Shown here: one piece after another, positions 1 to 64,000 of the stretch
Layout: every line of letters begins with the position of its first letter
How positions within the stretch are numbered: the stretch's first letter is position 1
Sequence record: MW822008.1
Source: Escherichia phage BF17
DNA length: 64,000 nt
Strand: one strand, 5' to 3'
Made by a program: the position numbers and the translations under genes
The notes under the pieces: generated by a model
Told to the model about the DNA's origin: nothing
Databases searched by the model: none
What the model saw: the letters and a program-made list of their open reading frames with translations, nothing else

Positions 1-48
1 AGGATATTGATAAATTGAATATTCATTGTGAACTTTAAGGTATAACAA

Positions 49-432
49 ATGATAAACGATGTAATGCTTTATGTATTAATTACTCCGATTCTTATTAACT
101 CAGTAATAACTATTTCAATGGCATTATTTGGTATAGTAGCAATTGTTTATGCGGTTAGTACTGGAAAGTATACTTTAATTAGTAAGGTTGATTCATGGTT
201 CGCATCTGATAGTGTACCATATTCAGCTAGTATGATTACGATTGGTATTCTAATCGTTGCATTTACACTGCACTGTATTGGTTTTATTAATACAAGTATT
301 TTTTCAGTTTTTATTGGTCTATCATTATATCCATCACTTTGGTACTTGATTTATGTAATCGATGTTTGGTATAATAACTACAAGCAGTACAAAGTGAAGA
401 AATCCATTTTATCCAAAGGAAACAAATCATGA
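49..432 (+). CDS. hypothetical membrane protein
   Basis: 127-aa ORF, strongly hydrophobic with several TM-like segments; stop overlaps next start. Confidence 0.55.
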   Translation: MINDVMLYVLITPILINSVITISMALFGIVAIVYAVSTGKYTLISKVDSWFASDSVPYSASMITIGILIVAFTLHCIGFINTSIFSVFIGLSLYPSLWYLIYVIDVWYNNYKQYKVKKSILSKGNKS

Positions 433-779
433 AAGTAATTTTGTTTTTTGTTTGTATGATTATATGTGGTATGTCTTATGCAGAACCATTACCTGGACTA
501 GTCTGTACTGAAGGTGATATTAAACACATTTACCAAGGTGATAGCGATGACCATACTATCGTTTATATCGATGGTGAAGTGTATAATTTTGTTAAAGAAC
601 ATACTGTAGGTGACATTAGTTTTACGCAGTACTCGAATGATACTGATCCCAATATGCTTGCATTTCTTCAAGTTGATGTATATGAAGAAAGTAATGGCGA
701 ACAGTATGTTAAACTTGTGATGATGCGTAAGGCAGCAAAACAGGCAACATTCGGTGGCTTGTGTAAATATGAGGACTAA
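429..779 (+). CDS. small secreted protein
   Basis: 116 aa; N-terminal signal-peptide-like MKVILFFVCMIICGMSYA; translationally coupled to upstream ORF. Confidence 0.6.
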   Translation: MKVILFFVCMIICGMSYAEPLPGLVCTEGDIKHIYQGDSDDHTIVYIDGEVYNFVKEHTVGDISFTQYSNDTDPNMLAFLQVDVYEESNGEQYVKLVMMRKAAKQATFGGLCKYED

Positions 780-783
780 ACAT

Positions 784-975
784 ATGTTGATTTATCAATG
801 TGATAACATTCGTGTTATGCAGCATCCATACTTACAAATCTTTGATGTGCAGCAGTATATGGAAGGTGATGATCCAAGAACCTATGGTCGTAAGTATGAT
901 TACTTCACTGTAAAGCAGTGTCGTGACATCAAAGAAGTACGACAATTAGTTCAAGAACTTCAAAATAAAGGTTGA
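784..975 (+). CDS. hypothetical protein
   Basis: ORF 754-975 trimmed to ATG 784, which follows GAGGA; ends in terminator hairpin. Confidence 0.45.
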   Translation: MLIYQCDNIRVMQHPYLQIFDVQQYMEGDDPRTYGRKYDYFTVKQCRDIKEVRQLVQELQNKG

Positions 976-1003
976 CTTCGGTCAACCTTTTTTGTTATAA
1001 TTA
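969..1003 (+). terminator. hairpin terminator with embedded -35 TTGACT and downstream TATAAT
   Basis: AGGTTGACTTCGGTCAACCT + T-run, then TTATAAT ~17 nt after TTGACT. Confidence 0.6.
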
Positions 1004-1030
1004 TTTCATCAACTACTGGGGATTTTAATT

Positions 1031-1471
1031 ATGTACGTATATCGTTTTGAACTTAAATTCAGTTATATTGAACCTAACTTAGATCCAGCAAAAACAGTAG
1101 GGCCGTTCGCACGGTACTCTTCACGATACAGTACTAAAAATGGATTTGACCGTTTGTGCATGACCACGCCTTCGCAATTCCAACCAGAACCAACTGAAGA
1201 TGGAATCTATTCAATCAAACGTGGCTGGGCATTTGGCTGTCAGAGTTTGAATGATTTGTTTAAGTTCTTTACTATGGACTTGGGTAAATTACATCGTGCA
1301 GGGTTTGCTGTATCAGTATATGAAGTTCCTGATAATCATGTTGACATTGGTCGTAGTCAGGTTCAGTACTATTGTGGTAGTGCCAATCTGGTTCGTATTA
1401 TGTCAGTGAGAGAAGCAAAGGATGAGTACCGCCAAAGTAAAAGAGTAATACATGAGGCTGTATATGGATAA
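1031..1471 (+). CDS. hypothetical protein
   Basis: 146-aa ORF downstream of the terminator/promoter unit. Confidence 0.6.
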   Translation: MYVYRFELKFSYIEPNLDPAKTVGPFARYSSRYSTKNGFDRLCMTTPSQFQPEPTEDGIYSIKRGWAFGCQSLNDLFKFFTMDLGKLHRAGFAVSVYEVPDNHVDIGRSQVQYYCGSANLVRIMSVREAKDEYRQSKRVIHEAVYG

Positions 1472-1808
1472 GACTCAAATAGAATTAAAAAAATTTGTAT
1501 CGTTTTATCTACCCAATGACCCACGTTGTACACAATATGATGTTGCATATTACAATGCATTGACTACACAGTTAATGAAGAAATTCAAACAGTGCTTGAC
1601 TGTATTCAATGATGATGGTAGACGTAGATATAGAATCATTCCAATGAATGATGAAAACGATAACTACTTTGACTTTGATGTTGTTTTTCGAGCATACAAT
1701 GATGATAGAATAAAATTAAATTATGAGCAAATAATGCTTGACCTGAGTGTTATCTGTGTTATAATTACTCACATAGCCGAACTTGATGGTTTAAAAGAAT
1801 GGTATTAA
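1452..1808 (+). CDS. hypothetical protein
   Basis: 118-aa ORF; true start may be ATG 1464. Confidence 0.5.
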   Translation: MRLYMDKTQIELKKFVSFYLPNDPRCTQYDVAYYNALTTQLMKKFKQCLTVFNDDGRRRYRIIPMNDENDNYFDFDVVFRAYNDDRIKLNYEQIMLDLSVICVIITHIAELDGLKEWY

Positions 1809-1822
1809 CTTAGAGGATAATC

Positions 1823-2089
1823 ATGAAGCTTAAATTACAATACAATGGTTTTACTTTGCGTAACGACACTGAGTTTGTCAATCGTTCACCCGGTGCTGAG
1901 TTGTTTTTGCGAGAGATGAACATTCCTTTCGTCATCACTACTGTTGGTGACCGTGAAGTGCTACAATACGCAGAGCATCAAGTTATTGATGTTCCGTGGT
2001 ATTCTGAGCATATGTATATGGATATGGCCCGTCGCTACGACTGTAAGTTCGTAGTTGAAGGTGATAAAATTACAGTCCAATTCAAATAA
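1823..2089 (+). CDS. hypothetical protein
   Basis: 88-aa ORF, AGGA upstream. Confidence 0.55.
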   Translation: MKLKLQYNGFTLRNDTEFVNRSPGAELFLREMNIPFVITTVGDREVLQYAEHQVIDVPWYSEHMYMDMARRYDCKFVVEGDKITVQFK

Positions 2090-2100
2090 GGTAACTTAAA

Positions 2101-2394
2101 ATGATCAGTACTTCAGTAAATGCAAGCATCGTGGCAGACGTAGAAATGGTTAAAGAATGTACAGACGAAACCCTTCGCAACATGTACATCAATGATTTGA
2201 TTTCAGAGTACGGAAGTCGTGGTGTTCATGAGTTTGTTCGCCTAAGCGGTGAATTGATGAAGAATCGCATTCGTATGAAGCTTAATGTGCATCCAAAAGC
2301 ATGGGCGTTTACAATGAAGTACGCTGAAGATATTGTTGAGTTGCGTCGCAATGATGTGTATAATCGTTTACACAATGGTACATTAAAGGACTAA
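2101..2394 (+). CDS. hypothetical protein
   Basis: 97-aa ORF; followed by inverted repeat GGAATCC...GGATTCC. Confidence 0.55.
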   Translation: MISTSVNASIVADVEMVKECTDETLRNMYINDLISEYGSRGVHEFVRLSGELMKNRIRMKLNVHPKAWAFTMKYAEDIVELRRNDVYNRLHNGTLKD

Positions 2395-2444
2395 ATTATA
2401 GGAATCCGTAAAAGGATTCCTGTTCTTGTTTATAAGGTAATAAA

Positions 2445-2669
2445 ATGAAATATCTAGTACTAGTACTGCTATTCTTGAGTACTGTTGTATGTGCTAAACC
2501 AAAGTATCATGTAGTGTGTATCAACGAGATGGAAGGATATACTGAAACATATAAGAACCATATTGTTGAAGTTGCAGCCCAAGGTTCCTATGGGACCATC
2601 ATCTTCCTTAAGAACAATGTGATTGTTCAGTACAAAAAAGATTTAAATTGTAAAGTGACTAAAAAATGA
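2445..2669 (+). CDS. small secreted protein
   Basis: 74 aa; signal-peptide-like MKYLVLVLLFLSTVVCA. Confidence 0.55.
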   Translation: MKYLVLVLLFLSTVVCAKPKYHVVCINEMEGYTETYKNHIVEVAAQGSYGTIIFLKNNVIVQYKKDLNCKVTKK

Positions 2670-2739
2670 TCTAGATCAATTTTTCAGATATTCTCTGTAA
2701 ATAATAGCAGTACAGAACATTATTTTACGGAGGTGTAAT

Positions 2740-2976
2740 ATGGAAACTATAATCATCATATGTGCGTTGTTTGCATTTTTGGTAATGTGGTCACCAACAT
2801 TCATTGCATATAAAATGAAAAATAAAAATGCAGAAGCAATTATGTACGTAAACTTATGTTGCATACTAACTTATGGAATACTTTTATTCTTTACTGAATT
2901 TACATTAATCCCAGTAGTAGTTTGTTCATCAATGTTTATTTGGTTGTTTCTGCTTTATGAATCTATTAAAAAATAA
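2740..2976 (+). CDS. small membrane protein
   Basis: 78 aa, two hydrophobic helices; GGAGG upstream. Confidence 0.55.
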   Translation: METIIIICALFAFLVMWSPTFIAYKMKNKNAEAIMYVNLCCILTYGILLFFTEFTLIPVVVCSSMFIWLFLLYESIKK

Positions 2977-3030
2977 AAGATATAGGGTTGGTAATATGCC
3001 ATCCCTTTTACTTTATGTGGGGTTTAATTA

Positions 3031-3603
3031 ATGAATAGAAAAGGTAAGTTCAAAGTATCAAAGAAGAACAAAAGTTCTAGATTTAGACCTATAACTTTAA
3101 CTTTTAAGGCTAAAGAAGAATTAACTGCACTTAGTAAAAAGATAATTTCATCTAAGATTAAAGTATCATACGTAAATTCGGTAAAATTTCAGAAGGTTAA
3201 ACCACAAGACAAACTCATTTCACTTATATTTAAACGTAATGATTTTGAGATATTAGTAGATGATTATAGAGCCTATAATGCTGGATTCATTCATGTCACT
3301 TGTAATACCGAACTAACTGAGTTGGAACATTTGACATGTATCATAAGTGTAGATAACGGTGTGGTGAAGTACAATTTTTTACATTTTACCAATATCAATA
3401 ATGGAATGGGTGTACAATCCAGACCTATAGTACCTACATGTGATGTGACTAATTTAGCAAAGCTCAATGAAGAAGAATATTTTCAAGAAAGCATTGTAAC
3501 TGAGCATTTAGATGCTATAATAGCAACTTACAAAGAATGCATATGGGTTTTGAATGCGATAAAGCCCAAATTGTGTTTAATGAATGTCGTTCGTGATTTA
3601 TAA
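3031..3603 (+). CDS. hypothetical protein
   Basis: 190-aa ORF with Lys-rich N-terminus. Confidence 0.6.
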   Translation: MNRKGKFKVSKKNKSSRFRPITLTFKAKEELTALSKKIISSKIKVSYVNSVKFQKVKPQDKLISLIFKRNDFEILVDDYRAYNAGFIHVTCNTELTELEHLTCIISVDNGVVKYNFLHFTNINNGMGVQSRPIVPTCDVTNLAKLNEEEYFQESIVTEHLDAIIATYKECIWVLNAIKPKLCLMNVVRDL

Positions 3604-3616
3604 CTGGAGATGTAGT

Positions 3617-4060
3617 ATGGGTTGGATTAACGTTAATAGCATTGAACTAAATGAGCAAGACATATTTGCCTTTGTTAATTTGGTAGAGAACATTGCTATT
3701 AAAGGTCGTCTGTTTAGTTCATCGGACGGTAAAAAATGGATCTCTCTTATGAACGACAATGGCGAGATTTATGACGTTATGCAACTACCTCATTGGGCTT
3801 ATAAGAATACATCTGATGATGTGATGGCTGCTGTTATGCGTGAGTTTGAGAAGCTGCCAGGTGGTGATATTAAGAACATCGTATTCAATGCAGAACGCAT
3901 GAACTACACACCAGAGCAGCTTCAACAGTTGGCAATTGCTGCCTATCAAGCTGCCATTAAGAAACCTGAATGTGTGATATTAAAGTACACACCGAACTTG
4001 AAGTTAACATTAGAAGATATGGATTCCTTTATCTTCAGTTCAGAACTTAAACAGTACTGA
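3617..4060 (+). CDS. hypothetical protein
   Basis: ORF 3584-4060 trimmed to ATG 3617 after GGAG. Confidence 0.55.
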   Translation: MGWINVNSIELNEQDIFAFVNLVENIAIKGRLFSSSDGKKWISLMNDNGEIYDVMQLPHWAYKNTSDDVMAAVMREFEKLPGGDIKNIVFNAERMNYTPEQLQQLAIAAYQAAIKKPECVILKYTPNLKLTLEDMDSFIFSSELKQY

Positions 4061-4171
4061 TTTGACTTTGGAACAACCATTTCATATGTGATATAATCTT
4101 AAGTGTCTGTTGAAATAAACAGCACATGAAGTATAAATATTAAAGTAATTTATCTCTTTAAGGAGTATGAA

Positions 4172-4555
4172 ATGGTTGATAAATGGAATAAGAAAGATCC
4201 ATCGCATGATGTGGATATTTCTGGAATTGATAATGCACATAAGCATAAGTATCTTGATTCACTAGGTCTACTAAAGCCTGACCAAAGTCTTGCACATGAT
4301 CGTCCTTCACGTGAAAAAGCTTTCAGTCTAGAATCACTAGGCCATGAATTGAATCGTGTATTTGAAGATCATCCAATTTATGTACGTGATATCATTGAGA
4401 AACTTAAAGTGACTCCTAAAGAGCACTTCAAGGCAACAGTACACGCAGCATTCCGTGCACTACATGAAGCACTAAAGAAAACTCATAACCTTCGCAAGAT
4501 TCATGATGACATCGTGAACTCTATTGAAGGCGAAAAACATAAGTTTAAAAAATAA
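4172..4555 (+). CDS. hypothetical protein
   Basis: 127 aa; AAGGAG upstream; shares SLGLL motif with 5403-6914. Confidence 0.6.
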   Translation: MVDKWNKKDPSHDVDISGIDNAHKHKYLDSLGLLKPDQSLAHDRPSREKAFSLESLGHELNRVFEDHPIYVRDIIEKLKVTPKEHFKATVHAAFRALHEALKKTHNLRKIHDDIVNSIEGEKHKFKK

Positions 4556-4561
4556 TTAAAA

Positions 4562-4595
4562 GGGGTTGACTTCAGTCAGCCCTTTGTCGTATAAT
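4562..4595 (+). terminator. hairpin terminator with embedded -35 and downstream TATAAT
   Basis: GGGGTTGACTTCAGTCAGCCC then TATAAT. Confidence 0.6.
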
Positions 4596-4642
4596 ATTTT
4601 CATCAAGTGATACAAAATACAAACAACGTGAGGTATTAAATT

Positions 4643-4756
4643 ATGCAAGGTACTAAATTCATCATCGCTGCCCTAATCGCTGCTGTTGTAGTGGGTACAG
4701 TATGTTATTCAATTGACACCTATATCAATACACCTAGTGTTGAACAAACCAAATAA
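4643..4756 (+). CDS. small hydrophobic peptide
   Basis: 37-aa ORF below track cutoff; GAGG upstream; single TM-like helix. Confidence 0.35.
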   Translation: MQGTKFIIAALIAAVVVGTVCYSIDTYINTPSVEQTK

Positions 4757-4764
4757 GGGATATC

Positions 4765-5028
4765 ATGGCTGAAACATTATCACTATATGCGTTAGTACTG
4801 TTATTTGTCGGATTTCTTCCCGCACTCATTACCGCCATTCGTGTTGTTAAACATGAAGCTGCATTGATTGTATGTAGTATTGGGTCGAACATTCTATTGT
4901 ATTTCTTTTTGACAAATACTATTGTACTGTTTGCTTTCTTTATCATGATTCTCTGGGTACTTGTAATTCTCGGATTCTTCATTTGGTCATTGGTTGATCC
5001 TAAGAAAAAATCAGGAGAAGTGAAATGA
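4765..5028 (+). CDS. small membrane protein
   Basis: 87 aa, three hydrophobic segments. Confidence 0.55.
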   Translation: MAETLSLYALVLLFVGFLPALITAIRVVKHEAALIVCSIGSNILLYFFLTNTIVLFAFFIMILWVLVILGFFIWSLVDPKKKSGEVK

Positions 5029-5321
5029 AATTAATTATTGCAATGATGATGTGTTTGGCTTTCCCTGTACTGGCTACTCCTAATCTGGACTGCACACTGT
5101 TGCGTTCAGATGGTGACACACTTGAAATCAACACATATGAACTCTTTGGTCCAAGTGTAGTGGAGAATGAAACCACCTACAATTTCAAAGCTATTGACTT
5201 TGAAGGTAATGTTCCAGTACTAACTACAATGACTATTGACAAAACTACTTTACTCGGACGAATCACCACACAACGAGGTGAAAGTAAAACATTCACAGCG
5301 AAAGCTGACTGTAACTACTAA
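5025..5321 (+). CDS. small secreted protein
   Basis: 98 aa; signal-peptide-like MKLIIAMMMCLAFPVLA; overlapping stop/start. Confidence 0.6.
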   Translation: MKLIIAMMMCLAFPVLATPNLDCTLLRSDGDTLEINTYELFGPSVVENETTYNFKAIDFEGNVPVLTTMTIDKTTLLGRITTQRGESKTFTAKADCNY

Positions 5322-5342
5322 TGGTATAGTACAGTGAAAATA

Positions 5343-5380
5343 GGGTTGACTTCGGTCAACCTTTTCTTTATACTATAAAT
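5343..5380 (+). terminator. hairpin terminator with embedded -35
   Basis: GGGTTGACTTCGGTCAACC + T-run. Confidence 0.55.
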
Positions 5381-5402
5381 ATAGTCATAGAGAATAAACA
5401 AT

Positions 5403-6914
5403 ATGAAATCTATGGAGAGAAATCAAATGCCAGGTCAATTTACTGATAAAAATGGCGGGAACATGGCAGGTCACTCTGATAAATGGAGTGAACGCAATCG
5501 TCGTCAAAATAGCTACCAAGCAGGACAGGGGTCACGTGGTTCACGTAATCAAGGGACAGGTTTAGCTGGTAAGGCAAACGCAGAAGCAGGTGAAGTTAAG
5601 AGTACTGAGAACATGACTGAGCTAGAAAAGCTACGTTATGTTAACTCATTAGGTCTTCTTAACGCAACACAGAAACAACGCCTTGCTGATATGGAACGTG
5701 CTGAGAAAGAACAAGCAGTTCCTAAAGAAGAACCAAAACCAGAAGCTCCTAAAGCAGCTAACCCTGTTAAAGAGTTATCTGATAACTTAGGTAAGATCTT
5801 TGCTAACAAACCACAGTTGATTCAGGGTATTGTCAAAGCACTACAGGCAGTTCCTAAAGAAGAACTCAAAGGTAAAGCACAAGCTGTACTTGATGCAATG
5901 AAAGGTAATAAGAGCACTGAACCCACTGAAGTATTCAGTACTATCATGCGTGCACTTGAAGGTACACACAAAGAAGATTCCAAAGAACCTGAACAGGGTG
6001 AAGCAAGTCTTGATGGTATTCTTAAAACTTTTGATAGTATTGGTAAAGCAGACCGTGCTAATGCCCAGCAAGTCAAGAATGTACTGGCTAAACTTGAAAA
6101 CCGTTTAGAAGGTAAAGATGATAAGGTTAAGCTCGTATCAGATGCAGTTAACAGTGCACTTAAATCTTATGTACAAGGTGAGAAAAGTCGCTTCGTAACA
6201 GCTATGGATGCTGCATTCAACACTATGAAAAAGTATGAAGCAGAACATGGTGAGAAAGTGACACCTGATGGATATCTACTACGTAAAGATGAAGAAGGTG
6301 CAGTTGAACAGAAAGATGTTGAGCCTGAGCAAGAAGATCTACCTGATACCGTTGATATGGATGGATACATTCATCGTCCTGAGATGGAAGAGTTTGGGTC
6401 AGATAAAGAAGGTTTTGAACATGCAATGGCAGTATATAAAGCATTAGTTAAAAATCCAGATTATGCTAACCGTTTTGTTGACGAGTTTGATAGTGCATGG
6501 AATAACTACAAAGAGAAAGGTTATGACTTCCCTGCTGAAGCTGCATTCTTTGAACTTGGTAAACTATTAGCTAAACATGGAATTGACGTTGGTTCATCTG
6601 ATTCTGACGGTATGGAAGAAGAACATCTTGAAATGACTGATAAATCAATTCATGAACTTCAAAAGTTAATGATGTGGATATCCGAGATTGGTAAAAAAGC
6701 AGGTGCTGATAGTAAAAGTATCAACAAAAATATTAGTTGGATTAAAGATAATGTTGGTAACAATGCTCGTAAACTTCAAAAGGCTTGGGCTGATTTAGTA
6801 AATGGTGCAGATGATGTTGACATTGAATCACCAGAAGCATATGAGTATGCACTAACTACACTTGATAACTCATTCAAAGAGTACGACCGTGGTGTTGGAA
6901 AGGATAAAAAATAA
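5403..6914 (+). CDS. large charged low-complexity protein
   Basis: 503 aa, Lys/Glu/Asp/Ala-rich; several possible start ATGs between 5403 and 5439. Confidence 0.65.
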   Translation: MKSMERNQMPGQFTDKNGGNMAGHSDKWSERNRRQNSYQAGQGSRGSRNQGTGLAGKANAEAGEVKSTENMTELEKLRYVNSLGLLNATQKQRLADMERAEKEQAVPKEEPKPEAPKAANPVKELSDNLGKIFANKPQLIQGIVKALQAVPKEELKGKAQAVLDAMKGNKSTEPTEVFSTIMRALEGTHKEDSKEPEQGEASLDGILKTFDSIGKADRANAQQVKNVLAKLENRLEGKDDKVKLVSDAVNSALKSYVQGEKSRFVTAMDAAFNTMKKYEAEHGEKVTPDGYLLRKDEEGAVEQKDVEPEQEDLPDTVDMDGYIHRPEMEEFGSDKEGFEHAMAVYKALVKNPDYANRFVDEFDSAWNNYKEKGYDFPAEAAFFELGKLLAKHGIDVGSSDSDGMEEEHLEMTDKSIHELQKLMMWISEIGKKAGADSKSINKNISWIKDNVGNNARKLQKAWADLVNGADDVDIESPEAYEYALTTLDNSFKEYDRGVGKDKK

Positions 6915-6923
6915 ACATTTAAA

Positions 6924-6957
6924 AGGTTGACTTCGGTCAACCTTTTTTTGTAAATAT
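6924..6957 (+). terminator. hairpin terminator with embedded -35
   Basis: AGGTTGACTTCGGTCAACCT + TTTTTTT. Confidence 0.6.
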
Positions 6958-6985
6958 TGTAGAGGGTTTTATAAGAGGTAATGCA

Positions 6986-7237
6986 ATGTTTAAATATGTT
7001 TTATTTTCACTTGTATTGTTTACTGATATAGTTTATAGTACTGAATACCAGTGCTCCATTGCTAGACAGGAGTTTAGAAACGGTGAGTTCTATACCAAGT
7101 CTTACACTAGAGGATTGGTACATGACAATAATAAAACTATAGGGTTCAATGCATTTGATAACAAAGATCGATATACGTCTGGAATACTATCTGAACGTAA
7201 GTCGGATATACTAGGTATCGAGCGTGAATTCCGGTGA
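6986..7237 (+). CDS. small secreted protein
   Basis: 83 aa; signal-peptide-like N-terminus. Confidence 0.5.
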   Translation: MFKYVLFSLVLFTDIVYSTEYQCSIARQEFRNGEFYTKSYTRGLVHDNNKTIGFNAFDNKDRYTSGILSERKSDILGIEREFR

Positions 7238-7598
7238 CACGGTTGCAATGTGTAATGATATTGAGAGTACTAAGAAAGTATATACTAATGGTGAAAATAC
7301 CTTTAGATTCCACAATCTTACTACCAATGAAAGTTTATACTTCTACAACTGTAAAGAGTTCATTAAACCTGCGGATAACTCATGTGATATGCCGGAGCCA
7401 AAAGCTGCTGTATGTGAGGAACCACAATCTAAAGCTGACAAAGATTCAAAAGATAAGAAAGACAAAGCTGACAAATCGGATAAAAAAGAAAACAAAAAGA
7501 AAGCTAAAGATGATAAAGATAAAAAGTCCCCTAAGCCAAATCCATTTGAAAAGCCAAAGAATGAAAAGCCAAAACCAGACATGACATGTAAAATATAA
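7224..7598 (+). CDS. Cys-containing protein with Lys/Asp-rich tail
   Basis: 124 aa; overlaps 6986-7237 by 14 nt in another frame. Confidence 0.45.
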   Translation: MNSGDTVAMCNDIESTKKVYTNGENTFRFHNLTTNESLYFYNCKEFIKPADNSCDMPEPKAAVCEEPQSKADKDSKDKKDKADKSDKKENKKKAKDDKDKKSPKPNPFEKPKNEKPKPDMTCKI

Positions 7599-7606
7599 AA
7601 GAAAAG

Positions 7607-7639
7607 GGTTGACTTCGGTCGGCCCTTTTTGCTATAATC
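7607..7639 (+). terminator. hairpin terminator with embedded -35 and TATAAT
   Basis: GGGTTGACTTCGGTCGGCCC TTTTTGC TATAAT. Confidence 0.6.
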
Positions 7640-7664
7640 ATTTCATCAACTACTGGAGGCAAAC

Positions 7665-8078
7665 ATGTTAAAAGTTATTTTCCGTTCTATCAGTTCATTA
7701 CTTCTTATGATTAGTTCAGTTTGTTATGCAAATGAAGTATCTGATTTATTTGAGAAGAATTACCCAACTGCACAAGAGATGGGTGTTTTAAAATGCAAGC
7801 TAACTTCGTACAACATCATCGGCAGTAAACTTGTACTGGAACATGAACGTAGTACACCAATCCCTCTAGTAGAAGAAGGTAGTACCTTTAGCTTCAAGTA
7901 CGGGGTGAATGTAACATCTGGTGTAATGAACAATGTTGATGCAGAGACTGGTTCAACATGGAGTACTAGCGGTAAAGATGTGTTTCATCGTATGCGTGAA
8001 AATGGTAAACTGAAGTACGTATATGAAAGTTCATTCATGAAACGTGTATTCATTATAAAAAATTGTGTACCAGCATAA
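7665..8078 (+). CDS. secreted protein
   Basis: 137 aa; signal-peptide-like MLKVIFRSISSLLLMISSVCYA. Confidence 0.6.
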   Translation: MLKVIFRSISSLLLMISSVCYANEVSDLFEKNYPTAQEMGVLKCKLTSYNIIGSKLVLEHERSTPIPLVEEGSTFSFKYGVNVTSGVMNNVDAETGSTWSTSGKDVFHRMRENGKLKYVYESSFMKRVFIIKNCVPA

Positions 8079-8089
8079 GGAACAACATC

Positions 8090-8365
8090 ATGCGTTCATT
8101 TGAAAACTTAATCGGTAAACTTCGCTTACAAGAAATTGAAGCTGATGTGAAGGAATTATCTGAAACTAAGAGTTACATTCATTTAGATGAACTGTTTATT
8201 AAGTACGGTGAGATTGGTTTTAAGTCATTATTTGTTTTTGTCATGAAGGTGCATAGTTTAAAGTACTTTGATTTGAGTTCAAAAGACGGACAACCAAATC
8301 TGTATTACATGTATTATCTTAAGAACATAGACGAAGCTAATACATTATTCTTAGAATATATGTAG
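8090..8365 (+). CDS. hypothetical protein
   Basis: ORF 8063-8365 trimmed to ATG 8090. Confidence 0.5.
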   Translation: MRSFENLIGKLRLQEIEADVKELSETKSYIHLDELFIKYGEIGFKSLFVFVMKVHSLKYFDLSSKDGQPNLYYMYYLKNIDEANTLFLEYM

Positions 8366-8374
8366 GGGTAAAAA

Positions 8375-8713
8375 ATGGAACAACATTTTGAATTAATTAA
8401 TAAGGTATCATTTTATGTAGTATCGTTAATTTGGGTGTATTACATGTTTTGTTACATTATTGCATTCTTCCGATACACGACCTTGTATCAACGCATATAC
8501 TACGATGCACCAATTTCATTTTTGATGTTCAGTGCATGTACGTGGGGGATAATTGAAGCACTGGTATGTGGATATAGTACGGACGAATTAAATCTCGTAT
8601 CGGTGTTGACATTACTAACAATTGCTACTATGATAGCTACAGTTCCGATATTTTTGCTCTTTAAACTGCTTCATCGCATCGATGAGTGGCGTAATAAAAT
8701 CCCTGAAAAGTAA
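8375..8713 (+). CDS. small membrane protein, paralog family (cluster A)
   Basis: 112 aa, hydrophobic, basic tail WRNKIPEK. Confidence 0.6.
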   Translation: MEQHFELINKVSFYVVSLIWVYYMFCYIIAFFRYTTLYQRIYYDAPISFLMFSACTWGIIEALVCGYSTDELNLVSVLTLLTIATMIATVPIFLLFKLLHRIDEWRNKIPEK

Positions 8714-8716
8714 GGA

Positions 8717-9064
8717 TTGATAATGATTTTTTACACTAATGCGTTTGCTTATGCCGTTGCATCAATCTACATTGTGTACTTCTTATTTGGTGGAGTACTG
8801 TACTTCTTTAAGTACAAAACATTGTTTAACCGAATGTATCCAAATCACCCAATTGTAGTAGTACTTTTGATTATTTCTGTTGCTCACATCATTGTAGAAA
8901 CAATAATGGGTATTAGTGCAGTACATTACAGTCTAGGTACTATTGTAATTATTACTATGATCATCGCATACATTTTAGTAATGGGTTCTGGTTTATTTGG
9001 GAATGTAGCAATGAAAATGTATAATCGAATCAAAACATTACGTGATAATCTACCGGAGCGTTGA
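8717..9064 (+). CDS. small membrane protein, paralog family (cluster A)
   Basis: 115 aa, tail LRDNLPER. Confidence 0.6.
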   Translation: MIMIFYTNAFAYAVASIYIVYFLFGGVLYFFKYKTLFNRMYPNHPIVVVLLIISVAHIIVETIMGISAVHYSLGTIVIITMIIAYILVMGSGLFGNVAMKMYNRIKTLRDNLPER

Positions 9065-9065
9065 G

Positions 9066-9410
9066 ATGTATAATTTAAATTTAATATCATATATCATAAC
9101 AACACTGTTTACTTTCTATGTCTTTGTTGGTATACTCCTACTGTACTTTAAATTTTATAAACTCTTTGACCGTTTATATCCATCATTGAAACATGAATTC
9201 TTATTGGTGATGTACATCTGTTTAACGTGTATGTCTACATTTTTCACTGTATTTGATGGTATCATCGGTATTAAAGCTGAAGATCCAAATGGGAGTACAC
9301 TTGTTGCCTTTATTCTGGTAGGATTCTTCGGTACTTATATCACTTTCATTTCAACATGGTCTGTGGTTGATTATCTCATTAGATTACGAGATAAAATGCC
9401 AAATCGATAG
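9066..9410 (+). CDS. small membrane protein, paralog family (cluster A)
   Basis: ORF 9042-9410 trimmed to ATG 9066; tail LRDKMPNR. Confidence 0.55.
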   Translation: MYNLNLISYIITTLFTFYVFVGILLLYFKFYKLFDRLYPSLKHEFLLVMYICLTCMSTFFTVFDGIIGIKAEDPNGSTLVAFILVGFFGTYITFISTWSVVDYLIRLRDKMPNR

Positions 9411-9418
9411 GGGGTGCT

Positions 9419-9676
9419 ATGTTTGCATTGCGTAATAAAAATACAAAAGAGATTCTATGTATCTCAACAGTATGGGATTGTGCAGGAAGTGAAATGATTC
9501 TCGAAGAAGGTTCAGGTGATTGTGTTTATGTTGTACAGGATCGTCGCGAACTGGAATCATTACTTGACGAATTTAATGCTGGTGGAAATCCTAAAAGTAC
9601 TCAATTCCCTGAGATCAGGAATCCAGCACCACCAGGCTCTTATGAAATTCTACAACTGTGGGAGATGGATAAGTAA
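9419..9676 (+). CDS. hypothetical protein
   Basis: 85-aa ORF, GGGGG upstream. Confidence 0.5.
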   Translation: MFALRNKNTKEILCISTVWDCAGSEMILEEGSGDCVYVVQDRRELESLLDEFNAGGNPKSTQFPEIRNPAPPGSYEILQLWEMDK

Positions 9677-9936
9677 TGCGTCAAATGCACAAAGTAACCG
9701 AGCTAAACAAGCGTCTGATTAAACAATCAATGTTTGAGGATAAAGAGTCTTACTATAACTTCAAACGTGCTGTAGAGGCTGCTATCCACATTCAGAAGCT
9801 TAAAGATAGTGGATGTATTATTCTCGAAAATGGTTCTGACGTTGTTACTGATGACTTCAGTGTAGCGTTTGATGTTTCACCTGATGGTTCGCTATCAATG
9901 CCACGCTTAGGGACTGGTGACATGACTGTGTGGTAG
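9676..9936 (+). CDS. hypothetical protein
   Basis: 86-aa ORF, start overlaps upstream stop. Confidence 0.5.
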   Translation: MRQMHKVTELNKRLIKQSMFEDKESYYNFKRAVEAAIHIQKLKDSGCIILENGSDVVTDDFSVAFDVSPDGSLSMPRLGTGDMTVW

Positions 9937-10131
9937 GTTTCACTATGGGGAATGTACCAGGCACGGTGTATGTAGATGATGCTGAGTTGAAAGAAAGCTT
10001 CAAAAACTTATCGCATCTTGAACCACAATACGCACATGAAATGAATTTATTTTGAGTTGACAAACTCATTCAGTACTGTATAATGTTTATCAAGGGGATG
10101 AACTTCTCATCCCCACAATCGAGGAATTGTC

Positions 10132-10686
10132 ATGATTACTTTTAAGAAAACTGCTAACCACATCCATGAGATCTACATTAACGGTCACAAAGCTGGCCTT
10201 CTTCGTTTACTCGCCCATCATCCGAATATTACCGTATCTGATAATGAACCTAAAGATTGGCGTGTATTTTTCTTTGGAAAGTACAGTGATTTTCAAGTAT
10301 CAAACCTGAAGAACATTCGTTCAGTATGCACGTTAACTGAAATTAAAGAAAAGTTAACCAAAGCATTGAAAACTAATCCAGATAGTGTTCTTCCACCTGA
10401 TAACTTTGTAGAGAAAGGATATGCCTTAGCTCATTTCAAAGATGGTACTATTCAATCTATCAGTACTGAATATGAATATCAATGGACTGAGTACTTCACT
10501 TATGGATCGCGTAATACATTGATGGCTTCACGTAGTAAATTGGAAGAAGTACTGACTCGTATGAATGAACGCGAGCGTCAATTTTATGACAAACCAGAAA
10601 TGTGGAGTTCAACTTACATTGACCGTATTGACTATGTTATTATGACTCCAATCTTTGACACTGCTTACTATGATTCTTTGAAATAA
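10132..10686 (+). CDS. hypothetical protein
   Basis: 184-aa ORF; GAGG upstream; preceded by TTGACA...TATAAT. Confidence 0.65.
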   Translation: MITFKKTANHIHEIYINGHKAGLLRLLAHHPNITVSDNEPKDWRVFFFGKYSDFQVSNLKNIRSVCTLTEIKEKLTKALKTNPDSVLPPDNFVEKGYALAHFKDGTIQSISTEYEYQWTEYFTYGSRNTLMASRSKLEEVLTRMNERERQFYDKPEMWSSTYIDRIDYVIMTPIFDTAYYDSLK

Positions 10687-10697
10687 GGATAACTTAT

Positions 10698-10874
10698 ATG
10701 AAACTACGTACTCGTAATCGACTGATGGATGCACTGTACCATGAACAGCTTTCACTGAATGAAGTGAAGCGTCAGTTAATGTACACATATCTGTTACCCG
10801 CTCGCATTGCAAAACAACGTGCTAAAGAATTGCTGAAAGAAGCAATCGAGTACTGGGAATCTGATTCGTACTAA
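10698..10874 (+). CDS. small hypothetical protein
   Basis: 58-aa ORF not in track; AGGA upstream. Confidence 0.4.
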   Translation: MKLRTRNRLMDALYHEQLSLNEVKRQLMYTYLLPARIAKQRAKELLKEAIEYWESDSY

Positions 10875-10902
10875 TTGTCACGTTAATTAAGTGAGGCGAT
10901 AA

Positions 10903-11154
10903 ATGAAAATTTTATTAGTTCTAATACTACTAATTGTTTTACCATTTACGTTAGTATCTCCTGAACTTGCATGGAATGTGTTTGTGTACTTACTATGTAC
11001 TATTGTAGTAAATGGTATCTTGTTCTTAGTTCTATTCATAAATGGAATAGGACACGGTGGAGGATGGACCAGTACTGCTGATATTGTACATAAAACCACT
11101 ATGTCTTTATTTGTAGTGTGGAATTTATTCTGGACTTGGTTTGTGTTCTTCTAA
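10903..11154 (+). CDS. small membrane protein
   Basis: 83 aa, hydrophobic throughout; GAGG upstream. Confidence 0.55.
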   Translation: MKILLVLILLIVLPFTLVSPELAWNVFVYLLCTIVVNGILFLVLFINGIGHGGGWTSTADIVHKTTMSLFVVWNLFWTWFVFF

Positions 11155-11164
11155 TTAAAAAAAT

Positions 11165-11536
11165 ATGAATATAGATTTGAAAGGTGCAACACGAACTGTC
11201 ATACTCATTGGGGAATATGCTATCAAGATTCCAACCTTTAAAAGTTGGAAGCTATTCTTAACAGGGATGATAGCTAACCTCAATGAACGTTCGTGGATGC
11301 AGTACTCCAAGCGTAGTAATAGTGGTATCTGCCCTACGTTGTGGTCATCATGTACTGGACTAGTAACTGTACAGAAACGTTGTAAGCCAGTGCAACATAG
11401 GGGTTTATTTTGGCTGGAGTTGTGTGCTTTAGCATTGAATTCAGAGTTAAGTGCTGACTTCTTTTATTCAGATGCGAAGCCAGAAAACTTTGGGTATCTG
11501 TGTGGTAAGTTGGTTAAACTTGATTATGGAGATTAA
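11165..11536 (+). CDS. hypothetical protein
   Basis: 123-aa ORF. Confidence 0.5.
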   Translation: MNIDLKGATRTVILIGEYAIKIPTFKSWKLFLTGMIANLNERSWMQYSKRSNSGICPTLWSSCTGLVTVQKRCKPVQHRGLFWLELCALALNSELSADFFYSDAKPENFGYLCGKLVKLDYGD

Positions 11537-11537
11537 T

Positions 11538-11810
11538 ATGTACGCACTGTATAATAAAGAAAAGAAACGATTTGCTAAGGTTGAAATTTCGATTGATACA
11601 TTTGACATGTTGGAGTACTGTATTGTAACGGACTTATATGCTAACTTGTATTACGTTCTTGATGACGTATCAGTACTGCAACGATTGCTTGAGAATTCCA
11701 AAAGTCAATGCCAGGGCATCCATGATGGTTCATCTTATGAAACACCTGAGTGTTCCTACGGCTATCTGGACGGGTATGAGATTGTGAAGTTGGGTATTGT
11801 TGGATGCTGA
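11538..11810 (+). CDS. hypothetical protein
   Basis: ORF 11451-11810 trimmed to ATG 11538 after GGAG. Confidence 0.5.
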   Translation: MYALYNKEKKRFAKVEISIDTFDMLEYCIVTDLYANLYYVLDDVSVLQRLLENSKSQCQGIHDGSSYETPECSYGYLDGYEIVKLGIVGC

Positions 11811-12084
11811 AACAATGACCAATGATGAATTCATGGAATTTATAAAAAATATACAAAGTTCAAAAACTGGAGAAGAAAAAGAAACATATAAATTTAAAAG
11901 TTCAATAATACTTATGAAAATGAAATTGATTTCTCATACTTTTAATGAGAAGTATGATTTTATCTTTGTGAACAGTGACTACAATGATTTAGTTTATAAT
12001 ATAAATGTTTTGTGGGAAGAAGAACTACAAAGCAAAATACATACAGTACGAAAACCATTAAAAAATCCTTTCAAAACGGGTTGA
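11797..12084 (+). CDS. hypothetical protein
   Basis: 95-aa ORF; ends in terminator hairpin. Confidence 0.5.
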   Translation: MLDAETMTNDEFMEFIKNIQSSKTGEEKETYKFKSSIILMKMKLISHTFNEKYDFIFVNSDYNDLVYNINVLWEEELQSKIHTVRKPLKNPFKTG

Positions 12085-12110
12085 CTTCGGTCAGCCCTTT
12101 TTGCTATAAT
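12078..12110 (+). terminator. hairpin terminator with embedded -35 and TATAAT
   Basis: GGGTTGACTTCGGTCAGCCC TTTTTGC TATAAT. Confidence 0.6.
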
Positions 12111-12138
12111 CATTTCATCAAGACGAGAGGATGAATAC

Positions 12139-12654
12139 ATGACACGCATTAACTTAGTACACGTTAAAGAACTTGCTGACCAACATCTGATGGCTGAATA
12201 TCGTGAACTCCCACGTGTGTTTGGTGCTGTACAAAAACATGTTCAAGCACGTAAGCGAGTCCGTGATTTCAAAATTAACAGTACTTACCTGTTAGGTTCA
12301 GGTCATGTAACATTCTTCTACAACAAGTTATTGTACTTACAGAAGCGTCATATTGATATTGTTAACGAATGTTTGCGTCGTGGTATGAAGATTCAAAACA
12401 CTGAAGTAAACGACATTAGCGGATTCCCTGCTGAGTTTTGTAATGACTACGTACCATCGGAGTCAGAGATTAAAATGTCTCGTGAGCGTTTGATTGAGAA
12501 GATACAGATGAAGCCTATGTGGTATAAATTTACTGACGTTGAACGCCCACAGTACGTTAAAGATATGCAGGACGTAAGTGGTGATATAGAATCTAGTACT
12601 GATATGTTCGACGAAATTGAAGAACAAATCAAAGATGAAATGAATAATTATTAA
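12139..12654 (+). CDS. denV: pyrimidine-dimer DNA glycosylase / AP lyase (T4 endonuclease V family)
   Basis: MTRINL...[19 protein letters not shown]...VRDFKI...GHVTFFY closely matches T4 endonuclease V as I recall it; ~35-aa acidic C-terminal extension. Confidence 0.88.
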
Positions 12655-12660
12655 AGGAAA

Positions 12661-12693
12661 GGGTTGACTTCGGTCAGCCCTTTTTGCTATAAT
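12661..12693 (+). terminator. hairpin terminator with embedded -35 and TATAAT
   Basis: same unit as 12078. Confidence 0.6.
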
Positions 12694-12719
12694 CATTTTA
12701 TCAACTTAAGAGGTAACAC

Positions 12720-12962
12720 ATGAAACTATCTTTTATACGATTAGCAGAATTCTTCGGTACTGATATCATTACTTTACAACAAATTGCAGACAATACTTCA
12801 TTAAGTACACAAGAAGTACTTGACTTAGATGTAATTCAGTGCGATAATACGTCCATCGATTACAAAGAAGGTCTTGTCGAAAAAGATAAGATTCAGGCTA
12901 AGATTAATGGTGCTGGACGGGTTCAGTACTGGAAAGGAGTTTTAAGTAATGTTAATTTATGA
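12720..12962 (+). CDS. hypothetical protein
   Basis: 80-aa ORF, AGAGG upstream. Confidence 0.5.
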   Translation: MKLSFIRLAEFFGTDIITLQQIADNTSLSTQEVLDLDVIQCDNTSIDYKEGLVEKDKIQAKINGAGRVQYWKGVLSNVNL

Positions 12963-14364
12963 CGAGCTTGGTGTTGGATACCATTTTACCGATGTTGTGC
13001 AATTGGAGGGTGAATATGTACGCGACGCACGAGAAGACACACCACTTGATAAAATAAAAACACTTAATTCACTAATAATAAAAAATATAATACACATTGA
13101 ATTATTACAAGGATTTGTCGTTGATGGCATAGATGAGTATAATAAAAAAAGATATTCTAAAAAATTTCGACAACCAAAATGTAATTTGAAAATAGCATTT
13201 TGGTATGATGGTTTATTGTTCATTCAAGGTTATAAACAATTTCTTTCCAACTTAAGTTCAGGAAACTATTGTCCGGGTGAAAAAATATATAATTTAGAAA
13301 AAACCATTTTATCTGCAAAAAATAAACTATCCGGTGGGTGTAGTATAATAACTGGGAATGGTGAGTGGCTGGGGAGAACAAATACTAAACTTTATGCACT
13401 CTGCACGAAAACCAATAAACCTTGGGAATTCACCATCGGTACACAATATTCTCAGAATTGTCCTGACTGTAAAAAAAGCAAAAAAACTAATAAAGACTTA
13501 GATGTGTTTTTTGAACAACAATGTATAAAATTAAATGCAAAATTTATTGGTATTTTCATGTATAATGGTGTAGATAATAGTATTGTCAAATCGGTATGTA
13601 ATTGTTGTGGTAATGAACGTATGGATTATGGAATAACGTTTCGTGCGGGCAGTAGAAAAAGTTTATGCCCACTTGAATCAAGCAGAGTAGAAAAAATAAA
13701 AAAATCCCAATACTTACAAAATGAAGTTTTGGAAGAAAAAATAAAAACTGCAATGAAAATCCATAATATAAGATTTGATGATTCTAACAAATTTGAACCT
13801 GAGAAATACGCAAATGTCAAAACTACTATTATAAATTATATTGATTCGAGTGGAACCCCTGGTAGTACATGTCTTTCAAATTTGATTTATAATACAGACA
13901 AACGAAGTATTGGTTCAAAAAACATGACTAATGGTGGTGAGTTGTATACAAATTCATTTGGAAATATGTACAAACTAGGTCACACGACAAAAACAAGTCG
14001 TAGGATATACGAACAAAATTTATCCTTCTCCAAAAAAAATATATTATGGAAAAATGAACTAATTTTAAAGTTTCCTGGTGAAAATGGGTATGGTCGAGCG
14101 ATTTATTTTGAAAAAACAATTTTAGATTATGTAAATAATATAATTGATTGGGTGAAAAACGTTCAAAAAACACCAATATTCGCCCGTGGTTGTGTTGACG
14201 AAGGTGATGGACATACTGAAACATTTTTAAAGATATATGAATCATATTTTAGATATAAATTGAATGAATTGTACTTGACATATAAAGATGAATGGGATAT
14301 AATTATTTTCAAAGATGAAAAGAATTTTATTTCTAATACAAGAGATACTAAAAATGACCAATGA
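12949..14364 (+). CDS. Cys-rich hypothetical protein in AT-rich insert
   Basis: 471 aa; Lys/Asn/Ile-rich; CPDCKK and CNCCGNE motifs. Confidence 0.6.
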   Translation: MLIYDELGVGYHFTDVVQLEGEYVRDAREDTPLDKIKTLNSLIIKNIIHIELLQGFVVDGIDEYNKKRYSKKFRQPKCNLKIAFWYDGLLFIQGYKQFLSNLSSGNYCPGEKIYNLEKTILSAKNKLSGGCSIITGNGEWLGRTNTKLYALCTKTNKPWEFTIGTQYSQNCPDCKKSKKTNKDLDVFFEQQCIKLNAKFIGIFMYNGVDNSIVKSVCNCCGNERMDYGITFRAGSRKSLCPLESSRVEKIKKSQYLQNEVLEEKIKTAMKIHNIRFDDSNKFEPEKYANVKTTIINYIDSSGTPGSTCLSNLIYNTDKRSIGSKNMTNGGELYTNSFGNMYKLGHTTKTSRRIYEQNLSFSKKNILWKNELILKFPGENGYGRAIYFEKTILDYVNNIIDWVKNVQKTPIFARGCVDEGDGHTETFLKIYESYFRYKLNELYLTYKDEWDIIIFKDEKNFISNTRDTKNDQ

Positions 14365-15412
14365 ACAAATTATTGATATTTTAAACAAACTTGGATATGA
14401 TGAAATAACAATTAATGTGGATAAATGTACATATGATGTATTTCATCCTAAAAGAAAAATAATTTATACTGGTATGGATTTAAATAAGATCAACTTTAAT
14501 ACAAAAGCAATAAAATTTCCACCGTTGGATTATAACACAATAAAATTAAGTTGTGAGAATATTTTCAAAGATAGTGAATGTAAATTTTGTTATTTGGAAT
14601 ATAATGAAAACAAACCAAATGACACAAAAGTTTTTTATTGTGCACCTAAAAGAAAAAAACCAACCAGTATATATTATAGACATTTGGTGAGTGGTGGTAT
14701 TCGTATTAATGTTGAATGGGATATTGAAGACATCTATGATAATGTCTTGATTAAAATAAAAGATATGGATGGTTTTGATATTGATCATGTTGAATATAAT
14801 GAAAAAGAAACTTCAAAAACTATAATTCATTTTAAACACCCAAATAGATTATTAACAGTTAAAAATGAATTTAGATATATAATGAGAGATAATTGGTCAT
14901 TAAAAGAACCGCAGATTTCATTAGACGAAATAAATGAGATTGGTAAGAAATTTTCAAAAGAACATCCAAAATATAAGTATCTTGGATGTAAAAGATTCAA
15001 AGGTTCAAAATCGATATTATCGTTTGTTAAAATCGATAATGGAAAAATTTGGAATCCATCATATGAATCAATAGTTTATAGTAATATTAACAGTGATGTT
15101 GGTGGATATATTGCAAATGATATAAAAAATTTATATATATTTAAAACTGATTCATTTGTTGGAACATTTATATGCAATGAAACAAAATTTAACTTTCATA
15201 AAAATGAAAGGGAGTTTTGGTTGGATGATGGGGAGATTGAGATAATTGGACAATTCAATGAACGATATTCTTTTTTAAAAGGTATTGTAGATACAGTTAA
15301 TAGTGAAATAGAAATAGATCATGATTTAGATATTGTTGGATATACGTGTATTAGGAAAATACATAATATTGAATATATACAACAACGTTGTTATGATTTA
15401 TTCAATTTATAA
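14354..15412 (+). CDS. hypothetical protein in AT-rich insert
   Basis: ORF 14315-15412 trimmed to ATG 14354; ~353 aa. Confidence 0.6.
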   Translation: MTNEQIIDILNKLGYDEITINVDKCTYDVFHPKRKIIYTGMDLNKINFNTKAIKFPPLDYNTIKLSCENIFKDSECKFCYLEYNENKPNDTKVFYCAPKRKKPTSIYYRHLVSGGIRINVEWDIEDIYDNVLIKIKDMDGFDIDHVEYNEKETSKTIIHFKHPNRLLTVKNEFRYIMRDNWSLKEPQISLDEINEIGKKFSKEHPKYKYLGCKRFKGSKSILSFVKIDNGKIWNPSYESIVYSNINSDVGGYIANDIKNLYIFKTDSFVGTFICNETKFNFHKNEREFWLDDGEIEIIGQFNERYSFLKGIVDTVNSEIEIDHDLDIVGYTCIRKIHNIEYIQQRCYDLFNL

Positions 15413-15420
15413 CAAAAAAA

Positions 15421-15453
15421 GGGTTGACTTCGGTCAGCCCTTTTTGCTATAAT
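15421..15453 (+). terminator. hairpin terminator with embedded -35 and TATAAT
   Basis: same unit as 12078. Confidence 0.6.
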
Positions 15454-15481
15454 TATTTCATCAACTGATGAGGATAACGAA

Positions 15482-16252
15482 ATGACCAGAGAAGCACGTA
15501 GCATTCAAATTCAGAAAAACTTCAACTCCATGATGGTTGCTCTTGAGTGTTTGCTCGACGATAACAGTACTGTAAAAAGTATGGTTGTCAGCGGTGCACC
15601 TGGTGTTGGTAAGACTTACACCCTGTCACAACGCCTCCAGAAAGCTCATGACGCAGCAGAATGGAACGTAGCCACTATCAGTGGTAAAATGACTACTCTT
15701 GCTCTGTACGAAGTTCTGTACAAGAATCGTCATAGCACCAACGTATTAGTACTGGATGATATGGACAGCATCTTTGATTCAGAAGACGGTATGAACCTGC
15801 TCAAAGCAGTACTGGACAGCGGTAAACGTACTGTGTCTTACATGACTAGCTCTAAGTACTTAACTACCAACGGTATCCCTAACAGCTTTGATTTTAACGG
15901 TCGTATCGTATTCATTACTAACAAAGATTTAGCACTGAATGCTAAAGCTAAAACCAAAATGTCTGCTCACTATGCTGCTCTTATGTCTCGCTCTGTGTAT
16001 GTTGACTTACAGATCCAGACTAAAAGCGATATCATGATTCACATTGAAAACGTAATGAACAAGACCAATATCCTGTCAACTAAAGGTGTTAATAGTAATG
16101 GTAGCAAAGCAATCCTGAATTGGATGCTGAAACATGAAGATGCACTTCGTGCTCCTTCACTGCGTATGCCTCTGTTGATTTCAGCAGTATACAACAACAA
16201 CCCGTATGATTGGGAAGAGCAGTGCGAAAACTTGTTCCTTGAGAAAATTTAA
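15482..16252 (+). CDS. P-loop NTPase
   Basis: Walker A GAPGVGKT and Walker B-like VLVLDDMD; GAGGA upstream. Confidence 0.7.
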   Translation: MTREARSIQIQKNFNSMMVALECLLDDNSTVKSMVVSGAPGVGKTYTLSQRLQKAHDAAEWNVATISGKMTTLALYEVLYKNRHSTNVLVLDDMDSIFDSEDGMNLLKAVLDSGKRTVSYMTSSKYLTTNGIPNSFDFNGRIVFITNKDLALNAKAKTKMSAHYAALMSRSVYVDLQIQTKSDIMIHIENVMNKTNILSTKGVNSNGSKAILNWMLKHEDALRAPSLRMPLLISAVYNNNPYDWEEQCENLFLEKI

Positions 16253-16267
16253 TTACATGTATTGACA

Positions 16268-16300
16268 GTACTACCATAGTGTAGTACTATAACTTAATAT
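16268..16300 (+). promoter_or_regulatory. sigma70-like promoter for the membrane-protein operon
   Basis: TTGACA, 17 nt, TACTAT upstream of 16320. Confidence 0.5.
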
Positions 16301-16319
16301 TCACCACCGGAGATACGAT

Positions 16320-16658
16320 ATGCTTGAGTTTTTTAATTCAGATACAATGCTTAGTATTACTTTGATTTATCTGTTTGGTTTTTTCTTTTATCATGCACTA
16401 GTTGTAGTACTATGGTATTTTAAAAAGAAAATCGTTTTCAAACTGTATCCTGATGGAAACATTTCACTACTTCTTTTCACTATTATCCAAGGTATGTTTG
16501 CAATTGTTGGTCTTATCGCACACTTAATTTATTGTGCTAATCCACAGTTGAACTCAATATCACAATATATTGTATTCCTTGGATTACTAATTTGGGTGCT
16601 GATATACTTGTTTAATCTCATCATCAATGGTAGAGCAAAAATTCGTGGGGACTTCTAA
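16320..16658 (+). CDS. small membrane protein, paralog family (cluster B)
   Basis: 112 aa, hydrophobic, basic C-terminal tail. Confidence 0.6.
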   Translation: MLEFFNSDTMLSITLIYLFGFFFYHALVVVLWYFKKKIVFKLYPDGNISLLLFTIIQGMFAIVGLIAHLIYCANPQLNSISQYIVFLGLLIWVLIYLFNLIINGRAKIRGDF

Positions 16659-17005
16659 TGTTTGAATCTTATCTTGAGTTTTTAAAGAGTAGTTCTGTTG
16701 CACATTCAATTGCAGGGATTATTCTAACAGGTTATGTAACATTTTGGGTGGTTATGTTTCTAGGATGGTATTTTAAACGACAATTCTATAAGCGTAATGG
16801 TGAAGATTTTATGAATTCTGTTATTAATCAATCGTTGTTTGCATCAACATTGATAGCATGTATTGTAGCAACACTCACAGGAAAGGTACTGCCAGCATTC
16901 TCCGCAGTTTACGGTACATTGGGTATGATATGTGTAGTTTTTTACTTGACCATTAAACTTTGTTGTGTTATGATTGACCTTCGAAACAAGATACCGGAGG
17001 AATGA
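16658..17005 (+). CDS. small membrane protein, paralog family (cluster B)
   Basis: 115 aa; tail LRNKIPEE; overlapping stop/start. Confidence 0.6.
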   Translation: MFESYLEFLKSSSVAHSIAGIILTGYVTFWVVMFLGWYFKRQFYKRNGEDFMNSVINQSLFASTLIACIVATLTGKVLPAFSAVYGTLGMICVVFYLTIKLCCVMIDLRNKIPEE

Positions 17006-17340
17006 TGGAATATTTTTTACACTTACTGCCGTGGTATATGAAAGTTAGTACTATGTACTATATTCTTAGTGCTGGATTCTACTTTCTGATGTGGTTCTTC
17101 AAACGACCAATTTCAGTATTCATCTCTGATAACATGCTGCAATTAAAATTACACGCATGGTTTTTTATGGCGATGTTTATGCCTATTATTCACTACTCAA
17201 TGATTAGTAGAGGGTTCCGTTCCAATGGTGAACCAATTATATTAGTATTCTATTGGGGTTCAACTATTGCATATGTAAGTTTGTTGTTGATCCCAGCCGT
17301 TCATAAATTACGTGCTAAAGTTCCTGATGCGAGGTACTAA
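17002..17340 (+). CDS. small membrane protein, paralog family (cluster B)
   Basis: 112 aa; tail LRAKVPDARY. Confidence 0.6.
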   Translation: MMEYFLHLLPWYMKVSTMYYILSAGFYFLMWFFKRPISVFISDNMLQLKLHAWFFMAMFMPIIHYSMISRGFRSNGEPIILVFYWGSTIAYVSLLLIPAVHKLRAKVPDARY

Positions 17341-17654
17341 TGGATATCGTAACATTGATTTACACGCTTTATTCATTCTATTTTATTATGTGTTGGGTTG
17401 GATTTTTATTTGTATTGAAGATGTTTGATTATGTTGAAAAACAGATAAAAGAATTTTGTATTCCTTTTATTGGGTCAACCATAATTAGTATTACTTGTTT
17501 GTATTATTTGGTATGTGATCCACCTGTTAATACAGCAATGATTGACTTCATGTTATTACCAACAACAGTTATTTTTTTATGTAGTCTGATGCCACCGATT
17601 AGTCGTGGGCTAACCGAATTTAGACGCAATCAAAAGCGTAAACGAGGGATGTGA
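17340..17654 (+). CDS. small membrane protein, paralog family (cluster B)
   Basis: 104 aa; basic tail. Confidence 0.6.
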   Translation: MDIVTLIYTLYSFYFIMCWVGFLFVLKMFDYVEKQIKEFCIPFIGSTIISITCLYYLVCDPPVNTAMIDFMLLPTTVIFLCSLMPPISRGLTEFRRNQKRKRGM

Positions 17655-18022
17655 TGGAAATTGCACTTATTATATTAACTGCTATGTTGTTTATTAGTAC
17701 AATTGTTATTATTGGCAAGTTCTTCTGTGTATCCTTCTTGGAAACCGTATACGATGAAATTGCTGATGATTATGAATTACATGCGGGATTTTTTACTACG
17801 TATTGGATTAGTTTATTACTACTTATCACTGTATGGATTTTACATATATTCAAATGGGGTATGGTAGATGGTGATCCAGTACTGGCAATTATCTGTGTAG
17901 TGTTTGGTCTACTCGGTGGTGCTGTCCATAATCTGATGGTAATTTGGCAAACCGTACAATATGTATTAGTTCCACATTTTCAGAGAATGCACCAAAGCAT
18001 CAAATACCGCAAACGAGGATAA
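17651..18022 (+). CDS. small membrane protein, paralog family (cluster B)
   Basis: 123 aa; basic tail. Confidence 0.6.
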   Translation: MMEIALIILTAMLFISTIVIIGKFFCVSFLETVYDEIADDYELHAGFFTTYWISLLLLITVWILHIFKWGMVDGDPVLAIICVVFGLLGGAVHNLMVIWQTVQYVLVPHFQRMHQSIKYRKRG

Positions 18023-18023
18023 C

Positions 18024-18386
18024 ATGAATAATATTGAATTATCTTTTATTGGTCAATTAATGGTAATGGCGTATACATTTATCTTCTCACTGAATGCATT
18101 CGTGTGCATTGGGAAGTACTTCCATAAGCGACCATTATCAAATATATATGATGTAATACAAAGGAGATATAGTCCAGCATATACTGTGTTGAGTACAGCA
18201 TTCAATTTTGGTTTTATTCTAATGCTGGTTGCATTATTAACATCGAGTTCGAATTTTATAACATTTGGTATTATGGTATGTTCACTAACACTGTGTGTGG
18301 TTATTCTCTGTGCATCAGTTGAGTTGATGGCGTGGATGTATAATAAGATTTCCGAAATCCATGAGCGTTTAGGTAAGAGGAACTAA
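18024..18386 (+). CDS. small membrane protein, paralog family (cluster B)
   Basis: 120 aa. Confidence 0.6.
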   Translation: MNNIELSFIGQLMVMAYTFIFSLNAFVCIGKYFHKRPLSNIYDVIQRRYSPAYTVLSTAFNFGFILMLVALLTSSSNFITFGIMVCSLTLCVVILCASVELMAWMYNKISEIHERLGKRN

Positions 18387-18387
18387 A

Positions 18388-18759
18388 ATGAGTTATCGTG
18401 AAATATTTTCGATCATTACTATTATTGTGTTTAGTTTAGGTTCTTTGATTTGGTTATTGTATTACTTCTGTGTAACCCCAGTATATAATATGCTAAATTC
18501 AGTTCGCTCTGATGTTGGTATTGTTTCTTTTATTATCTTCATGGCATATTATATGCTAAGTATCACAGGTTTGGTTTTGGTTGTTATCTTTGACCTTGGA
18601 CCGAATCAAGATGGTATGGAGATGTGGGAATTGATAACGATGTTTGCATGTATGATACCTGCATTTGGTGTATGTGCTGGTGTATTTTATGGGTTGTGTA
18701 AAGGTGTAAACTACTTAAAAAATATCCACAATACTATTCGTAAAAAACGTATGTTGTAA
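18388..18759 (+). CDS. small membrane protein, paralog family (cluster B)
   Basis: 123 aa; tail IRKKRML. Confidence 0.6.
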   Translation: MSYREIFSIITIIVFSLGSLIWLLYYFCVTPVYNMLNSVRSDVGIVSFIIFMAYYMLSITGLVLVVIFDLGPNQDGMEMWELITMFACMIPAFGVCAGVFYGLCKGVNYLKNIHNTIRKKRML

Positions 18760-18766
18760 TAAAAAA

Positions 18767-18789
18767 TCCAGTACTATAATAGTACTGGA
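18767..18789. terminator. bidirectional hairpin between convergent genes
   Basis: TCCAGTACTATAATAGTACTGGA between plus-strand stop 18759 and minus-strand stop 18796. Confidence 0.55.
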
Positions 18790-18795
18790 TTAATT

Positions 18796-19920
18796 TTAAT
18801 TATCTAAGCCACCAATTACACTGAACAGTGTGGTAACGTCTGAACTATTATCTATGTAAGTTCTTCTACCAACATAATATAGTTGTCCTTTTGCTTGAAT
18901 AAAAGTTACGGTCCCTGTATTGAATGTTATAATATCATTGTATGTAATGTCAGGTGGTAGTGCTGCTGATAACGCAGTAACTTTACTTAATGCAGCACTA
19001 GTACTACCATTTATACCAGCAGCAATACTACCAGTACCATAGAACTTATTATCTTTACCAATGAATACGTTGGCTGATGCTTGTGTAGCTGATGTTATTG
19101 CCTTACCAATTTGGAATGCGGTTCCTATGGTGTATGGTGTGCTCCTGGCTGCGTCTATGCTTTGTGTATATCCATCCCCTAGCTGACCATTAACTTTGTC
19201 ACCACATGAGTATAAAGTACCATTGAGGCTGTATATGATCCCACGGTTAGAGAAGCTAACAGCTTCTGCATTAGTCCATACTGGAGCGGTGTATGAGTTT
19301 ACACGACTAGCAGTAGTTCCTAGTCCTAGTATACCATATGTGTTATCACCACATCCAAACCATTGTCCAGTACTGTTTTGATAGAACACTGAACGTTCTG
19401 TTGATTCCATGCGTACAGCATCCACAGCACCACTTTTAACGAACGAAGTGGATGAGGATGTAGTACCAGTACCCAATGCACCATAAGTGTTTGTACCAAT
19501 CGCATAGATTGATCCTAGTGGTGTCATCACACGTATACAGTTATATCCCAATTGAACTTTACATTCAAATAGGTTGTCCCATATTTCAGGAACAGCAGAA
19601 AATAAATTTGTAATTTCGAACCATGATGTTGTCGAACCAATTAATCCTATACTGCTTTTGTTTCCTAAAATGAAAACAGTTTTGTCCTTCTTAATTATCC
19701 ATGATGATAGGAAACCTATCTCACAGCTATGAACATTTGATTCTATTTGGGTAATATAATACTTAACTGTGTTATCACCCATGAATGCCGCAGCACCGGA
19801 TGCAAAAAGGTTTCCAGTTTGTTTATTTAAAATGTAGTTATTGTTTCCATATACACTAACATCATAAGAACTTTCTTGTTTTTCGTTCCCATAATCAAAT
19901 AACAATACGAAAGGTAACAT
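18796..19920 (-). CDS. array member 1: RCC1-like repeat protein
   Basis: 374 aa; N-term MLPFVLLFDYGN; NGQLGDG and YGILGLG repeats; Gly/Thr/Ser/Asn-rich. Confidence 0.75.
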   Translation of the reverse strand: MLPFVLLFDYGNEKQESSYDVSVYGNNNYILNKQTGNLFASGAAAFMGDNTVKYYITQIESNVHSCEIGFLSSWIIKKDKTVFILGNKSSIGLIGSTTSWFEITNLFSAVPEIWDNLFECKVQLGYNCIRVMTPLGSIYAIGTNTYGALGTGTTSSSTSFVKSGAVDAVRMESTERSVFYQNSTGQWFGCGDNTYGILGLGTTASRVNSYTAPVWTNAEAVSFSNRGIIYSLNGTLYSCGDKVNGQLGDGYTQSIDAARSTPYTIGTAFQIGKAITSATQASANVFIGKDNKFYGTGSIAAGINGSTSAALSKVTALSAALPPDITYNDIITFNTGTVTFIQAKGQLYYVGRRTYIDNSSDVTTLFSVIGGLDN

Positions 19921-19997
19921 GATAAAATCTCCTTGTGTTATACTTTATTTAATCATTTTATAATGTACAATTTTACAGCGATTTAATTGAGGTACTC

Positions 19998-20648
19998 ATG
20001 AATAAAAGAAGTAAGTTCTATCAAGAATATTTCACTAAACATAAACGATTCACAAAAAAATACTTTACATCATCCCACCGACCAGTTGCAAGTTACAAAC
20101 GTCCTAATACTAACTATCTTGCTGGTGGCAAGTTTAGTGCAAAGTTCGAATTACTTATGCGTGAAAAGAATATCAAGATGCATTACGCAGAGACGAGAAA
20201 AAACTCATCAATTATTTGCTCTGATTTTCTTGAGTACGGTTGCTTAACTTATAAATTCAATGATGTATATTTGTATATTGATGTTGATTGTAACAGTACT
20301 CTTATGTTTGAGATTTCAATTCACCCAAATCACAACCGTTATATAAACATTAACTTGATTGATAAAGTACTGATTGGTATATCTAGTACTGATGGTGGTG
20401 GATTTGAATTTATTGCTTCAAAATATGATGAAGATTTCGTACTTTACCCAGTACTTGATGATGTGAAAGATATTCTCAATTCATTAAAAGGAAGTCAATA
20501 CAAATTATCTGAAGAACAGCTATTTCAGTACTCACTTATTCATGATGATATCGAGATATACTTAGAGTGTGCGAGAATCTTGGAGTATCTTTATAATGAA
20601 CTAACAACAACTGGTAAAGTGACTGCATTCACATTATATAATATGTAA
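19998..20648 (+). CDS. hypothetical protein, paralog of 40123-40782
   Basis: 216 aa; plus-strand gene inside the minus-strand array; shares CNST and LSEE[QD]LF[QM]YS with 40123-40782. Confidence 0.65.
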   Translation: MNKRSKFYQEYFTKHKRFTKKYFTSSHRPVASYKRPNTNYLAGGKFSAKFELLMREKNIKMHYAETRKNSSIICSDFLEYGCLTYKFNDVYLYIDVDCNSTLMFEISIHPNHNRYININLIDKVLIGISSTDGGGFEFIASKYDEDFVLYPVLDDVKDILNSLKGSQYKLSEEQLFQYSLIHDDIEIYLECARILEYLYNELTTTGKVTAFTLYNM

Positions 20649-20654
20649 AAGAAA

Positions 20655-20673
20655 AGCCAGTACATAGTACTGG
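20655..20673. terminator. bidirectional hairpin
   Basis: GCCAGTACATAGTACTGGC between convergent 19998-20648 and 20681-21817. Confidence 0.55.
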
Positions 20674-20680
20674 CATTATA

Positions 20681-21817
20681 TTAAACTGGTGGAGAATTAT
20701 ATGGCTCAAATTTATAAGTTGTCGTAGCAGTACCAGCAATGGCGTTGTTAGCTAGTATGTACATAGTCCTGTAGTCGATTACCACTACAGTAATACTACC
20801 ACCAAAAGCATAGTCTGTTATGTTATTAGTGTTGAATGGTAAATTAGATGAACTGGTCCATGTATTAGCTGTTGTGCTATTTGTACCATTGGAATAACCT
20901 ACACTAGATGCACCAGTTGTCCATAAGTTTCCATCATTGAACAAGGAGACATGGTTAGTTGTATATGATTTATTAGGTATAGAACTATCAATTGGTGTAT
21001 TCCAAACTTTAGTAACCCATGTTGTAACTGCTGTATTATTAGTAACGCCATTACCTAATGAACCATTTATTGGTATACCTCTTATATAAGAAGTGTTAGT
21101 ACTAGGGTCAACATATCCAAATGTATATGTATCAAATGCAAATTGAAAACAATCAGAACTCGGTAATGTGTACAGTAATGTATATGAAGACGTGTTTATT
21201 GATGAATTTGTACCGTTCACACCTTGGTATAAAATACCACTAGCCAATATTTGATTATTATTTTTTGTTATAGTGTTCATTGATGGATATGTTTTCACAT
21301 CACGCACATCATTAGTCACATATGTTTGTGTTGATAATGCAACGTTACTACCATTACCTATAACCCCTGTATTTGCACCACTCCCATAAAGTGAACCATC
21401 ATTCAAAAGAACCATTGTAACATTACCATTTCCCGTAATTGTTTTAATATTACTAACATCCACCGCAGCAAATACAGTTGATGTTAAATCAGTGAAACGT
21501 GTATAATGTGATGTTGTGCCATTGATTGGTGTCGCAAAACCAGAATACAAAATTCTATTTTCTTTGGTAATAAGGAATGTGCCAGTAACACCATTTGAAT
21601 GGATATCAACAATATTATCGCCCATTAATACCCAATCACTTACGAATGTTGTTGTACCAGTACCCAACCCATATGTCGTATTGTATCCACGTCCATACAC
21701 TCTACCATCACTGAGTAATGTTACCACACATTGACCACCACCACCAAGTATAACTTTTTGTATAGTACTCTTTACTTTTATATTCCCGTACTTAACCATT
21801 CTTGCAAAAGGTAACAT
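20681..21817 (-). CDS. array member 2: RCC1-like repeat protein
   Basis: 378 aa; N-term MLPFARMVKYGN; 14 nt downstream of member 3, so probably co-transcribed. Confidence 0.75.
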   Translation of the reverse strand: MLPFARMVKYGNIKVKSTIQKVILGGGGQCVVTLLSDGRVYGRGYNTTYGLGTGTTTFVSDWVLMGDNIVDIHSNGVTGTFLITKENRILYSGFATPINGTTSHYTRFTDLTSTVFAAVDVSNIKTITGNGNVTMVLLNDGSLYGSGANTGVIGNGSNVALSTQTYVTNDVRDVKTYPSMNTITKNNNQILASGILYQGVNGTNSSINTSSYTLLYTLPSSDCFQFAFDTYTFGYVDPSTNTSYIRGIPINGSLGNGVTNNTAVTTWVTKVWNTPIDSSIPNKSYTTNHVSLFNDGNLWTTGASSVGYSNGTNSTTANTWTSSSNLPFNTNNITDYAFGGSITVVVIDYRTMYILANNAIAGTATTTYKFEPYNSPPV

Positions 21818-21831
21818 TCTTTTTCTCCTTG

Positions 21832-22980
21832 TTATATTGATGGCATATCCAACACATATGAGTTGCTAGTGATTGATGAATATGTAGAATTTAAACCTGT
21901 ACTATAAACATAATCACCTGCCCATAAGAATGTTCTATCCAATGTTGTATGTATTTCAATATCATCATATGATGATAATGATATTTGTGCTAGTGTATAT
22001 GTAGTAGCATCAATGTTTGAACCAATACCCAAAGTACCATTGTATTGTGATTGGGAGTTTTGACCAGTTGCATATATACCAGATTTGGTTATTAAATGCT
22101 GATTATACATTGACGTACCTTTAAACAATTTAATTAAATTAGAGTTAGGTGTTGTTATTTGTGCAGGAGCAAGTATTGTTGTTGTAGTGCCACCATCACC
22201 TAATTGTCCATATCGTTGGTAACCACCAGCGTATACCTGTTTAACTCCAGTAGTAGTTTCTATAATAAAGAATGAACCATAGCCAGTAGTATTAAAGTCT
22301 ATAATTTTATTTGTACTCAAACCAACATTATATCTAGTAAATGTTGTTGCATTAGCAGAACCACCAGCATTCCCACCGACCATTTGACCACTATAATAAA
22401 ATGCACCAGTACTGTCAGTATAAGCCATACAGTTCTCACTACCATAGATTTTTACTGGTGTACTGGGGAAACTAGAGGTTATATTCACACATGTATTATA
22501 TTTTGCAGTAGTTCCAGTAATTTCACCATTGTTGTTTTGACCAATTGCCCAAACTGTGTCATCGGAACGTATAGCCATTGAGCTAAAAAACGATGACACA
22601 AATTGTTTAATAAAGGAACCAGGGAGGGAAGTAAGCATACTATTGATTTGTGCACTCACATTGGTCCATGTATTCACAACTGAATTGACACCTGCCGCTG
22701 CACCTGAACCTGAACTCCACCATGATTCATCATTCTTTTTAATCAATGTACCGTTAGCAGAACAATAAACATCAGCAACTGAACTATTAACTAATATCCA
22801 TTCCCTCGCTGTTGTGGTATTACCAGTACCTAGCTGTCCTGCTGCATTACTACCCTTAGCATATAAATCACCACTCTGCGTTAAAAGCATAGCATGTTGG
22901 TATCCAGTAGATAATTTCTTTATTTTTGGTAATGCTGGTGCTTCATTTCCATAATCAAACATTCTAACAAAAGGTAACAT
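21832..22980 (-). CDS. array member 3: RCC1-like repeat protein
   Basis: 382 aa; MLPFVRMFDYGN; AGQLGTGNTT and YGQLGDGGTT; own TATAAT/AAGGAGG cassette. Confidence 0.75.
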   Translation of the reverse strand: MLPFVRMFDYGNEAPALPKIKKLSTGYQHAMLLTQSGDLYAKGSNAAGQLGTGNTTTAREWILVNSSVADVYCSANGTLIKKNDESWWSSGSGAAAGVNSVVNTWTNVSAQINSMLTSLPGSFIKQFVSSFFSSMAIRSDDTVWAIGQNNNGEITGTTAKYNTCVNITSSFPSTPVKIYGSENCMAYTDSTGAFYYSGQMVGGNAGGSANATTFTRYNVGLSTNKIIDFNTTGYGSFFIIETTTGVKQVYAGGYQRYGQLGDGGTTTTILAPAQITTPNSNLIKLFKGTSMYNQHLITKSGIYATGQNSQSQYNGTLGIGSNIDATTYTLAQISLSSYDDIEIHTTLDRTFLWAGDYVYSTGLNSTYSSITSNSYVLDMPSI

Positions 22981-23025
22981 AATTCCCTCCTTTATTCATT
23001 ATACTATATTTAATCAAAAAGAAAA

Positions 23026-23044
23026 GCCAGCACTCTGTACTGGC
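23026..23044 (-). terminator. inter-cassette hairpin with T-run
   Basis: GCCAGCACTCTGTACTGGC, then TATAAT and AAGGAGG of the next gene. Confidence 0.55.
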
Positions 23045-23050
23045 ATAATA

Positions 23051-24202
23051 TTATTTCCACGGTAGAAGTGAATCTGGAACTCTTGTTGGTACATTGGTTG
23101 TTGACACACCTGTGAGATTTGGAACACCACATGTATATAAATTATCAGCTTCATCCACTAGCATTGTATAAGAATATCCCCTACAAAAACTACCAATTGC
23201 ACGGCCTTCTAATGCAGAAAGATTCATTTCAGTAAATGTTGTTATATTTGCCACGTTTGAACCAACACCACATTGACCATTTGTATTCAGACCACATAAA
23301 AATAACTTATTATTATTTTTAATTGTACATGATGGCCCTGCAAGGTTTGTGCCAAGTTCACCCACCAACTCTATTTCACCTTGGAATGATAAATTTGGAA
23401 TTAATGCACTCATAGGAACTGGTGTTGTATTTCCAGTACCAGCTTGTCCCCTAACGTTAGTTGAAGCCACTTTGACGGTCCCATCATTAAGAAATATATA
23501 AGAAGTTTCAATTGTATTGACTGCTTTAGTCGCAGTAATAATAGAAGATTCTTGAGTAAATGTTAGTACGTTTTGTGCTGATGTTCCTGATACAAATGTA
23601 TTACCTGCGTACCAATATGTGCCATCATTGAGCACTAATCCAGTACTGCGTATTGCACACCCAGCACTTCGAACATTTTCAATAGTACTATAAGTGAATT
23701 GTGTAACGCTTGCAGTTGAACCATTTCCAAATACACCACCTATTCCCGCTCCACAGTAGAACCACTTTCCATTTTTTAAAAATACACGTAAACAACCAGA
23801 TATAACAATATTATCAATATCATCTGCAATAACACCGAAGTCAGCAAAGTTCTGTGTTACTTCAACCCAAACACCGTTGGTATCTGCTGATAATATTGGA
23901 ATTACAGACCTTGAACCAGTGTACCAAATAGTTCCATTTTTCTTAATAGCAATTGTACCTTGAACACCACCCCAATAACGTTCCACATTTGTATTGACAT
24001 TAGTCCATGAAGTTGATGTGTTAGTTGAGCCATATGCACCATTACCGCTTTGTCCATATGTTGCTGTACCATACCAATATAGATCGCCTGTAGTGTGTAA
24101 ATAAAATTTGGAATCAGCCGAGCATTGTAATCTATTTTTAAATATAGGTTTTGGCTCTGGTGCTACATTCCCGAACTTAACCATTCTTGCAAAAGGTAAC
24201 AT
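23051..24202 (-). CDS. array member 4: beta-propeller-like repeat protein
   Basis: ORF 23051-24268 trimmed to the conserved MLPFARMVKFGN start; the longer reading runs through the RBS. Confidence 0.7.
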   Translation of the reverse strand: MLPFARMVKFGNVAPEPKPIFKNRLQCSADSKFYLHTTGDLYWYGTATYGQSGNGAYGSTNTSTSWTNVNTNVERYWGGVQGTIAIKKNGTIWYTGSRSVIPILSADTNGVWVEVTQNFADFGVIADDIDNIVISGCLRVFLKNGKWFYCGAGIGGVFGNGSTASVTQFTYSTIENVRSAGCAIRSTGLVLNDGTYWYAGNTFVSGTSAQNVLTFTQESSIITATKAVNTIETSYIFLNDGTVKVASTNVRGQAGTGNTTPVPMSALIPNLSFQGEIELVGELGTNLAGPSCTIKNNNKLFLCGLNTNGQCGVGSNVANITTFTEMNLSALEGRAIGSFCRGYSYTMLVDEADNLYTCGVPNLTGVSTTNVPTRVPDSLLPWK

Positions 24203-24247
24203 ATTTCCTCCTTTATTCATTATACTATATTTAATATAAAAAGAAAA

Positions 24248-24266
24248 GCCAGTATCAAGTACTGGC
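24248..24266 (-). terminator. inter-cassette hairpin with T-run
   Basis: minus strand reads GCCAGTACTTGATACTGGC TTTTCTTTTT, then TATAAT, AAGGAGG, ATG. Confidence 0.6.
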
Positions 24267-24279
24267 ATAGTATTAAGGT

Positions 24280-25410
24280 TTAAATATTTTTATAATTAAT
24301 TTCTACATAGTTACGTTGTGTTCCAGTATATCCTGGAACATTACCTAAATTTCCATTACCTGCACCAAACAGACGTTCTCCGACTGCAAAATATGTCCCA
24401 TAGAAACAACCATCAAACACAGGAACATCATTATAATTTGATATGTAATTATCCATTGAATCCATTCTAGTGTATGCAGTCAGAGTTACATTTGTACCTA
24501 TACCATATGCACCATAAGGGTTAGTACCAGCAACATAATACCCAGTGGGTGTACATATTACTGGTGAATTTGCCCCTGATCTCGTGTGGATAAATCTAAA
24601 TGTACCTTCAGGTACTGGTGCTTCTTTACTGAATAATGTTGTAGCTACTACTGGGTAATCAATACCATAACTATTACCACTCAACCACGTTTTACCATCA
24701 CTATCTTTGAATAATGAACAGGATTGTGTGCATCCGAACAGATTCAAATTGGTTACATTTGGAAATTTACTAATTTGTGTATATACCAGAACTGTGGTTG
24801 CGGTAGCACTACCAAGTTGTCCACGACCATTATCACCCGCACTGTACATGTACCCATCGGTCTTTAATATTATACTAGCGTTTCCTAAAATATCAAAATC
24901 AACAACATCCGTTTGTGTTAATGTAGCTATAGGATAACGAAAATTCACTGCCTCACCAGTACCAAATTGACAATTGGTGTTTACCCCACATCCATATAAG
25001 TTGCCGTTTTGCATTAATATAAACAAACCTGTTGTCATTTTAATTTTCTTAATATTAAGAATATCTATATCTTGGAATATGTGTGTTACATTTACAAATG
25101 TGGTTGAGTTAACAGCACTTGAACCATAATAAGAACCGTTCCCGCTACCAAAGAATTCATCGCCTTTTCTGTACATTGCACATAGACTGCCACCCCATAC
25201 ATCATCAACTCCAGTGTCAATTTGAATAACTGAAGTAACACTAGTTGTTGCACCAGTGCCAAGTTCACCACCTGAATTGAATCCAAAACCATACAAATCT
25301 CCACTTTCGGTGAGCACCAAAACACTGTTAGTGGTTGTGCATGAAATCTTTTTGATATTATTAGATGGTCTTTTATTTCCGTACTTAACCATTCTTGCAA
25401 AAGGTAACAT
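24280..25410 (-). CDS. array member 5: RCC1-like repeat protein
   Basis: trimmed to MLPFARMVKYGN; GGELGTG and RGQLGS repeats. Confidence 0.7.
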   Translation of the reverse strand: MLPFARMVKYGNKRPSNNIKKISCTTTNSVLVLTESGDLYGFGFNSGGELGTGATTSVTSVIQIDTGVDDVWGGSLCAMYRKGDEFFGSGNGSYYGSSAVNSTTFVNVTHIFQDIDILNIKKIKMTTGLFILMQNGNLYGCGVNTNCQFGTGEAVNFRYPIATLTQTDVVDFDILGNASIILKTDGYMYSAGDNGRGQLGSATATTVLVYTQISKFPNVTNLNLFGCTQSCSLFKDSDGKTWLSGNSYGIDYPVVATTLFSKEAPVPEGTFRFIHTRSGANSPVICTPTGYYVAGTNPYGAYGIGTNVTLTAYTRMDSMDNYISNYNDVPVFDGCFYGTYFAVGERLFGAGNGNLGNVPGYTGTQRNYVEINYKNI

Positions 25411-25454
25411 AATTCCTCCTTTATTCATTATACTATATTTAATCAAAAATAAAA

Positions 25455-25473
25455 GCCAGTATCAAGTACTGGC
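25455..25473 (-). terminator. inter-cassette hairpin
   Basis: GCCAGTATCAAGTACTGGC on plus strand. Confidence 0.6.
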
Positions 25474-25487
25474 ATAGTTTTATAGTA

Positions 25488-26597
25488 TCATTTCGGCATT
25501 GTAATTGCAGACCATGAGTTCGTGGTAATAGGACCTGGCACATACAAAAAAGAACCACAAGCATAAATTTGATTATTACCATCAAATACTATACTAAAAT
25601 GTGCACATGTGTATAATGCTGATTTTTCTGGGTTGTAATTATCTAAAGTTAGTGTATTGGTGAATCTACTCAAACCACCACCAGAACCATTTCTACCAAA
25701 TTCACCAGTACTATATATCTTTCCTTCGGTTGTTGCGTACATATTAACATATGAAGTTGCACTTGATTTTGATATTTTATGTATCTTACTATCAATAGTA
25801 GTGGAGTTAAATGCAAATGGATATACTTGTGTGTTCGTTGTAATACCGTTACCAAGTTGACCAACATACTGCCAACCTGCGTTGTATATATTGCTGGCTG
25901 AATAAGCAAGAGTACCAGTACTGTTACCACCAAACAGTTTAACACTGGTTAACCTGCTTACTAGTGTAGTATACTGTCCTGGACTTACGCCAAGTGAACC
26001 ATACCCACTACTCCCACAACCGAGAAGTTCACCATTTGATGTTAATATTAATGTGTTATTCTGTGTACCCAATATATCAAGGACTGTATTAGCTCCGGTA
26101 TTAATAACTGAAACAAAAGTACTCTGAGCCGTGGAATACCCACCACCGAGTGAATAGTTACCATTCATGCCTCTACCATAAACAATCGAACCACTAGCAT
26201 CAACGTAGTGCATTGTATCTGCACCAATTGATATCATTTTAATATTAGATATATGTGGAAATGAAGAAGTAACATTCAAACCACCCAACGGAATCGTAGT
26301 ATTTCCTGTGCCTAATTGTGTGGTAACTCCATGCATTATGAATTCTTCACCCTTGATATAAAGAATATTGTACGCCCCAGCCCATGCATCAGTAACACCT
26401 TCTGAAATTAATATCCAAGTATTTCTTGTTGCTGTATTTGTAACGTTTAACTGAAAATACGAATTAACCCCACAACCATAAAGTGAGCCATCGCCATAGA
26501 GGACGTACAAATTATCAAGACCGCACAGTACTTTCTTTATCTTTGGATCTTCAGGTGCAATATTCCCGTAATCAAACATTCTAACAAAAGGTAACAT
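25488..26597 (-). CDS. array member 6: RCC1-like repeat protein
   Basis: trimmed to MLPFVRMFDYGN; VGQLGNG repeat. Confidence 0.7.
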   Translation of the reverse strand: MLPFVRMFDYGNIAPEDPKIKKVLCGLDNLYVLYGDGSLYGCGVNSYFQLNVTNTATRNTWILISEGVTDAWAGAYNILYIKGEEFIMHGVTTQLGTGNTTIPLGGLNVTSSFPHISNIKMISIGADTMHYVDASGSIVYGRGMNGNYSLGGGYSTAQSTFVSVINTGANTVLDILGTQNNTLILTSNGELLGCGSSGYGSLGVSPGQYTTLVSRLTSVKLFGGNSTGTLAYSASNIYNAGWQYVGQLGNGITTNTQVYPFAFNSTTIDSKIHKISKSSATSYVNMYATTEGKIYSTGEFGRNGSGGGLSRFTNTLTLDNYNPEKSALYTCAHFSIVFDGNNQIYACGSFLYVPGPITTNSWSAITMPK

Positions 26598-26642
26598 ATT
26601 TCCTCCTTTATTCATTATACTATATTTAATACAAAAAGAAAA

Positions 26643-26661
26643 GCCAGTATCAAGTACTGGC
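26643..26661 (-). terminator. inter-cassette hairpin
   Basis: GCCAGTATCAAGTACTGGC. Confidence 0.6.
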
Positions 26662-26668
26662 CTATATC

Positions 26669-27406
26669 TTAGACTGAATTGTCAGGATAATATCTCCCAC
26701 GTCCCCATATTATTCGCACAGCACCACCACCAGCAGCCGTATAAGAAGAATTATCCCATATACTACCACCACCACCATACCTCTTACCAGCACCACCACT
26801 ACCAGCACCACCATTATATGAACCATCGTAGCTACCACCAATACCATTAGCACCTTGAACAATGATACCAGTACCACCACCCGTACCAATGAACGAGGTA
26901 TTATAGAATGCACCACCACCACCGCCCCCGCCAGCACCATTTTCACCAGTGATTGCATTTCCGTTACCACCTTTACCTGTGTAGCCACCAGCACCACCAC
27001 CAATGACTGCACCACCACTTAAACCAGTGTTGCCACCATTACCACCACCATCATTAATAGCGTTAGCAGCTTTTCCACCTAGTCCACCAACCGTATATGC
27101 ACCAGTGAAGCTAACACATAGTTTTTCAGTTCCACGATATAAACCGTTTTCAACTGCTGTAGTAGTGTTGGGATGTGTAAGAGAAACACTTAAGTACTCA
27201 CCACCAGAAACCGGAATATTATTACGCCACGATAAGCCGCCACCAGCACCACGTTGACCACCCGGCGAAATAACACATACTGATATTTCGGTAACGCCAG
27301 CAGGAACTGTAAATTGTGTTGTTCCTATTGTCGTGATTAATTGTTCACCATGTGGCTTATATTCAATTTTATTCCCGAACTTAACCATTCTTGCAAAAGG
27401 TAACAT
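26669..27406 (-). CDS. array member 7: glycine-rich protein with the shared N-terminal tag
   Basis: 245 aa; MLPFARMVKFGN followed by long poly-Gly tracts. Confidence 0.7.
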   Translation of the reverse strand: MLPFARMVKFGNKIEYKPHGEQLITTIGTTQFTVPAGVTEISVCVISPGGQRGAGGGLSWRNNIPVSGGEYLSVSLTHPNTTTAVENGLYRGTEKLCVSFTGAYTVGGLGGKAANAINDGGGNGGNTGLSGGAVIGGGAGGYTGKGGNGNAITGENGAGGGGGGGAFYNTSFIGTGGGTGIIVQGANGIGGSYDGSYNGGAGSGGAGKRYGGGGSIWDNSSYTAAGGGAVRIIWGRGRYYPDNSV

Positions 27407-27451
27407 AATTCCCTCCTTTATTCATTATACTATATTTAACCAAAAAGAAAA

Positions 27452-27470
27452 GCCAGTATCAAGTACTGGC
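27452..27470 (-). terminator. inter-cassette hairpin
   Basis: GCCAGTATCAAGTACTGGC. Confidence 0.6.
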
Positions 27471-27477
27471 TTTTACA

Positions 27478-28668
27478 TTACAATTGTCTAGGTGTATCCA
27501 GTACATATCTATTTGTACTAGGACCACCATCATCATAAGTTCCGGTTGAATATATATTTTTCATATCAGCAGTTAGGAAAGTACGTAACGACCCTCGATA
27601 TATTTTTATTTTATCATACATAGAATATGTTATTTCTGACGGCAATGGACATGCAGTAAATTTACCAATGGTAACATTAGAACCAACACCCAATGAACCA
27701 GCATAACTACTCGCATTTAAACCTGTTGCATATACACCAGAACTCGTAACTAGTATACTAGATTGTGCTGGGTATCCAGTATGAATTGAATACAAAGTAC
27801 CGGGTGGTAAGGTTGAACTATTATTTCCTAATACTGCTCGTGCTGTACTAGACGTAGTGTTATTACCCCATGCCCCATTATTGGCGTTCCCACCCACTAG
27901 GAACTGACGTGCTCCTGTACTTGGATTCTCCACTAAAGCACTGACTGCACCAATTGTACATACAACATATTGTAATGTTTTTGTATATGTTGTACTTGGC
28001 TGATATAAAGTATATTGATTGTATGGAGTCCATGTATCAGTAGTACTTATACCTGATGTACTACCACCAATATATAAATTATTTTGTGTATCATAAAACA
28101 TTACACAGCTATTTGTTGACTGTATTCGTGCAATATCAACATTAGGCGTGACAGCTTTTACAAATGATCCATCTGTTATTTGTTGAGTACTACCAGTACC
28201 ATCAGCGAATTGTCTAGCCCCACTCCAACCAGTACTCCATATTGTATTATTATCCATTAAGAAAGTAAACCAAGTAGTACCTGCATACATCTGTTTAATT
28301 GAAGTACCTGAACTTTGTGTGTACAAATTTTCAATATATTGGTTATAACTTAAAAATGATGTAGTACTAGTTTCTAAACCAATATGACCACCATATCCAC
28401 AATAAAAATAATTTAAGTCCTTATCTTGAACTAACAAAGTTCCTTGTGTCATCCAGCAATCTTTGACATTTTCTCTAATTAATGTCCACGACCTTACTGC
28501 ATTATTATTTCCGCGACCGAACTTCCCATAACTATTATTTCCTCGTGCGTATAGTTGACCGTCAGTATAAAGTACAACCACATCAGTATCAGTTGGTATT
28601 ATTTTCTTAATTAGAAGAGGTTCAGGTGTGATATTCCCATAATCAAACAATCTAACAAAAGGTAACAT
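27478..28668 (-). CDS. array member 8: beta-propeller-like repeat protein
   Basis: 396 aa; MLPFVRLFDYGN; Thr/Ser/Asn/Gly-rich. Confidence 0.7.
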   Translation of the reverse strand: MLPFVRLFDYGNITPEPLLIKKIIPTDTDVVVLYTDGQLYARGNNSYGKFGRGNNNAVRSWTLIRENVKDCWMTQGTLLVQDKDLNYFYCGYGGHIGLETSTTSFLSYNQYIENLYTQSSGTSIKQMYAGTTWFTFLMDNNTIWSTGWSGARQFADGTGSTQQITDGSFVKAVTPNVDIARIQSTNSCVMFYDTQNNLYIGGSTSGISTTDTWTPYNQYTLYQPSTTYTKTLQYVVCTIGAVSALVENPSTGARQFLVGGNANNGAWGNNTTSSTARAVLGNNSSTLPPGTLYSIHTGYPAQSSILVTSSGVYATGLNASSYAGSLGVGSNVTIGKFTACPLPSEITYSMYDKIKIYRGSLRTFLTADMKNIYSTGTYDDGGPSTNRYVLDTPRQL

Positions 28669-28713
28669 ATTTCCCTCCTTTATTCATTATACTATATTTA
28701 ACCAAAAAGAAAA

Positions 28714-28732
28714 GCCAGTACTTGATACTGGC
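28714..28732 (-). terminator. inter-cassette hairpin
   Basis: GCCAGTACTTGATACTGGC. Confidence 0.6.
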
Positions 28733-28738
28733 GTAATG

Positions 28739-29881
28739 TCAATAAGCTTCCCACGGTAAGGGTGTCTTCCTAAATCCATACCTGGTTGTGGTCGCACCAT
28801 CACCAGCAATGTATCGACCGATACCACATTGGTATAACTCTGTACTACTACATATAGCACCACCAATAGTACCACTACTCCACAGAATTATATTAGAATA
28901 TGTTATTGGTAAATCACTACATTTAGTATATACACCAACGGTAGCAGCCCCACTAATACCACCAAACATACTTCGGTTAGCACCAGTATAATATATACCA
29001 TCTGGACTCATAAATGCAGAGGTGTAAGTTGTACTACAATCCACTGGACTTCTTATAGTATTAAGATCGCCTGGGTATGTCCTGGCACCAAAGGTGTATA
29101 CATTACCATCAGTTGTAATACCATTACCTAACTGCCCACTGTTTTGTCCACCACATGTAAGCAACAATGCAGAACCAGAAACAATTGCAGTAGCATTATA
29201 CGAAGTACCCATCGCAATAGAAGCACCAGACAATAGTTTTGGAGTAACAATAGCTGTTGTATTACCCTGGCCTAATTCACCATTGATATTTCGTCCCCAT
29301 GCGTATATAGAAGTTGTATCCAATCGACATAGTACTGAACCATAACTAAACGTATATCGCATGTCAATTACCGCATTAGGCAAATTAACCTTAGTTGCAA
29401 CACTAATAACACCACCAGTAACACCACTGTTTGCGTTCATGTTACGACCATATGCATATAAAGAACCATCTGAAGTTTTAATATGCATCATACCATCTGT
29501 ACAATACAATGCATCTATACTATCCACTGCAACCGGACCCATACTGGTAGTTATATCGGTCCACCCAAGCGTGGTAGTACTGGAAATTAAGTTATTTCCG
29601 GCGTATAGTATTCTATTATTATTAGTAACTACAACTGTATATCTGGCAGTAACACCAATTAATCGAACATCAGTATATATCTTAGACCACGCACCTAATG
29701 AATTGGTGTTTGCATCCAAAAAGCCCAACTGCCCATCTGTATTGTATCCAATACCCCATACATCACCTGCACTGTCCAATAACACTTCATGTGAAAATCC
29801 AATCTTAAAATCTTTTATTGTAGGAACTACCGGAACTGGTGCAATATTCCCGTACTTAACCATTCTAGCAAAAGGTAACAT
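28739..29881 (-). CDS. array member 9: RCC1-like repeat protein
   Basis: 380 aa; MLPFARMVKYGN; DGQLG, NGELGQG, SGQLGNG repeats. Confidence 0.75.
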   Translation of the reverse strand: MLPFARMVKYGNIAPVPVVPTIKDFKIGFSHEVLLDSAGDVWGIGYNTDGQLGFLDANTNSLGAWSKIYTDVRLIGVTARYTVVVTNNNRILYAGNNLISSTTTLGWTDITTSMGPVAVDSIDALYCTDGMMHIKTSDGSLYAYGRNMNANSGVTGGVISVATKVNLPNAVIDMRYTFSYGSVLCRLDTTSIYAWGRNINGELGQGNTTAIVTPKLLSGASIAMGTSYNATAIVSGSALLLTCGGQNSGQLGNGITTDGNVYTFGARTYPGDLNTIRSPVDCSTTYTSAFMSPDGIYYTGANRSMFGGISGAATVGVYTKCSDLPITYSNIILWSSGTIGGAICSSTELYQCGIGRYIAGDGATTTRYGFRKTPLPWEAY

Positions 29882-29927
29882 AATTCCCTCCTTTATTCAT
29901 TATACTATATTTAATACAAATAAGAAT

Positions 29928-29946
29928 GCCAGTATCAAGTACTGGC
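29928..29946 (-). terminator. inter-cassette hairpin
   Basis: GCCAGTATCAAGTACTGGC. Confidence 0.6.
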
Positions 29947-29952
29947 ATTATG

Positions 29953-31062
29953 TTATTTTGGTAAATCAATTTTAGTAAAGACTGCAACATCCTCGCTTGC
30001 TCCAGGAATGGCGTAATACGATCCAGTACTATACACATCTCCATCTTTGGTTAATATTGATGTCAAACCATCACTAAAAAGAACATCCCTAATTGCACTA
30101 ACTTCAACGGGTAATTGTAAATTTGTAGCACTATATATAGCACCAGTTTGAGAATTGTTTAATCCCAAACCACGGTTCGCCCCAACACCCTTCTGATATG
30201 TACTAGTAATTACCATTTGTGTCGCAGTATTTAAGGCAGGTGAATTCGTCATAAACAACGGAGAACTATTCGGCAAAGTACTTACAGGAACTGCACGGAA
30301 TGTAGTCGTACCTGAACTAAGAAAGTTTGGAGTTTGACCACATACGAAATATGATGTGCCATTATAGTAATTTAATGCATTACCACCAATTGCTGCATCG
30401 ATTACACCAGAACTACGTAATCCCCAAGTGTTAACTTGTGTTTGGCTCCCCGTGCCATGCTGCCCACTGCTATTCCATCCAGAACTATATAGCTTATTAT
30501 CTAATGTAAGATACATACTATCATTCGCATTGGTCATTACTTTACGAACGTTCGTAGCACATTGAGTTAATGTGTAAATTGATGATGAACCAATACCTAA
30601 AGAACCACGATATCCATTATCTCCTGCACCATAGAGTACTGAATTAGTGCTAAGTACAAATATTAAACCATTTGTACATACAATATTAGCAATTTCACTT
30701 ACTGGTATTGCATTTGTGAACCAACTGGTTCTATCAACTAATACAGTACTGTAAGAAGTAGTTGTGGAAGATGTGAACCAGTACGTTTGACCTGATGACC
30801 ATATCGTATTATCATTTTTAATAATAACAAGTGTACGATCACCCACGAAAAAATTAGAAACATCTGTACTTACTAATATCCATGAGGATACTGTGTTGGT
30901 ATTTCCATTTCCAGATTCACCACCTTGATTTCTACCTATGTAATATAAATCATGTGAATCTGTCAATAAGAATTGACCCTGTGTAGAAGCACCAACTTTA
31001 ATTATATTTTTAGGACCAGGTGTGATATTCCCATAATCAAACAATCTAACAAAAGGTAACAT
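29953..31062 (-). CDS. array member 10: beta-propeller-like repeat protein
   Basis: 369 aa; MLPFVRLFDYGN; 10 nt downstream of member 11. Confidence 0.7.
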   Translation of the reverse strand: MLPFVRLFDYGNITPGPKNIIKVGASTQGQFLLTDSHDLYYIGRNQGGESGNGNTNTVSSWILVSTDVSNFFVGDRTLVIIKNDNTIWSSGQTYWFTSSTTTSYSTVLVDRTSWFTNAIPVSEIANIVCTNGLIFVLSTNSVLYGAGDNGYRGSLGIGSSSIYTLTQCATNVRKVMTNANDSMYLTLDNKLYSSGWNSSGQHGTGSQTQVNTWGLRSSGVIDAAIGGNALNYYNGTSYFVCGQTPNFLSSGTTTFRAVPVSTLPNSSPLFMTNSPALNTATQMVITSTYQKGVGANRGLGLNNSQTGAIYSATNLQLPVEVSAIRDVLFSDGLTSILTKDGDVYSTGSYYAIPGASEDVAVFTKIDLPK

Positions 31063-31072
31063 ATTTCTCTCC

Positions 31073-32203
31073 TTAATTTAGTAATGCCCCTGGCAAATCC
31101 ACTTTGACGAATTGTGCATATGCTGAGGAATTTTGATCAAAGTTTGGTCCCAATCCATAAAATGAGCTAATGCCGTCTTCATTTGTGTATATGATATAAA
31201 CGTTCTTTACATCATTTCCGCATATAAATCGAATGTCTTTCGTTTGTGTTCCCGCTGGAACATTACGAAGGTTCACAACGCCATTACTTGCATTGTTATC
31301 AGCCGACGCAATTGGTAATTGATTTTGACCATATTGACCACGCATATTTTTTGCATCTAAACCAAACACAGTATCTGATACCGCACCAACTTTCAAAAAT
31401 GAACCAAAACTATTATTGAATGACTTTGGAAATGTACCACTATAAACACTTCTCCCATCTGATAATACCGCTGAACTGAATTTCCCGCTATTCGATATGG
31501 CAAATTCATTGTAAGGAAGTGTACCCATTTTGGTATATACAGAATATGAATTAGTGGAAGTATTATCAATAATCTTATTACCATTATATCCAATACCATA
31601 CTGGTATCCGTCTGCATCTTGAACTATACACAAAGGACCACTTGGGGTTTGTGTCAACGAAACAACACGTTCAACTTGTATATCACCAAATGTATTTCTT
31701 CGCCATGTTCTATCTATTATAGTACTAGTATTACCCAAAGATAATGCCACACTATATAATAGATTGTTTTCAGTAAAAATGGCAACATAATATGCGTGGT
31801 TAATAACTTGCTTCATCCCAGCATCAATAACTTCCTGTGGAATATGATCAGTAACATCCAACCAATCAAGGTTAGATGATGCAATATCTGGAGTACTGAA
31901 TTTGTCAAATCTAGTTGAGCCACAAACTAGCACTCTATCATCATTTGTCAAAGCCACTGTGCTAGTCTGCATATTAGAACTGAATGATTTAACATTACTA
32001 ATGTTAGACTTGTACCAACCCTTATCAGCAGCACCCACCGTGAATCCGGTTCCCATTGATCCACTTGTACTTGTACCATAAGCCCACATCTCACCACTAT
32101 ATGTTAGTGCCATACAGTGGCTTCCATTTGCTTGGAAATCCTTTATACCAGTGGGAGCAACCACTGTATTCCCATAATCAAACATTCTAACAAAAGGTAA
32201 CAT
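31073..32203 (-). CDS. array member 11: beta-propeller-like repeat protein
   Basis: trimmed to MLPFVRMFDYGN; more divergent body. Confidence 0.65.
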   Translation of the reverse strand: MLPFVRMFDYGNTVVAPTGIKDFQANGSHCMALTYSGEMWAYGTSTSGSMGTGFTVGAADKGWYKSNISNVKSFSSNMQTSTVALTNDDRVLVCGSTRFDKFSTPDIASSNLDWLDVTDHIPQEVIDAGMKQVINHAYYVAIFTENNLLYSVALSLGNTSTIIDRTWRRNTFGDIQVERVVSLTQTPSGPLCIVQDADGYQYGIGYNGNKIIDNTSTNSYSVYTKMGTLPYNEFAISNSGKFSSAVLSDGRSVYSGTFPKSFNNSFGSFLKVGAVSDTVFGLDAKNMRGQYGQNQLPIASADNNASNGVVNLRNVPAGTQTKDIRFICGNDVKNVYIIYTNEDGISSFYGLGPNFDQNSSAYAQFVKVDLPGALLN

Positions 32204-32245
32204 AACTAAAATCTCCATATAATAATTATAATGTATTTACAAAAA

Positions 32246-32269
32246 AATACCAGTACGTATTTCAGTACT
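32246..32269 (-). terminator. inter-cassette hairpin (variant)
   Basis: ACCAGTACGTATTTCAGTACTGGT. Confidence 0.5.
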
Positions 32270-32277
32270 GGTATCAT

Positions 32278-33459
32278 TTATGGTAAAATGATAGATTGTA
32301 ACGAACTCATACCCAATGCTGGAACACTAGCCTGTGGTGCTGGAGAATTCAATTTTGGTGATGAAACCGCATAAGTCATTCCTGTACCCAAATCTGGATC
32401 AAAAACTACAGCACAATAATTCCCACTATATATAAGTCCATTCTTGTATCCTTGTGCACTTTGAATGCATTTCGTGAACGTACCAATATCTGTAGTGGCA
32501 TTTATTAAGTTCCTCCCACGATAACCGCAGGTGTATATGAAATTATCATCGCCTATGTACATACTAGAATCCCCAGAAGAACTACATAGATACGACATAT
32601 AAGCACGCATGTTTTTAGGAGCAACTGACAATGTACCTGCATAGAATTTATTATTCGAACCCGTAATATCACCATCACCCAATGCACCAAAACTTCCCCA
32701 GCCAGTACCGTAATATCTCTTATCACTCAAAAATATAATACAGTTGTTATTACACATCTTGATTTGATATATCAATGAAGGATCAACCCCAGGGAATGAT
32801 TCAGTGAATGTTAGAACAGCCGGATCAGTACTAGCATTACATTGATGATATGTATTAGTACCAGCGGACAAGATTGTTCCATTAGCTAACAGAATTCTCG
32901 CAGTACCAGTACCAGCAGTACAAGCAACTGCACTTCCTGCACTTCCGGTGTATATTTGTCTGAAAGTAAAGAAACCAACAGTCTTACTCCCTTGTCCACT
33001 CCAACCAGTATTATCAACACCACACGCCCATACTGAACCATCTTCCATGATCATCATTACACCAAAGCGTTCTATTGAAATATAAACAATCTTTTTAGTA
33101 TCAACTGCACGAAATCTAGAAGTTATATCCGTCCAAACCTTTACACTTACCGAAGTCGCACTGGAAGTAGGATCTTCACCTGCTATCATTATCCTACCAT
33201 TGTTAGTCAGATACATTGTCTGACTATAACCAGTACTACAAAACTTAACACTATCAGTCTCTGGAACTTTTAACCACTCGTTGTAACGTGTTACGTTAGT
33301 GTTATTACCTAACTGATAATAGTTATTCATCCCAGATACATATAACACACCATCCTTTATTAAACTATAAGTCGCACTATAGTCACTACAGGTATAACGT
33401 GTACCCACAGGTCGCTCAACGACGTTCCCATAATCAAACATTCTAACAAAAGGTAACAT
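32278..33459 (-). CDS. array member 12: beta-propeller-like repeat protein
   Basis: 393 aa; MLPFVRMFDYGN; 9 nt downstream of member 13. Confidence 0.7.
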   Translation of the reverse strand: MLPFVRMFDYGNVVERPVGTRYTCSDYSATYSLIKDGVLYVSGMNNYYQLGNNTNVTRYNEWLKVPETDSVKFCSTGYSQTMYLTNNGRIMIAGEDPTSSATSVSVKVWTDITSRFRAVDTKKIVYISIERFGVMMIMEDGSVWACGVDNTGWSGQGSKTVGFFTFRQIYTGSAGSAVACTAGTGTARILLANGTILSAGTNTYHQCNASTDPAVLTFTESFPGVDPSLIYQIKMCNNNCIIFLSDKRYYGTGWGSFGALGDGDITGSNNKFYAGTLSVAPKNMRAYMSYLCSSSGDSSMYIGDDNFIYTCGYRGRNLINATTDIGTFTKCIQSAQGYKNGLIYSGNYCAVVFDPDLGTGMTYAVSSPKLNSPAPQASVPALGMSSLQSIILP

Positions 33460-33468
33460 GATTTTCTC

Positions 33469-34662
33469 CTATGATTGCCATAACTGCGTTGGCATTAATG
33501 TTAATGTTTTAATTAAGTAAGTACCATCCGGTAAGTTACCACCTGAACCGTTAAAGCCCCCACATGCATATAATTTATAATCTTTAGTTATAATTATTGT
33601 TCTGGACCAGTCTTTGGATGCCATAAGAACATTGTCATATCCACCCTGTATCGCACTTAAAGAAAACGCCCCCCACGAAGTAATTACTGTTGTATTTCCC
33701 GTCCCTTCTTGACCATATGTATTGATGCCTGCACTCCTGACATATGATGGGTATTGAGCCATAGGTGCACCAATTGTTGAGTTACCCATATTACTAGGAC
33801 ACAGGAAACCATCACTAATATTCACTATAACCTGTGAATTCTGAACTGTAGTTAATTGGTTTGTAGTTGAAGTAGTACCATTCCCAGCTTGTCCAGAATT
33901 GTTTCTACCACTCCAGTACACCCTACCGGCAGTGAACCACCAGGTAACATCATAAGTAGCACTTATATAATCGACGTTGGTTCGTATTAATTTATTAGTA
34001 AAAACGTATGAGCTAGTCCCACCACCACTTTCACCAAAGTTATCCTTACCACAAAACCATGCTTCTTTATTTGTTTTGAGATAGTGCGTACCCTGTAATG
34101 AACACGCCAATTGAGAAACTTCACCCATACCAGTAACAACTGTTAGTACTGGAATGGAATTTTGGTTACCTGTTCCACATTCGGCATTTGCATTTTTACC
34201 ACAAACAACTACTCTTCCATCGTGTAGTAATATTCTAGTACTTTCACCTATATGTACACTCTTGATTAAATTAGCGTGTACATTTATTTTGTTAAATGCG
34301 GCAGTAACATCAGTCCATGTTCTAAAATAACCATTAACTGGAGTTGCATCTCCATAATCGGGGAATGCTACAGTATTCCCTGTGAAATATATTCTATTAT
34401 CCAAGTCAATCATCAATGAGCCATGAACGCCTAACCAAAAGGCTGCACAGTGCGTTGCCAGTACTGTAAAAGTAGAAACTGTCGATTGATTCCCTAGACC
34501 TAATTGGCTCAAGTTATTACCACCATAACCGTATAGTGTATTCGTGGGCTTATGTAGATACATAGCATTAGTATAATGTTGCTGTAAAACATCAGTGAAC
34601 TCAACTGGTTCAGGAATAGGCAGTTTATTCCCGTATTTAACCATTCTTGCAAAAGGTAACAT
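33469..34662 (-). CDS. array member 13: RCC1-like repeat protein
   Basis: 397 aa; MLPFARMVKYGN. Confidence 0.7.
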   Translation of the reverse strand: MLPFARMVKYGNKLPIPEPVEFTDVLQQHYTNAMYLHKPTNTLYGYGGNNLSQLGLGNQSTVSTFTVLATHCAAFWLGVHGSLMIDLDNRIYFTGNTVAFPDYGDATPVNGYFRTWTDVTAAFNKINVHANLIKSVHIGESTRILLHDGRVVVCGKNANAECGTGNQNSIPVLTVVTGMGEVSQLACSLQGTHYLKTNKEAWFCGKDNFGESGGGTSSYVFTNKLIRTNVDYISATYDVTWWFTAGRVYWSGRNNSGQAGNGTTSTTNQLTTVQNSQVIVNISDGFLCPSNMGNSTIGAPMAQYPSYVRSAGINTYGQEGTGNTTVITSWGAFSLSAIQGGYDNVLMASKDWSRTIIITKDYKLYACGGFNGSGGNLPDGTYLIKTLTLMPTQLWQS

Positions 34663-34725
34663 ATTTCCCTCCTTTATTCATTATACTATATTTAATCAAA
34701 AATAAATGCCAGTACTCATTTAATT

Positions 34726-35880
34726 TTAACGAGGTATAACTATTTTTTTGAATAATCCAGTATTTCCTGCATTTTCTTCTTCATATGGAATTGTACCCAT
34801 ACCAGCAGTTCTGCCACCATTCCCTGAACCATACAGTTCTCCATTCTTAATCATGAATGTTATCATATAACCATGTGTCATTTTATCATATGGAACTGGT
34901 TCAGTTATATTATTACATGCTCGCCATGTACTAATAACACGAGAGTTCGTTATACCATCACCTGATGCGTTTCCTCGACCAGCGAAATACCATATCCCAC
35001 CTGCTCTAACGTGTGCTTCATAATTAGAACCACCTATGTAATCAATCGCAGTACTAGGAATACTAGAAGCTGGTATCTTTGTGATTGTTCTAAGACTGTT
35101 AATAGTGCCATCAGTTCCATCACCCAACTGTCCATCTATTTGTGAACCGAATACATATAGCCCATCACTCTTTAATACGTAATTAGCACTATATGCATTT
35201 TCTGAATTTATCTGTAATACTCCAGTAGTAACAGTAGTCAATGTGGTAGTTGTACTAGTCGTACCAGTCGAACCAATACTAGATTTATTCCCACTGTACT
35301 TTAATGTCCCATCATTGTATAATACAAATGAAGCATTATTCGCGGTTACACCAATATCTTTAACATCAACTTCAGGTGTCAATGTCAGTACTGATACTCT
35401 TTGTCCAACAGCCCCAGTAAAAACTTCACCGTTGTTATTGTCACCCATCTTATATAATTTATTATCTATTGTTAATAATAATGTAACGCCGTTTCCTATA
35501 ACTATTTTACTATATGTGTCATTCACATTATTAAAAATACCAAGTATTTCTGTCCATACACGATAAGTAGTATTAACACCACGATAGATTTGAGTACCAG
35601 TACTCCACCATGTGCCATCATTTTTACGTACTAATATTCCTTGTGTATCACCAGTAGTCCAAAATTCCTTTACATCAGTTAAACATAAAACCCACTCTTC
35701 AACTATAGTAGGAGAACTACTACCAGTACCTAATTGATAGTAAAAATTATGCCCTCTGCCATATAATCTTCCGTCTTCTAATAAAATAAACACATTATTC
35801 TGTAAAACTTTTACCATCTTTATACCAACTGGCACAGGTGCTTCATTCCCATAATCGAACATTCTAACAAAAGGTAACAT
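34726..35880 (-). CDS. array member 14: RCC1-like repeat protein
   Basis: ORF 34726-36015 trimmed to MLPFVRMFDYGN; DGQLGDGTDGT. Confidence 0.7.
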   Translation of the reverse strand: MLPFVRMFDYGNEAPVPVGIKMVKVLQNNVFILLEDGRLYGRGHNFYYQLGTGSSSPTIVEEWVLCLTDVKEFWTTGDTQGILVRKNDGTWWSTGTQIYRGVNTTYRVWTEILGIFNNVNDTYSKIVIGNGVTLLLTIDNKLYKMGDNNNGEVFTGAVGQRVSVLTLTPEVDVKDIGVTANNASFVLYNDGTLKYSGNKSSIGSTGTTSTTTTLTTVTTGVLQINSENAYSANYVLKSDGLYVFGSQIDGQLGDGTDGTINSLRTITKIPASSIPSTAIDYIGGSNYEAHVRAGGIWYFAGRGNASGDGITNSRVISTWRACNNITEPVPYDKMTHGYMITFMIKNGELYGSGNGGRTAGMGTIPYEEENAGNTGLFKKIVIPR

Positions 35881-35926
35881 ATTCCCTCCTTTATTCATTA
35901 TAATATATTTAATACAAAAAAGAAAA

Positions 35927-35945
35927 GCCAGTATCAAGTACTGGC
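35927..35945 (-). terminator. inter-cassette hairpin
   Basis: GCCAGTATCAAGTACTGGC. Confidence 0.6.
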
Positions 35946-35953
35946 ATATTAAT

Positions 35954-37102
35954 TTACTGCACAAATGACATATCGACTTCGGTATAATTAAGAACGTTCT
36001 GTCCAGCACTACCACCCATTACTACAAATGAAGCACCCGAATAATATAACTTCGAAGTGTCAGTAAGTATAAGTGAACCAGATGGAGTGCGTACCAAATT
36101 ACACGAAGTATTAAACGAAGTATATGAAGGAGTATAGGAGTACTGATTATTATTATTACCAACACCTAATTGCCCAAACCCATTCGATCCAGAAGCATAT
36201 AGAACTTCATCTGCTTTGACAATATGTGATGCCATGTTACCAACACAAGTATATAGAGTATAAACTCCTGAACTCAATAATGTCGGAGTTTTATATTGTA
36301 TATCTGTAGATGTAGAAGTACCACCTGTACCAAATTCGTTCCCATATTGTGCACCGAACTGTTTACCACAAGCGTACAAATTATTATCCGATTTGATAAA
36401 AAATGTACTCTGATAACTTACATTAAAATCTATAACATCCGAAGAAATCATCGTCACCCCAGTAATAGAAGTTTGATTACCCGTGCCCAACTGGTAGTAA
36501 TAGTTAAAACCACAACCCCATAAAGTATTATCTTCTCGCAAATAAATGTTACCAACTGCCTTTTTAACCGAAGTTATAGTATCTACTCTTTTGAATGTGT
36601 TAAAAGAATTAATGTTTGTGCCATCACCAAATGATGATATGTTCGATATATTGTTAGTTCCACAACAATACAATGTACCATCGTTTGTTATCAAATTCAC
36701 CTTCATATCATAAAAACTACTCATGTATTTTATATCAGAAACATTAATACCACTTGATGTTATCCACGTAGTACAGTCCGTCCACAAAGTTTTTCTATCA
36801 GTTACACCAGTGAATGCCTTCGTGTTACCAGTGATAAAAACTTTTCCAGTACCTTTCTCTTCATACAATTGACAATCACTACTGTTATCTTCCAATAGAA
36901 CTCGTTTAACATTCTCCGCACAAAGAATAAATTTACTCGATGTTACACCTGTACCAGTACCCCAATTCGCCGCAGAAGATGCATACAACTTATCAGTATA
37001 AGTATCATGAAGATACATAGAATCACTGGAATATATTTTAAAACGCCCAGAGTTGGTAGGTGCTTCATTCCCATAATCAAACATTCTTACAAAAGGTAAC
37101 AT
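35954..37102 (-). CDS. array member 15: RCC1-like repeat protein
   Basis: 382 aa; MLPFVRMFDYGN; YYQLGTGNQTS and FGQLGVGNNNN; 12 nt downstream of member 16. Confidence 0.75.
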   Translation of the reverse strand: MLPFVRMFDYGNEAPTNSGRFKIYSSDSMYLHDTYTDKLYASSAANWGTGTGVTSSKFILCAENVKRVLLEDNSSDCQLYEEKGTGKVFITGNTKAFTGVTDRKTLWTDCTTWITSSGINVSDIKYMSSFYDMKVNLITNDGTLYCCGTNNISNISSFGDGTNINSFNTFKRVDTITSVKKAVGNIYLREDNTLWGCGFNYYYQLGTGNQTSITGVTMISSDVIDFNVSYQSTFFIKSDNNLYACGKQFGAQYGNEFGTGGTSTSTDIQYKTPTLLSSGVYTLYTCVGNMASHIVKADEVLYASGSNGFGQLGVGNNNNQYSYTPSYTSFNTSCNLVRTPSGSLILTDTSKLYYSGASFVVMGGSAGQNVLNYTEVDMSFVQ

Positions 37103-37114
37103 ATTTCCTCCAAA

Positions 37115-38020
37115 TTATTTAAAAACATACTGCGTATTAACACGTGTCCCGTTGTCGTAACCAAGTACGTAAAATATTTCAGCACTATTATTAGAGCCAA
37201 ATAATGCACCAGTACTATTACTCAACGTTGTATTGATAGCTAATGGTATCCATTTGTTTTGCTCGGCATCATATTTTAATAAATTTAATGCACCATAAGA
37301 TACTGCATATATACCTTTGTCATATCTATTGTAAATTATCTTACTAGGGTTAGCTCCACCAACTGCTGCCATTCTTGACCAAACCGCACTCTCTATGTGA
37401 TATTTTTGTGCAGGAGTAGATCCTTGTCCTGTAAAATATATGTAAGTACCATCAGTGCACATATCACCACCACCATTGTTTGTTGTATTCCCAGTAGTAC
37501 CTAACGATGCCCATGTATTAGTACTCGGCGTATAACTATATAATGCAGTATTAGACGGTGAACCCCACAAATATATCTTATCCCCTGTAGTAATCATCTT
37601 ACTATATACTGCCTGGTTAGGTTTGCCAACACTTGTATTATTCAGTGTCCATGTATCAGAGCTTATGTCATATACATAAAAATTATTATTAGCAACATTC
37701 GCTGCACCTAAACCACCGAACAAATATATTTTTCCTTGATAGGCACACAATGCACTTCCATAGGTGGATACTGGTGGTGATGATAATTGTACCCATATTC
37801 TAGAATTTAAATTAAAACTCCATAACTGATTATCCTGGTTCGAAGTATTCATTATACCACCAAATATATAAGCAGTATTTCTTGATGCATCATACGTATA
37901 ACCAAAGTTATTTCGTGCTGAAGGTACTGGTGATGTGGTAAATTGAGTTCGTACACCACCATTTGGGACTGGTAATGGAGCTTCATTCCCGTAATCAAAC
38001 ATTCTAACAAAAGGTAACAT
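37115..38020 (-). CDS. array member 16: Kelch-like repeat protein with the shared N-terminal tag
   Basis: 301 aa; MLPFVRMFDYGN then repeated IY(L)FGG...W blades. Confidence 0.7.
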   Translation of the reverse strand: MLPFVRMFDYGNEAPLPVPNGGVRTQFTTSPVPSARNNFGYTYDASRNTAYIFGGIMNTSNQDNQLWSFNLNSRIWVQLSSPPVSTYGSALCAYQGKIYLFGGLGAANVANNNFYVYDISSDTWTLNNTSVGKPNQAVYSKMITTGDKIYLWGSPSNTALYSYTPSTNTWASLGTTGNTTNNGGGDMCTDGTYIYFTGQGSTPAQKYHIESAVWSRMAAVGGANPSKIIYNRYDKGIYAVSYGALNLLKYDAEQNKWIPLAINTTLSNSTGALFGSNNSAEIFYVLGYDNGTRVNTQYVFK

Positions 38021-38123
38021 AAATCCCTCCTTTATTCATTATATCATATTTACCCCAAAAAGAAAACCCTTGACAACCTTCCAGTACTGATGTACTATAG
38101 AAGGAATATAAGGAGAACTGTAC
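38021..38123. promoter_or_regulatory. divergent promoter region
   Basis: minus-strand TATAAT/AAGGAGG for member 16 plus plus-strand TTGACA-17-TACTAT and AAGGAG for 38124. Confidence 0.5.
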
Positions 38124-38351
38124 ATGACAACTACACTTAAGTACTACATTAATACTCTAAATGAAATAGAGTACGCGAAGTTTCTCGCGGATAGTTCGTG
38201 GCTAATTGAGCTAAAAACACATAACAGTACTGGATGTAACCTTATGCTGAACAATGCACTTGATACCCTTGTAGTGAGTATTTTACACAGCAACATCTGC
38301 GGGAATAGCAATAAACAATTATCAAAAATCTTAGTACTGGTAGCTCTATGA
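38124..38351 (+). CDS. small protein, ~60-aa paralog family
   Basis: 75 aa; first gene of the plus-strand array. Confidence 0.55.
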   Translation: MTTTLKYYINTLNEIEYAKFLADSSWLIELKTHNSTGCNLMLNNALDTLVVSILHSNICGNSNKQLSKILVLVAL

Positions 38352-38560
38352 ACACTATGAACATTGAACAGTACTACATTGATGCACTACCAACAAAAGG
38401 TCTACGAGAAAGCCTACTGTATACACAAAATAATTATATAAACCTCAAACATTGTCCTAAACTCTTGAACTCGTACAGGAATAATAAAATAAGAAATGCT
38501 GTACAAGGGGTAGAAAGTATGCAATACTATTACATCCTAACCCTTTTAATCGAGCACTAA
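38348..38560 (+). CDS. small protein, ~60-aa paralog family
   Basis: 70 aa; shared Y-Y near N-terminus and L-x-L-I near C-terminus. Confidence 0.55.
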   Translation: MNTMNIEQYYIDALPTKGLRESLLYTQNNYINLKHCPKLLNSYRNNKIRNAVQGVESMQYYYILTLLIEH

Positions 38561-38561
38561 T

Positions 38562-38747
38562 ATGTATAAAGAATTCTACTGTAGTAAGCTGCACAAACAA
38601 TACAGAGATTCATTTCCCAATGAACCTATGGATATGAATAGTCCCTTTTATAAATTTGACTTCAGACTGGAGACACGTTATGCAATAGAACATCAATTTC
38701 CTGAAACTAAGTACTTATCTATCATGAACCTCATCTTTAAGTTCTAA
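38562..38747 (+). CDS. small protein, ~60-aa paralog family
   Basis: 61 aa. Confidence 0.5.
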   Translation: MYKEFYCSKLHKQYRDSFPNEPMDMNSPFYKFDFRLETRYAIEHQFPETKYLSIMNLIFKF

Positions 38748-38758
38748 AAGAGTACTAT

Positions 38759-38971
38759 ATGAAAACAATGAACATACACCAGTACTACTTAGATATTCTC
38801 CCTAAAGATGTACAGTTCATCCTTAAACAAGAATACAGTACTTTAAAAAACCTTAAAAGAACCGCACCGAATGTATTAATCCTGCACCAAGAAAATGTAG
38901 TTGATAATATTCTACAAGGTGTACCAGGGACCGAGTACTTTAACATAATAAGGCTAATTACATTACCATGA
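38759..38971 (+). CDS. small protein, ~60-aa paralog family
   Basis: 70 aa; close paralog of 38348. Confidence 0.55.
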   Translation: MKTMNIHQYYLDILPKDVQFILKQEYSTLKNLKRTAPNVLILHQENVVDNILQGVPGTEYFNIIRLITLP

Positions 38972-39153
38972 ATCATATATTATACTATTACCAAAATCTA
39001 TCCGACAGGGACAAGTACACCCACAACTCCAATGTATGGTACTACAAACGCGGTAGTATAAGAGATAAACAACATTACTTCTGTATTGCTATAAAAGAAG
39101 CACTAACAACTAAGTACACGTACAGAGCAGTACTGAAACTTATTGATATGTAA
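38968..39153 (+). CDS. small protein, ~60-aa paralog family
   Basis: 61 aa; C-term YTYRAVLKLIDM. Confidence 0.5.
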   Translation: MNHILYYYQNLSDRDKYTHNSNVWYYKRGSIRDKQHYFCIAIKEALTTKYTYRAVLKLIDM

Positions 39154-39163
39154 AGAGAATACT

Positions 39164-39346
39164 ATGAGCATTGAATTGTACTTAAGTAAATTACAGCCTG
39201 GCGATAGATTCATCTACAATAAGTTCGAATTCAACTACAAGAACGGGAGCAACAAATATCGTCGAGGATACCTATATACAAGCACAAGAGATGCACAAAA
39301 CGAAAAGTACACATACAGAGAAGTACTTAAACTAATCTCTATTTGA
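39164..39346 (+). CDS. small protein, ~60-aa paralog family
   Basis: ORF 39143 trimmed to ATG 39164; C-term YTYREVLKLISI. Confidence 0.5.
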   Translation: MSIELYLSKLQPGDRFIYNKFEFNYKNGSNKYRRGYLYTSTRDAQNEKYTYREVLKLISI

Positions 39347-39354
39347 GGTAATAT

Positions 39355-39540
39355 ATGAATACATTTGAGTACTATACCAATAAACTATCTATGCCTGAAA
39401 GATCTCATCTCTATGTGTGGAGAAATGCGTATAAAAGCGGCAATAAACTTATACAAAGAAATTCCCTTACAGTGTGTACAAATTTAATTAAAGCAGAGTA
39501 CCGCACATATATTGAAGTACTGAAGCTGATAGCAATCTAA
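39355..39540 (+). CDS. small protein, ~60-aa paralog family
   Basis: 61 aa; MNTFEYY...VLKLIAI. Confidence 0.55.
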   Translation: MNTFEYYTNKLSMPERSHLYVWRNAYKSGNKLIQRNSLTVCTNLIKAEYRTYIEVLKLIAI

Positions 39541-39548
39541 GGTACTCT

Positions 39549-39728
39549 ATGCAAGAATTCTATATCTATAACCTCCAGCACAAAGATAGATACAACTATA
39601 ATAAATTCCAAAGGTACTACACAGTCGGGAACAAAAGAGATAAAAAACGATACCTACTATCATGTACAGTAGAAGCACAAAACGAAAAGTACACGTACAG
39701 AGAAGTACTTAAACTAATCTCAATCTAA
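39549..39728 (+). CDS. small protein, ~60-aa paralog family
   Basis: 59-aa ORF below track cutoff; MQEFYIY...YTYREVLKLISI. Confidence 0.5.
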   Translation: MQEFYIYNLQHKDRYNYNKFQRYYTVGNKRDKKRYLLSCTVEAQNEKYTYREVLKLISI

Positions 39729-39735
39729 GGTAGAC

Positions 39736-39924
39736 ATGAACACTTTTGAGTACTACTTCAATAAACTAAACCGCATAGAACAAAGTATGCACAACTCATT
39801 TATTCAGCACCATCAATCATCTGCATCTGGAATTAAAAATATATCGATTGAGATTATCACTACCCGTGTACTGTCATCTGAACGTTATATGTATATTGAT
39901 GTACTGAAACTCATCTCTATGTAA
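39736..39924 (+). CDS. small protein, ~60-aa paralog family
   Basis: 62 aa; MNTFEYY...VLKLISM. Confidence 0.55.
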   Translation: MNTFEYYFNKLNRIEQSMHNSFIQHHQSSASGIKNISIEIITTRVLSSERYMYIDVLKLISM

Positions 39925-39932
39925 GGAATAAT

Positions 39933-40112
39933 ATGCAAGAATACTATATAGAACACATAAGCATTAAAGACCGTTTCATGTACGACACCTTCGTGAAGTA
40001 CTACAACCTGGCAACTAACAGTACTAAAAATATTAATCTCAATAGCTGCATTCATCACGCACTAACAAAAGATAATCCCTTCAGGGAAATCCTCGCACTA
40101 GCATCTGTATAA
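39933..40112 (+). CDS. small protein, ~60-aa paralog family
   Basis: 59-aa ORF below track cutoff; MQEYYIEH. Confidence 0.45.
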   Translation: MQEYYIEHISIKDRFMYDTFVKYYNLATNSTKNINLNSCIHHALTKDNPFREILALASV

Positions 40113-40122
40113 AGGAAACCAA

Positions 40123-40782
40123 ATGAAACTTAATGCACACAGCAAACAATACCTTAAGCACTTTAAGTACCTCAACAGTATTCAAGCAGAATCTTTTACA
40201 TCTGCATATACGTATCACCCAAATGTACTAAAGAAACGAAATAAAAAGAAAAAATCCAGAAATGTTCTCGTATCTAAGAACCTCAAATCGTACTTGAAGA
40301 AAAATAATATAGCTCTTGCTTTTATTAATATCTATAATACTGATTTAAAAGTATTGAGTACTAATACCAGCACAAAAGCACTAAAGAATGCATCTATCTA
40401 TATACACATGGATAATATCCCGTGCACTATAATTCTATCTTTCGGGAATGTATACTTCTTCGGGAATTGTAATAGCACCCATGATATCAGTACTGCACAA
40501 TTCCAAATCGGAGATATGTACTGCATGGGTTCAGAAAAAATACACGATAACATGCACTTCTTCCAAAAGCAACGTACTAACGAAACTGATACAGTACTGC
40601 AATTCCTCAAAGAACTACAAAACAAAGAATTATCAGAAGAAGATCTATTCATGTACAGTACTGTAATCGATAATCCAGGACTCTATAAAAACGCGTACAA
40701 ACTAACAAAACATGTACAGGAACTTATCAGTACTGATAAGAAATTTCATAACCTCATTACGTATATTTCAAACTATGTATAA
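40123..40782 (+). CDS. hypothetical protein, paralog of 19998-20648
   Basis: 219 aa; embedded in the small-protein array. Confidence 0.65.
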   Translation: MKLNAHSKQYLKHFKYLNSIQAESFTSAYTYHPNVLKKRNKKKKSRNVLVSKNLKSYLKKNNIALAFINIYNTDLKVLSTNTSTKALKNASIYIHMDNIPCTIILSFGNVYFFGNCNSTHDISTAQFQIGDMYCMGSEKIHDNMHFFQKQRTNETDTVLQFLKELQNKELSEEDLFMYSTVIDNPGLYKNAYKLTKHVQELISTDKKFHNLITYISNYV

Positions 40783-40957
40783 AGAATACTACAAAGATAA
40801 AATCCCAATGCATCTACAACACCATATACCAAACGTTGCATTGGGTATCAAAGAACACGCAAAGATAATGTTCCAACAATGTACTAAGTACACGCTCATA
40901 TACGATGATAATCCATATATGCTGTACTACGTAGTAATGCTAACATTCAGGTACTAA
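40775..40957 (+). CDS. small protein, ~60-aa paralog family
   Basis: ORF 40712 trimmed to MYKEYYKDK. Confidence 0.5.
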   Translation: MYKEYYKDKIPMHLQHHIPNVALGIKEHAKIMFQQCTKYTLIYDDNPYMLYYVVMLTFRY

Positions 40958-40958
40958 T

Positions 40959-41138
40959 ATGCACAAATATAAAGAATTCTACCTCTCGTACCTTAATTCC
41001 GATATAGTAACATCCAATACCTTCAGTACTAAAATTATCTATAATGAATTAATGAAAGAATGTATTAAAGGTGCTATTAACCCTAAAGATACGTATGACT
41101 TGTACTATGCAGTACTAACCCTTGTTTTCACGAAATAA
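40959..41138 (+). CDS. small protein, ~60-aa paralog family
   Basis: 59-aa ORF below track cutoff; MHKYKEFY. Confidence 0.45.
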   Translation: MHKYKEFYLSYLNSDIVTSNTFSTKIIYNELMKECIKGAINPKDTYDLYYAVLTLVFTK

Positions 41139-41146
41139 CACATAAT

Positions 41147-41338
41147 ATGAATAACCACAAAGAATACTACATAGAGAAACTCCCAATGTATCTCCAACAT
41201 CTTGTACCAACAGAACCATTGCGTATAGAAAAAGACTACGAAAAAGACTACTTCGTTAAGTGCACTAAATCCTCGATAGATATTGAGGACTATAATCGAG
41301 TACTGTATCACATCCTTTTACTAATATATAAGTACTAA
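41147..41338 (+). CDS. small protein, ~60-aa paralog family
   Basis: 63 aa; MNNHKEYYIEKL...LLLIYKY. Confidence 0.55.
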   Translation: MNNHKEYYIEKLPMYLQHLVPTEPLRIEKDYEKDYFVKCTKSSIDIEDYNRVLYHILLLIYKY

Positions 41339-41339
41339 T

Positions 41340-41528
41340 ATGAATAACCACAAAGAATACTACATACAATTTCTCCCCAGTATTTTTGAACACTACGCCA
41401 GATATAAAGTCCCCCTGGATAACGATTTGGCAGTACTGGGATTCAATAACTGCATAGAACGAAGTATAGAAAATAGTAGTAGCTATGACCAATTATATAA
41501 CACTATCCTACTTATATTCAGGTACTAA
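41340..41528 (+). CDS. small protein, ~60-aa paralog family
   Basis: 62 aa; MNNHKEYYIQFL...LLIFRY. Confidence 0.55.
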   Translation: MNNHKEYYIQFLPSIFEHYARYKVPLDNDLAVLGFNNCIERSIENSSSYDQLYNTILLIFRY

Positions 41529-41529
41529 T

Positions 41530-41718
41530 ATGCATAAAGAATACTACACAAAATATTTCCCAATGTACCTCAGTACTAATCTATTAGATAAACCTCGCGG
41601 TATCAATGCTCAAAACGATAAAGTGTACTTTACTATGTGCACTAAAGCATGTATACTAGATTTTGACAGCTATCATCGAGTACTGTATCATACCCTGTAC
41701 CTAGCTTTCGTGTACTAA
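41530..41718 (+). CDS. small protein, ~60-aa paralog family
   Basis: ORF 41485 trimmed to MHKEYYTKY. Confidence 0.55.
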   Translation: MHKEYYTKYFPMYLSTNLLDKPRGINAQNDKVYFTMCTKACILDFDSYHRVLYHTLYLAFVY

Positions 41719-41728
41719 AGAGGCCAAT

Positions 41729-41935
41729 ATGAACGAACAGAAAGAATTTTACACCAAACACCTCAGTGCATCAGAACAAATGTTTCTAAGGAGTGTATCA
41801 CCTTTAAGTTTAGATACACCACACGCCAGAGATTGCTTTAATAATTGTATACGTATTACTCTAGAAGCTTTAGAAAACAATAACAAAAATATTCAGTACT
41901 CAGGCGTAATGGGACTAATATTCTTCTATGAATAA
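41729..41935 (+). CDS. small protein, ~60-aa paralog family
   Basis: 68 aa; close paralog of 42309. Confidence 0.55.
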   Translation: MNEQKEFYTKHLSASEQMFLRSVSPLSLDTPHARDCFNNCIRITLEALENNNKNIQYSGVMGLIFFYE

Positions 41936-42116
41936 CAAAGAATTCTACTTAAACCATCTGGAACTAAACTCCCAAATGCTTATACCACTAAAACCAATAG
42001 ATATCAAGGATAAGAAAAATACCAAACAATTCCACTACCACACACTATGTGCAATCAACCCAGATTATAATACATATAAACTGTACTACATTCTCGCCCT
42101 AATATACAGGTACTGA
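41928..42116 (+). CDS. small protein, ~60-aa paralog family
   Basis: 62 aa; ends LALIYRY. Confidence 0.55.
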   Translation: MNNKEFYLNHLELNSQMLIPLKPIDIKDKKNTKQFHYHTLCAINPDYNTYKLYYILALIYRY

Positions 42117-42117
42117 T

Positions 42118-42303
42118 ATGCATAGAGAATACTACACACAATTTGTTAAAGGGAACTACAAACACGCCGTCCCCGTAAACCCCTTAAATTCTAATGACCC
42201 AAGTACTATATTCTTGTTCCATGACGCAATACGTACAGTACTCAATACTAAAGATGAACAGGTGCAGTACGTATTCTTACTATTACTTATATACAGACAC
42301 TAA
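42118..42303 (+). CDS. small protein, ~60-aa paralog family
   Basis: 61 aa; MHREYYTQF...LLLIYRH. Confidence 0.55.
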   Translation: MHREYYTQFVKGNYKHAVPVNPLNSNDPSTIFLFHDAIRTVLNTKDEQVQYVFLLLLIYRH

Positions 42304-42308
42304 CTAAT

Positions 42309-42518
42309 ATGAATAAAGAACATAAAGAATACTACTCCAAACACCTCAGCCCCTCAGAACAAATGTTTCTAAGGACTACAGCACCTTTAAGTACTGATAC
42401 ATATTTCGGCAGATTATGCTACAATAATTGTATTCAAATGACTTTAAACGCAAACGACAATAATAACAGTACTAACCTGTACTCAGGCATCATAGGTATA
42501 CTATTTCTATATGAATAA
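42309..42518 (+). CDS. small protein, ~60-aa paralog family
   Basis: 69 aa; MNKEHKEYYSKHLSPSEQMFLR. Confidence 0.55.
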   Translation: MNKEHKEYYSKHLSPSEQMFLRTTAPLSTDTYFGRLCYNNCIQMTLNANDNNNSTNLYSGIIGILFLYE

Positions 42519-42693
42519 AAAACATAAAGAGTACTATATAAGTAAACTAACATTCGTCCCCGTAAAAATATATAAAGAATGCGACCCAAGATTATACCTA
42601 TGGCACTTCAATGAGTGCATAAAAGATTCTATATACCATAAGAACTATAAAGAACAATTGATCTCAGTACTAACACTAGTACTATCATATTAA
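42511..42693 (+). CDS. small protein, ~60-aa paralog family
   Basis: 60 aa; MNKKHKEYYISKL. Confidence 0.55.
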   Translation: MNKKHKEYYISKLTFVPVKIYKECDPRLYLWHFNECIKDSIYHKNYKEQLISVLTLVLSY

Positions 42694-42706
42694 TAGAGAT
42701 AATACT

Positions 42707-42889
42707 ATGTATAAAGACTTCTATATAAGTAAACTAAAAGAAAATGAACAAATATGGATTAACAATCTAATCCCCCTACCAATGACTCAATACGAATTTA
42801 ATATGTGTACAAAGATTGTTTTAACTAGTAATGATATCTCTAATACGTACTACTTCCTATTAAGAGTACTATATGGTACTTTGAAATAA
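42707..42889 (+). CDS. small protein, ~60-aa paralog family
   Basis: 60 aa; MYKDFYISKL. Confidence 0.5.
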   Translation: MYKDFYISKLKENEQIWINNLIPLPMTQYEFNMCTKIVLTSNDISNTYYFLLRVLYGTLK

Positions 42890-42900
42890 TAAGGTATACT

Positions 42901-43107
42901 ATGCAGAACATAAAAAACTATAAAGAGTACTATATAAGTAAACTACCACCGACTGACCAAGCATGGATTAGATCTATAATAGTACTGGCATTTAATAGAT
43001 ATGCATTTAACAGATGTACCGAGATTGCTATAGACCCTTATAATATTAAAGAGAATGTACAGCATAATCAGTACTACTATATGTTAATGCTTATATATAG
43101 GAAGTAA
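42901..43107 (+). CDS. small protein, ~60-aa paralog family
   Basis: 68 aa; last member; ...YKEYYISKL...MLMLIYRK. Confidence 0.55.
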   Translation: MQNIKNYKEYYISKLPPTDQAWIRSIIVLAFNRYAFNRCTEIAIDPYNIKENVQHNQYYYMLMLIYRK

Positions 43108-43227
43108 TTCAACATATAGACAGGGGAAGCTCCGCAGGGAAAGCATTGGACAGGCTTTAACATATGTTATATATGTTAAAATTCAGCCTGGACAAATGCG
43201 ATCACTAGGATTCTCCCCAGGCTAAAC

Positions 43228-43520
43228 CCCGTAATCATATGTAGTCATAAGTAATCATATATAAACATTTATGTAATCATTTATAATCATTGTAGTGATT
43301 AGTATTGAGTACTAGAGTGTAATAGAGTACAGGAATGTGCACGTTTAATCAAGAACGTAGCAGTACTGCCCCAAAAGTATTCAGTACTGAAGGTGTCGAT
43401 ATCCCACTAAAGTAGGCAGAGGAAGTCTGCCGTACTTTTTAGTTTCCAAGCTCCTTTTCCATTTTTCAAATTACATCAAATGTAATCAAAAGTAATCACG
43501 CAATGATTAGTACTGAATTA
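43228..43520. repeat. cluster of GTAATCA / TGATTAC heptamer repeats
   Basis: GTAATCAT five times in 43228-43300; ATGTAATCAAAAGTAATCACGCAATGATTAG at 43470-43515. Confidence 0.5.
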
Positions 43521-44194
43521 TTACTTTCACCTTAATTTCAATTACCCTTTTACCCGTCGGGGTAAAATTCAATTACCCCTTGAGGCTCCAGAAAAAAGTT
43601 GGTTAGTACTCCATCCTAAATCTCGATCCTAAAAATTTTGGAGTACCTATGAAATAAAAGTTGGATCTTCGAAAGTTGAAATTTACGTTGGGACGTTTAT
43701 GATTTGTGGGATATAATGATGTTTGTAGACGGGTAGTTCTCAAGAATATCAGTACTGAATAATGAAAGAAAGTTATTGACATTATGATTCAGTACTGTAT
43801 AATGTTCTACATAGCTTCAAGGGTGATGAGTTGCTGCGAACAATTCATTTACTCTACCTCCTGTCGTGAGACAGTACAGAAAAGATAGTTCCTCCTGTGG
43901 TGGTACATCTTTTTGAACCTCATATGAAAATCGTAATAACAGTACTGATATTAACAGAATGGTGTCAGTACTGATTTTAATCTAAAGCATTATGCCACCA
44001 GCACAAGCTGGTGGATTCCCTCTAACAGTATTCAGTACTACATGATAGTCTTCATCCTCCTAGGGTAACATAGTGAGGGCTATGATGGCAGTACTGAATA
44101 CTCCCTTTCAAAAGATAGATCTATGGTATAGTACTGACGGATTTTGGGCGTAGTTACCCTGGATGGATTTTGGACGTAGATATGTCTAGCCCTC

Positions 44195-44335
44195 CAGAAG
44201 TCTGGAAGTAAAGATGGCTATCCATCTAGACGGCTAAACGGCTAGATTTCTGGATGGCTAGATGGCTAGACGTTTGGACGGCTAAACGGCTAGATGGTTA
44301 CACGTCTGGAAGTATAGACGGCTAAATCAAAATTT
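44195..44335. repeat. iteron-like cluster of GGCTA(A/G)A / ACGGCTA repeats
   Basis: GGCTA nine times in ~130 bp. Confidence 0.55.
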
Positions 44336-45081
44336 TATTTTGTTTTTCCAATAGTTCCCCTACCGCGTGGGGATAGTTTCCCCGCAGTATCTGGAGTTAG
44401 ATTTTTCTGAATCTGGAATCATTATCTTATAAACTGGGGGCAATGTCAACGACCTGGACGGATATTTTTAAAAATTTTTTCAGTACTGAATTTTGGGCGT
44501 AACTATGCACCCGGTGGGCTTGAGTCTTTCTCGACTTGATGGAACTATTATACAGTACTGAAAAAATAAAGCAATACCCTGGAAGCAAAAAAGTTTTAAT
44601 TAATTTGCTTGCTATCCTGGGCCGGACTATGGTACTATATTTCAGTACTGAGAAAGTGCGTTTACCTGCTAGGGTGCGGGAGTGTATCCTTTTTTTATAT
44701 CTTGAATTTTGGGCGTAATTTCGCACCCTCTGGGGTTTCCGCTTTCTCGCGTCTATGTAGTAATTATACGCTTTTTCAGGATCAAGTCAATACCTAAAAA
44801 CAAAATAATTGAAAATAATTTAACGCGTTTAAACGGCCCGTAAAGCCCTGGAATGATTGGAATGGTGCAAATGTATAGCTTATGTGTATTAATGCGTTAG
44901 AATGCGTCTGAGGCCGTTTTACGGGGTATGGGGATGATTTGGTGGATTGATTCAGTACTGAATAATAGTACTACTATATAGAAAGATAGTTCCCCTGGAT
45001 GGTTGCAGTACTGAATGATAGTACTGAATAATAGTTCCCCTATATAGAAAGAAAACTATTTTAAAAGTATTTGTAGAAAGT

Positions 45082-45142
45082 ACTTGCAAACTAAGTTTAA
45101 CGGCGTATAATGTTTTACATCGAGAGCGGGAACACTTCCCGC
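45082..45142 (+). promoter_or_regulatory. early-type sigma70-like promoter with leader hairpin
   Basis: ACTTGCAAACTAAGTTTAACGGCG TATAAT ... GCGGGAACACTTCCCGC. Confidence 0.6.
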
Positions 45143-45166
45143 TACATATTACGAGAGATTAAAACG

Positions 45167-45529
45167 ATGGCGACTCAAATCACTAAAATTATTGCTAACC
45201 TGGTTAACTTTCGCGACGAGATGAAAGATCTTCCGGCAGAAACGGTAAAAATTCACATTTCAGCTTATCGGGAACTTATTGCAATGTTACCGCTTAAGCG
45301 TGAACAATACGCCGCGACCGTGATGCTTGATGCGATGATCCATAAGATGATCGCCAGTGATTTAACGATGGTTTATCAGTATATGGGCGAAAATTTCGCG
45401 GTGTATAGTAAACCAGTACCAGGAATGGAAAGTACAGAAGTATTACACGGTTTAAATTTAAAACAAGATGCATGGGATAATATGCCTCGTTTCCTGGTAT
45501 GGGCTGACAGTGGCAAAATTTACGAATAA
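45167..45529 (+). CDS. hypothetical protein
   Basis: ORF 45110 trimmed to MATQITK; the longer reading starts inside the promoter. Confidence 0.6.
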   Translation: MATQITKIIANLVNFRDEMKDLPAETVKIHISAYRELIAMLPLKREQYAATVMLDAMIHKMIASDLTMVYQYMGENFAVYSKPVPGMESTEVLHGLNLKQDAWDNMPRFLVWADSGKIYE

Positions 45530-45541
45530 GTTTAATAAAGT

Positions 45542-45602
45542 ACTTGCAAACTAAGTTTAAAAGCGTATAATACTTTACATCAGGTGGGGAATAGTTCCCC
45601 AC
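45542..45602 (+). promoter_or_regulatory. early-type promoter with leader hairpin
   Basis: TACTTGCAAACTAAGTTTAAAAGCG TATAAT; hairpin GGGGAATAGTTCCCC. Confidence 0.6.
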
Positions 45603-45623
45603 TATAATTAAGAGATTAATTTT

Positions 45624-45857
45624 ATGAGTACTATTTTAACTGTTTCTCAATCCGTTGCACTGACTGACCTATTAAACGCTTTAAGCCGTTGCACTGAGGT
45701 TGGCTTGTTTGATGTGGTTGACGTTGCACCGGACGTTATTAATCATTTTTGTGATGCGATGGAAGAATGTAAGGAAGATGATAGCCGTATGATGGCGGTC
45801 GCCTTTGAGGAAGTACAGCCGGGTGAGATCAAAGGTTTACCAGTACTGAAAAAATAG
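45624..45857 (+). CDS. hypothetical protein
   Basis: 77-aa ORF after promoter/hairpin. Confidence 0.6.
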   Translation: MSTILTVSQSVALTDLLNALSRCTEVGLFDVVDVAPDVINHFCDAMEECKEDDSRMMAVAFEEVQPGEIKGLPVLKK

Positions 45858-45918
45858 TACTTGCAAACTAAGTTTAAAAGCGTATAATACTTTCTATCAG
45901 GTGGTGAATAGTTCCCCA
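45858..45918 (+). promoter_or_regulatory. early-type promoter with leader hairpin
   Basis: near-identical copy of 45542 unit. Confidence 0.6.
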
Positions 45919-45939
45919 CTATATAAGAGGATTAAAAAA

Positions 45940-46179
45940 ATGGCTAAATCAAAAATGTTCTTAGGTCACAAAAACAAAACTCATTGGAATGTAAGCCTTT
46001 GGATTAATAACGATGAGTCATTGTACCGGTTGGCCCAGGACTTTATTAATGATAGCACTAATCGCAATGATGCGGCCCGTCATATGATGCTATTTTTAGA
46101 ACAGACTGGACAAGATAAAACACCGGACGGATTCAAATATAGCACTACTGCGATCCGTGCGGCGATGGTTGGAATGTAA
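45940..46179 (+). CDS. hypothetical protein, paralog of 47980-48219
   Basis: trimmed to MAKSK; shares GHKNKT.WNVSLWINN and PDGFKYSTTAIRAAMVGM. Confidence 0.6.
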   Translation: MAKSKMFLGHKNKTHWNVSLWINNDESLYRLAQDFINDSTNRNDAARHMMLFLEQTGQDKTPDGFKYSTTAIRAAMVGM

Positions 46180-46265
46180 TAGAATTTATTTAAAGTACTA
46201 TCATTTTTTTGCGATAGTACTTTATAATAGTGTTTTATTCATACACCAACGATAAGGGTAACAGC

Positions 46266-46532
46266 ATGAATATTAAGTATTTTGCGACGCGTGAACAAGC
46301 TCGGATCGCCGCACGCCAGGACGGGGCAACGTTTAAAGATATGGGAGCGGGATCGGCAAGTGGTGAACGTTGGGCCATTGTAAAGCGTAGTACCGCCAGA
46401 TCATTACAGTACTGGTTAGCGGCGTTAAAAAGTCCCGATAGTGTATCGCGTCGAGTGGTAGAAATAAAGCTCGACCGAAAGGGCAACCGCGTGACCGTGT
46501 ACCGTACTAAAAAGATTGCAGTACTTGAATAA
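46266..46532 (+). CDS. hypothetical protein, paralog of 58638-59033
   Basis: trimmed to MNIKYFATREQARIAARQDG; shares DRKGNRVTVY. Confidence 0.6.
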   Translation: MNIKYFATREQARIAARQDGATFKDMGAGSASGERWAIVKRSTARSLQYWLAALKSPDSVSRRVVEIKLDRKGNRVTVYRTKKIAVLE

Positions 46533-46536
46533 AAAG

Positions 46537-46598
46537 TACTTGCAAACTATGTTTAATGGCGTATAATGTTTTACATCGAGAGCGGGAACACTTCCCGC
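46537..46598 (+). promoter_or_regulatory. early-type promoter with leader hairpin
   Basis: ACTTGCAAACTATG...TATAAT...GCGGGAACACTTCCCGC. Confidence 0.6.
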
Positions 46599-46619
46599 CT
46601 ATAACCTGGAGTAATAAAA

Positions 46620-46850
46620 ATGACTAATATGTATATGACTGAAGTTAAAACCGTAAAAGATACTACCACGAATAAAACTACTTACTTACAGCGGATCTGC
46701 GGTGTATGGCAACGTATCAGCAAATCAAAGTACTTTAAATTAACATCATATGCAAACCGTTCGGATTCATTCAGTACTGAAATAAAAGGTAATAAAGTAC
46801 ACCAATACGGCACTTATTATTATTATAGCCTGGACGCGATTGCAGTATAA
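46620..46850 (+). CDS. hypothetical protein
   Basis: 76-aa ORF, GGAG upstream. Confidence 0.55.
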   Translation: MTNMYMTEVKTVKDTTTNKTTYLQRICGVWQRISKSKYFKLTSYANRSDSFSTEIKGNKVHQYGTYYYYSLDAIAV

Positions 46851-47092
46851 GCAGTTTACAAATCTTTACAATTGCCGGTATTGACTTATTTTGTCAGTAC
46901 TGGCATAATGTATTCATTGGCAGATAAGCCGTAGCCCATAGGGTGCGGGAGTGTATCTATAGAAAAAGTAGTTTATTACAGTTACAATTGTGCACCCGGT
47001 GGGTTAGCTGTTGTCATGGGGTATATTATGCCAGTACTTGATAATGCTGTCAATACTTTTTTTACTATTCAGTACTGAAAACTATTTTTAAA

Positions 47093-47130
47093 AAGTACTT
47101 GCAAACTATGTTTAAAGGCGTATAATGTTT
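47093..47130 (+). promoter_or_regulatory. early-type promoter driving a non-coding leader
   Basis: ACTTGCAAACTATGTTTAAAGGCG TATAAT; no ORF before the next promoter. Confidence 0.55.
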
Positions 47131-47215
47131 TACATCAGGACGGGGAACGAAATAAGTAACTCCCCGTTAAGTAGCCCAGGAGTAAGGCACACGAAAAACT
47201 CCCCTGATAAAATAG
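47131..47215 (+). ncRNA. candidate small RNA / structured leader, copy 1
   Basis: ~85-nt conserved block CAGGACGGGGAACGAAA.AAGTAAC.CCCGTTAAGTAG.CCAGGAGTAAG...CCCCTGATAAAA; second copy at 57447-57525. Confidence 0.4.
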
Positions 47216-47262
47216 TTTGACAAATGTTTTTAAAAGCGTATAATACTTACATCAACTACTGA
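47216..47262 (+). promoter_or_regulatory. promoter upstream of 47277
   Basis: TTGACA ... TATAAT before GAGGG and ATG. Confidence 0.45.
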
Positions 47263-47276
47263 ATGAGGGTTACAAA

Positions 47277-47888
47277 ATGAAAACTATCACTACTACTACT
47301 TTCGTTATGGATTTTTCTGAATTGAACGCAGAACAAAAAACGTCAGCTATCGAACTGGTTCGGGAACGTGAAAAAAACTTAAACGATGATTATTTTTCTG
47401 AAAGTGAAATTGAATACTATAAAGAAACAGTACTACCGGAATATGGCATTAATGACGCTGATTTACGTTTCAGTGGCTTTTGGTCCCAGGGTGACGGTGC
47501 ATCAATCAGTACTGACCACGTTGACGCAGTGAAGTTTTTACGCAAGGTAAGAGCATTAACTAAGTATCGCTCAATCCGTCACTTGCTGAATGAAGATGAT
47601 TTGGCGATGAGTGTAAAGCGTTCTCACTCCCACTACTCGCATGAAAACACTGTAAGCGGGTACATTGAATCGGCTTACACTGATTTAACCGCAAAACAAG
47701 AAACGTTAGTTAATGAGCTTGAGGAACTACTCACTGAAACTATTCGTGAATTATCCCGCAAGTTGTACCGTGATTTAGAGAATGCATATGAGGATCAATT
47801 CACTACTGAAAACATTACGGCACTGATTGAGGGTAACGAATATCAATTCAATGTTATTGATGGCGTAGTAGAATCAATCGAATATTAA
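47277..47888 (+). CDS. hypothetical acidic protein
   Basis: 203-aa ORF. Confidence 0.65.
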   Translation: MKTITTTTFVMDFSELNAEQKTSAIELVREREKNLNDDYFSESEIEYYKETVLPEYGINDADLRFSGFWSQGDGASISTDHVDAVKFLRKVRALTKYRSIRHLLNEDDLAMSVKRSHSHYSHENTVSGYIESAYTDLTAKQETLVNELEELLTETIRELSRKLYRDLENAYEDQFTTENITALIEGNEYQFNVIDGVVESIEY

Positions 47889-47896
47889 TTTAAAAA

Positions 47897-47960
47897 AGTA
47901 CTTGCAAACTAAGTTTAAAAGCGTATAATACTTTATATCGAGGCGGGGAGTGGTTCCCCG
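47897..47960 (+). promoter_or_regulatory. early-type promoter with leader hairpin
   Basis: ACTTGCAAACTAAG...TATAAT; hairpin GCGGGGAGTGGTTCCCCGC. Confidence 0.6.
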
Positions 47961-47979
47961 CTCAAACGAGGATTTAAAA

Positions 47980-48219
47980 ATGGCTAGTTCTAAAACTTAC
48001 AACGGGCACAAAAACAAAACTCAATGGAATGTAAGCCTTTGGATTAATAACGGTGAGTCATTGTATCGGCTTGCACAAAGTTGTATCGCACAAAGTAGAA
48101 CTAAAGATATTGCAGCGGAATGTATGTACCGCAGATTAAAAGCCAACGGTACTACTACAACGCCGGACGGTTTTAAGTATAGCACTACTGCGATCCGTGC
48201 TGCAATGGTTGGAATGTAA
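47980..48219 (+). CDS. hypothetical protein, paralog of 45940-46179
   Basis: trimmed to MASSKTYNGHKNKTQWNVSLWINN. Confidence 0.6.
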   Translation: MASSKTYNGHKNKTQWNVSLWINNGESLYRLAQSCIAQSRTKDIAAECMYRRLKANGTTTTPDGFKYSTTAIRAAMVGM

Positions 48220-48276
48220 TATTCAGTACTGAGATAATGGCGGGTAATAGTTCCCGCCTTTACTGAGGGTTATCTA

Positions 48277-48537
48277 ATGAGTAAAGTAATAAAGTACAAT
48301 GTGTTAAGCAAATCATTGTCTATCAGTGAATGCACCGATGGTTTTTGGATGTACGATGAAACGCGTGGCATGAATTTAGCTATGCGTGCAAAAACTGCTG
48401 AGGCGGCGTATATTCAAGCACTGGAATACTACCAGGAACGTTTAAAGGAAGTAGAAGAAGATTATAAAAGCCTCAAAGCGAAAGTAGATCATTTCGTCGG
48501 TCAATTCATCGAGGAAGACGACGACAAACAATATTGA
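48277..48537 (+). CDS. hypothetical protein
   Basis: 86-aa ORF, GAGGG upstream. Confidence 0.55.
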   Translation: MSKVIKYNVLSKSLSISECTDGFWMYDETRGMNLAMRAKTAEAAYIQALEYYQERLKEVEEDYKSLKAKVDHFVGQFIEEDDDKQY

Positions 48538-48540
48538 AAA

Positions 48541-48606
48541 AGTACTTGCAATTAGTTTTCAGTACTGTATAATGGTTTACATCAAAGGGAGAAATGGTTC
48601 TCCCTG
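48541..48606 (+). promoter_or_regulatory. early-type promoter with leader hairpin
   Basis: ACTTGCAATTAG...TATAAT; hairpin GGGAGAAATGGTTCTCCC. Confidence 0.6.
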
Positions 48607-48623
48607 GTAATGAGGAAAATAAA

Positions 48624-48845
48624 ATGGCTAATATCACTACTCTTTCCCAACTGGAAGCACTGGTTAAATCTATGCGGGAACATGCCGACAAAATCGGCGT
48701 ACAAGATCCAGCCGTTTGCTTCTGCGACGAATTGAATGATGATACCCTGGTAATAGCAGAAGTCCAGGACGTTTCTAACTATTCATCGCGTTACACTGGC
48801 GGCGTAGCAAATAAAGGTGACTTCTGTTTATACCTTACAAAATAA
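48624..48845 (+). CDS. hypothetical protein
   Basis: trimmed to MANITTLSQ. Confidence 0.55.
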   Translation: MANITTLSQLEALVKSMREHADKIGVQDPAVCFCDELNDDTLVIAEVQDVSNYSSRYTGGVANKGDFCLYLTK

Positions 48846-49009
48846 CAACGCGGGGAGATAATAACTCCCCGTTACTTTTTCAGTACTGAATCATTTAATA
48901 GACGGATCTATGCACCCGGTGGGTTAGTGACTGTTTCGTCTTGATGTAGTAATTATGCCAGTACTGGATGCACTTGTCAACAACTATTTTTCAAATACTT
49001 TTTATTAAA

Positions 49010-49068
49010 ATACTTGCAATTAGTTTTTAAACGCGTATAATGTTTTGCATAGGGGGAGCGGTTCCCCT
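49010..49068 (+). promoter_or_regulatory. early-type promoter with leader hairpin
   Basis: ACTTGCAATTAG...TATAAT; hairpin GGGGGAGCGGTTCCCC. Confidence 0.6.
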
Positions 49069-49088
49069 GGTAACTAAGGAATAATAAA

Positions 49089-49325
49089 ATGCTTGAACAA
49101 ATCAAATCAACGTCTTCGAATGTAACGGGAACGGTAGCACACTTTACTAGTGATGAATCGCGGGGCGTTCCCTATTGTGCTGTACATGTAAACACTGAGG
49201 GTAACTACTGGTTTACGGTTTACGGATCATATTCATTTGGACGGCCAGGGCATCAAAAAATTCTGGATAAAGTACAACCAACGGGTAAAAATATCACTGC
49301 TGAAATGTTTTATAAAAAATCATAA
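49089..49325 (+). CDS. hypothetical protein
   Basis: 78-aa ORF. Confidence 0.55.
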   Translation: MLEQIKSTSSNVTGTVAHFTSDESRGVPYCAVHVNTEGNYWFTVYGSYSFGRPGHQKILDKVQPTGKNITAEMFYKKS

Positions 49326-49326
49326 A

Positions 49327-49390
49327 GTACTTGATAATAGTTTTTAGTACTGTATAATATTTTACATCGCAAGGGGGAGCGGTTCCCCCT
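49327..49390 (+). promoter_or_regulatory. early-type promoter with leader hairpin
   Basis: ACTTGATAATAG...TATAAT; hairpin GGGGGAGCGGTTCCCCC. Confidence 0.55.
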
Positions 49391-49409
49391 GGTAACTAAG
49401 GATAATCAA

Positions 49410-49709
49410 ATGAAAATTGCAATCATCGCCCTGGCTTTATCTGTTTCCTCTTTCGCTGTTAATGCGTCATTAGATGTAAGTAGTGAAAAATTCATTCAGT
49501 GCACTGTTGCAATGACCGATGAAAGTACTGGCGAGATTGTTTTAAAGGATTTAGAGATCCAGCCGGAAGCATTTAAAAACGGGCCGTTCCATGAAGAAGA
49601 CGAAAAAGGTAGCACGACAATTTATTACGATGCAAGTACTAAACGCGGTTCGGTCACTGTTATGGATACTGAGAAAGTAACTCATACTGGCGTTATTAAT
49701 TGCCGTTGA
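49410..49709 (+). CDS. small secreted protein
   Basis: 99 aa; signal-peptide-like MKIAIIALALSVSSFAVNA. Confidence 0.6.
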   Translation: MKIAIIALALSVSSFAVNASLDVSSEKFIQCTVAMTDESTGEIVLKDLEIQPEAFKNGPFHEEDEKGSTTIYYDASTKRGSVTVMDTEKVTHTGVINCR

Positions 49710-49730
49710 TATATACTACGGGGTAACATC

Positions 49731-49961
49731 ATGACTAAGCGAATTGTTTTACTTAACGAAAGCAGTACTACACAACTACTTAACGCCGTGCATTATGATA
49801 TTGAAACGAGCGTTAATCTTATCAGTACTGTAGTACTGTTGGACACTGGAAAGGTCGCCAATGATAAAGCGATTGCAGGTATACTAACGGATCTTGAGCC
49901 TGGTAGCAGTGCATCAATAACGTTAAATGGTAAAGTGTTTAACATTTTACTTACTGATTAA
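49731..49961 (+). CDS. hypothetical protein
   Basis: 76-aa ORF. Confidence 0.5.
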   Translation: MTKRIVLLNESSTTQLLNAVHYDIETSVNLISTVVLLDTGKVANDKAIAGILTDLEPGSSASITLNGKVFNILLTD

Positions 49962-49966
49962 GTACA

Positions 49967-49995
49967 TAGCCCACCTGGTGGGCTTTTTTGTTTTT
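49967..49995 (+). terminator. rho-independent terminator
   Basis: AGCCCACCTGGTGGGCT + TTTTTGTTTTTG. Confidence 0.65.
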
Positions 49996-50043
49996 GTAGT
50001 ATCGTAGTACTGAGATACTTTGAAAATAGTTTTAAAAAAGTAG

Positions 50044-50072
50044 TTGACATTACCGCAGAAAAGCGTAGAATG
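50044..50072 (+). promoter_or_regulatory. sigma70-like promoter with ~120-nt leader
   Basis: TTGACA, 16-17 nt, TAGAAT. Confidence 0.5.
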
Positions 50073-50194
50073 TATTACATCAAGACGGGGAGCACTAAGT
50101 AGACCGCCAGTAAGTCGAACGAAAAACTGGACACGTCGAGAAAACTTTGATACACTAATAAACGTAAACTAAACTTTAATTGAGGATTTATAAA

Positions 50195-50677
50195 ATGGCT
50201 AATGTAAAATCATTCATCAAAGCACTGGTAGCAAATGAAACTAACGTCGCGGCTGAGATCCTGGCTGAACTGGATAACGATACCATGAAAGCGGTACGCA
50301 ATAATTTTAACATCGCGTACAGTACTGCGAAAGAACTACAAGCAAATAAAGCGGCAGAAATTGAAGCGGCAAAGGCGGCCCGTGAAGCAGAACTACAAGC
50401 AACAATCGAAAGTATTCAGGCGGCAGTAGTTGGATTGGATCTGGAAGTAGTTACAGAGATGGCACAAAAAGCCCTGGCGGTTAAGTATGGGGAAGACAAG
50501 CCAGAAGTAAAAGCCAAAAAATGGATTCAGGAACGCGTAGCGGTAGTACTGGACAACGGGGAAGAATATCTGATTCCGGTGCGTGGTAACTGCATTGCGG
50601 TAGTACTGGACGCGATTAACTCCAGTGGTATGACTCGCGAGGAATGGATCGAAGCTCATCGCAAAGTTGAAGCATAA
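50195..50677 (+). CDS. hypothetical Ala/Glu-rich protein
   Basis: trimmed to MANVKSF after GAGGA; ~160 aa. Confidence 0.6.
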   Translation: MANVKSFIKALVANETNVAAEILAELDNDTMKAVRNNFNIAYSTAKELQANKAAEIEAAKAAREAELQATIESIQAAVVGLDLEVVTEMAQKALAVKYGEDKPEVKAKKWIQERVAVVLDNGEEYLIPVRGNCIAVVLDAINSSGMTREEWIEAHRKVEA

Positions 50678-50698
50678 CAATTAAAGTACTGAATCACT

Positions 50699-50730
50699 AG
50701 CCCACTTATACAGTGGGCTTTTTTGTGTTT
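50699..50730 (+). terminator. rho-independent terminator
   Basis: AGCCCACTTATACAGTGGGCT + TTTTTGTGTTT. Confidence 0.65.
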
Positions 50731-50875
50731 ATCGTTTACCAGGCCACCAGCACCGCCTAGAAACGATTCTAACGCATTAAACTGATTATCTGATGCATCA
50801 CCCTAGCTGGTGGCGTTAAGGTCGTTAGAATGCGATTGAGTGCGTTTAAAGTATTTTACAAAAAGTAATAAAAAG

Positions 50876-50940
50876 TACTTGCACGATTAAGAGATTAGCG
50901 TATAATGTTTTACATCGAGAGGGGGAAACGGTTCTCCTTC
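50876..50940 (+). promoter_or_regulatory. early-type promoter with leader hairpin
   Basis: ACTTGCACGATT...TATAAT; hairpin GGGGGAAACGGTTCTCC. Confidence 0.55.
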
Positions 50941-50961
50941 CAAATCAAAGGAATCAAAACA

Positions 50962-51189
50962 ATGGCTATTATCATTACTCGCGTATCTGGTACTACTGGC
51001 AACGAACAAGTAGTTGCAGTCATTACCAACAAGGAAGGTGCGGAATTGCAAAATGCAATGAATACCTGGGCCGTTAATGAGTTCGGTCAGTGGGCAAGTG
51101 TAGCATACATTGAAACCTATCAAGTGCCGTCGATTAGTTTAACTGATTTGGGCGTTGAGCGTATCCTTTGCCTTGATGAATTAAATTAA
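50962..51189 (+). CDS. hypothetical protein
   Basis: trimmed to MAIIITRVSG. Confidence 0.55.
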   Translation: MAIIITRVSGTTGNEQVVAVITNKEGAELQNAMNTWAVNEFGQWASVAYIETYQVPSISLTDLGVERILCLDELN

Positions 51190-51193
51190 AAAA

Positions 51194-51260
51194 GTACTTG
51201 CAAAGTAAATCGAATAAAGTATAATACATTACATCAAGGGGAGAAAATGGTTCTCCCCAC
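51194..51260 (+). promoter_or_regulatory. early-type promoter with leader hairpin
   Basis: ACTTGCAAAGTAAATCGAATAAAG TATAAT; hairpin GGGGAGAAAATGGTTCTCCCC. Confidence 0.55.
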
Positions 51261-51275
51261 TACAAGGAAACTAAA

Positions 51276-51419
51276 ATGAAAACTTGTCAATGTGGTCAGA
51301 AATCTATTACGGGTTTAAAGCGGGGCGTTGCTCTTTGCCAGTACCATTATAATTTACAAGTATGGGGTAAAGAATGGGCCGACCAGGTGGAAGCAGCAAA
51401 GAAAGCAAAAAGTAAGTAA
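51276..51419 (+). CDS. small Cys-containing protein
   Basis: 47-aa ORF below cutoff; MKTCQCGQ...CQYH. Confidence 0.4.
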   Translation: MKTCQCGQKSITGLKRGVALCQYHYNLQVWGKEWADQVEAAKKAKSK

Positions 51420-51438
51420 AAATATTATCACAGTACTA

Positions 51439-51467
51439 TTGACATAGTTTGATAGTACTGGCATAAT
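51439..51467 (+). promoter_or_regulatory. sigma70-like promoter (TTGACA class), in an ~80-bp repeat
   Basis: TTGACATAGTTTGATAGTACTGG CATAAT; block repeated at 51712-51790. Confidence 0.55.
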
Positions 51468-51498
51468 AGATTTTATCAAGACGACTAAGGAAAACAAA

Positions 51499-51711
51499 AT
51501 GGCTATCATTACAAAAATCAAAGTAAACAAATCACTGGTTAAACTTGAACAAGTGAAAGCAGGTTATAAAGTATCGTGGTGCGGTATGTATCGGATGTTC
51601 GCAGATATTGATGAAGCGATCAATTATTACAGCGACACGGTTAAAAACTTTGTTCGTGCTGATGTGGTTATGGCAGTGGCAGCACATAAAGCAGCGAAAG
51701 AAAGTAAGTAA
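51499..51711 (+). CDS. hypothetical protein
   Basis: 70 aa; MAIITKIKV; N-terminal similarity to 54613-54792. Confidence 0.55.
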   Translation: MAIITKIKVNKSLVKLEQVKAGYKVSWCGMYRMFADIDEAINYYSDTVKNFVRADVVMAVAAHKAAKESK

Positions 51712-51730
51712 AAATATTATCACAGTACTA

Positions 51731-51759
51731 TTGACATAGTTTGATAGTACTGGCATAAT
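51731..51759 (+). promoter_or_regulatory. sigma70-like promoter (TTGACA class), repeat copy
   Basis: same sequence as 51439-51467. Confidence 0.55.
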
Positions 51760-51800
51760 AGATTTTATCAAGACAACATATTAATTTAAGGAATACAAAA

Positions 51801-52124
51801 ATGGCTAAAACTATCATTAACACCGTTTCCCTGGCTGCAATCCGTGCAATCAATGTTGACGGTAAACGTTGGACTGATTCATATGGCAATACTTATCATT
51901 CTTGTCATGTAAGCGTTGAACTGGATAACGGTTTGAATGATCTGGCGGTTGAATCATTTACTTATGGCTATGAAGATGCATATCAACAAACGGCGTTAGA
52001 TCTCTTAAAGGAATCAGTAGACGGGCTTAATACTGATGAAACCTCCCTTACTCGTTTGTGCAATGATCTTAATATCCCGTTGCATTGTACTGTACAGAAT
52101 GTTAAACGCAAAAAAGATCTTTAA
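51801..52124 (+). CDS. hypothetical protein, paralog of 58219-58542
   Basis: 107 aa; shared RWTDS.GNTYHSC.VS and FTYGY, ending VKRKKD. Confidence 0.6.
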   Translation: MAKTIINTVSLAAIRAINVDGKRWTDSYGNTYHSCHVSVELDNGLNDLAVESFTYGYEDAYQQTALDLLKESVDGLNTDETSLTRLCNDLNIPLHCTVQNVKRKKDL

Positions 52125-52204
52125 TTAGCTTTACTTTATGCAGATACTTTGATATAGTGTCTGCATAGGGGAAAGAAATTAAATTAACTTAAGAGGATCG
52201 TATA

Positions 52205-52474
52205 ATGAAAAATATCAGTACTTTAATCGATGCAGGTACACATGTTCGGCGGTCTATGGTTGCAACCAGTACTACAAAACAAGTAGCGAGCGGTTATCTT
52301 GTATTTGTGCACGATGGTAAACTCCTGGAACGTTCAATCAATTTTGATGTTAAAAACAATTGCCGTTTTATTATCTTTAAGCGTGAACAATATAAAATTG
52401 ATTTACCAGCGAAGCCCATAAGCGGGGCGTACAACGTGCAATCATTGTTTGAGCGTCAACCTTACACCTATTAA
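52205..52474 (+). CDS. hypothetical protein
   Basis: 89-aa ORF, GAGGA upstream. Confidence 0.55.
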   Translation: MKNISTLIDAGTHVRRSMVATSTTKQVASGYLVFVHDGKLLERSINFDVKNNCRFIIFKREQYKIDLPAKPISGAYNVQSLFERQPYTY

Positions 52475-52525
52475 TCAAAACATCGTTAGCGGTCGTTTAA
52501 GGCCGCTTATATTGGGGATTATACC

Positions 52526-52798
52526 ATGAACGTTAATCAAGTACTGAATGAGATCGAAAGCATCATTAAACCGATGAAGCGTACTGATGCTATGTTAACA
52601 CCGGAAGAAAGCCGCCTATATGAGCGTTACAGCGTCGAACAAGTCCAGGCAATGGCTATGGCTACGCCAGCCGTTAAACCGCCTGAGAATGCGTTACAGG
52701 ACGTTACAGGGGATTATATCATTAATCCAGTACTAGGGAAGATGCCGCCAATCACCGAAGAACAAAAAGACTATTTGAGTCAGTACTTAAAAGGTTAA
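52526..52798 (+). CDS. hypothetical protein
   Basis: 90-aa ORF. Confidence 0.55.
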   Translation: MNVNQVLNEIESIIKPMKRTDAMLTPEESRLYERYSVEQVQAMAMATPAVKPPENALQDVTGDYIINPVLGKMPPITEEQKDYLSQYLKG

Positions 52799-52803
52799 TT
52801 AAT

Positions 52804-53013
52804 ATGCTTACTGTACAGGATAAGATCGACATCTTAAAGGTTAATATGTATGTGATTGATGCCGTACCTGGTAAAGTATTTGCATACGATGATTCTAATC
52901 GCAGTCCTTTCTATTGTAGTCATGTAGTTGGATACGTGCCGTTGGCGTATGTTATCGAAAGAGTGGTTGATGCAGCATACAATCATTTTTTAGAAAATAA
53001 TACTTGCAATTAG
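52804..53013 (+). CDS. hypothetical protein
   Basis: 69-aa ORF. Confidence 0.5.
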   Translation: MLTVQDKIDILKVNMYVIDAVPGKVFAYDDSNRSPFYCSHVVGYVPLAYVIERVVDAAYNHFLENNTCN

Positions 53014-53065
53014 TTTTTAAACGCGTATAATGTTTTACATGAAGGGGAGAAATGATTCTCCCCAC
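53002..53065 (+). promoter_or_regulatory. early-type promoter with leader hairpin
   Basis: ACTTGCAATTAG...TATAAT; hairpin GGGGAGAAATGATTCTCCCC. Confidence 0.55.
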
Positions 53066-53082
53066 TAATTAAGGAATATGAA

Positions 53083-53229
53083 ATGAAAGCATCAAAAAAG
53101 AGTAATACCAAGAAAGCATGTTCACCTTTCGCTGGGGTATTCCCTTTACGTTTCGTTGATGAAGTGGTTTCCTACCCGCTGGGCCTTACTCCTGAGATGG
53201 TAGAAAGTTTGCGTAAATCTAAAAAATAA
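53083..53229 (+). CDS. small basic protein
   Basis: 48-aa ORF below cutoff. Confidence 0.4.
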   Translation: MKASKKSNTKKACSPFAGVFPLRFVDEVVSYPLGLTPEMVESLRKSKK

Positions 53230-53230
53230 T

Positions 53231-53292
53231 ACTTGCAATTAGTTTTCAGTACTGTATAATAGTTTACATGAAGGGGAGAAATGATTCTCCCC
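53231..53292 (+). promoter_or_regulatory. early-type promoter with leader hairpin
   Basis: near-duplicate of 53002 unit. Confidence 0.55.
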
Positions 53293-53310
53293 AATAACAG
53301 GAGAAACAAA

Positions 53311-53463
53311 ATGAAACAATACAACGCTCGGTTTGATGTTACTATCGGCAACGGCAAAGGTCAATTCTCTTTCAGTACTCGCCGCAGTTATACAGAAAAC
53401 TTCCTGCGAAATTGTGCACTGACCGCCGCACAAATTAAACATTACTTCCAGGCTAAAAAATGA
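53311..53463 (+). CDS. small protein
   Basis: trimmed to MKQYNARF; 50 aa. Confidence 0.45.
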   Translation: MKQYNARFDVTIGNGKGQFSFSTRRSYTENFLRNCALTAAQIKHYFQAKK

Positions 53464-53679
53464 AATCATTAGCTTATTACAGTTCGGCGGTGATCGGTGC
53501 ATTGATCGCGGCATTGTTAGTAACCTATCTATTCTTTATGGTGATTTAAATGAATCCTAACGGTTTAATTTACAGTACTACTAAAACGAAAGCAGATAAA
53601 GCGAAAGTAAAGGAGTACATTAAGCAAGGCATGACGCGAAAGGCGGCAGTACTGAAAGCTAAAAAATAAATGAAAAAAG

Positions 53680-53699
53680 TGGTTGACTTCGGTCAGCCA
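53680..53699 (+). terminator. hairpin terminator with embedded TTGACT
   Basis: TGGTTGACTTCGGTCAGCCA. Confidence 0.5.
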
Positions 53700-53800
53700 T
53701 TTTGCTATTATATATTCATTGAGAGATAGCTCACTAGCCCACCGGGTGCATAAGTGTATCTATTATATAAGTATTGAGTACTGAGAACTATTTTTAAAAA

Positions 53801-53866
53801 GTACTTGCAAACTATCTCAATTGGCGTATAATGTTTTACATCGAGAGGGGGAACGGTTTCCCCTGG
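53801..53866 (+). promoter_or_regulatory. early-type promoter with leader hairpin
   Basis: ACTTGCAAACTATCTCAATTGGCG TATAAT; hairpin GGGGGAACGGTTTCCCC. Confidence 0.6.
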
Positions 53867-53883
53867 TAATAAGGAAACGAATC

Positions 53884-54225
53884 ATGACTATCTCAATTGC
53901 TCAATCTAACTTTGAAAATGAAATCATCGCCCAGGCACTGCGTTTAAATGATGGTCGGGCCGAAATTAATTACGGTTTCAATTCAGGCGGTTGTGAAAAC
54001 TATCAGTACTTTGTAACTGCTGATGGCGGTGTCCTGGGCATCAATACCGTTATTGTAAACATTCAGAAAATTAATTTCAATGATCCAGACGATAGCCAGT
54101 TTTACATTGTAGGCGTAGACGTGAACTATGAGGATGACTCACTAACTGATGATCACACTGGCGAGAAGTTAGAAAGTGCATACGGTGAAGATGATTATCA
54201 GTCCGGTCCAGAAGATTTTGAATAA
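53884..54225 (+). CDS. hypothetical acidic protein
   Basis: trimmed to MTISIAQSNFE; 113 aa. Confidence 0.6.
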   Translation: MTISIAQSNFENEIIAQALRLNDGRAEINYGFNSGGCENYQYFVTADGGVLGINTVIVNIQKINFNDPDDSQFYIVGVDVNYEDDSLTDDHTGEKLESAYGEDDYQSGPEDFE

Positions 54226-54238
54226 TATTAAAAAATAG

Positions 54239-54300
54239 TTTGACAATAGATTATAGTACTGTATAATAAGTTACATCAAGGGGAGAATAGTTCTCCCCAC
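54239..54300 (+). promoter_or_regulatory. sigma70-like promoter with leader hairpin
   Basis: TTGACA-17-TATAAT; hairpin GGGGAGAATAGTTCTCCCC. Confidence 0.6.
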
Positions 54301-54316
54301 TAACAGAGAAAACAAA

Positions 54317-54529
54317 ATGGCTAATATCTGCACTGTACTGAAAAATGCAAAACAAGTTTTATTTTCTGACCACGATTATTTTAATAAAGATATTACAGGC
54401 GTTCGGAATATCAAAGATGTAAAAAGTGTTATGGGTATCTATTGCAATATGAAACGTGTTGGAACGTTCGGCGACAAAGTACTATACCAGGCAGGGGATT
54501 ACAATTTTACACTGACTATCATTAACTAA
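54317..54529 (+). CDS. hypothetical protein
   Basis: 70-aa ORF. Confidence 0.55.
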   Translation: MANICTVLKNAKQVLFSDHDYFNKDITGVRNIKDVKSVMGIYCNMKRVGTFGDKVLYQAGDYNFTLTIIN

Positions 54530-54548
54530 AAATATTATCACAGTACTA

Positions 54549-54578
54549 TTGACATAGTTTGATAGTACTGACATAATA
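54549..54578 (+). promoter_or_regulatory. sigma70-like promoter (TTGACA class), repeat copy
   Basis: third copy of the 51421 block with -10 variant ACATAAT. Confidence 0.5.
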
Positions 54579-54612
54579 ACTTTTATCAACTACACTACTA
54601 AGGAATTAAAAA

Positions 54613-54792
54613 ATGGCTATCATCGCAAAAACTGAAATCGTTGGTCTGGATTCTATCATCATGACGTTTGAAGATCAAAAAGGTATGTATGTAGTTTCAT
54701 ATGGTGATTATGTTCGGGAGTATGAAACGGTAGACGAAGCCTTTGAAAGTTATATTCGCCAGGTGAATAAAGCATACGACGACTACCGCTAA
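54613..54792 (+). CDS. small protein
   Basis: 59-aa ORF below cutoff; MAIIAKTEIVGL. Confidence 0.45.
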   Translation: MAIIAKTEIVGLDSIIMTFEDQKGMYVVSYGDYVREYETVDEAFESYIRQVNKAYDDYR

Positions 54793-54819
54793 AATATATT
54801 ACCAGTACTATTAAAGTTA

Positions 54820-54848
54820 TTGACATAGTTTGATAGTACTGTATAATA
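54820..54848 (+). promoter_or_regulatory. sigma70-like promoter (TTGACA class)
   Basis: TTGACATAGTTTGATAGTACTG TATAAT. Confidence 0.5.
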
Positions 54849-54891
54849 AGTTTTATAAACAGTAGTTAACTTAACCTAAGAGAGAAATAAA

Positions 54892-55035
54892 ATGATCGCA
54901 CTGGATTCATTCATCGACGCAGTACTGGCAAAAACTGGCGAGGATCTGACCGCAGAACAATACGCGATGATCGAGCAATGTCAGCAAAACGGTAAATCGG
55001 TGAAAGATACTGTTAAGATTATCCGCAAGATGTAA
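54892..55035 (+). CDS. small protein
   Basis: 47-aa ORF below cutoff; followed by terminator-like inverted repeat. Confidence 0.4.
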   Translation: MIALDSFIDAVLAKTGEDLTAEQYAMIEQCQQNGKSVKDTVKIIRKM

Positions 55036-55134
55036 GATTATAGCCCACTGGTTAACGCTGGTGGGCTTTAATCCTTTACCCTATACAATGTCAGTACTAA
55101 ACCGTTTATCTCATTAGAATGCGTTACAGGACGT

Positions 55135-55338
55135 TTGACAATGATTAGCATGAAATCAGTACAAAAACAAATAGAAACATTATCAAAAATTAAACGTAAA
55201 CAGTACTCGTTAGAATATACAATCAATGGTAACTATCATCTAATGAAAGAGAATAATTTTATCGTCATTGATGAATCATTGCAAGTTATTAGTATAGTAC
55301 TGAAAGCATTAATTAATGATAGAAAAAAATTAAAATAA
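55135..55338 (+). CDS. hypothetical protein
   Basis: 67-aa ORF. Confidence 0.45.
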   Translation: MTMISMKSVQKQIETLSKIKRKQYSLEYTINGNYHLMKENNFIVIDESLQVISIVLKALINDRKKLK

Positions 55339-55669
55339 TCTATTGACAATATCCTCCAGTACTGGCATAATACTTACATCAAGACGAGAACGTCACTAAC
55401 CCATAGGGTGCACAAATGTAACTGTATAATATTGATCAAAAAATGATCTGATCAATACTTGATCAATTTGCGTAAAGTAGTATAATTCTATGCAGTTGGT
55501 TAGACGAAAGGTTATGATTAGTAGTGCAAGTGTATAAAAATTTTCATGGTGTATCGTTCCGCACATATGGCAATGAATATGTGGTATCATGTGGATTGGA
55601 AAAAGTAAGAACAAGTAATATTATTGTCGCATTACAGTACTATAGTATTTTTATAATGAGGTTAAAATA

Positions 55670-55927
55670 ATGGCTGTAGGATTCGCGAAAGATGGGGCCG
55701 AACAAGACGAGATTAACGCAGTGATTCAGGCCGCCGTTAACCACGCTAGAAAGCAAATTAACGCACAAATAGAATCACTGATACATTGCCTCGACTGCGG
55801 CGATATAATCCCTGAGAAACGACGCCAGGCCGTTAAGGGATGTAAGTACTGCATAACTTGCCAGGAGGATCATGATAGTACTTTTAAACGTCCCCCGCGT
55901 AATTGTTGGCATAGATCTATGAGATAA
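55670..55927 (+). CDS. TraR/DksA-family C4 zinc-finger protein
   Basis: 85 aa; C-x2-C...C-x2-C in HCLDCGDIIPEKRRQAVKGCKYCITCQE. Confidence 0.65.
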   Translation: MAVGFAKDGAEQDEINAVIQAAVNHARKQINAQIESLIHCLDCGDIIPEKRRQAVKGCKYCITCQEDHDSTFKRPPRNCWHRSMR

Positions 55928-55933
55928 AAAGTA

Positions 55934-55990
55934 TTGACAGTACTATCCAGTAGTGTTATAGTACTTACATCAAGGGGAAACATCTTCCCC
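55934..55990 (+). promoter_or_regulatory. sigma70-like promoter with leader hairpin
   Basis: TTGACAGTACTATCCAGTAGTG TTATAGT; hairpin GGGGAAACATCTTCCCC. Confidence 0.5.
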
Positions 55991-56002
55991 TACTAAGAGG
56001 AA

Positions 56003-56197
56003 ATGAAAATGGAAAACTTATCAAGTATTTTAGTACAAGATGATTTCGGTAATCCTGGAAGTGCTATCATTGTTCGGGGTAATAAAGCAACATTTGTTAT
56101 TGCTGGTGGACCTGTACAGCGTAGCATTAAAAACAATGCCGTTACTATTAATAATGTACGCTATCGCTTAGATAAAGAATTGATTCATAAACTGTAA
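56003..56197 (+). CDS. hypothetical protein
   Basis: 64-aa ORF (alternative start 56009). Confidence 0.5.
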   Translation: MKMENLSSILVQDDFGNPGSAIIVRGNKATFVIAGGPVQRSIKNNAVTINNVRYRLDKELIHKL

Positions 56198-56224
56198 TAT
56201 TAATTTAATAGAGGATAACAATAA

Positions 56225-56548
56225 ATGTACATTCATACTACTATCACAAAGGAAGTCCGTTGCCAGTTCGAAAGTATTCCGGGCGTATGTTTCATCACTG
56301 GTACGTTTTCCCCTGGTGATCGTGATAATCCAGTACTGTTACAATTACGCCATCCATCATGGGATAAAGCATTTGATCTACCGTTGAATGAATTCGCAAC
56401 TACTGCTGAAAAGTACATTAAAAATATTCGCGAGAATGATCGACTATTCATTAATGCTTTCAGTGATTCCGCGTTAAGCGAGATCCACAGCGTATTGGTT
56501 GCAATCATGGAATCAATGGAGAAAACTAAATTCAAACAAGGTGAATAA
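56225..56548 (+). CDS. hypothetical protein
   Basis: 107-aa ORF, GAGGA upstream. Confidence 0.55.
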   Translation: MYIHTTITKEVRCQFESIPGVCFITGTFSPGDRDNPVLLQLRHPSWDKAFDLPLNEFATTAEKYIKNIRENDRLFINAFSDSALSEIHSVLVAIMESMEKTKFKQGE

Positions 56549-56553
56549 AAACT

Positions 56554-56616
56554 ATTGACAAGATAATCTAGTACTGTATAATAAGTTACATGAAGGGGAG
56601 AAATGATTCTCCCCAC
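56554..56616 (+). promoter_or_regulatory. sigma70-like promoter with leader hairpin
   Basis: TTGACA-17-TATAAT; hairpin GGGGAGAAATGATTCTCCCC. Confidence 0.6.
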
Positions 56617-56631
56617 TGAGAGGAAAGAAAA

Positions 56632-56844
56632 ATGCAAGGTCAACTAATCGTTCGTAAATGGTCTGATACTAACGCTAAACCGTGGGATGTACAATACATC
56701 GGACCGGATGGGGTATCACGTTATCAGCCTGGCGTAACGCATAGTACTGAGCAATATGCCGCCGCTCACCGCGAACGCCTGTTAGAATCCATGAAACAGG
56801 GATACGGTGAAAAATTCATTCAAGATCATTGGCTGAAAGATTAA
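56632..56844 (+). CDS. hypothetical protein
   Basis: 70-aa ORF. Confidence 0.55.
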   Translation: MQGQLIVRKWSDTNAKPWDVQYIGPDGVSRYQPGVTHSTEQYAAAHRERLLESMKQGYGEKFIQDHWLKD

Positions 56845-56861
56845 TATAAGGAGTACAGCTT

Positions 56862-56954
56862 ATGCAAATGAATCCGATGATTATTGTGTTAGCTGTACTT
56901 ATGATCATTCATGCAATAGTAAAAGTATTAACGCAATCAGGAGTAATAAAATGA
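56862..56954 (+). CDS. small hydrophobic peptide
   Basis: 30-aa ORF; AAGGAG upstream; single TM-like helix. Confidence 0.35.
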   Translation: MQMNPMIIVLAVLMIIHAIVKVLTQSGVIK

Positions 56955-57124
56955 TTCAAGTAGAATTATCAGTACTGAAAGATCTGTTTTATCGGTTAGG
57001 TACTACTGGCGAGTATCCTAAAAGTGATACCGCAAAACTTTTTGTATCACTCGACTTATGGCAACGCGAACAATTAGTAATGTCCTGGCGTAAAGGTAAA
57101 GCAGATAGCGAGGTGAAAGCATGA
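56951..57124 (+). CDS. small protein
   Basis: 57-aa ORF overlapping upstream stop (ATGA). Confidence 0.35.
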   Translation: MIQVELSVLKDLFYRLGTTGEYPKSDTAKLFVSLDLWQREQLVMSWRKGKADSEVKA

Positions 57125-57270
57125 AAGAATTCTTATTCGAAGTAGTGTTTCAAGGTGTCGGTAGTAACCAACTGATTCGCTCAAGTGGTTATAATGTTAA
57201 CCAGGCATGGAATAACATTAAACAAATGTACCCGAACGCTATCACCTATCGCAACCCGAAAGAAGTTTAA
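57121..57270 (+). CDS. small protein
   Basis: 49-aa ORF overlapping upstream stop. Confidence 0.35.
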   Translation: MKEFLFEVVFQGVGSNQLIRSSGYNVNQAWNNIKQMYPNAITYRNPKEV

Positions 57271-57284
57271 AAATATTTGAAAAA

Positions 57285-57306
57285 GGGATTGACTCCGGTC
57301 AGTCCC
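57285..57306 (+). terminator. hairpin terminator with embedded TTGACT
   Basis: GGGATTGACTCCGGTCAGTCCC. Confidence 0.55.
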
Positions 57307-57414
57307 TTTGCTATTATATACGCATAGAAACAAATCAGCCCACAGGGTGCATAAATGTATCTATTGTTTGCTGGTGGCTAGTACTGAAAACTATTTTTAA
57401 AAAAGTACTTGCAT

Positions 57415-57446
57415 TGTACTTAGAATCAAGTATAATGTTTTACATC
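57415..57446 (+). promoter_or_regulatory. early-type promoter driving the second candidate small-RNA copy
   Basis: ACTTGCATTGTACTTAGAATCAAG TATAAT. Confidence 0.55.
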
Positions 57447-57525
57447 AGGACGGGGAACGAAACAAGTAACCCCGTTAAGTAGTCCAGGAGTAAGACATAA
57501 GAAAACCTCCCCTGATAAAATAGTT
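57447..57525 (+). ncRNA. candidate small RNA / structured leader, copy 2
   Basis: near-identical to 47131-47215; again between an upstream promoter and a downstream TTGACA...TATAAT. Confidence 0.4.
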
Positions 57526-57585
57526 TGACAATAGAAAGTAAACGAGTATAATACTTACATCAACCACTGATAAGGAAACATTAAA

Positions 57586-57861
57586 ATGCGGATTCTACTG
57601 ACAGCTAACGAAATCGAACAAGTACTGACTACTAACCTGGAAGACTGGAAACGTGAAGCAGATATCCAGGCGGTTCAACTGCTTAACGATAAGTTAACGC
57701 CGGATGACTTAAGCAAGATTGTAGATCCTCAATTCTACGAAGATATCCACGACACCGCGTTAAGCGTCGAGGATGTACTAGATAAGCACTACATTGATAT
57801 TGATTTGCAGGTTTACGGTCGTAAAAACTTTATCACTATTCACGACATTTATAATAATTAA
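57586..57861 (+). CDS. hypothetical protein
   Basis: 91-aa ORF. Confidence 0.55.
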   Translation: MRILLTANEIEQVLTTNLEDWKREADIQAVQLLNDKLTPDDLSKIVDPQFYEDIHDTALSVEDVLDKHYIDIDLQVYGRKNFITIHDIYNN

Positions 57862-57863
57862 GT

Positions 57864-57925
57864 ATTGACAAAGTATCTTAGTACTGTATAATAGTTTACA
57901 TCGAGAGGGGGAATGGTTCCCCTCC
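57864..57925 (+). promoter_or_regulatory. sigma70-like promoter with leader hairpin
   Basis: TTGACAAAGTATCTTAGTACTG TATAAT; hairpin GGGGGAATGGTTCCCCTCC. Confidence 0.6.
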
Positions 57926-57947
57926 TAACAAAGAGAGAGAAATAAAA

Positions 57948-58130
57948 ATGGCTAAATGCACTATCTGCAAGAAAGAAATAGTATTAGTTCCAAGTGCCCG
58001 TGAACGTGCCGCTCGGTTCGGTGGCAAAGCGTCAGACTATACAAAAATGTTTACTACCCATGCAGCTTGCCAGGTAGCAAAACGTTCACAAGAAAGCGTA
58101 GAATTAATGCGTAAACTTTCCAAAAAATAA
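57948..58130 (+). CDS. small Cys-containing protein
   Basis: 60 aa; C-x2-C at N-terminus. Confidence 0.5.
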   Translation: MAKCTICKKEIVLVPSARERAARFGGKASDYTKMFTTHAACQVAKRSQESVELMRKLSKK

Positions 58131-58133
58131 GTA

Positions 58134-58196
58134 TTGACAAAGTATCTTAGTACTGTATAATAGTTTACATCAAGTGAGGGGAAACGGTTCCCCTCC
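58134..58196 (+). promoter_or_regulatory. sigma70-like promoter with leader hairpin
   Basis: near-duplicate of 57864 unit. Confidence 0.6.
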
Positions 58197-58218
58197 TAAC
58201 AAAGAGAGAGAAATAAAA

Positions 58219-58542
58219 ATGGCTATGATCCTTGCCCAGAAAGTAGAACTGAAAATTGTAACCTCCTTTGACATTAAAGTTAATCGGTGGACTGATTCAC
58301 ACGGCAATACTTACCACTCTTGCTACGTGTCCGCGTTAATTGGCGACCGCTGGGAAGACTTGGGACATGAAACCTTTACTTACGGTTACGGTACACAAGG
58401 AGAATACACGGGCTTGGAGATCATTAAAGAAACCGTTATAGGTTTCAACCCGAAAGAAAAAGTTATTCACCGCATCGAAAAAGAGATTAACAAAGAAATA
58501 ACAGTTCGCTACTACGATGTAAAACGTAAGAAAGACATGTAA
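58219..58542 (+). CDS. hypothetical protein, paralog of 51801-52124
   Basis: trimmed to MAMILAQ. Confidence 0.6.
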   Translation: MAMILAQKVELKIVTSFDIKVNRWTDSHGNTYHSCYVSALIGDRWEDLGHETFTYGYGTQGEYTGLEIIKETVIGFNPKEKVIHRIEKEINKEITVRYYDVKRKKDM

Positions 58543-58637
58543 TAGAATCCATTTAAAGTACTATTTGACATTGCCCAGATAGTACTTTATAATAGACTCT
58601 AACTTGTAGTACTAACTCAACTAATAGGATGTATACC

Positions 58638-59033
58638 ATGATTACTAAATTCTACGCTACCCGTGAAGCTGCCCGTATTGTTGCACGCGAGGAAGGAGCA
58701 GCATTTAAAGACATGGGCAAAGATGCACCGAAAGGTCAACGCTGGGCCGTACAGTTCAAAGAAATCTCTGATATTGTGAATTCACCTGAGCCAGTACTAA
58801 CAGCAGCAGAACTAAAACGAGCGGATTTACTGGCGGCAGTACTTAACGCACAAGATGAATTTATCGCTGATTCTGATATCAAAGTACAGACAAACCATAC
58901 CGCTTGGACTCACGCGGATCACCTGGCAAACCTTAAGCGTCCAAGTGAACTGGTTCGCAACCAGAAAGAGATCCGACACGACCGTAAGGGTAATCGTGTA
59001 ACAGTATACAGTAAACGCCGCCAGGTTATCTAA
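58638..59033 (+). CDS. hypothetical protein, paralog of 46266-46532
   Basis: trimmed to MITKFYATREAARIVAREEG. Confidence 0.6.
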   Translation: MITKFYATREAARIVAREEGAAFKDMGKDAPKGQRWAVQFKEISDIVNSPEPVLTAAELKRADLLAAVLNAQDEFIADSDIKVQTNHTAWTHADHLANLKRPSELVRNQKEIRHDRKGNRVTVYSKRRQVI

Positions 59034-59054
59034 TAACTTGCAGTACTAACAACA

Positions 59055-59088
59055 CGGCGGGATCAGTTCCCGCCTTTTTTATAGGATA
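59055..59088 (+). terminator. rho-independent terminator
   Basis: GGCGGGATCAGTTCCCGCC + TTTTTT. Confidence 0.65.
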
Positions 59089-59095
59089 AACTAAA

Positions 59096-59350
59096 ATGAT
59101 TAAGGTACAACTATCTAAAGATAATATCTTGCGGGTACACTATAAAGCACCACAGAGAATCATCACAAAGGCCGTACAGCTTGCTAATGAGTTTATTAAT
59201 GGTAACCTATTACCAAGGAAGTTAAGCAACGGAAAACTGCGTGTAATCGATGTAGACACTAACAACAGAATAGTAATTGAGAACACAGGAAAGATAAACC
59301 TATATGAACACCAACAATATAATAAGAAAATAAAACTAATATCACGTTGA
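59096..59350 (+). CDS. hypothetical protein
   Basis: 84-aa ORF. Confidence 0.5.
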   Translation: MIKVQLSKDNILRVHYKAPQRIITKAVQLANEFINGNLLPRKLSNGKLRVIDVDTNNRIVIENTGKINLYEHQQYNKKIKLISR

Positions 59351-59376
59351 CAGTACTCAATTGTTTTAGTATTATG
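59347..59376 (+). promoter_or_regulatory. sigma70-like promoter
   Basis: TTGACA-17-TATTAT; duplicated at 59623. Confidence 0.55.
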
Positions 59377-59403
59377 TACACATACCAACACGGGAGAAAC
59401 AAA

Positions 59404-59622
59404 ATGAAATTATCTAAAATCGAAAAGAAAACTATTGATGAAGCAGTTAAGCACGGTTATACCTTTCGTAATGATTCACATTTTACCAATTTTCAACAAG
59501 GCCAAAGGACTATTAAAAAACTAATTGACAAAGGTTTATTAGTTAAAGTAGATAACGGTAACGGCATTGAGTATCAGCCAACCCAAGACGCATTATCTTT
59601 AAAGAAATATGCAATTATCTAA
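59404..59622 (+). CDS. hypothetical protein
   Basis: trimmed to MKLSKIEKK. Confidence 0.55.
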   Translation: MKLSKIEKKTIDEAVKHGYTFRNDSHFTNFQQGQRTIKKLIDKGLLVKVDNGNGIEYQPTQDALSLKKYAII

Positions 59623-59653
59623 TTGACAGTACTCAAATGTTTTAGTACTATAT
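59623..59653 (+). promoter_or_regulatory. sigma70-like promoter (duplicate of 59347 unit)
   Basis: TTGACAGTACTCAAATGTTTTAG TACTAT. Confidence 0.55.
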
Positions 59654-59679
59654 GTACATACCAACACGGGGAAAACAAA

Positions 59680-59922
59680 ATGATTACTTTAGAAAAACGT
59701 ATCAAAGAAACTACATCGCTGGTGGAACTGTTAACAGTACTGAAATGCCGTACTACTCGGTTTAGTACACCGGACTTTATTAATATGGTTGATGTTAACG
59801 GTCGTTATCGCATTGCAGTAGAACATGGAACAGCGAAAGTATTCAGTACTAAAAACACTAAGGAAGTGATTCACGCGGTTAGTGTGAAAAAAGTGGTTGC
59901 CATTGATAGTAAAGTACTGTAA
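59680..59922 (+). CDS. hypothetical protein
   Basis: trimmed to MITLEKRIKE. Confidence 0.55.
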   Translation: MITLEKRIKETTSLVELLTVLKCRTTRFSTPDFINMVDVNGRYRIAVEHGTAKVFSTKNTKEVIHAVSVKKVVAIDSKVL

Positions 59923-59953
59923 GATAGTTTCATTAACTCAAGGAGAACATGCA

Positions 59954-60538
59954 ATGCGTAATTATACTAAATTCATCCGTACCCTGTCAGAAATGGAAAC
60001 CAACAAAGAGATCCTTTCAGCTTGTCGGTTAGCTGGTCTGGAGATCATCGGTGCGGGTTCTTCCCGTATTGTATTCGCTTTAAATGATCGGTTAGTGATT
60101 AAGGTCGCCAATTGTGATGCGGGTGTAGAACAAAATGAAACTGAATGTAAGGTATGGAATTTTTTAGACTATGACCGCCCTCAATTGAAACAGTACTTTG
60201 CAAAGGTGCATATGCATTTATGCGATCCTGATAATATGTTTATCGTTATGGATCGGTTGAGTACTGCAAGCAAAGGCAGTGTAAAGCACGTTAACGCGTG
60301 CAACGAATTAAAGTACAATATTAAACGTAATGCCATTGAACGCCAGCACCGCTTTGCTGATGCACTACAACACGTCGATGATACATTATCAACACTAACG
60401 ATAAGAGATATCAGAAAACAGAATATCGGCCAGGATCGTAATGGACTTATTAAAGTACTTGATTACGGTTTAACCCGCAATATCTGGAATCAGTACTATA
60501 AAAAGCGTGATGTGGCAGCAAGTAAAGTAACACGATAA
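59954..60538 (+). CDS. possible small protein-kinase-like protein
   Basis: trimmed to MRNYTKF after AGGAGA; kinase-like motifs IGAGSSRIVF, VIKVA, IRDIRKQNIG, VLDYGL. Confidence 0.45.
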   Translation: MRNYTKFIRTLSEMETNKEILSACRLAGLEIIGAGSSRIVFALNDRLVIKVANCDAGVEQNETECKVWNFLDYDRPQLKQYFAKVHMHLCDPDNMFIVMDRLSTASKGSVKHVNACNELKYNIKRNAIERQHRFADALQHVDDTLSTLTIRDIRKQNIGQDRNGLIKVLDYGLTRNIWNQYYKKRDVAASKVTR

Positions 60539-60551
60539 AAAAGATTAAAAA

Positions 60552-60573
60552 AGGGATTGATTTCGGTCAGTCC
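60552..60573 (+). terminator. hairpin terminator with embedded -35-like box
   Basis: GGGATTGATTTCGGTCAGTCCC. Confidence 0.55.
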
Positions 60574-60674
60574 CTTTGCTATTATATATTCATTGAGAGA
60601 TAGCTCACTGACCCACAGGGTGCATAAATGTATCTATTATATAAGTATTCAGTACTGAAAACTATTTTTAAAAA

Positions 60675-60742
60675 GTACTTGCATTGTACTTAGAATCAAG
60701 TATAATGTTTTATATCGAGAGGGGGGGAACGGTTCTCCCTCA
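60675..60742 (+). promoter_or_regulatory. early-type promoter with leader hairpin
   Basis: ACTTGCATTGTACTTAGAATCAAG TATAAT; hairpin GGGGGGGAACGGTTCTCCCTC. Confidence 0.6.
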
Positions 60743-60761
60743 AAGAATAAGGAATAAAATC

Positions 60762-60983
60762 ATGACTACAATGACTTGCATTTACGCTTCCAATCTTCTG
60801 AATGATGCGGCCTTTAATGTTGATTCAGAATATCAATGTTATCGGGATGAAAATAAAAAAGTTTTTGTAGTTGATAATAATGGTTTCCATATTGAAATAC
60901 AATCCGGCTTCACTGGTGTTGATGGTAAATCAGTATGGGGCGTACAGGATGATAACGGTACATATCATTTTAAACGTAATTAA
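60762..60983 (+). CDS. hypothetical protein
   Basis: trimmed to MTTMTCIYAS. Confidence 0.55.
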   Translation: MTTMTCIYASNLLNDAAFNVDSEYQCYRDENKKVFVVDNNGFHIEIQSGFTGVDGKSVWGVQDDNGTYHFKRN

Positions 60984-60985
60984 GT

Positions 60986-61046
60986 ATTGACAAAGTATCT
61001 TAGTACTGTATAATAGTTTACATCAAGGGGAGAATAGTTCTCCCCG
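60986..61046 (+). promoter_or_regulatory. sigma70-like promoter with leader hairpin
   Basis: TTGACAAAGTATCTTAGTACTG TATAAT; hairpin GGGGAGAATAGTTCTCCCC. Confidence 0.6.
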
Positions 61047-61067
61047 ATACTAAAAGGAAACAAAATT

Positions 61068-61340
61068 ATGTCCAGCTACTCCGCTACTATGATCATTAAA
61101 GATATGAACGGTAATCCTACTTCCGCTGGTGGATCATTTGGAAACATTAATTTAGATGGTCGGTTATCCATGCAATCAGCCATCGATGCAGCGAAAGAAG
61201 TTTTTAAGAATGAATGCACTGTAAGCAAGCTGGATTATATGGGATTCGCTATCGAGAAAACTAATCGTTTTGTGAACTACAAAAATCCACTGATGATTGA
61301 TACTAACCTGAAAGCTAACGAAGTGGAATACTTATTATGA
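61068..61340 (+). CDS. hypothetical protein
   Basis: 90-aa ORF. Confidence 0.55.
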   Translation: MSSYSATMIIKDMNGNPTSAGGSFGNINLDGRLSMQSAIDAAKEVFKNECTVSKLDYMGFAIEKTNRFVNYKNPLMIDTNLKANEVEYLL

Positions 61341-61528
61341 CAGTTGAAGAAGTTAAAAAAGTACTGGCAGTACTACGCTATCATAATCATTGCAAGGTGA
61401 AGAATGATCCTGATTATGTTGATTCATCCCTGGAGGAAGACACATTAAACGCAATAAGCCATATGCAAACATTAGCAAAGCGTATGACCGAAAAGAATAG
61501 ACCGGACTATATCGGAAATAAAATTTAA
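61337..61528 (+). CDS. hypothetical protein
   Basis: 63-aa ORF overlapping upstream stop. Confidence 0.5.
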   Translation: MTVEEVKKVLAVLRYHNHCKVKNDPDYVDSSLEEDTLNAISHMQTLAKRMTEKNRPDYIGNKI

Positions 61529-61530
61529 AA

Positions 61531-61597
61531 AGTACTTGCATTGTAGTTAGATTAACGTATAATGTTTTACATAGAGCGGGGGAATAGTTCTCCCGCC
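61531..61597 (+). promoter_or_regulatory. early-type promoter with leader hairpin
   Basis: ACTTGCATTGTAGTTAGATTAACG TATAAT; hairpin GCGGGGGAATAGTTCTCCCGC. Confidence 0.6.
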
Positions 61598-61614
61598 AGT
61601 CCAGGAGATACACC

Positions 61615-61878
61615 ATGAACACTATCGAAATCACTATCAATGCACACGTATACGACAACGTAGTACTGCAAACTACTATGACCGCTAACGATACCAGTAC
61701 TTTGCGGAATACTGTTATTAGTGCCGTATGTGCCGCTATCGGTGATGTCGCCCTGGAAAATGCAAAACACGTAAACGATGGTTTCACTATGTGCAAACGT
61801 GATAACGCAAAACATATCATCGTGGAAGGTTACGGCGGTGTAGAATTTAATGTTTATATGAAAAAAGTACTTGCATAA
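61615..61878 (+). CDS. hypothetical protein
   Basis: 87-aa ORF. Confidence 0.55.
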   Translation: MNTIEITINAHVYDNVVLQTTMTANDTSTLRNTVISAVCAAIGDVALENAKHVNDGFTMCKRDNAKHIIVEGYGGVEFNVYMKKVLA

Positions 61879-61927
61879 TAACTAAAACAAAGTATAATGT
61901 TTTGCATAGGGGGAGATGTCCTCCCCC
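61866..61927 (+). promoter_or_regulatory. early-type promoter with leader hairpin
   Basis: ACTTGCATAATAACTAAAACAAAG TATAAT; hairpin GGGGGAGATGTCCTCCCCC. Confidence 0.55.
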
Positions 61928-61945
61928 ACTAAAAGGAGTAATAAA

Positions 61946-62170
61946 ATGGCTAACTTTGATGAACTGATGCGGGAAGTAGCTAACCTGGCAGAAGAGAAAA
62001 AATCATTCGATTCTATCTATAACACCTCTTACCGTGATTCAGTACTGGCATGTAACCAGGATCAAAAAGATGAACTAATCGCCACCTATCATGAAGCATG
62101 GAAGTACTACCGACAATGGGAGAAAGAAGAAAGAGAGTCTACCATTGACGGCCTCAATAATCTAATCTAA
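61946..62170 (+). CDS. hypothetical protein
   Basis: trimmed to MANFDELMRE. Confidence 0.55.
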   Translation: MANFDELMREVANLAEEKKSFDSIYNTSYRDSVLACNQDQKDELIATYHEAWKYYRQWEKEERESTIDGLNNLI

Positions 62171-62189
62171 AAGTTTTATTTCAGTACTA

Positions 62190-62220
62190 TTGACATAGCT
62201 TGATAGTACTGATGTAATAA
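62190..62220 (+). promoter_or_regulatory. sigma70-like promoter (TTGACA class), repeat copy
   Basis: TTGACATAGCTTGATAGTACTGA TGTAAT. Confidence 0.5.
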
Positions 62221-62246
62221 CTTTACTAACTACAAGGGGAAACATC

Positions 62247-62504
62247 ATGGAACAATTCACACAATATCGGGTAAATCCTCAAGCTATGGCCTACGTAGAA
62301 GACCATAAAACGTTACCAGTACTGCAACCAGTTAAAGGCCATATCTATCGTGCAATGTCGTGGAGTACGGCCCAGGATGGCTATAAAACCGTAGCCGTTG
62401 GTATGTACTGCGGTAATGGTGAATGGTTTGATCCAAATAATCCGGTAGCCATTGACAGTACTGAAAAAATGAAATGGGCCGACTACATCGAAGATATTTC
62501 ATAA
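62247..62504 (+). CDS. hypothetical protein
   Basis: 85-aa ORF. Confidence 0.55.
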   Translation: MEQFTQYRVNPQAMAYVEDHKTLPVLQPVKGHIYRAMSWSTAQDGYKTVAVGMYCGNGEWFDPNNPVAIDSTEKMKWADYIEDIS

Positions 62505-62518
62505 AAAGAATAAAAAAA

Positions 62519-62540
62519 AGGAGTTGACTTCGGTCCGCTC
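62519..62540 (+). terminator. hairpin terminator with embedded TTGACT
   Basis: GGAGTTGACTTCGGTCCGCTCC. Confidence 0.55.
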
Positions 62541-62746
62541 CTTTAGTACTATATACGCATAGAAACAAATCAGCCCACAGGGTGCATAAGTGTATCCAAA
62601 ATATATAGTTAATAACGGTGAGTAACTATCTGCTGGTGGAACTAAAACTATTAATAAAAAAGTATTGACAAAGTATATCAGTACTGCAATAATGTATCTC
62701 GTAGGGCGGCAATGGTGCGACGGCCCACAAAGTTAGGAGATTCAAA

Positions 62747-63079
62747 ATGAGTACTTCAATCGCTATCGTTAAAGCTTTCATCCGTACCAATGTTTCATCT
62801 GTATTCATCGACGGTCTGGATCGGGAAGTAGAATACTCAATCATTATCGCACAGACTGCAAACGGTGCTCGGTATATCCTTAATGATAGTGAAGCAAATC
62901 ACTACTACTTCACTAAAGCTACTGGCTTTAAACGCATCGATGCTGATGTAGTATACGCTAAGATGAATAAGCTGGTAGACAAGATTAACGCTAAAGGTAC
63001 TATAGATTTACAGTACTGGACCGAAACCGATCCAGAATATGGATCTCACCGCTACCTGAATCCAGGTATTAAAATGTAA
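62747..63079 (+). CDS. hypothetical protein
   Basis: 110-aa ORF; AGGAG upstream; preceded by TTGACA promoter at 62664. Confidence 0.55.
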   Translation: MSTSIAIVKAFIRTNVSSVFIDGLDREVEYSIIIAQTANGARYILNDSEANHYYFTKATGFKRIDADVVYAKMNKLVDKINAKGTIDLQYWTETDPEYGSHRYLNPGIKM

Positions 63080-63083
63080 AAAG

Positions 63084-63150
63084 TACTTGCATAGTACTTA
63101 GAATCAAGTATAATGTTTTACATAGAGAGGGGGAAATGGTTCTCCCTCCT
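63084..63150 (+). promoter_or_regulatory. early-type promoter with leader hairpin
   Basis: ACTTGCATAGTACTTAGAATCAAG TATAAT; hairpin GAGGGGGAAATGGTTCTCCCTCC. Confidence 0.6.
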
Positions 63151-63168
63151 AAATTAAGGAGTTTTATC

Positions 63169-63570
63169 ATGACCTTCTCAATCAATTCCTTCGCTGACGT
63201 TTTAGTACTGGCTCGGACTTTCGGTAAAGATGCACTGGAGTACGCTGTAAGTAATGGCACTATCCAACCGGAACAGTGCCGCATCATTGGAAACTGCAAA
63301 CGTTGGGCGGTATCCAATACTATTGCACTGGAAAACTTCCACGATGGCAACAATGAATATTCTGTTGATGTAGTATTCGAAGCCGTTGATCTCGGCGGTA
63401 TCTATAATACTAACCTGAATGATGTGCGTATCGTTCGCACGGGGTTCGGTGCTTATGATGTATCTATCCGTGAAGCTATGGACAACGGATACATTAGCAA
63501 GGACTTACTTGCTCACATCATGCAGCTGTGTACGGAACGTAACGAAGCACGCACTATCTTAGGACTGTAA
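63169..63570 (+). CDS. hypothetical protein
   Basis: trimmed to MTFSINSF; 133 aa. Confidence 0.6.
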   Translation: MTFSINSFADVLVLARTFGKDALEYAVSNGTIQPEQCRIIGNCKRWAVSNTIALENFHDGNNEYSVDVVFEAVDLGGIYNTNLNDVRIVRTGFGAYDVSIREAMDNGYISKDLLAHIMQLCTERNEARTILGL

Positions 63571-63584
63571 GCGTTACACATCAC

Positions 63585-63615
63585 CAAACATCATAGGCCG
63601 CCTTGTAGCGGCCTT
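63585..63615 (+). terminator. terminator-like hairpin
   Basis: GGCCGCCTTGTAGCGGCC; no strong T-run. Confidence 0.4.
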
Positions 63616-63638
63616 AACTATATCAGGAGTACATACAT

Positions 63639-63848
63639 ATGTTCTATACAGTATACAGCGTTCTAGGTACTATTGCAGGCGTACATGATAACGTCAATGA
63701 TGCTATGCGTACAGTACTGCAACAGGTTCCACTAAAGCCTAAGACCATTAAGCAGATGACAGCACGACTAACCAGGGCGACCGATGGCGTGGAAGTATGG
63801 CAGGACTACGGGGATACACAGATAATCGTTAGCGTAACGAAGGATTAA
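63639..63848 (+). CDS. hypothetical protein
   Basis: 69-aa ORF, AGGAG upstream. Confidence 0.55.
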   Translation: MFYTVYSVLGTIAGVHDNVNDAMRTVLQQVPLKPKTIKQMTARLTRATDGVEVWQDYGDTQIIVSVTKD

Positions 63849-64000
63849 TGCGTAAAGGGATCTAGTACTGATTCAGAAAAAAGTCAAGGCGTTTTTAAAA
63901 TTATGCGTTAAAAAAATGCATAGGTAATCCCTTGACTTTTTTGAAATAAAAGGGATTGGACTATGGCAAAATGCGTAGGGGGCTAAAGGGCGGGTAACCT

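Follow-up and report, generated by a model that had tools for sequence, protein, structure and literature searches.

A gene-free leader with putative early promoters and a predicted MetJ operator array at the probable terminal-repeat junction of Escherichia phage BF17

The window analyzed here, 64,000 nucleotides of Escherichia phage BF17, is the terminal 64 kb of an Asteriusvirus genome (PBECO4/121Q/G17-like). Between a flanking gene (42901-43107) and the first gene of the direct terminal repeat (DTR) it contains a coding desert, which the earlier note had described as about 2 kb of gene-free DNA packed with repeats. Both parts of that description hold: no ORF of at least 30 amino acids is intact across all ten aligned Asteriusvirus genomes, and the repeats are non-random when their counts are compared with those elsewhere in the window. 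The first DTR gene starts with the ATG at 45167 and not at 45110, because the frame opening at 45110 is disrupted in 121Q, CMSTMSU, and A4; the desert therefore spans 43108-45166. Substitutions in the desert show no third-position bias (e.g., 49/50/40 and 56/59/51 by codon position), compared with 15/5/16 in the genuine flanking gene 42901-43107. All seven candidates for conserved small ORFs in the desert, among them the 99 amino acid ORF annotated as g614 in fEgEco12, were rejected as broken in some relatives or lacking codon-position bias. A tRNA/tmRNA scan of the window gave no hits, and Rfam searches at the gathering threshold and at E ≤ 1 gave only chance matches to eukaryotic families. 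Ten flanking and DTR proteins have no Pfam match above the curated cut-offs; most of the DTR proteins are small ORFans that defy classification. In IMG/VR the first DTR protein matches phage 121Q only. Most Asteriusvirus records are arbitrarily permuted, and the desert is left blank in them or given spurious ORFs.

The position of the chromosome end can be read from relatives. Three independently determined record ends align to 43411: the starts of fEgEco12 and vB_Ec-M-J and, in reverse complement, the end of G17. The termini of fEgEco12 come from PhageTerm plus restriction digests (PMC13070987) and those of G17 from read coverage (PMC6563267), and the vB_Ec-M-J record has an annotated DTR. 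The final base of the window is the other DTR boundary, its end (...GGGCGGGTAACCT) matching nt 20993 of fEgEco12, where the DTR of that phage ends. In relatives the DTR measures 20,993 and 21,525 bp, and its duplication has been verified there. In all probability, then, 43411 is where the virion DNA has its left physical end, and the window finishes at the right one. With these two boundaries, the desert consists of a 303-bp tail of the unique region followed by the first 1.76 kb of the right DTR copy. The repeat is presumably duplicated in BF17 itself, given that the window stops exactly at the conserved right terminus; the left copy would lie outside the window. The features around the junction are as follows.

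43108-43410, no strand assigned: non-coding tail of the unique region; its final ~90 bp is the least conserved part of the region (identity 0.32-0.63 at 43320-43400)
43231-43302, plus strand: GTAATCA cluster 1, with three exact copies, variants, and inverted TGATTAG (identity 0.67-0.84)
43398-43438, no strand assigned: probable chromosome left end and DTR start, cut between 43410 and 43411, with GATATCCCACTAA before and AGTAGGCAGAGGAAGTCTGCC after the cut
43411-64000, plus strand: DTR, right copy (20,590 bp); the window ends where the fEgEco12 DTR does
43466-43515, plus strand: GTAATCA cluster 2 (ACATCAAATGTAATCAAAAGTAATCAcgcaATGATTAG), 56-105 bp inside the end (identity 0.83-0.86)

The cut sits at the base of a hairpin-capable 12-bp inverted repeat, and the terminus DNA folds at -9.0 kcal/mol (z = -4.3). 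Just before the cut, only GATATnnCACTA(A) is common to the relatives. Inside the end, GAAGTC at nt 12-17 is common to Serratia phage BF, Erwinia phage pEa_SNUABM_12 (hereafter pEa12), XbC2, and CBB, and reads AAAGTC in Muenster; at the right cut site, the sequence CT before and TAGC after the cut is kept in Asteriusvirus, Muenster, and CBB. The heptamer GTAATCA occurs five times in the desert (0.42 expected; P = 7.5e-5), always on the plus strand. The GTAATCA/TGATTAC repeats of the earlier note are thus enriched as far as GTAATCA goes, but their inverted copies read TGATTAG, not TGATTAC. The two clusters flank the cut on both sides, cluster 1 lying 110-180 bp to the left of the terminus, and are genus-specific; they may seat the terminase. 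Of the proposal that this region is an origin or a packaging site, the packaging half is supported by the termini of three relatives at 43411. The "iteron" cluster on which the proposal leaned is away from the cut, as the 8-bp array lies 770-913 bp inside the DTR. Headful-type packaging with permuted, imprecise ends, as at P1 pac, is contradicted by ends that are nucleotide-exact in the three relatives.

To the right of the cut, the leader from 43411 to the ATG at 45167 (1.76 kb) is very likely a functional cis region. Identity per block, computed against nine relatives (individual GenBank records), is 0.90-0.98 over 43600-44920, as against 0.73 in the adjacent gene. The order of its modules is common to Asteriusvirus, four other Rak2-like genera, and the unclassified Salmonella phage Munch: the end sequence, a strong sigma-70 promoter for a short structured RNA, a periodic array, and early-promoter cassettes facing left and right. 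BF, pEa12, XbC2, Muenster, and Munch each have 1.3-1.8 kb of gene-free DNA at the start of their records, and the modules share about 65-80% sequence identity across genera. The features of the leader are listed below.

43600-43700, no strand assigned: near-invariant block with TCCATCCTAAATCTCGATCCTAAAAATTTTGGAGTACC (identity 0.96-0.98)
43776-43803, plus strand: perfect sigma-70 promoter TTGACA-16-TATAAT (12/12 match; identity 0.94), with CAGTACTG within the spacer
43809-44016, plus strand: TU1, candidate non-coding early RNA of ~205 nt
44142-44179, plus strand: pair of TTTTGGRCGTAG repeats at a distance of 26 bp, immediately before the array
44180-44323, no strand assigned: metbox-like array (the earlier "iterons"), 18 in-phase 8-bp positions, 16 of them above the single-box threshold
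44324-44385, no strand assigned: A/T-rich tract, then a conserved block TTTTCCAATAGTTCCCCTACCGCG and a small hairpin (identity 0.91-0.96)
44421-44449, minus strand: leftward promoter-like site TTGACA-17-GATAAT (11/12 match; identity 0.87-0.92), putatively active
44491-44583, minus strand: leftward early-promoter cassette 1, TTGCTT-16-TATAAT with CAGTACTG, matching the profile (identity 0.92-0.97)
44611-44697, plus strand: TU2, promoter and predicted ~50-nt transcript with an intrinsic terminator, containing CUAGGGUGC (identity 0.94-0.98)
44707-44790, minus strand: leftward early-promoter cassette 2, TTGACT-16-TATAAT (11/12 match), matching the profile and antisense to TU2
44800-44920, no strand assigned: most conserved block of the desert (identity 0.86-1.00; 1.00 at 44800-44819), with no conserved codon-biased ORF
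44948-45050, no strand assigned: variable repeat zone made of 13-bp tandem units (CAGTACTGAATRATAGT) and copies of ATAGTTCCCCT; identity is as low as 0.36, and the zone differs in length among relatives
45084-45166, plus strand: promoter of the first DTR gene, AGTACTTGCAA-16-TATAAT (10/12 match), with a 5' hairpin GCGGGAACACTTCCCGC and a ribosome site before the ATG at 45167

In BF, pEa12, XbC2, and Munch the TCCATCCTAAATCTCGATCCTAAAAATTTTGGAGTACC module likewise occurs, ~90-240 nt from the end; in Muenster it is weak. The other genera have a strong promoter at the place equivalent to 43776, +270 to +400. TU1 has a minimum free energy of -68.7 kcal/mol, compared with -46.5 in shuffles (z = -5.65). 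It contains two CCUCCU motifs, a long hairpin built from two copies of CAGUACUG, and, at the end, a hairpin (CCACCAGC/GCUGGUGG) that is annotated as a terminator in G17 and kept in Munch. Double changes occur in 8 of its 43 consensus pairs, some non-standard cell in 24, and the ORF that overlaps it is broken in relatives. TU2 would end at an intrinsic terminator called at 44671-44690 and followed by a run of seven T; its fold by itself is ordinary (z = -0.8), and this stretch has 68-75% identity in Klebsiella phages Muenster, RaK2, and K64-1. Klebsiella phage phiKp_21, which had appeared to be an "unrelated" carrier of TU2, is merely a partial Alcyoneusvirus record. The start of cassette 1 is of the TACAT type, its leader has small hairpins, and TTTTGGGCGTA lies distally. 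Cassette 2 also ends distally in TTTTGGGCGTA, and its core TTTCCGCACCCTCTGGGGTYTCCGCTTTCTCGCGTCTATGTAGTAATTATAC, kept in Munch, XbC2, and BF, is less well preserved in Muenster. The profile built from the three cassette copies in the window also matches rightward early promoters on the opposite strand, e.g., at 48560, 53247, 10071, and 43790. One repeat ("module 7", TTTTGGGCGTA...GCACCC...) was considered as a novel RNA gene family; by the profile search it is an ordinary early-promoter cassette facing left. Promoters of the AGTACTTGMM type number 15 in the DTR.

Could all of this be functionless, repeat-rich junk at a module boundary, made by slippage and a genome-wide word bias? Word counts lend the idea something. 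The motif CAGTACTG, put at "about twenty" copies, in fact has 12 exact ones in the desert (1.6 expected; P = 1.7e-7), 20 being the count of the AGTACT core; both words are over-represented genome-wide, and CAGTACTG, with 63 copies in the window against 0.94 expected, is not desert-specific. The orphan promoter-like sites pointed out earlier are no commoner than in shuffles (12 vs 13.6; TATAAT 5 vs 5.4), though several are conserved, the 12/12 promoter at 43776-43803 among them, and simple 8-bp microsatellites can mimic arrays such as the one discussed below. The three reported copies of TTTTGGGCGTA are all exact, with one further TTTTGGACGTA, and neither form is found elsewhere in the window. 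Against junk stand the 90-98% identity, which exceeds that of the adjacent coding sequence, the module order kept across genera at about 65-80% identity, the heterogeneous and individually constrained array units, and a physical terminus inside the desert. We regard this explanation as scarcely credible.

We now turn to the array. Tandem Repeats Finder reports an 8-bp period with 12.4 copies at 44226-44324. The GGCTA(A/G)A cluster of the earlier note is real in that the desert has nine copies (0.26 expected), but only seven, not nine, fall within 44232-44320, and the label "iterons" has to be dropped: instead of the spaced repeats of a Rep-type origin, the array has 8-mers that adjoin without gaps and fit the operator model for the host repressor MetJ. 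For scoring we used the published half-metbox matrix (PMC3228920) and required at least two contiguous in-phase 8-bp boxes, each with at least 1/4 of the consensus score, and a total of at least 12.58 bits. The array, with the consensus AGAYGKCT, has a core of 14 consecutive boxes (44212-44323) that scores 105.1 bits against the threshold of 12.58 and is the only qualifying site in the 64 kb; in shuffles no run exceeded 3 boxes or 23 bits. Its mean of 7.5 bits per box is attained by only about 0.1% of 8-mers. Base frequencies in the left half follow the published metbox frequencies, second choices included, and box positions 1-5, 7, and 8 agree with them; position 6 is G in 64% of boxes vs 10% expected. 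The boxes differ from one another, and relatives carry 14-17 of them, whole 8-bp boxes having been gained or lost with the fit retained. The matrix thresholds are lenient, as a strict five-box scan of IMG/VR also returned ~18 perfect 8-bp microsatellites that satisfy the matrix, e.g., (AAACATTT)n; a matrix score alone is therefore not proof of a metbox. No DnaA, LexA, or Fur box was found in the BF17 desert. The array has no methionine gene beside it, and the nearest promoter-like site is ~90 bp away and does not overlap it, unlike in met operators. Escherichia falls within one of the five MetJ-bearing orders (PMC3228920). On balance the sequence fit tips us slightly toward the array being a MetJ binding site. 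We found no description of a MetJ-type operator array at a phage genome end, and our literature searches on MetJ or met boxes in phages gave nothing relevant.

Similar arrays lie at the left DTR end of unrelated T5-like and T7-like phages. Aeromonas T5-like phage AhSzq-1 has 28 heterogeneous metbox-like boxes, Providencia-type contigs have 9 near-consensus boxes, Vibrio phage Chester has 11 at nt 3-107 of its DTR, and T7-like PGT2 has 9 at nt 38-109, inside a DTR of 260 bp. The listed hosts are all in the five MetJ-bearing orders with one nominal exception, an array-bearing phage recorded as a Xanthomonas phage, whose host lacks MetJ. T5 itself was rejected as a carrier: it has no metbox run, and its DRD repeats are a different sequence. 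By lineage, the carriers are Rak2-like jumbo phages, T5-like Demerecviridae (of Vibrio, Aeromonas, and Providencia), and T7-like Ermolevavirus, with 9-28 MetJ-type boxes. Some jumbo phages have Fur-type sites in the same slot, and some T5-likes add single LexA and DnaA boxes. Fur-box-like sites number 7 in Muenster and 4 in Munch, where about 0.15 would be expected; roughly half occupy the array slot, and the remainder lie further along the leader.

These comparisons bear on what binds the array. Short contiguous repeat arrays are classic targets of ribbon-helix-helix (RHH) centromere-binding proteins, and a phage-encoded RHH or similar protein might occupy this one in a centromere- or operator-like manner (ParR, omega, ParG) in place of MetJ. 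All phage arrays are G-biased at position 6 (38-78% of units vs 10% in natural operators), which drops a contacted base on one half-site and could indicate a different binder, and the DTR proteins are mostly unclassifiable small ORFans. Yet one box consensus recurs in three groups of phages whose gene sets are unrelated (42-kb T7-like, ~120-kb T5-like, and ~350-kb Rak2-like), so a shared host factor is favored; the hosts belong to MetJ-bearing orders, and tblastn found no phage-encoded MetJ homologue in 50,697 phage records, a search that a distant RHH protein would escape. We therefore hold a phage RHH binder to be improbable.

The same evidence speaks to the origin half of the earlier proposal. 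Here a phage initiator would bind the 8-bp array, melt the A/T-rich tract at 44324-44347 (AAATCAAAATTTTATTTTGTTTTT, directly after the array), and start replication; in a variant, leader transcripts would prime replication as R-loops in the style of T4 origins. T4 oriE does use iterons. The adjoining A/T-rich tract is a weak, non-specific feature, but there are also several strong promoters, highly conserved non-coding DNA, a cumulative GC skew minimum at about 43 kb, and the T4-type replisomes of Rak2-like phages (PMC5259590). The skew switch, however, largely tracks gene orientation and composition blocks, there is no DnaA box in 43108-45109, and the ten flanking and DTR proteins, most of them unclassifiable, include no recognizable initiator, the rest of the 350-kb genome lying outside the window. 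Instead of spaced iterons of 17-22 bp, the array has 8-mers in direct succession that fit the model of a host repressor. Moreover, sister lineages have Fur-box-like units between the same flanks, which is awkward for an initiator and iterons that co-evolve: GATTTTGGGTGTA takes the place of the TTTTGGRCGTAG repeats in BF, pEa12, and Munch, and TTTTCCATTAGYTCCCCTTCCGCG follows the array in BF, pEa12, and XbC2 and is degenerate in Munch and Muenster, independently of array type. Like arrays also occur inside the 260-bp T7-like DTR and, in a T5-like phage, at the very end of the DTR. An origin is less likely than a packaging end, and for both of its forms together we put the chances low.

A third alternative accepts MetJ as the binder and makes the array a decoy, whose two replicated copies would titrate MetJ (Fur in the sister lineages) and derepress the methionine/SAM or iron-uptake genes of the host. 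With 28-34 boxes per genome and natural sites that need merely two or more, the numbers are suitable, and the swap between MetJ-type and Fur-type boxes suits the logic of a sponge for metabolite-sensing repressors. A sponge, however, needs no fixed position at the leading end, and T5-like phages, which have the longest arrays, are reported to degrade host DNA within minutes, leaving little to gain from derepression. We find a decoy unlikely as well.

We thus favor as the probable explanation that the desert is the junction between the Asteriusvirus unique region and the right DTR copy, followed by a leader with the cut sequence, early promoters, and a predicted MetJ array. The hairpin-capable inverted repeat with its conserved GAAGTC would provide for end recognition and cutting, with the GTAATCA heptamer clusters beside the cut as possible terminase seats in this genus. 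Once the DNA end is in the cell, the host sigma-70 cassettes, in both orientations, would produce short non-coding RNAs. On the contiguous array of 14-16 units that fits the MetJ operator model, MetJ with its corepressor SAM would polymerize cooperatively and form a protein block near the end. It is tempting to speculate that this block gates the leftward transcription starting ~90 bp to the right of the array, since the transcript predicted from 44421-44449 reaches the array after ~90 nt; this specific role, which the geometry suggests, is doubtful. More generally, the array might make some step at the leading end, such as DNA entry, protection of the end, transcription of the leader, or processing of concatemers, depend on the host's metabolic state, and the Fur-box-like arrays in the equivalent slot of sister lineages would read iron instead. 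MetJ-SAM and Fur-Fe pre-exist in the host and could assemble on the first incoming DNA. The wider idea, that DTR phages of three unrelated lineages place host-repressor operator arrays at the leading DNA end, where host sensors act as a metabolite-dependent switch or block, is plausible but somewhat short of an even chance.

The chromosome end and the first kilobases to enter the cell decide how annotation, genome engineering, and packaging studies are set up. For long-DTR phages and the formation of their ends, the leader offers a parts list (cut site, early promoters, small RNAs, and a predicted repressor array) from which experiments can start. If the MetJ and Fur arrays bind their repressors, phage DNA ends would be tied to the SAM and iron status of the host, and a lytic phage could sense host physiology before any phage protein is made, in a manner not described before; the long-standing question of what host factors do at the leading end of T5-type genomes would become open to experiment as well. 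Any phage genome can be examined in the same way for box arrays where its DTR starts.

How does the leader compare with known systems? One close match is the untranslated repeat region in the left terminal repeat of T5 (Repeat Region 3, or injection stop signal), a gene-free stretch of 1-2 kb in a long DTR beside the boundary between repeat and unique DNA. In T5-type regions, the order of elements is better kept among relatives than the nearby genes are, and eight DnaA boxes, sites for a DNA-binding protein of the host, are clustered (bioRxiv 10.1101/866236). BF17 likewise has a long, gene-free, repeat-dense DTR region whose element order is conserved in diverged relatives. The T5 region, however, occupies the inner (right) end of the left repeat, and the BF17 leader the outer (left) end. 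T5 has DnaA boxes paired in large inverted repeats, together with GTGCAAATCCGACA repeats and no metbox run, while the BF17 desert is devoid of DnaA boxes; and T5 injects its DNA in two steps, which is not known for Rak2-like phages.

The left end and concatemer junction of T7 (SRL/SRR, A1-A3) similarly combines fixed ends, a direct terminal repeat, and short-repeat arrays beside the end. Dunn and Studier are said to have described, in 1983, strong promoters for host RNA polymerase in the first ~0.4-0.8 kb of T7 that fire as the leading end enters, much as would happen here. T7 differs in its CCTAAAG heptamers with spacers, compared with contiguous 8-mers, and in a repeat of 160 bp, compared with 20 kb; in addition, the BF17 leader gives predicted non-coding RNAs in both directions before the first gene. 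At lambda cos and P1 pac, a defined cleavage point is flanked by short-repeat clusters that seat terminase, and lambda also uses the host architectural protein IHF. GTAATCA lies on both sides of the BF17 cut in the same way, but lambda and P1 have cohesive or headful-permuted ends, whereas BF17 has blunt-type fixed ends of a 20-kb repeat and its clusters are genus-specific.

Two systems resemble the array itself. At plasmid centromeres (omega heptads, ParR/parC), a small dimeric RHH protein forms a cooperative filament on uninterrupted arrays of 7-11-bp units, and MetJ is itself an RHH protein; in contrast to plasmids, no partition ATPase or RHH gene was identified among the ten flanking and DTR proteins, and the phages that carry the arrays are lytic and have unrelated gene sets. 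The E. coli met operators share with the phage arrays contiguous in-phase 8-bp units, a AGACGTCT-like consensus, degenerate boxes, and a T-to-A step at the box junctions. They differ in having an adjacent methionine gene, an overlapped promoter, and no systematic G at position 6; the phage arrays are placed at a DNA end, and natural met operators have two to five boxes, where the phage arrays have 14-28.

No candidate open reading frame in the desert, the gene-free and repeat-rich stretch proposed in the earlier note, is intact in every genome of a 10-genome Asteriusvirus alignment (0 intact in 10/10 genomes), and its substitutions are even across codon positions (the real gene adjacent to it shows 15/5/16). 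No tRNA and no Rfam family was found in it. The gene-free claim is borne out, and because the next gene block opens with an ATG at 45167 rather than at 45110, the desert extends over 43108-45166. Phages G17 and fEgEco12 annotate this first gene of the repeat (45110-45529) from ATG 45110. The frame from 45110 is disrupted in 121Q, CMSTMSU and A4, and the conserved start is ATG 45167.

By megablast, 43108-45100 matches 41 phage records at 88-97% identity, all of them PBECO4/121Q/G17-like jumbo coliphages and Salmonella phages of the genus Asteriusvirus (approximately 350 kb). In most records the matched segment carries no annotation or merely runs of "hypothetical proteins." Where records measure 366-386 kb, the match is approximately 20-21 kb from an end of the record, which suggested a tie to the direct terminal repeats (DTRs) reported for this group. 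fEgEco12 is linear with 20,993-bp DTRs, as determined by PhageTerm and nine restriction digests (PMC13070987), and G17 has approximately 20 kb of terminal redundancy judged from coverage (PMC6563267); the vB_Ec-M-J record carries an annotated DTR of 21,525 bp. Both fEgEco12 and vB_Ec-M-J begin with, and G17 in reverse complement ends with, the nucleotide that aligns to position 43411 of the window (...GATATCCCACTAA/AGTAGGCAGAGGAAGTCTGCC, the slash marking the cut). The fEgEco12 repeat has its other boundary (...GGGCGGGTAACCT/TAGCGACTTCG) at the last base of the window. The window thus represents the right-hand 64 kb of a genome in DTR format, with 43411-64000 (20,590 bp), judged by its match to these termini, as the right repeat copy. 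The proposal of a packaging site or ends was thus right for the region, which has a chromosome end inside it, and misplaced in detail, the cut being at 43411 and not at the "iterons," a GGCTA(A/G)A cluster near 44200-44330. The terminus is already known for relatives.

The cut sits at the base of a 12-bp inverted repeat capable of forming a hairpin (DNA fold z=-4.3), and its unique-side flank has the lowest conservation of the region (identity 0.32-0.63). GAAGTC occupies nucleotides 12-17 of the left end in BF17, Serratia phage BF, Erwinia phage pEa_SNUABM_12, XbC2 and CBB. The right cut is also kept across genera (...AACCT/TAGCG in Asteriusvirus, ...AGGCT/TAGCA in Muenster, ...ACGCT/TAGCG in CBB), with GTATTAC approximately 21 nt outside it in all three. 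CTAAAG, approximately 14 nt inside, is likewise conserved in these genera, whose ends were determined independently. Before the desert, 39100-43107 holds approximately 18 small + strand genes (57-81 amino acids, one of 219) with GC skew near -0.2 and AT skew near +0.2. Both signs are reversed in the + strand genes of the repeat, so that the skew flips at the terminus while the coding strand is unchanged.

From the end at 43411 to ATG 45167 runs what we call the leader. Identity to nine relatives is 0.90-0.98 over 43600-44920, compared with 0.73 for the preceding gene, and distant BLAST searches matched short pieces of the desert close to where the records of other Rak2-like genera begin. We read these starts directly in BF and pEa_SNUABM_12 (Eneladusvirus; hosts Serratia and Erwinia), XbC2 and CBB (Mimasvirus; Xanthomonas and Pectobacterium), Muenster (Alcyoneusvirus; Klebsiella; DTR 1-20030 by PhageTerm) and Munch (Salmonella). 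All of them have 1.3-1.8 kb without genes, in which the modules follow one another as in the window, an anatomy apparently undescribed before, as far as we could find.

Modules of the leader, in order, and single features (window positions unless a locus is named)
Module 1: end sequence
Module 2: CCTAAATCTCGATCCTAAAAATTTTGGAGTACC block
Module 3: strong sigma-70 promoter at +270 to +400, then a short transcript with CCUCC motifs
Module 4: periodic array, about +650 to +915
Module 5: TTTTCCATTAGYTCCCCTNCCGCG
Module 6: promoter/terminator units around inverted GCACCCT motifs
43776-43803: promoter, 12/12 consensus match
45110-45166: promoter -10, 5' hairpin and ribosome site of the first repeat gene
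63950-64000 (also loci L008 2445-2545, L024, and L025 22407-22506): right physical genome end, context ...CT/TAGC(G/A)

The RNA of approximately 205 nt predicted from the 43776-43803 promoter folds far better than its shuffles (z=-5.65) and shows some compensatory changes, yet many imperfect pairs. At 43860-43900 this candidate early RNA has two copies of CCUCCUGU(C/G)GUG, similar to the anti-Shine-Dalgarno end of 16S rRNA; CCUCC motifs are present in the corresponding XbC2 and Muenster transcripts as well. Such an RNA might act as a decoy for ribosome-binding sites.

With expectations taken from the rest of the window, the repeats reported in the earlier note are real and non-random: GTAATCA occurs 5 times (0.42 expected), GGCTARA 9 times (0.26), TTTTGGRCGTA 4 times (none) and CAGTACTG 12 times (1.6). 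Some of its counts were too high, since 7 rather than nine GGCTARA copies lie inside the array and CAGTACTG has twelve copies rather than about twenty; CAGTACTG is moreover a genome-wide word (63 copies, 0.94 expected). Promoter-like sites are no commoner than in shuffles, but individual ones are conserved. Among palindromic hexamers AGTACT is by far the most over-represented in the window (275 copies, 21.6 expected, 12.7-fold), including the structural-gene regions, and it is also abundant in the leaders of other Rak2-like genera; CGATCG, CCGCGG, CCCGGG, CCATGG, AGGCCT and AGCGCT are absent from the window altogether.

The repeats containing TTTTGGGCGTA are leftward-pointing copies of the standard early-promoter cassette of the phage (-35, CAGTACTG, TATAAT, TACAT start, 5' hairpin), and their profile also matches, on the opposite strand, the usual rightward promoters of the repeat. 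The promoter-like units of the leader thus number three in the rightward and three in the leftward direction, and two of them converge over a 50-nt terminated transcript (44611-44697). Further leftward cassettes at 48881-48990 and 46986-47043, within the otherwise rightward-transcribed repeat, would yield antisense or non-coding transcripts. Between the inverted GCACCCT arms, where the window and XbC2 have TTTTGGGCGTA, three relatives have single Fur-box-like sites, which suggests that TTTTGGGCGTA is itself a putative protein-binding site.

Fur-box-like sites between GCACCCT arms
BF (L009): 1034-1052
Munch (L013): 1041-1059
Muenster (L012): 1079-1097 and 1306-1324

Elsewhere in the repeat, a 213-amino acid protein (59897-60538) has a weak, sub-threshold match to a protein kinase domain (E=0.003), which brings to mind the early host-takeover kinase of T7; all other repeat proteins tested were unclassifiable.

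Tandem Repeats Finder gives the "iterons" a period of 8 bp. Re-phased, the units read AGATGGCT ATCCATCT AGACGGCT AAACGGCT AGATTTCT GGATGGCT AGATGGCT AGACGTTT GGACGGCT AAACGGCT AGATGGTT ACACGTCT GGAAGTAT AGACGGCT, and resemble the tandem 8-bp "metbox" (AGACGTCT) to which the methionine repressor MetJ binds. Scored with the information matrix published by Augustus and Spicer and with their thresholds (PMC3228920; 12.58 bits), the window has a single qualifying site, 14 consecutive in-phase boxes at 44212-44323 (105.1 bits), with two further in-phase boxes upstream; 30 shuffles of the window reached at most 3 boxes and 23 bits, and merely some 0.1% of 8-mers attain the mean box score. Base frequencies at positions 1-5, 7 and 8 track published metboxes, including second-choice bases, while position 6 is mostly G instead of T, which could mean weaker binding or another binder. 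Nine Asteriusviruses have 14-17 boxes, with whole boxes gained or lost and single boxes substituted while the matrix fit is retained, and BF, pEa_SNUABM_12, XbC2 and CBB have 13-16 at the equivalent place. The matrix scan found no metboxes in Muenster and Munch, which have 7 and 4 Fur-box-like sites, respectively (at least 14/19 to GATAATGATAATCATTATC; approximately 0.15 expected), about half of them in the slot of the array and the others farther down the leader. Binding of the array by MetJ is a prediction that we rate as slightly more likely than not.

T5-like and T7-like phages were matched by the array alone in BLAST searches.

Arrays (from matrix scans) and adjoining sites in these phages
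Aeromonas phage AhSzq-1: 28 consecutive boxes (221 bits); adjoining sites, LexA (one) and DnaA (one)
Vibrio phage Chester: 11 boxes; adjoining sites, LexA (one) and DnaA (two)
PGT2 and phiKT: 9 boxes each
Host-regulator site cluster at the terminal-repeat start: Chester (L014) about nt 210-310 of the record; AhSzq-1 (L015) 3490-3540

Self-comparison places the array at nt 3-107 of a DTR of approximately 8 kb in Chester and at nt 38-109 of a 260-bp DTR in PGT2; it therefore lies at the left end of the terminal repeat in three groups unrelated in their genes. In the Vibrio and Aeromonas T5-like phages approximately 300 bp encompass the array, a LexA box with a perfect match (CTGT-N8-ACAG) and one or two DnaA boxes of consensus sequence; T5 itself lacks the array. 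The hosts of the matched phages belong to orders possessing MetJ, with one nominal exception, Xanthomonas, whose phage belongs to Mimasvirus, as does Pectobacterium phage CBB, to which it is closely related. Among 50,697 phage records, none encodes a detectable MetJ homologue. When IMG/VR was scanned for five strict boxes, the matches comprised four heterogeneous arrays in contigs of T5-like size and approximately 18 perfect microsatellites; since the latter also pass the matrix, its score alone is not proof, and the case for the array relies on its constrained heterogeneity, its recurrence, its position and the host range. Our search of the searchable literature library found no publication linking MetJ boxes to phage genomes, and repressor-box arrays at DTR starts are, as far as we found, apparently undescribed.

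An iteron-type, Rep-dependent replication origin at the array, the other proposal of the earlier note, is less likely: the units are contiguous 8-mers of a swappable type, the same arrays occur within a 260-bp T7-type repeat, and no DnaA box was found in 43108-45109 and no initiator among ten flanking and DTR proteins. The GC-skew minimum at approximately 43 kb is compatible with an origin but explicable by gene blocks too. Established for the terminal-repeat reading are the position of the end, the lack of genes, the conservation, the order of modules and the fit to the matrix; beyond these, the terminase would recognise the hairpin/GAAGTC end sequence, possibly aided by the flanking GTAATCA clusters, and host RNA polymerase would fire the leader promoters once the end is inside the cell. 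MetJ-SAM would coat the array. A promoter-like site facing left (44449-44421) lies approximately 90 bp upstream of the array, so that with plentiful SAM a MetJ filament would block leftward transcription towards the end, a role we consider rather unlikely. In Chester and PGT2, that coat would cover the extreme end itself. The exchange between MetJ-type and Fur-type boxes suggests that the slot calls for a host protein that is already present, cooperative and dependent on a metabolite.

For the array, the E. coli met operator is the nearest analogue; the phage array differs in having 3-6 times more boxes and in lacking a met gene. The end architecture is closest to the T7 left end, and the region as a whole to the T5 terminal repeat's untranslated repeat region, which carries eight DnaA boxes.

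Follow-up and report, generated by a model that had tools for sequence, protein, structure and literature searches.

A shift in base composition and promoter type near the end of the Escherichia phage BF17 genome lies at the border of a long direct terminal repeat of small, probably early genes

In phages T5 and SPO1, small genes for host takeover lie in a long terminal repeat and are driven by strong host-RNAP promoters: the pre-early (first-step-transfer) region of T5 lies in its terminal repeat, and the host-takeover module of SPO1 in its terminal redundancy. Genes placed in this way enter first and are present in two copies.

Long direct terminal repeats (DTRs) also characterize the Rak2-like jumbo myoviruses, with lengths of 20,993 bp in fEgEco12 (by PhageTerm with restriction digests), 20,668 bp in Sharanji (by PhageTerm), 21,525 bp in vB_Ec-M-J, 22,456 bp in CBB and 39 kb in PA5oct. 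The published accounts of these repeats that we consulted give the length and the ends, without a GC or codon island, per-gene promoter-hairpin cassettes or gene sharing across families, and the word "promoter" occurs 0 times in the fEgEco12 paper. In PA5oct, RNA-seq identified the DTR genes as early genes that are highly transcribed at 5 min, and infection is rifampicin-sensitive (PMC7318152). RpoD-like promoters are placed partly in the DTR in CBB. Promoter-early stem-loop (PeSL) cassettes have been described in T4-type phages (Arbiol 2010, PMC2839356; Comeau 2014, PMC4122927), and 33 sigma-70-type promoters, of which 11 have an extended -10, in rV5.

The terminal repeat and the genome terminus

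The window that we analyzed, 64,000 nucleotides of the BF17 record MW822008.1, corresponds in alignments to the final 64 kb of an Asteriusvirus (PBECO4/121Q group) jumbo phage genome. A sequence-only reading had noticed a shift in composition and promoter type at a non-coding region, had taken it for a junction between mosaic modules or between expression classes, and had suggested a comparison with related genomes. This comparison places the junction at the start of a DTR (Table 1). Position 1 of the records of both vB_Ec-M-J and fEgEco12, whose termini are determined, aligns to position 43411 of the window, and position 64000 aligns to the final base of the vB_Ec-M-J record and of its repeat; the ends in the window match the determined physical termini of both relatives, with an identical terminus sequence. 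We identify 43411-64000 as the right-hand copy of a ~20.6-kb DTR that is the same element as in the other Rak2-like phages, its boundaries being carried over from relatives 94-98% identical rather than from BF17's own reads. The vB_Ec-M-J record is annotated with "Direct Terminal Repeats" at 1-21525, and the two copies agree at 21525/21525 positions; our window includes one genome end. The DTR is syntenic across all Asteriusvirus records. By these alignments, the physical genome terminus, at 43410/43411, falls within the non-coding region, and the composition shift is the border between unique sequence and repeat. A long DTR of this type is an already known kind of genome feature.

On the unique side, the spacer contains three GTAATCA repeats (43231, 43251 and 43273), two CAGTACTG palindromes and no plus-strand ORF of 40 aa or more; in vB_Ec-M-J, it finds a counterpart at the internal (right-hand) copy but none at the left end. 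On the repeat side, two more GTAATCA repeats, at 43482 and 43492, are accompanied by ~12 CAGTACTG palindromes, ATTTTGGGCGTA repeats and hairpins (repeat families D2-D9). This leader is 87-98% identical in JNE01, vB_Ec-M-J and fEgEco12 and has no Rfam match. The perfect promoter within it may drive a non-coding transcript; the 150 nt downstream fold no better than shuffles (z -1.1). Units of the 8-bp-period array (family D1) recur at spacings of 8, 16, 24 and 32, with seven plus-strand copies of GGCTA[AG]A inside the array and 17 both-strand matches window-wide.

Table 1. Features of the 64-kb window from the end of the BF17 genome
Feature	Position	Strand	Properties
Block A	1-18.8 kb		coding GC.349, GC3.299
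Block A terminator-promoter composites	971..15460	+	n=8; -35 (TTGACT) in hairpin stem, then T-run and TATAAT
Block B	18.8-38.0 kb	-	coding GC.369, GC3.231
Block B genes	18796..38020	-	~16 paralogous, RCC1-like, ~380 aa; most with hairpin terminator, then -10-only promoter
Block C	38.1-43.1 kb		coding GC.330, GC3.358
Block C ORFs	38124..43107	+	~21-23, abutting, ~60 aa, paralogous families; unique side of junction
Spacer	43108..43410		unique sequence, non-coding; between last block C gene and genome terminus
DTR, right-hand copy	43411..64000	+	20,590 bp; first base, left physical terminus; last base, genome end
DTR leader	43411..45079		1.7 kb, non-coding, repeat-rich, GC 0.375
Promoter within leader	43776..43803	+	perfect TTGACA-16-TATAAT; no ORF behind it
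8-bp-period array	44196..44323		~16 units A[CT]GGCTA[AG]; family D1
Block D	45.1-64 kb		coding GC.402, GC3.370
Small-ORF array	45080..63848	+	~53 ORFs, one strand, median 85 aa; most with own cassette
Structured element, copy 1	47126..47216	+	~85 nt; MFE -22.3 kcal/mol, z -2.2
DksA/TraR C4 zinc-finger protein gene	55670..55927	+	PF01258, E = 1.6e-10, 41 bits (cutoff 24.9)
Structured element, copy 2	57435..57524	+	MFE -19.2 kcal/mol, z -2.0
Recombination-scar cassette (example)	60987..61067	+	one copy in window

Base composition and codon usage

GC content rises from 0.349 to 0.385 (0.3495 in 1-43107 and 0.3835 in 43108-64000), which bears out the claim of the sequence-only reading that sequence past ~45 kb is GC-richer. 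The maximum-likelihood single GC change point of the 64-kb window lies at 43,820 with an LLR of 36.9, above all 200 shuffles of 500-bp blocks (mean 7.6, maximum 21.8). In vB_Ec-M-J, the change point falls at 21,550, next to the DTR end at 21,525, with a GC of.386 inside and.325 outside; at both boundaries, the change points match the repeat limits to within 25-400 bp. Per-gene GC in block D differs from that of block A (p = 5e-7), block B (p = 9e-4) and block C (p = 2e-8), although the left part is itself heterogeneous, blocks A, B and C differing mutually about as much as from D. Block C, with a GC of.330, combines a C-rich coding strand with many rare codons. Because the non-coding DNA of the repeat is GC-richer as well (.34-.375 versus.30), codon adaptation cannot account for that part of the excess.

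Codon usage, computed across the window as the earlier reading had proposed, also differs significantly. That reading expected more CTG, CGT and GCG: CTG (RSCU 1.60 in D versus.74/.45/.73 in A/B/C) and GCG (.78 versus.25/.42/.33) are indeed raised, but CGT is not above block A (2.27 versus 3.03), and it is CGC and CGG, the latter a rare E. coli codon, that are higher in D. ATA and AGA are avoided, and GTG, GTC, CTC, TCG, GAG and GGG are unchanged; the change is codon-specific rather than a general rise in G/C endings. Measured against E. coli ribosomal and EF genes, the CAI of DTR genes has a mean of 0.447 and a median of 0.465, compared with medians of.356/.302/.289 in A/B/C (p <= 1.5e-5), and rare codons number 23 per 1000 in D versus 41-93 elsewhere. 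We infer that this host-like usage arises because the DTR genes depend on the unmodified host apparatus for translation, which would pull them toward E. coli preference (more CTG, CCG, CGC, GGC, ATC and GCG; less ATA and AGA). Together with G/C-rich leader hairpins, host-like codons would raise the GC of the DTR above that of the middle/late and structural blocks.

Promoter-hairpin cassettes and gene turnover

Most genes of the repeat lie behind cassettes of recurrent order: an A/T-rich upstream segment with AGTACT, a -35 (CTTGCA or TTGACA), a -10 (TATAAT), ACATCA, a G/C stem-loop (GGGGAG..CTCCCC), a Shine-Dalgarno sequence and ATG. The median intergenic spacer is 79.5 nt in the array versus 8-10 nt in blocks A and C. 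On the plus strand of the DTR, 34 sigma-70-like promoters score at least 10/12, versus 5.7 +/- 2.8 in shuffles; GTACTTGCA-N16/17-TATAAT occurs in 15-18 copies, every one on the plus strand and beyond 45 kb, and perfect TTGACA-N16/17-TATAAT in nine copies in D. The division of promoter types between the two sides, as first read, largely stands: the TTGACT-in-hairpin type (GGGTTGACTTCGGTCARCCCTTTTT..TATAAT), likewise a sigma-70-type promoter, has eight copies in 1-16 kb, and the -10-only, late-like type (ATAGTATAATGAATAAAGGAGG) has eight before the minus-strand genes of block B. It is not complete, since at least four weaker hairpin-TTGACT copies lie inside D. Block B shows no sigma-70-like excess (8 versus 9.2 expected), and block C has no internal promoters.

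Leader hairpins past the junction, another element of the sequence-only reading, are confirmed: of the 38 strong promoters beyond 43.1 kb, 23 are followed within 48 nt by a hairpin of dG <= -8 kcal/mol, compared with 25% of random windows. In block A, the stem overlaps the -35 and is followed by a T-run, whereas the dominant DTR stem type lies inside the transcript without one. Its position in the transcribed leader and the lack of a U-run make it unlikely to be a terminator. These hairpins begin ~5-8 nt from the predicted transcription start, a greater distance than would be best for protecting the 5' end; we speculate that the G/C stem-loops in the 5' leaders probably stabilize or insulate short transcripts. 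Copy 1 of the structured element lies downstream of a promoter at 47099, from which it is predicted to be transcribed, and ahead of a second promoter at 47217; it is 88-90% identical to its counterparts in the Vequintavirinae A5-4 and W70.

From its sequence, the DTR appears to be a block of ~50 small, mostly unknown-function and probably immediate-early genes. The array spans 45 different PHROG families, and the DksA/TraR gene is one of few with a recognizable domain. As nearly every gene has its own near-consensus sigma-70 promoter, the DTR should be transcribable at once by unmodified host RNA polymerase, and transcription would begin on entry of either end of the DNA into the cell. Sigma-70-like promoters are 3-fold enriched in block A too, so promoter class alone does not separate early genes from the rest; the promoters, the host-like codons and the analogy with PA5oct together point to early timing and dependence on host RNA polymerase. 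The junction first noticed is real, and of the two meanings offered for it, expression class is better supported than mosaic; its identity as a DTR boundary had gone unrecognized.

The mosaic reading holds only for individual genes and cassettes. Compared with vB_Ec-M-J, all four indels are single genes with junctions inside promoter-hairpin cassettes, and 17 of 19 synteny breakpoints against two relatives are intergenic or <=25 nt from a gene end (p = 6e-6). At the scar listed in Table 1, vB_Ec-M-J has two near-identical copies of the unit flanking an extra gene (record 17804-18211) that is absent from the window. The DTR matches 203 phage records, including Vequintavirinae, Phapecoctavirus and Justusliebigvirus, compared with 36 and 59 for the other blocks, and ~12 of its genes, along with promoter-hairpin cassettes, are common to Vequintavirinae and phAPEC8-like phages at 72-90% nucleotide identity; near-identical cassettes are present in A5-4 and W70. 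Blocks A-C match Rak2-like jumbo phages only. The 45-nt motif of the block A composites is found at 95% identity in Serratia BF, Pectobacterium CBB, Erwinia phages and Aeromonas phage 65. The ~75-nt units, as nearly identical repeats, would serve as recombination substrates and allow the gain, loss and exchange of single DTR genes, with unrelated large coliphages among the partners.

We also observed that the palindrome AGTACT is over-represented 13-fold and conserved. The excess of (C)AGTACT(G) is the same in Asteriusvirus and in Klebsiella phage K64-1. Throughout Rak2-like genomes, the palindrome is commoner than expected; it turns up in every reading frame, is maintained by purifying selection in both coding and non-coding sequence, and is three times denser across the final 26 kb of the chromosome. 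In 28 of 38 DTR promoters, it stands at fixed positions abutting the -35 and/or -10. We tentatively suggest that it could act as a functional DNA signal across the lineage of Rak2-like jumbo phages, such as an operator bound by a dimeric DNA-binding protein that the phage encodes. If so, binding at AGTACT could turn the early promoters off (or on) together, and the dispersed sites could be used to coat, compact or self-mark the whole genome; combined with cassette-mediated exchange of genes between unrelated coliphage families, this would make the DTR a regulated array of early genes that are passed to and from other coliphages.

Origin of the shift and comparison with known systems

The cross-family matches, absent from blocks A-C, could mean that horizontal transfer from a phage lineage richer in GC brought in the 45-64 kb block, whose composition has not yet drifted toward that of its recipient; the homologous early regions of A5-4 and W70 have GC contents of.383 and.391, the same as the DTR. 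We consider this unlikely. Shared and unshared DTR genes are equal in GC (.397 versus.399) and CAI (.450 versus.445), the block is syntenic in Asteriusvirus, and the same GC-richer island recurs, with its cassettes, in K64-1, which belongs to another genus, all of which argues that the block as a whole is native and not a foreign insert. Moreover, the cassettes carry AGTACT, which is Rak2-like-wide but only mildly enriched (~1 per kb) in the Vequintavirinae regions, pointing to export at least as much as import.

Quite unlikely, in our view, is an effect of recombination itself, in which concatemer formation makes the DTR recombine in each infection cycle and GC-biased repair or conversion enriches it in GC, whatever the function of its genes. 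The close fit of the GC domain to the repeat at both ends, the GC-richer non-coding DNA and a GC increase at all three codon positions speak for it. The synonymous changes, however, follow E. coli preference over general G/C endings, CAI rises strongly, and much of the non-coding excess is located in G/C stems that look functional. A replication origin or terminus in the non-coding region, with the shift reflecting a change of replication strand, seems very improbable. The cumulative GC skew, a check suggested by the earlier reading, does reach its minimum at ~43-44 kb, in a non-coding region rich in short repeats such as the 8-bp array, but its sign mostly tracks transcription direction: the maximum at 19 kb is a gene-strand switch, and the exception, block C, owes its skew to the unusual amino-acid composition of the paralogous proteins that it encodes. 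The region contains no DnaA boxes, and a strand switch would leave the higher GC, host-like codons and promoter density unexplained. We regard as probable the joint explanation of a DTR that forms an immediate-early region, with codon usage pulled toward the host and gene turnover driven by its cassettes.

Among the Rak2-like phages, CBB has 51 small ORFs in its DTR, versus ~50 in BF17. The BF17 cassettes resemble PeSL cassettes in their A/T-rich upstream segment, near-consensus sigma-70 promoter, stable G/C stem-loop (GGGG..CCCC), Shine-Dalgarno sequence and ATG, in clustering around small ORFans in hyperplastic regions, and in bounding the indels between close relatives. They differ in that the stem-loop is mostly well downstream of the -10, in the transcribed leader and without a U-run, in their extra AGTACT element, and in occupying a terminal repeat, where PeSL cassettes occupy internal hyperplastic regions. 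The early regions of the Vequintavirinae (rV5-like) share the near-identical cassettes, the ~12 genes and the ~85-nt structured element, but their virion and replication modules are unrelated and the early region is internal in their ~137-145 kb records. By analogy, the BF17 DTR may be likened in gene type, promoters and placement to the repeats of T5 and SPO1 as these are generally described, being two-fold longer than that of T5 and 1.5-fold longer than that of SPO1, with more genes.

The right-hand terminal repeat and its leader

The window comes from an Asteriusvirus, a genus of Rak2-like jumbo phages (the PBECO4/121Q group of E. coli jumbo myoviruses), with 88–99% identity to many records by megablast, and it falls into five blocks, A, B, C, N and D, from left to right. 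In the record of the relative vB_Ec-M-J, 378,573 bp long, positions 1–21525 are annotated as 'Direct Terminal Repeats', and the two copies are identical. The first base of this record (AGTAGGCAGAGGAAGTCTGCC...) aligns to window position 43411, and so does the first base of fEgEco12, for which PhageTerm located the termini and restriction digests confirmed them (PMC13070987). Because the termini of both relatives align there, we assign 43411–64000 (20,590 bp) as the right-hand copy of the direct terminal repeat (DTR). Base 64000 (...GGGCGGGTAACCT) corresponds to the base on which both the record and the repeat of vB_Ec-M-J end. On these alignments the window stops exactly at the last base of repeat and genome; it is the rightmost 64 kb of a linear genome whose record includes both repeat copies. 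The terminal repeat itself has already been published for close relatives, at 20,668 bp in Sharanji and 22,456 bp, with 51 ORFs, in CBB.

Features of the window and their positions
Feature	Position	Strand	Description
Block A	1–18.8 kb	+	genes of ordinary size
Block B	18.8–38.0 kb (18796–38020)	-	~16 tandem paralogous RCC1-like genes of ~380 aa
Block C	38.1–43.1 kb (38124–43107)	+	~21–23 abutting ORFs of ~60 aa
Block N	43108–45109		non-coding, 2 kb
Block D	45.1–64 kb	+	~53 small ORFs with ~80-nt spacers
GTAATCA, five copies	43231–43498		one orientation; three left and two right of the terminus (43410/43411), within 260 bp
Periodic array	44196–44323		~16 units of A[CT]GGCTA[AG], strict 8-bp period, in the non-coding leader; identical in vB_Ec-M-J
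Long composite intergenic elements, ~145–240 nt	53670–53821, 57271–57420, 60539–60684, 62505–62747		recurrent in the repeat
~85-nt element, two copies	47126–47216, 57435–57524		between tandem promoters; no ORF; two-hairpin fold, z about -2
45-nt terminator-promoter composite GGGTTGACTTCGGTCAGCCCTTTTTGCTATAATCATTTCATCAA	971, 4565, 7608, 12080, 12663, 15423		in block A

The outer 1.7 kb of the repeat (43411–45079) is a leader without ORFs that holds ~12 CAGTACTG palindromes, ATTTTGGGCGTA repeats and one perfect promoter; beyond this promoter, at 43776, folding is no better than in shuffles (z -1.1). The GTAATCA repeats that straddle the terminus, with one additional unit in vB_Ec-M-J, are candidate terminase recognition sites. 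A replication origin in the non-coding region is a doubtful alternative, as this region contains no DnaA boxes. A tRNA scan of the full window found none, and Rfam gave no match across it at the gathering threshold; at E ≤ 1, the 43–64 kb interval yielded only three sub-threshold matches, at chance level.

Paralog arrays lie to the left of the non-coding region. Records of relatives label the block B genes as RCC1-like or virion structural, and most of these genes carry a GCCAGTAC..GTACTGGC terminator hairpin with an identical -10-only promoter and a strong RBS (ATAGTATAATGAATAAAGGAGG). The block C ORFs group into paralogous families with 11, 6 and 2 members and lack internal promoters, and their coding strand is C-rich, with a GC skew of -0.17 despite its + orientation. 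The other flank of the vB_Ec-M-J repeat (21624–29657) holds an unrelated array of 27 paralogs of ~70 aa, with no detectable homology to block C.

Composition and codon usage

The sequence-only reading had described a rise in GC content at the non-coding region, and the rise is real, from 0.3495 left of 43108 to 0.3835 right of it. The best single GC change point in the window lies at 43,820, with a log-likelihood ratio of 36.9 that exceeds all 200 block shuffles (maximum 21.8). Within 1–30 kb of vB_Ec-M-J, the best change point falls at 21,550, 25 bp from the repeat end, with a GC content of.386 inside the repeat and.325 outside; the GC-rich domain coincides with the DTR at both ends. The picture of two contrasting halves is too simple, however, since the left 43 kb is heterogeneous, with A, B and C about as unlike one another as they are unlike D (coding GC of.349,.369,.330 and.402 in A, B, C and D; GC3 of.299,.231,.358 and.370).

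The proposed increase in CTG and GCG codons also holds: both are raised in D, together with CCG, CGC, CGG, GGC, ATC and GCC, and ATA and AGA are lowered. Because the other G/C-ending codons GTG, GTC, CTC, TCG, GAG and GGG do not rise, this change is codon-specific. Measured against 31 ribosomal, elongation-factor and related genes of E. coli MG1655, the median codon adaptation index (CAI) is.465 in D versus.356 in A,.302 in B and.289 in C (p ≤ 1.5e-5), and the rare codons AGA/AGG/ATA/CTA occur 23 times per 1000 in D versus 41, 55 and 93 in A, B and C. Such host-like codons fit genes that have to be expressed by an unmodified host machinery as soon as infection starts.

Codon adaptation is only part of the GC story, because non-coding sequence in the repeat is likewise richer in GC (.34–.375 versus.30). 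Part of that non-coding excess resides in G/C stems, and a recombination-linked bias may contribute to the GC content of the repeat. Genes shared across phage families were rejected as the driver of the GC and CAI shift, as shared and unshared DTR genes are equal in both measures.

Promoter cassettes and the AGTACT palindrome

From 45080 on, almost all genes come with a cassette of their own, a unit of promoter and leader hairpin. The promoters in D read GTACTTGCA-N-TATAAT or TTGACA-N-(AGTACTG)TATAAT and are followed by ACATCA and a G/C hairpin, typically with the stem GGGGAG..CTCCCC. On the + strand of the repeat array, 34 promoter-like sites score at least 10/12, versus 5.7 ± 2.8 in shuffles; the excess is three-fold in A and absent in B and C. 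A hairpin of dG ≤ -8 kcal/mol lies within 48 nt downstream of 23/38 promoters, versus 25% of random windows. Block A instead places the -35 within a terminator-like hairpin (GGGTTGACTTCGGTCARCCCTTTTT..TATAAT), and block B uses a -10-only motif (ATAGTATAATGAATAAAGGAGG). Promoter types thus differ across the junction as had been described, but the hairpin-TTGACT type is likewise sigma-70-type and also occurs a few times inside D.

The GGGTTGACTTCGGTCAGCCCTTTTTGCTATAATCATTTCATCAA composite of block A is ~95% identical in Serratia phage BF, Pectobacterium CBB, Erwinia jumbo phages and the T4-like Aeromonas phage 65, and is a motif like the promoter-early stem-loop (PeSL) of T4-type phages, kept across distant phages. 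The long composite elements of the repeat combine, in order, a block-A-type hairpin promoter with TATTAT, a GCCCAC.GGGTGC hairpin, AGTACT and a D-type promoter. The ~85-nt element has no match in Rfam and is nearly invariant between Asteriusvirus and the Vequintavirinae A5-4 and W70, too invariant for a covariation test.

The top three over-represented hexamers of the window represent one palindrome (GTACTG 13.0x, AGTACT 12.7x, CAGTAC 12.7x). The window holds 275 copies of AGTACT, often within CAGTACTG or TTCAGTACTGAA, a 12.7-fold excess over expectation that is spread over all reading frames, and CAGTACTG alone has 63 copies versus about 0.7 expected. AGTACT density climbs from ~2.4 to ~7 per kb at 38 kb and is highest over 38000–64000. 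Conservation of the sites against two relatives exceeds that of random hexamers (z = 2.8 and 4.4), in coding and non-coding DNA alike; the sites favor a pair spacing of 20–24 nt and abut the -35 and/or -10 in 28/38 DTR promoters versus 3/25 in block A. In the Klebsiella phage K64-1, AGTACT is 13.7-fold over-represented and again among the top three hexamers. Our literature search found no paper on CAGTACTG or AGTACT in these phages. The simplest guess is that a dimeric phage protein binds to it, and the palindrome offers a concrete, testable lead to a DNA-binding function in this phage group.

Probable early genes and gene exchange

The DTR proteins belong to 45 different PHROG families, and Pfam and PHROGs searches assigned almost no functions; recognizable content comprises a DksA/TraR zinc finger, a ParE-like domain and some DUFs. 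The related jumbo phage PA5oct infects in a rifampicin-sensitive manner and transcribes most of its DTR genes at high levels at 5 min (PMC7318152). The DTR genes of BF17 are probably early as well. A search for Asteriusvirus transcriptomics found nothing, and the RaK2 paper contains nothing on promoters. These ~50 host-adapted, probably early ORFs are a natural hunting ground for host-takeover and anti-defence proteins.

Among phage records, 203 match the DTR at 72–90% nucleotide identity, including Vequintavirinae (rV5-like), Phapecoctavirus and Justusliebigvirus, whereas blocks B and C match only 36, all Asteriusvirus-type. The 59 records matched by block A all belong to Rak2-like jumbo phages, except for a few very short matches such as a 41-nt hairpin motif in Aeromonas phage 65. 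The early regions of A5-4 and W70 have near-identical promoter-hairpin cassettes, ~12 genes and the ~85-nt element in common with the DTR, and their GC contents (.383 and.391) equal that of the DTR. One small DTR gene (61337–61528) matches 13 'Campylobacter phage' records (e.g. MG065677, 140 kb) at ~86%, like rV5-like coliphages; these records look mislabelled or contaminant.

A mosaic junction had been proposed, and single genes and cassettes are indeed shared across phage families. The block as a whole is not a foreign insert: because shared and unshared genes are alike in GC and CAI, and K64-1 has the same GC island and cassettes, block D is native to the lineage, with gene-level traffic. 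The four indels relative to vB_Ec-M-J each comprise a single gene with junctions within cassettes, one being an extra gene between two near-identical ~75-nt cassettes, and of 19 synteny breakpoints found against two relatives, 17 fall at gene boundaries (p = 6e-6). The cassette structure would account for the turnover of these genes and their movement between unrelated coliphages.

An eyeballed composition shift thereby becomes a precise structural call on genome-end position, repeat extent and a likely early regulon. This helps to annotate genomes of Asteriusvirus and other Rak2-like phages, which often enter the databases with arbitrary start points or collapsed repeats, and a GC/codon change point combined with sigma-70 promoter density could locate terminal repeats without reads. 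We found no mention of the compositional island, the cassette architecture or the cross-family sharing in the papers we consulted. The shift is well explained by a known type of feature, a long terminal repeat bearing early genes with PeSL-like cassettes, and the PeSL cassettes of T4-type phages (PMC2839356, PMC4122927) display the same pattern of indels and cassettes as the DTR.

Follow-up and report, generated by a model that had tools for sequence, protein, structure and literature searches.

The terminal repeat of Escherichia phage BF17 carries an array of short promoter units, which are best read as early-gene promoter cassettes of the PeSL (promoter-early stem-loop) kind, with the stem-loop shifted into the transcript. 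A promoter scan found 45 of these σ70-type units, all on the plus strand between 45.08 and 63.15 kb, and a compact G-rich leader hairpin was present in 22. Very likely, the units are σ70-type promoters that each come with a leader, Shine-Dalgarno site, and ATG of their own. The whole explanation, early promoter cassettes with an RNA-protective leader hairpin and a role in recombination, has in our judgement about an even chance of being right.

The window, by which we mean the whole 64,000-nt stretch analysed, is 93-97% identical to Asteriusvirus genomes, and this sequence comparison assigns it to an Asteriusvirus jumbo coliphage of the 121Q/PBECO4 group. Base 1 of phage fEgEco12 aligns with position 43411, and its base 20993, the end of its direct terminal repeat (DTR), with position 64000; the DTR of fEgEco12 was delimited by PhageTerm and restriction digests (PMC13070987). 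By analogy, the repeat is presumably the early, host-takeover portion of the genome. In the related phage PA5oct, terminal-repeat genes are transcribed early and at high levels, and rifampicin blocks progeny production (PMC7318152). Transcription-start, half-life, and expression data for this phage group were not found in the literature searched. The features, in window positions, are:

43411..64000, +, DTR, ~20.6 kb, contains all units described (from alignment to fEgEco12)
45084..45166, +, promoter unit; leader hairpin 45125-45143 (AGCGGGAA CAC TTCCCGCT); ATG 45167
45544..45623, +, promoter unit; leader hairpin 45583-45603; ATG 45624
45861..45939, +, promoter unit; degenerate hairpin 45901-45919, one T.C mismatch, TTTCTATC for TTTACATC; ATG 45940
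46540..46619, +, promoter unit; leader hairpin 46582-46598; ATG 46620
47099..47216, +, promoter and ~85-nt structured non-coding leader beginning GGACGGGGAAC; runs into second promoter
47217..47276, +, perfect TTGACA-16-TATAAT promoter without hairpin; ATG 47277
47902..47979, +, promoter unit; leader hairpin 47942-47962; ATG 47980
48546..48623, +, promoter unit; leader hairpin 48586-48605; ATG 48624
49014..49088, +, promoter unit; leader hairpin 49050-49069; ATG 49089
49331..49409, +, promoter unit; leader hairpin 49372-49390; ATG 49410
50044..50194, +, promoter (TAGAAT), 116-nt leader, without compact hairpin; ATG 50195
50879..50961, +, promoter unit; leader hairpin 50919-50940, two G.U pairs; ATG 50962
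51198..51275, +, promoter unit; leader hairpin 51238-51258; ATG 51276
51439..51498, +, promoter, 17-bp spacer, TGn-CATAAT, without hairpin; AGTACT inverted repeat around -35; ATG 51499
51731..51800, +, promoter of the 51439 class without leader hairpin; repeat family D7; ATG 51801
53004..53082, +, promoter unit; leader hairpin 53044-53063; ATG 53083
53233..53310, +, promoter unit; leader hairpin 53273-53292; ATG 53311
53805..53883, +, promoter unit; leader hairpin 53847-53864; ATG 53884
54240..54316, +, promoter unit; leader hairpin 54280-54298; ATG 54317
54549..54612, +, promoter, 17-bp spacer, CATAAT, without hairpin; ATG 54613
54820..54891, +, perfect promoter without hairpin; ATG 54892
55934..56008, +, promoter unit, 17-bp spacer, TATAGT; leader hairpin 55973-55991; ATG 56009
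56555..56631, +, promoter unit; leader hairpin 56595-56614; ATG 56632
57282..57395, +, PeSL-like element; terminator-like hairpin enclosing the -35 (AAAGGGATTGACTCCGGTCAGTCCCTTT), then TATTAT -10; family D11
57409..57524, +, promoter and ~85-nt structured non-coding leader, second copy; repeat family D12
57525..57585, +, perfect promoter without hairpin; ATG 57586
57865..57947, +, promoter unit; leader hairpin 57905-57924; ATG 57948
58134..58218, +, promoter unit; leader hairpin 58176-58195; ATG 58219
58565..58637, +, perfect TTGACA-17-TATAAT promoter without hairpin; ATG 58638
59347..59403, +, promoter (TATTAT) without hairpin; ATG 59404
59623..59679, +, paralogous promoter without hairpin; repeat family D15; ATG 59680
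60679..60761, +, promoter unit; leader hairpin 60719-60741; ATG 60762
60987..61067, +, promoter unit; leader hairpin 61027-61045; ATG 61068
61536..61614, +, promoter unit; leader hairpin 61576-61596; ATG 61615
61871..61945, +, promoter unit; leader hairpin 61909-61927 (GGGGGAG/CTCCCCC); ATG 61946
62190..62246, +, promoter of the 51439 class, degraded -10, without hairpin; repeat family D7; ATG 62247
62665..62746, +, promoter (AATAAT); imperfect, different GC hairpin ~62704-62726; ATG 62747
63087..63168, +, promoter unit; leader hairpin 63127-63148; ATG 63169

The array runs from the first -35 at 45084 to the end of the last hairpin at 63148, in agreement with the repeated unit that the initial annotation had placed at 45082-63150; the copies, put there at about 40, are real and number 45. 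In a consensus scan, 35 sites with at least 10 of 12 matches were found on the plus strand versus six on the minus strand, and nine promoters were perfect (TTGACA-16/17-TATAAT). A repeat search sorted the units into families, the largest with 20 copies. An A-rich stretch lies upstream of the promoters, and the -10 is almost invariant, its divergence between genomes being 0.2% compared with 7.4% at third codon positions. The presumed +1 was placed at a conserved CAT, 7-8 nt past the -10. The proposed layout of promoter, leader hairpin, Shine-Dalgarno site, and ATG was supported, with the hairpin in the transcribed leader, and open reading frames beginning MFYIE proved, as suggested, to be artefacts of a frame running through the unit (TATA-ATG TTT TAC ATC GAG, for example ORF 45110). 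The statement that almost every gene is preceded by a unit was too broad, as about 36 of ~54 genes have one, and GGAG is not the rule ahead of the ATG: it occurs in the Shine-Dalgarno regions of 7 of 37 units, with AAGGA, GAGG, and GAGA commoner. This low count does not support processing at GGAG by a RegB-like endoribonuclease, which had also been raised and is barely credible. Many hairpins do carry GGAG in their 5′ arm, and some Shine-Dalgarno sites contain it, but within the hairpins it is base-paired (probability about 0.93), and several stems have no GGAG at all (GCGGGAA, GTGGGGAA).

The compact hairpins have stems of 7-9 bp, loops of 3-5 nt, and folding energies of -9.4 to -14.5 kcal/mol. 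They begin 10-14 nt past the -10 and 3-7 nt (mostly 5) past the presumed +1, which is close to the presumed 5′ end but not at its extreme, where they had been located. They end 17-23 nt 5′ of the ATG, and are followed by an unstructured, A/U-rich stretch containing the Shine-Dalgarno site and ATG. Four further units have atypical hairpins: that at 45883 is degenerate, that at 62688 has a different GC stem, and those at 47121 and 57431 are interrupted, each opening an ~85-nt non-coding leader. With these included, about 58% of the 45 units have a hairpin, so that the earlier "most" is barely true. Hairpins of either kind are absent from 19 units, some with a perfect-consensus promoter, indicating that the leader hairpin is not essential for early expression. 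The suggested folding of leaders bore out the structure, as the first 32 nt reached a minimum free energy of -10 kcal/mol or lower in 25 of 40 leaders, compared with 0.9% of 32-nt segments outside the repeat and none of the 8 leaders of other promoters in the window. Folding of full leaders gave a hairpin pair probability of 0.93 and left the ribosome site 70% unpaired, not masked by the hairpin.

Since the unit copies are paralogues, the presence of the hairpin in many of them is not independent evidence. Among orthologues, five both-sided compensatory pair changes were found, versus 0-1 in slid controls, along with 11 one-sided changes that kept pairing. Two compensatory pairs distinguish the 46582-46598 hairpin from that of phage A4, and single ones occur at 47942-47962 (C-G to T-A in phage G17), 49372-49390 (G-C to A-T in phage SP27), and 61576-61596 (C-G to A-T in fEgEco12); at 54280-54298, phage A4 has GGGAAGTA/TACTTCCC in place of the entire stem. 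Internal pairs in 44 distinct hairpins include nine G.T and no A.C, a sense-strand bias in which several G.T cases may stem from one event. Loop divergence (13.9%) exceeds that of synonymous sites, and stems are better conserved than loops and spacers. In Klebsiella phage Muenster and Phapecoctavirus nepoznato (phAPEC8-like), the distance from the -10 is the same but the stems are unrelated; the hairpin type of the 62688 unit is also found in nepoznato. Together, the compensatory changes, G.T without A.C, the fast loops, and the shared position of unrelated stems make it likely that selection maintains the hairpin as a structure of the single, sense strand. A role at the RNA level, for example in stabilisation, would be consistent with this.

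That the hairpin has no function of its own, being a passenger of a duplicated cassette, or only recombination homology or DNA secondary structure, is highly unlikely. The units are clearly paralogous, the hairpins track one cassette family (16-bp spacer in 21 of the 22 compact-hairpin units), and crossovers at PeSLs have been mapped to the stem-loop or next to it (PMC2839356); however, the compensatory and wobble-only one-sided changes, the conservation of stems, and the same architecture with different sequences in other genera all argue against it. The same comparisons bear on a protein recognition site, which is decidedly unlikely, whether it is an RNA hairpin for a phage regulator (a translational repressor, an N/boxB-type antiterminator, or a mark of phage versus host mRNA) or a DNA palindrome for an early-promoter repressor. 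All Asteriusvirus copies share the G-run/C-run and the A-U closing pairs, the overlap with +4 to +25 is a favourable place for an operator, and the phage could gain from silencing about 25 promoters together. The fastest-evolving loops, however, argue against loop-specific recognition, the variable stem and loop lengths mean that half-site spacing is not fixed, the Muenster and nepoznato stems are unrelated, and the G.T versus A.C bias speaks against a double-stranded DNA site; the operator of the initial annotation, as a fixed-spacing DNA site, is not supported, given these lengths and stems wholly different between genera. As in λ nut/boxB, a short G/C-closed hairpin lies in early leader RNA. 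In λ boxB, N binds a conserved, purine-rich loop on a 5-bp stem, whereas loops are the most variable part here, there are about 25 copies, and N-type antitermination would not be needed because each gene has its own promoter.

PeSLs, described in the T4-like phages RB49/phi1, PST/T4, and nt-1/KVP40 (Arbiol et al. 2010, PMC2839356; Comeau et al. 2014, PMC4122927), are the closest described relatives of these units. Both are ~90-bp cassettes repeated between genes and made up of an A/T-rich upstream portion, a near-consensus σ70 promoter, and a polyG/polyC stem-loop with G.T pairs, followed by a Shine-Dalgarno site and ATG; both cluster among small orphan early genes, at breakpoints of gene insertion, deletion, and replacement between close relatives. 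The initial transcribed motif of RB49 PeSLs, CATCAAGACGAGA, occurs here in hairpin-less units. In the RB49 sequence we inspected, however, the stem-loop fills the -35/-10 spacer from a start 18 nt ahead of the -10, with an unstructured leader, and in PST the stem-loop lies upstream of the promoter, whereas here it occupies about +4 to +25 of its own transcript, at a fixed offset and without a T tract. No blastn similarity of the units to RB49-type units was found, and the cassettes here fill a jumbo-phage DTR, whereas PeSLs lie in internal hyperplastic regions. The window also has the classical PeSL arrangement, in which the hairpin covers the -35 (nine copies in 1-16 kb and about six in the repeat). 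In the 57282..57395 element, the -10 is followed by a short non-coding stretch with a CCCACAGGGTGC box, and sister copies begin at about 46873, 53676, 55343, 60550, and 62517.

PeSL stem-loops with polyG/polyC stems lowered reporter expression as a strong terminator would (PMC2839356), and one of five PeSL subclasses places the stem-loop downstream of the -10. The leader hairpins might likewise be attenuators that stop or damp read-through from the upstream gene, insulating each tandem promoter; canonical terminators are few in the array, and one of them (59056-59074) combines the same stem type with T6. We nevertheless regard this as unlikely. A T tract follows none of the 22 leader hairpins, in contrast to true terminators of the same region, and the offset from the -10, which varies in PeSLs, is fixed across genera, a constraint not needed by an attenuator of upstream transcription. 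Moreover, the hairpin lies within the unit's own transcript, which an attenuator would therefore stop too.

The early-gene repeats of PA5oct (PMC7318152) and CBB (PMC5259590) are likewise long DTRs full of small unknown genes, with RpoD-like promoters and UP-like elements, and are strongly transcribed early by host polymerase; the PA5oct repeat also contains non-coding RNAs (PMC7318152). Those papers describe promoters and terminators, but do not report a leader hairpin. In the present phage, breakpoints of gene gain and loss between relatives fall inside units: alignment with three relatives gave 58 ends, of which 49 lie between -65 and +71 relative to a -10, overlapping unit copies bound several indels, and the 60987..61067 unit adjoins a repeat-bounded gene indel relative to fEgEco12. 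Viable gene indels are expected to break in intergenic DNA anyway.

E. coli mRNAs can be stabilised by 5′ stem-loops, and obstacles block RNase E scanning (review PMC7509114). As cited there, the ompA and papA leaders (Emory et al. 1992; Arnold et al. 1998) resemble those described here in having a stable, 5′-proximal hairpin, free to vary in sequence, ahead of a single-stranded ribosome-binding region, and their protection was ascribed to blocked 5′-end-dependent RNase E attack; they differ in the 5′ tail (0-4 nt, compared with 3-7 nt predicted here), and the present hairpins form a multi-copy family in one genome. A stabiliser role for the leader hairpin is put forward tentatively, at somewhat short of even likelihood. 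In the 1992 work of Emory et al., 2-4 unpaired 5′ nucleotides were reportedly optimal for 5′-terminal protection, and the 3-7 here, with the +1 taken as the A of CAT, exceed this optimum, a point against a stabiliser. RppH tolerates 5′ tails of such length.

In the preferred reading, host RNA polymerase would act at ~45 co-directional promoters, each serving one or a few small genes, and half of the units would give a transcript whose first ~25 nt fold into a stable G/C hairpin. As a 5′-proximal protective structure in the RNA, the hairpin would hinder 5′-end-dependent attack, either by RppH and the RNase E 5′ sensor or by RNase E scanning, and, together with a ribosome bound just downstream, may give longer-lived early phage mRNAs. 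Because they are repeated between genes, the ~90-bp units would also serve as homology for recombination, by which early genes may be inserted, deleted, and swapped, as for PeSLs.

A scan for -35/-10 pairs identified 45 promoter-like units on the + strand, spanning 45084-63168, and a repeat search sorted them into families with as many as 20 members. In an independent consensus scan, 35 sites on the + strand and 6 on the - strand matched the consensus at 10 or more of 12 positions, and nine sites had a perfect TTGACA-16/17-TATAAT arrangement. The 5′ part of the unit is an A-rich stretch with AGTAC at its end, followed by a -35 element (TTGCAA, TTGCAT or TTGACA), a spacer that is 16 bp long in 21 of the 22 units with a compact G-rich leader hairpin, and TATAAT. 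After 3-4 nt comes TTACAT, whose CA lies 7-8 nt past the -10 and, by the usual sigma70 start rule, presumably represents -1/+1. Between the presumed +1 and the hairpin, 3-7 nt stay unpaired; after the hairpin, an A/U-rich segment of 17-23 nt that includes the Shine-Dalgarno element leads to the ATG, giving leaders of 40-50 nt in the hairpin units. Four further units carry atypical hairpins, and 19 have none; the hairpin-less units mostly have a 17-bp spacer, TGn-CATAAT and short leaders of 20-37 nt. The initial annotation had attributed ORFs beginning with MFYIE to reading through the unit, which was borne out (TATA-ATG-TTT-TAC-ATC-GAG). For annotators of such phages, the units mark true gene starts, and MFYIE ORFs are artefacts of promoter sequence.

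The hexamer AGTACT, mostly as (C)AGTACT(G), is the most over-represented of the window, with 135 copies in the terminal repeat versus 6.6 expected, and 140 versus 14.8 in the remaining window. It adjoins the -35 and -10 of units, and is found within coding sequence as well, in each of the three frames. The terminal repeats of fEgEco12 and SP27 contain AGTACT too, as does that of Klebsiella phage Muenster, with 157 copies versus 6.7 expected; 50 kb of RB49 sequence contained none.

Window positions 45000-53000 match 164 phage records, and the best matches, at 93-97% identity, are the Asteriusvirus jumbo coliphages ECO103 4-12-1, Turkey3, phAPEC6, G17, Sharanji, fEgEco12 and 121Q. When the window tail was aligned with fEgEco12, position 43411 corresponded to base 1 and position 64000 to base 20993, where the direct terminal repeat of that phage ends, as defined by PhageTerm and confirmed by restriction digests (PMC13070987). 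The region of the units is therefore the gene-bearing part of a direct terminal repeat of ~20.6 kb. At the repeat border the G+C content goes from ~33% to 39% and coding shifts to the + strand; the fEgEco12 genes just beyond the repeat are tightly packed, with many overlapping starts and stops. Within the repeat, ~36 of ~54 genes have their own unit, so the earlier statement that almost every gene is preceded by one was too broad, as was the placing of GGAG before the ATG, since just 7 of 37 Shine-Dalgarno regions contain GGAG. The leftmost 1.7 kb of the repeat is free of genes and contains, at 44216-44324, ~12 tandem copies of an 8-bp unit (CTAGACGG/nGAnGGCT), a candidate packaging, terminus or replication signal. 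The small proteins of the repeat are mostly unknown; those encoded at 55670-55927 and 59942-60538 are a DksA/TraR-type zinc finger (Pfam E = 1.6e-10) and a weak protein-kinase-like protein, for both of which host-takeover functions are plausible.

The 22 compact hairpins have stems of 7-9 bp, loops of 3-5 nt and predicted energies of -9.4 to -14.5 kcal/mol. In a folding check, the minimum free energy was at or below -10 kcal/mol in the first 32 nt of 25 of 40 leaders, compared with 0.9% of 32-nt windows outside the repeat and none of eight other promoters of the window. This background comparison was used instead of dinucleotide-shuffle z-scores, which were modest for single leaders (17 of 40 below -2), because runs of G and C still fold after shuffling. 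The initial reading of a promoter followed by a leader hairpin was correct, and the feature is real and statistically clear. Shuffling of 3′ arms among hairpins was dropped as evidence, being circular for hairpins chosen for their pairing, and orthologue comparisons were used for that reason.

Divergence of 22 window units from their orthologues in G17, fEgEco12, SP27 and A4, by part
-10: 0.2%
-35: 2.5%
Spacer: 6.1%
5′ arm: 7.0%
3′ arm: 3.3%
Loop: 13.9%
Third codon positions: 7.4%

In ungapped orthologue comparisons, 11 one-sided changes to stem pairs keep a standard pair and five changes are two-sided and compensatory, versus 0-1 two-sided kept changes in a control in which the 3′ partner was slid by 1-2 columns. 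Ten stem pairs are broken, eight of them in two units with a replaced or shifted hairpin. In phage A4, the hairpin at 54280 has been swapped for a different yet perfect stem, GGGAAGTA/TACTTCCC.

Two-sided compensatory changes in leader hairpins of + strand units
46582: G-C to T-A and C-G to G-C
47942: C-G to T-A
49372: G-C to A-T
61576: C-G to A-T

The structure of the leader hairpins is kept while their sequence is free. One alternative, third among the rival explanations, is that the hairpins are passengers of duplication, carried along as units multiplied into families; set beside the compensatory changes, it appears improbable. A set of 44 distinct hairpins, drawn from five genomes, has as internal non-Watson-Crick pairs nine G.T, no A.C and three others; where one side of a pair changed, it was mostly A/G in the 5′ arm facing T. 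This asymmetry argues for selection on the sense strand as a single strand rather than on a double-stranded site, with the limit that several G.T cases may share ancestry and so represent few independent events. Selection might act on the RNA or, less probably, on the non-template DNA strand, and the comparative evidence supports an RNA-level role for the leader hairpin.

None of the 22 leader hairpins is followed by a T tract and none appeared in a terminator scan, which does pick up true terminators in the same region (48850, 49968, 50699 and 59056) as well as hairpins enclosing a -35; an intrinsic (Rho-independent) terminator was rejected on these grounds. In the full leader, the hairpin has a pair probability of 0.93 and the ribosome site is 70% unpaired, versus 65% when the 5′ arm is removed. 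A mask over the ribosome site was discarded, as the site stays mostly open beside the formed hairpin, and the idea that the 5′ arm shields the Shine-Dalgarno element from the C-rich 3′ arm was also discarded, the effect on accessibility (0.70 with the arm, 0.65 without) being too small. The possibility of an N4-type hairpin promoter, read by a virion RNA polymerase, was rejected because the hairpin sits 3′ of a consensus sigma70 promoter. Rfam covariance models gave no match at any hairpin at E <= 1 across 43000-64000, and a tRNA scan of the sequence found none. A protein-binding site, second among the rivals, is unlikely; a site specific to the loop is probably not involved, because the loop is the fastest-evolving part. 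A mini-ORF starting at the ATG that many loops contain (GGAGAA-ATG-A) was likewise rejected, as this ATG is unconserved, other loops being TAG, CAC and GCGG. The suggestion that GGAG might be a RegB target ranks fourth and is very improbable, given that most Shine-Dalgarno regions lack the motif and that the GGAG of the hairpin is paired.

The closest described elements are the promoter-early stem-loop cassettes (PeSLs) of T4-like phages, which combine sigma70-like early promoters with a polyG/polyC stem-loop among orphan genes, and which mediate modular shuffling; in a reporter, their stem-loop acted as a terminator (PMC2839356, PMC4122927). Like PeSLs, the units have strong sigma70-like promoters preceded by an A/T-rich upstream region, AAAAAGTAC, and the 22 hairpins are stable G-rich stem-loops. 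Their placement differs. In the commonest PeSL classes the stem-loop lies upstream of, within or overlapping the promoter, and is thus part of the upstream transcript, whereas the window hairpins begin 10-14 nt past the -10; a minor subclass with the stem-loop "downstream of the -10" is mentioned (PMC2839356). In RB49 PeSLs, read directly from the sequence, a GGGGATC...GATCCCC hairpin begins 18 nt upstream of the -10 and fills the -35/-10 spacer, and the leaders are unstructured, whereas the hairpins of the 22 units lie within their own transcripts. The window also has the classical layout, with the hairpin over the -35: nine copies lie at 1-16 kb, and the repeat contains about six. Another class of promoters, located outside the repeat on the + strand at 996, 4590, 7633, 12105, 12688 and 15448, has the form AAAGGGTTGACTTCGGTCAGCCCTTTTTGC-TATAAT-CATTTCATC with unstructured leaders; its -35 is enclosed by a terminator-like hairpin with T's behind it, which makes a composite terminator/promoter of classical PeSL layout. 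The units are best filed as a PeSL variant sited in a jumbo-phage terminal repeat. That the leader hairpin acts as a PeSL-type attenuator ranks first among the rivals but is still rather unlikely, with the reporter result for PeSL stem-loops on one side and the missing T tracts on the other.

Units also coincide with breakpoints, as PeSLs do in plastic orphan-gene regions. Between the window and fEgEco12, all indels and replacements break within a unit, and several alignments overlap by 79-124 nt, so that the indel is flanked by two unit copies. In alignments with three relatives, 49 of the 58 ends fall within -65 to +71 of a -10, and 30 of the 58 fall in the -35 to +55 interval, which makes up 22.5% of the region (p about 1e-6), with the qualification that viable indels are expected to break intergenically anyway. 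The repeat-bounded indels, however, indicate recombination between units. Such shuffling carries the PeSL idea from T4-like phages to jumbo-phage terminal repeats, and helps to explain why ~20 kb of orphan genes varies strongly among otherwise near-identical genomes.

Similar arrays are present in other phages. In the Alcyoneusvirus Klebsiella phage Muenster, the terminal repeat is 20 kb long and contains the same AGTAC-TTGACA ... TATAAT ... TACAT promoter array, and the leader hairpins lie at the same offset as those of the window but have unrelated stems.

Stems of Muenster leader hairpins
GGGGATACA/TGTATCCCC
AGAGATTCCA/TGGAATCTCT
GGGAATGAA/TTCATTCCC

Phapecoctavirus nepoznato has GGCGGCA/TGCCGCC and GCGGGAA-type hairpins 3′ of early promoters. 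With the position fixed relative to the start site and the sequence free, these hairpins suggest a function tied to the transcript 5′ end. The rV5-like phage A73 (Vequintavirinae, 142 kb) contains near-identical promoter-hairpin units at 5913-6420, together with genes homologous to those at 50962 and 51276 of the window, which indicates horizontal movement of early-gene cassettes between unrelated coliphages. An exact-pattern scan of IMG/VR found the unit in multiple copies in Asteriusvirus-like jumbo contigs only, and single matches in other viral contigs look like chance. Literature searches on Asteriusvirus, RaK2-like, rV5 and CBB phages revealed neither leader hairpins nor mapped transcription starts; papers on CBB, rV5, PA5oct, phAPEC6, Sharanji and fEgEco12 report the promoters and not the hairpin. 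In PA5oct, a related phage, the genes of the terminal repeat show strong transcription at early times, and rifampicin stops progeny production (PMC7318152).

The repeat also contains ~10 short promoter-driven non-coding units, each with its own -35/-10.

Non-coding units (approximate coordinates)
46881-46990, + strand
53683-53790, + strand
55343-55440, + strand
57289-57395, + strand
60557-60665, + strand
62524-62625, + strand
around 44518, - strand
around 44735, - strand
around 47003, - strand
around 48923, - strand

These carry a small variable covarying hairpin (GACG/CGTC, GTC/GAC, GAGC/GCTC), followed by an invariant box, CCCAYNGGGTGC, that often precedes ATGTATCTAT; two of them converge (46881 on the + strand and 47053 on the - strand). 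The family is kept in Muenster, had no match in Rfam, and possibly represents small RNAs; the PA5oct repeat likewise encodes abundant non-coding RNAs (PMC7318152). At 47134-47225 and 57444-57533, a promoter is followed by a conserved non-coding stretch of ~85 nt abutting a second, perfect promoter, an arrangement also found in fEgEco12 and A73. This leader folds consistently, and its copies are too alike to reveal covariation. The repeat shows strong enrichment of Chi sites (GCTGGTGG), with eight on the + strand versus ~0.07 expected.

Chi sites in the terminal repeat
44007, + strand
50806, + strand
55057, + strand
56102, + strand
57370, + strand
59718, + strand
61125, + strand
62632, + strand
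43995, - strand
50744, - strand

A palindromic double Chi hairpin is located 585 nt from the physical end, at 43995-14, and the pattern is alike in fEgEco12 (10/2), SP27 (8/2) and Muenster (7/1). In their orientation, the + strand sites would be recognised by RecBCD entering from the right genome end, which suggests end protection.

For the leader hairpin, the favoured reading, at somewhat less than even confidence, is that it serves as a 5′-proximal protective structure for early mRNAs. Its 3′ end would lie just outside the ribosome footprint, giving a layout of hairpin and ribosome site that resembles the ompA leader. E. coli mRNAs are stabilised by 5′-proximal stem-loops, and obstacles block 5′-end scanning by RNase E (review PMC7509114). 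However, the predicted unpaired 5′ tail of 3-7 nt, counted from the presumed +1, and the 19 units that manage without a hairpin both weaken the case for protection. A further, unlikely proposal is that the hairpin labels the early transcripts of the terminal repeat with a dedicated "self" mark, by which early mRNAs would escape phage-triggered global mRNA destruction or be selectively recognised during it. The mark would be a structure common to jumbo and other large coliphages (Asteriusvirus, Alcyoneusvirus, phAPEC8-like and some rV5-like), and a phage factor delivered with the virion or made very early might act through it by binding 5′-proximal G/C hairpins.

If the hairpins do stabilise early mRNAs, they would offer off-the-shelf parts for designing expression in E. 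coli. They would also define a simple, portable rule for the first minutes of expression of large virulent phages: a consensus promoter, then a 5′ hairpin, then an open ribosome site.
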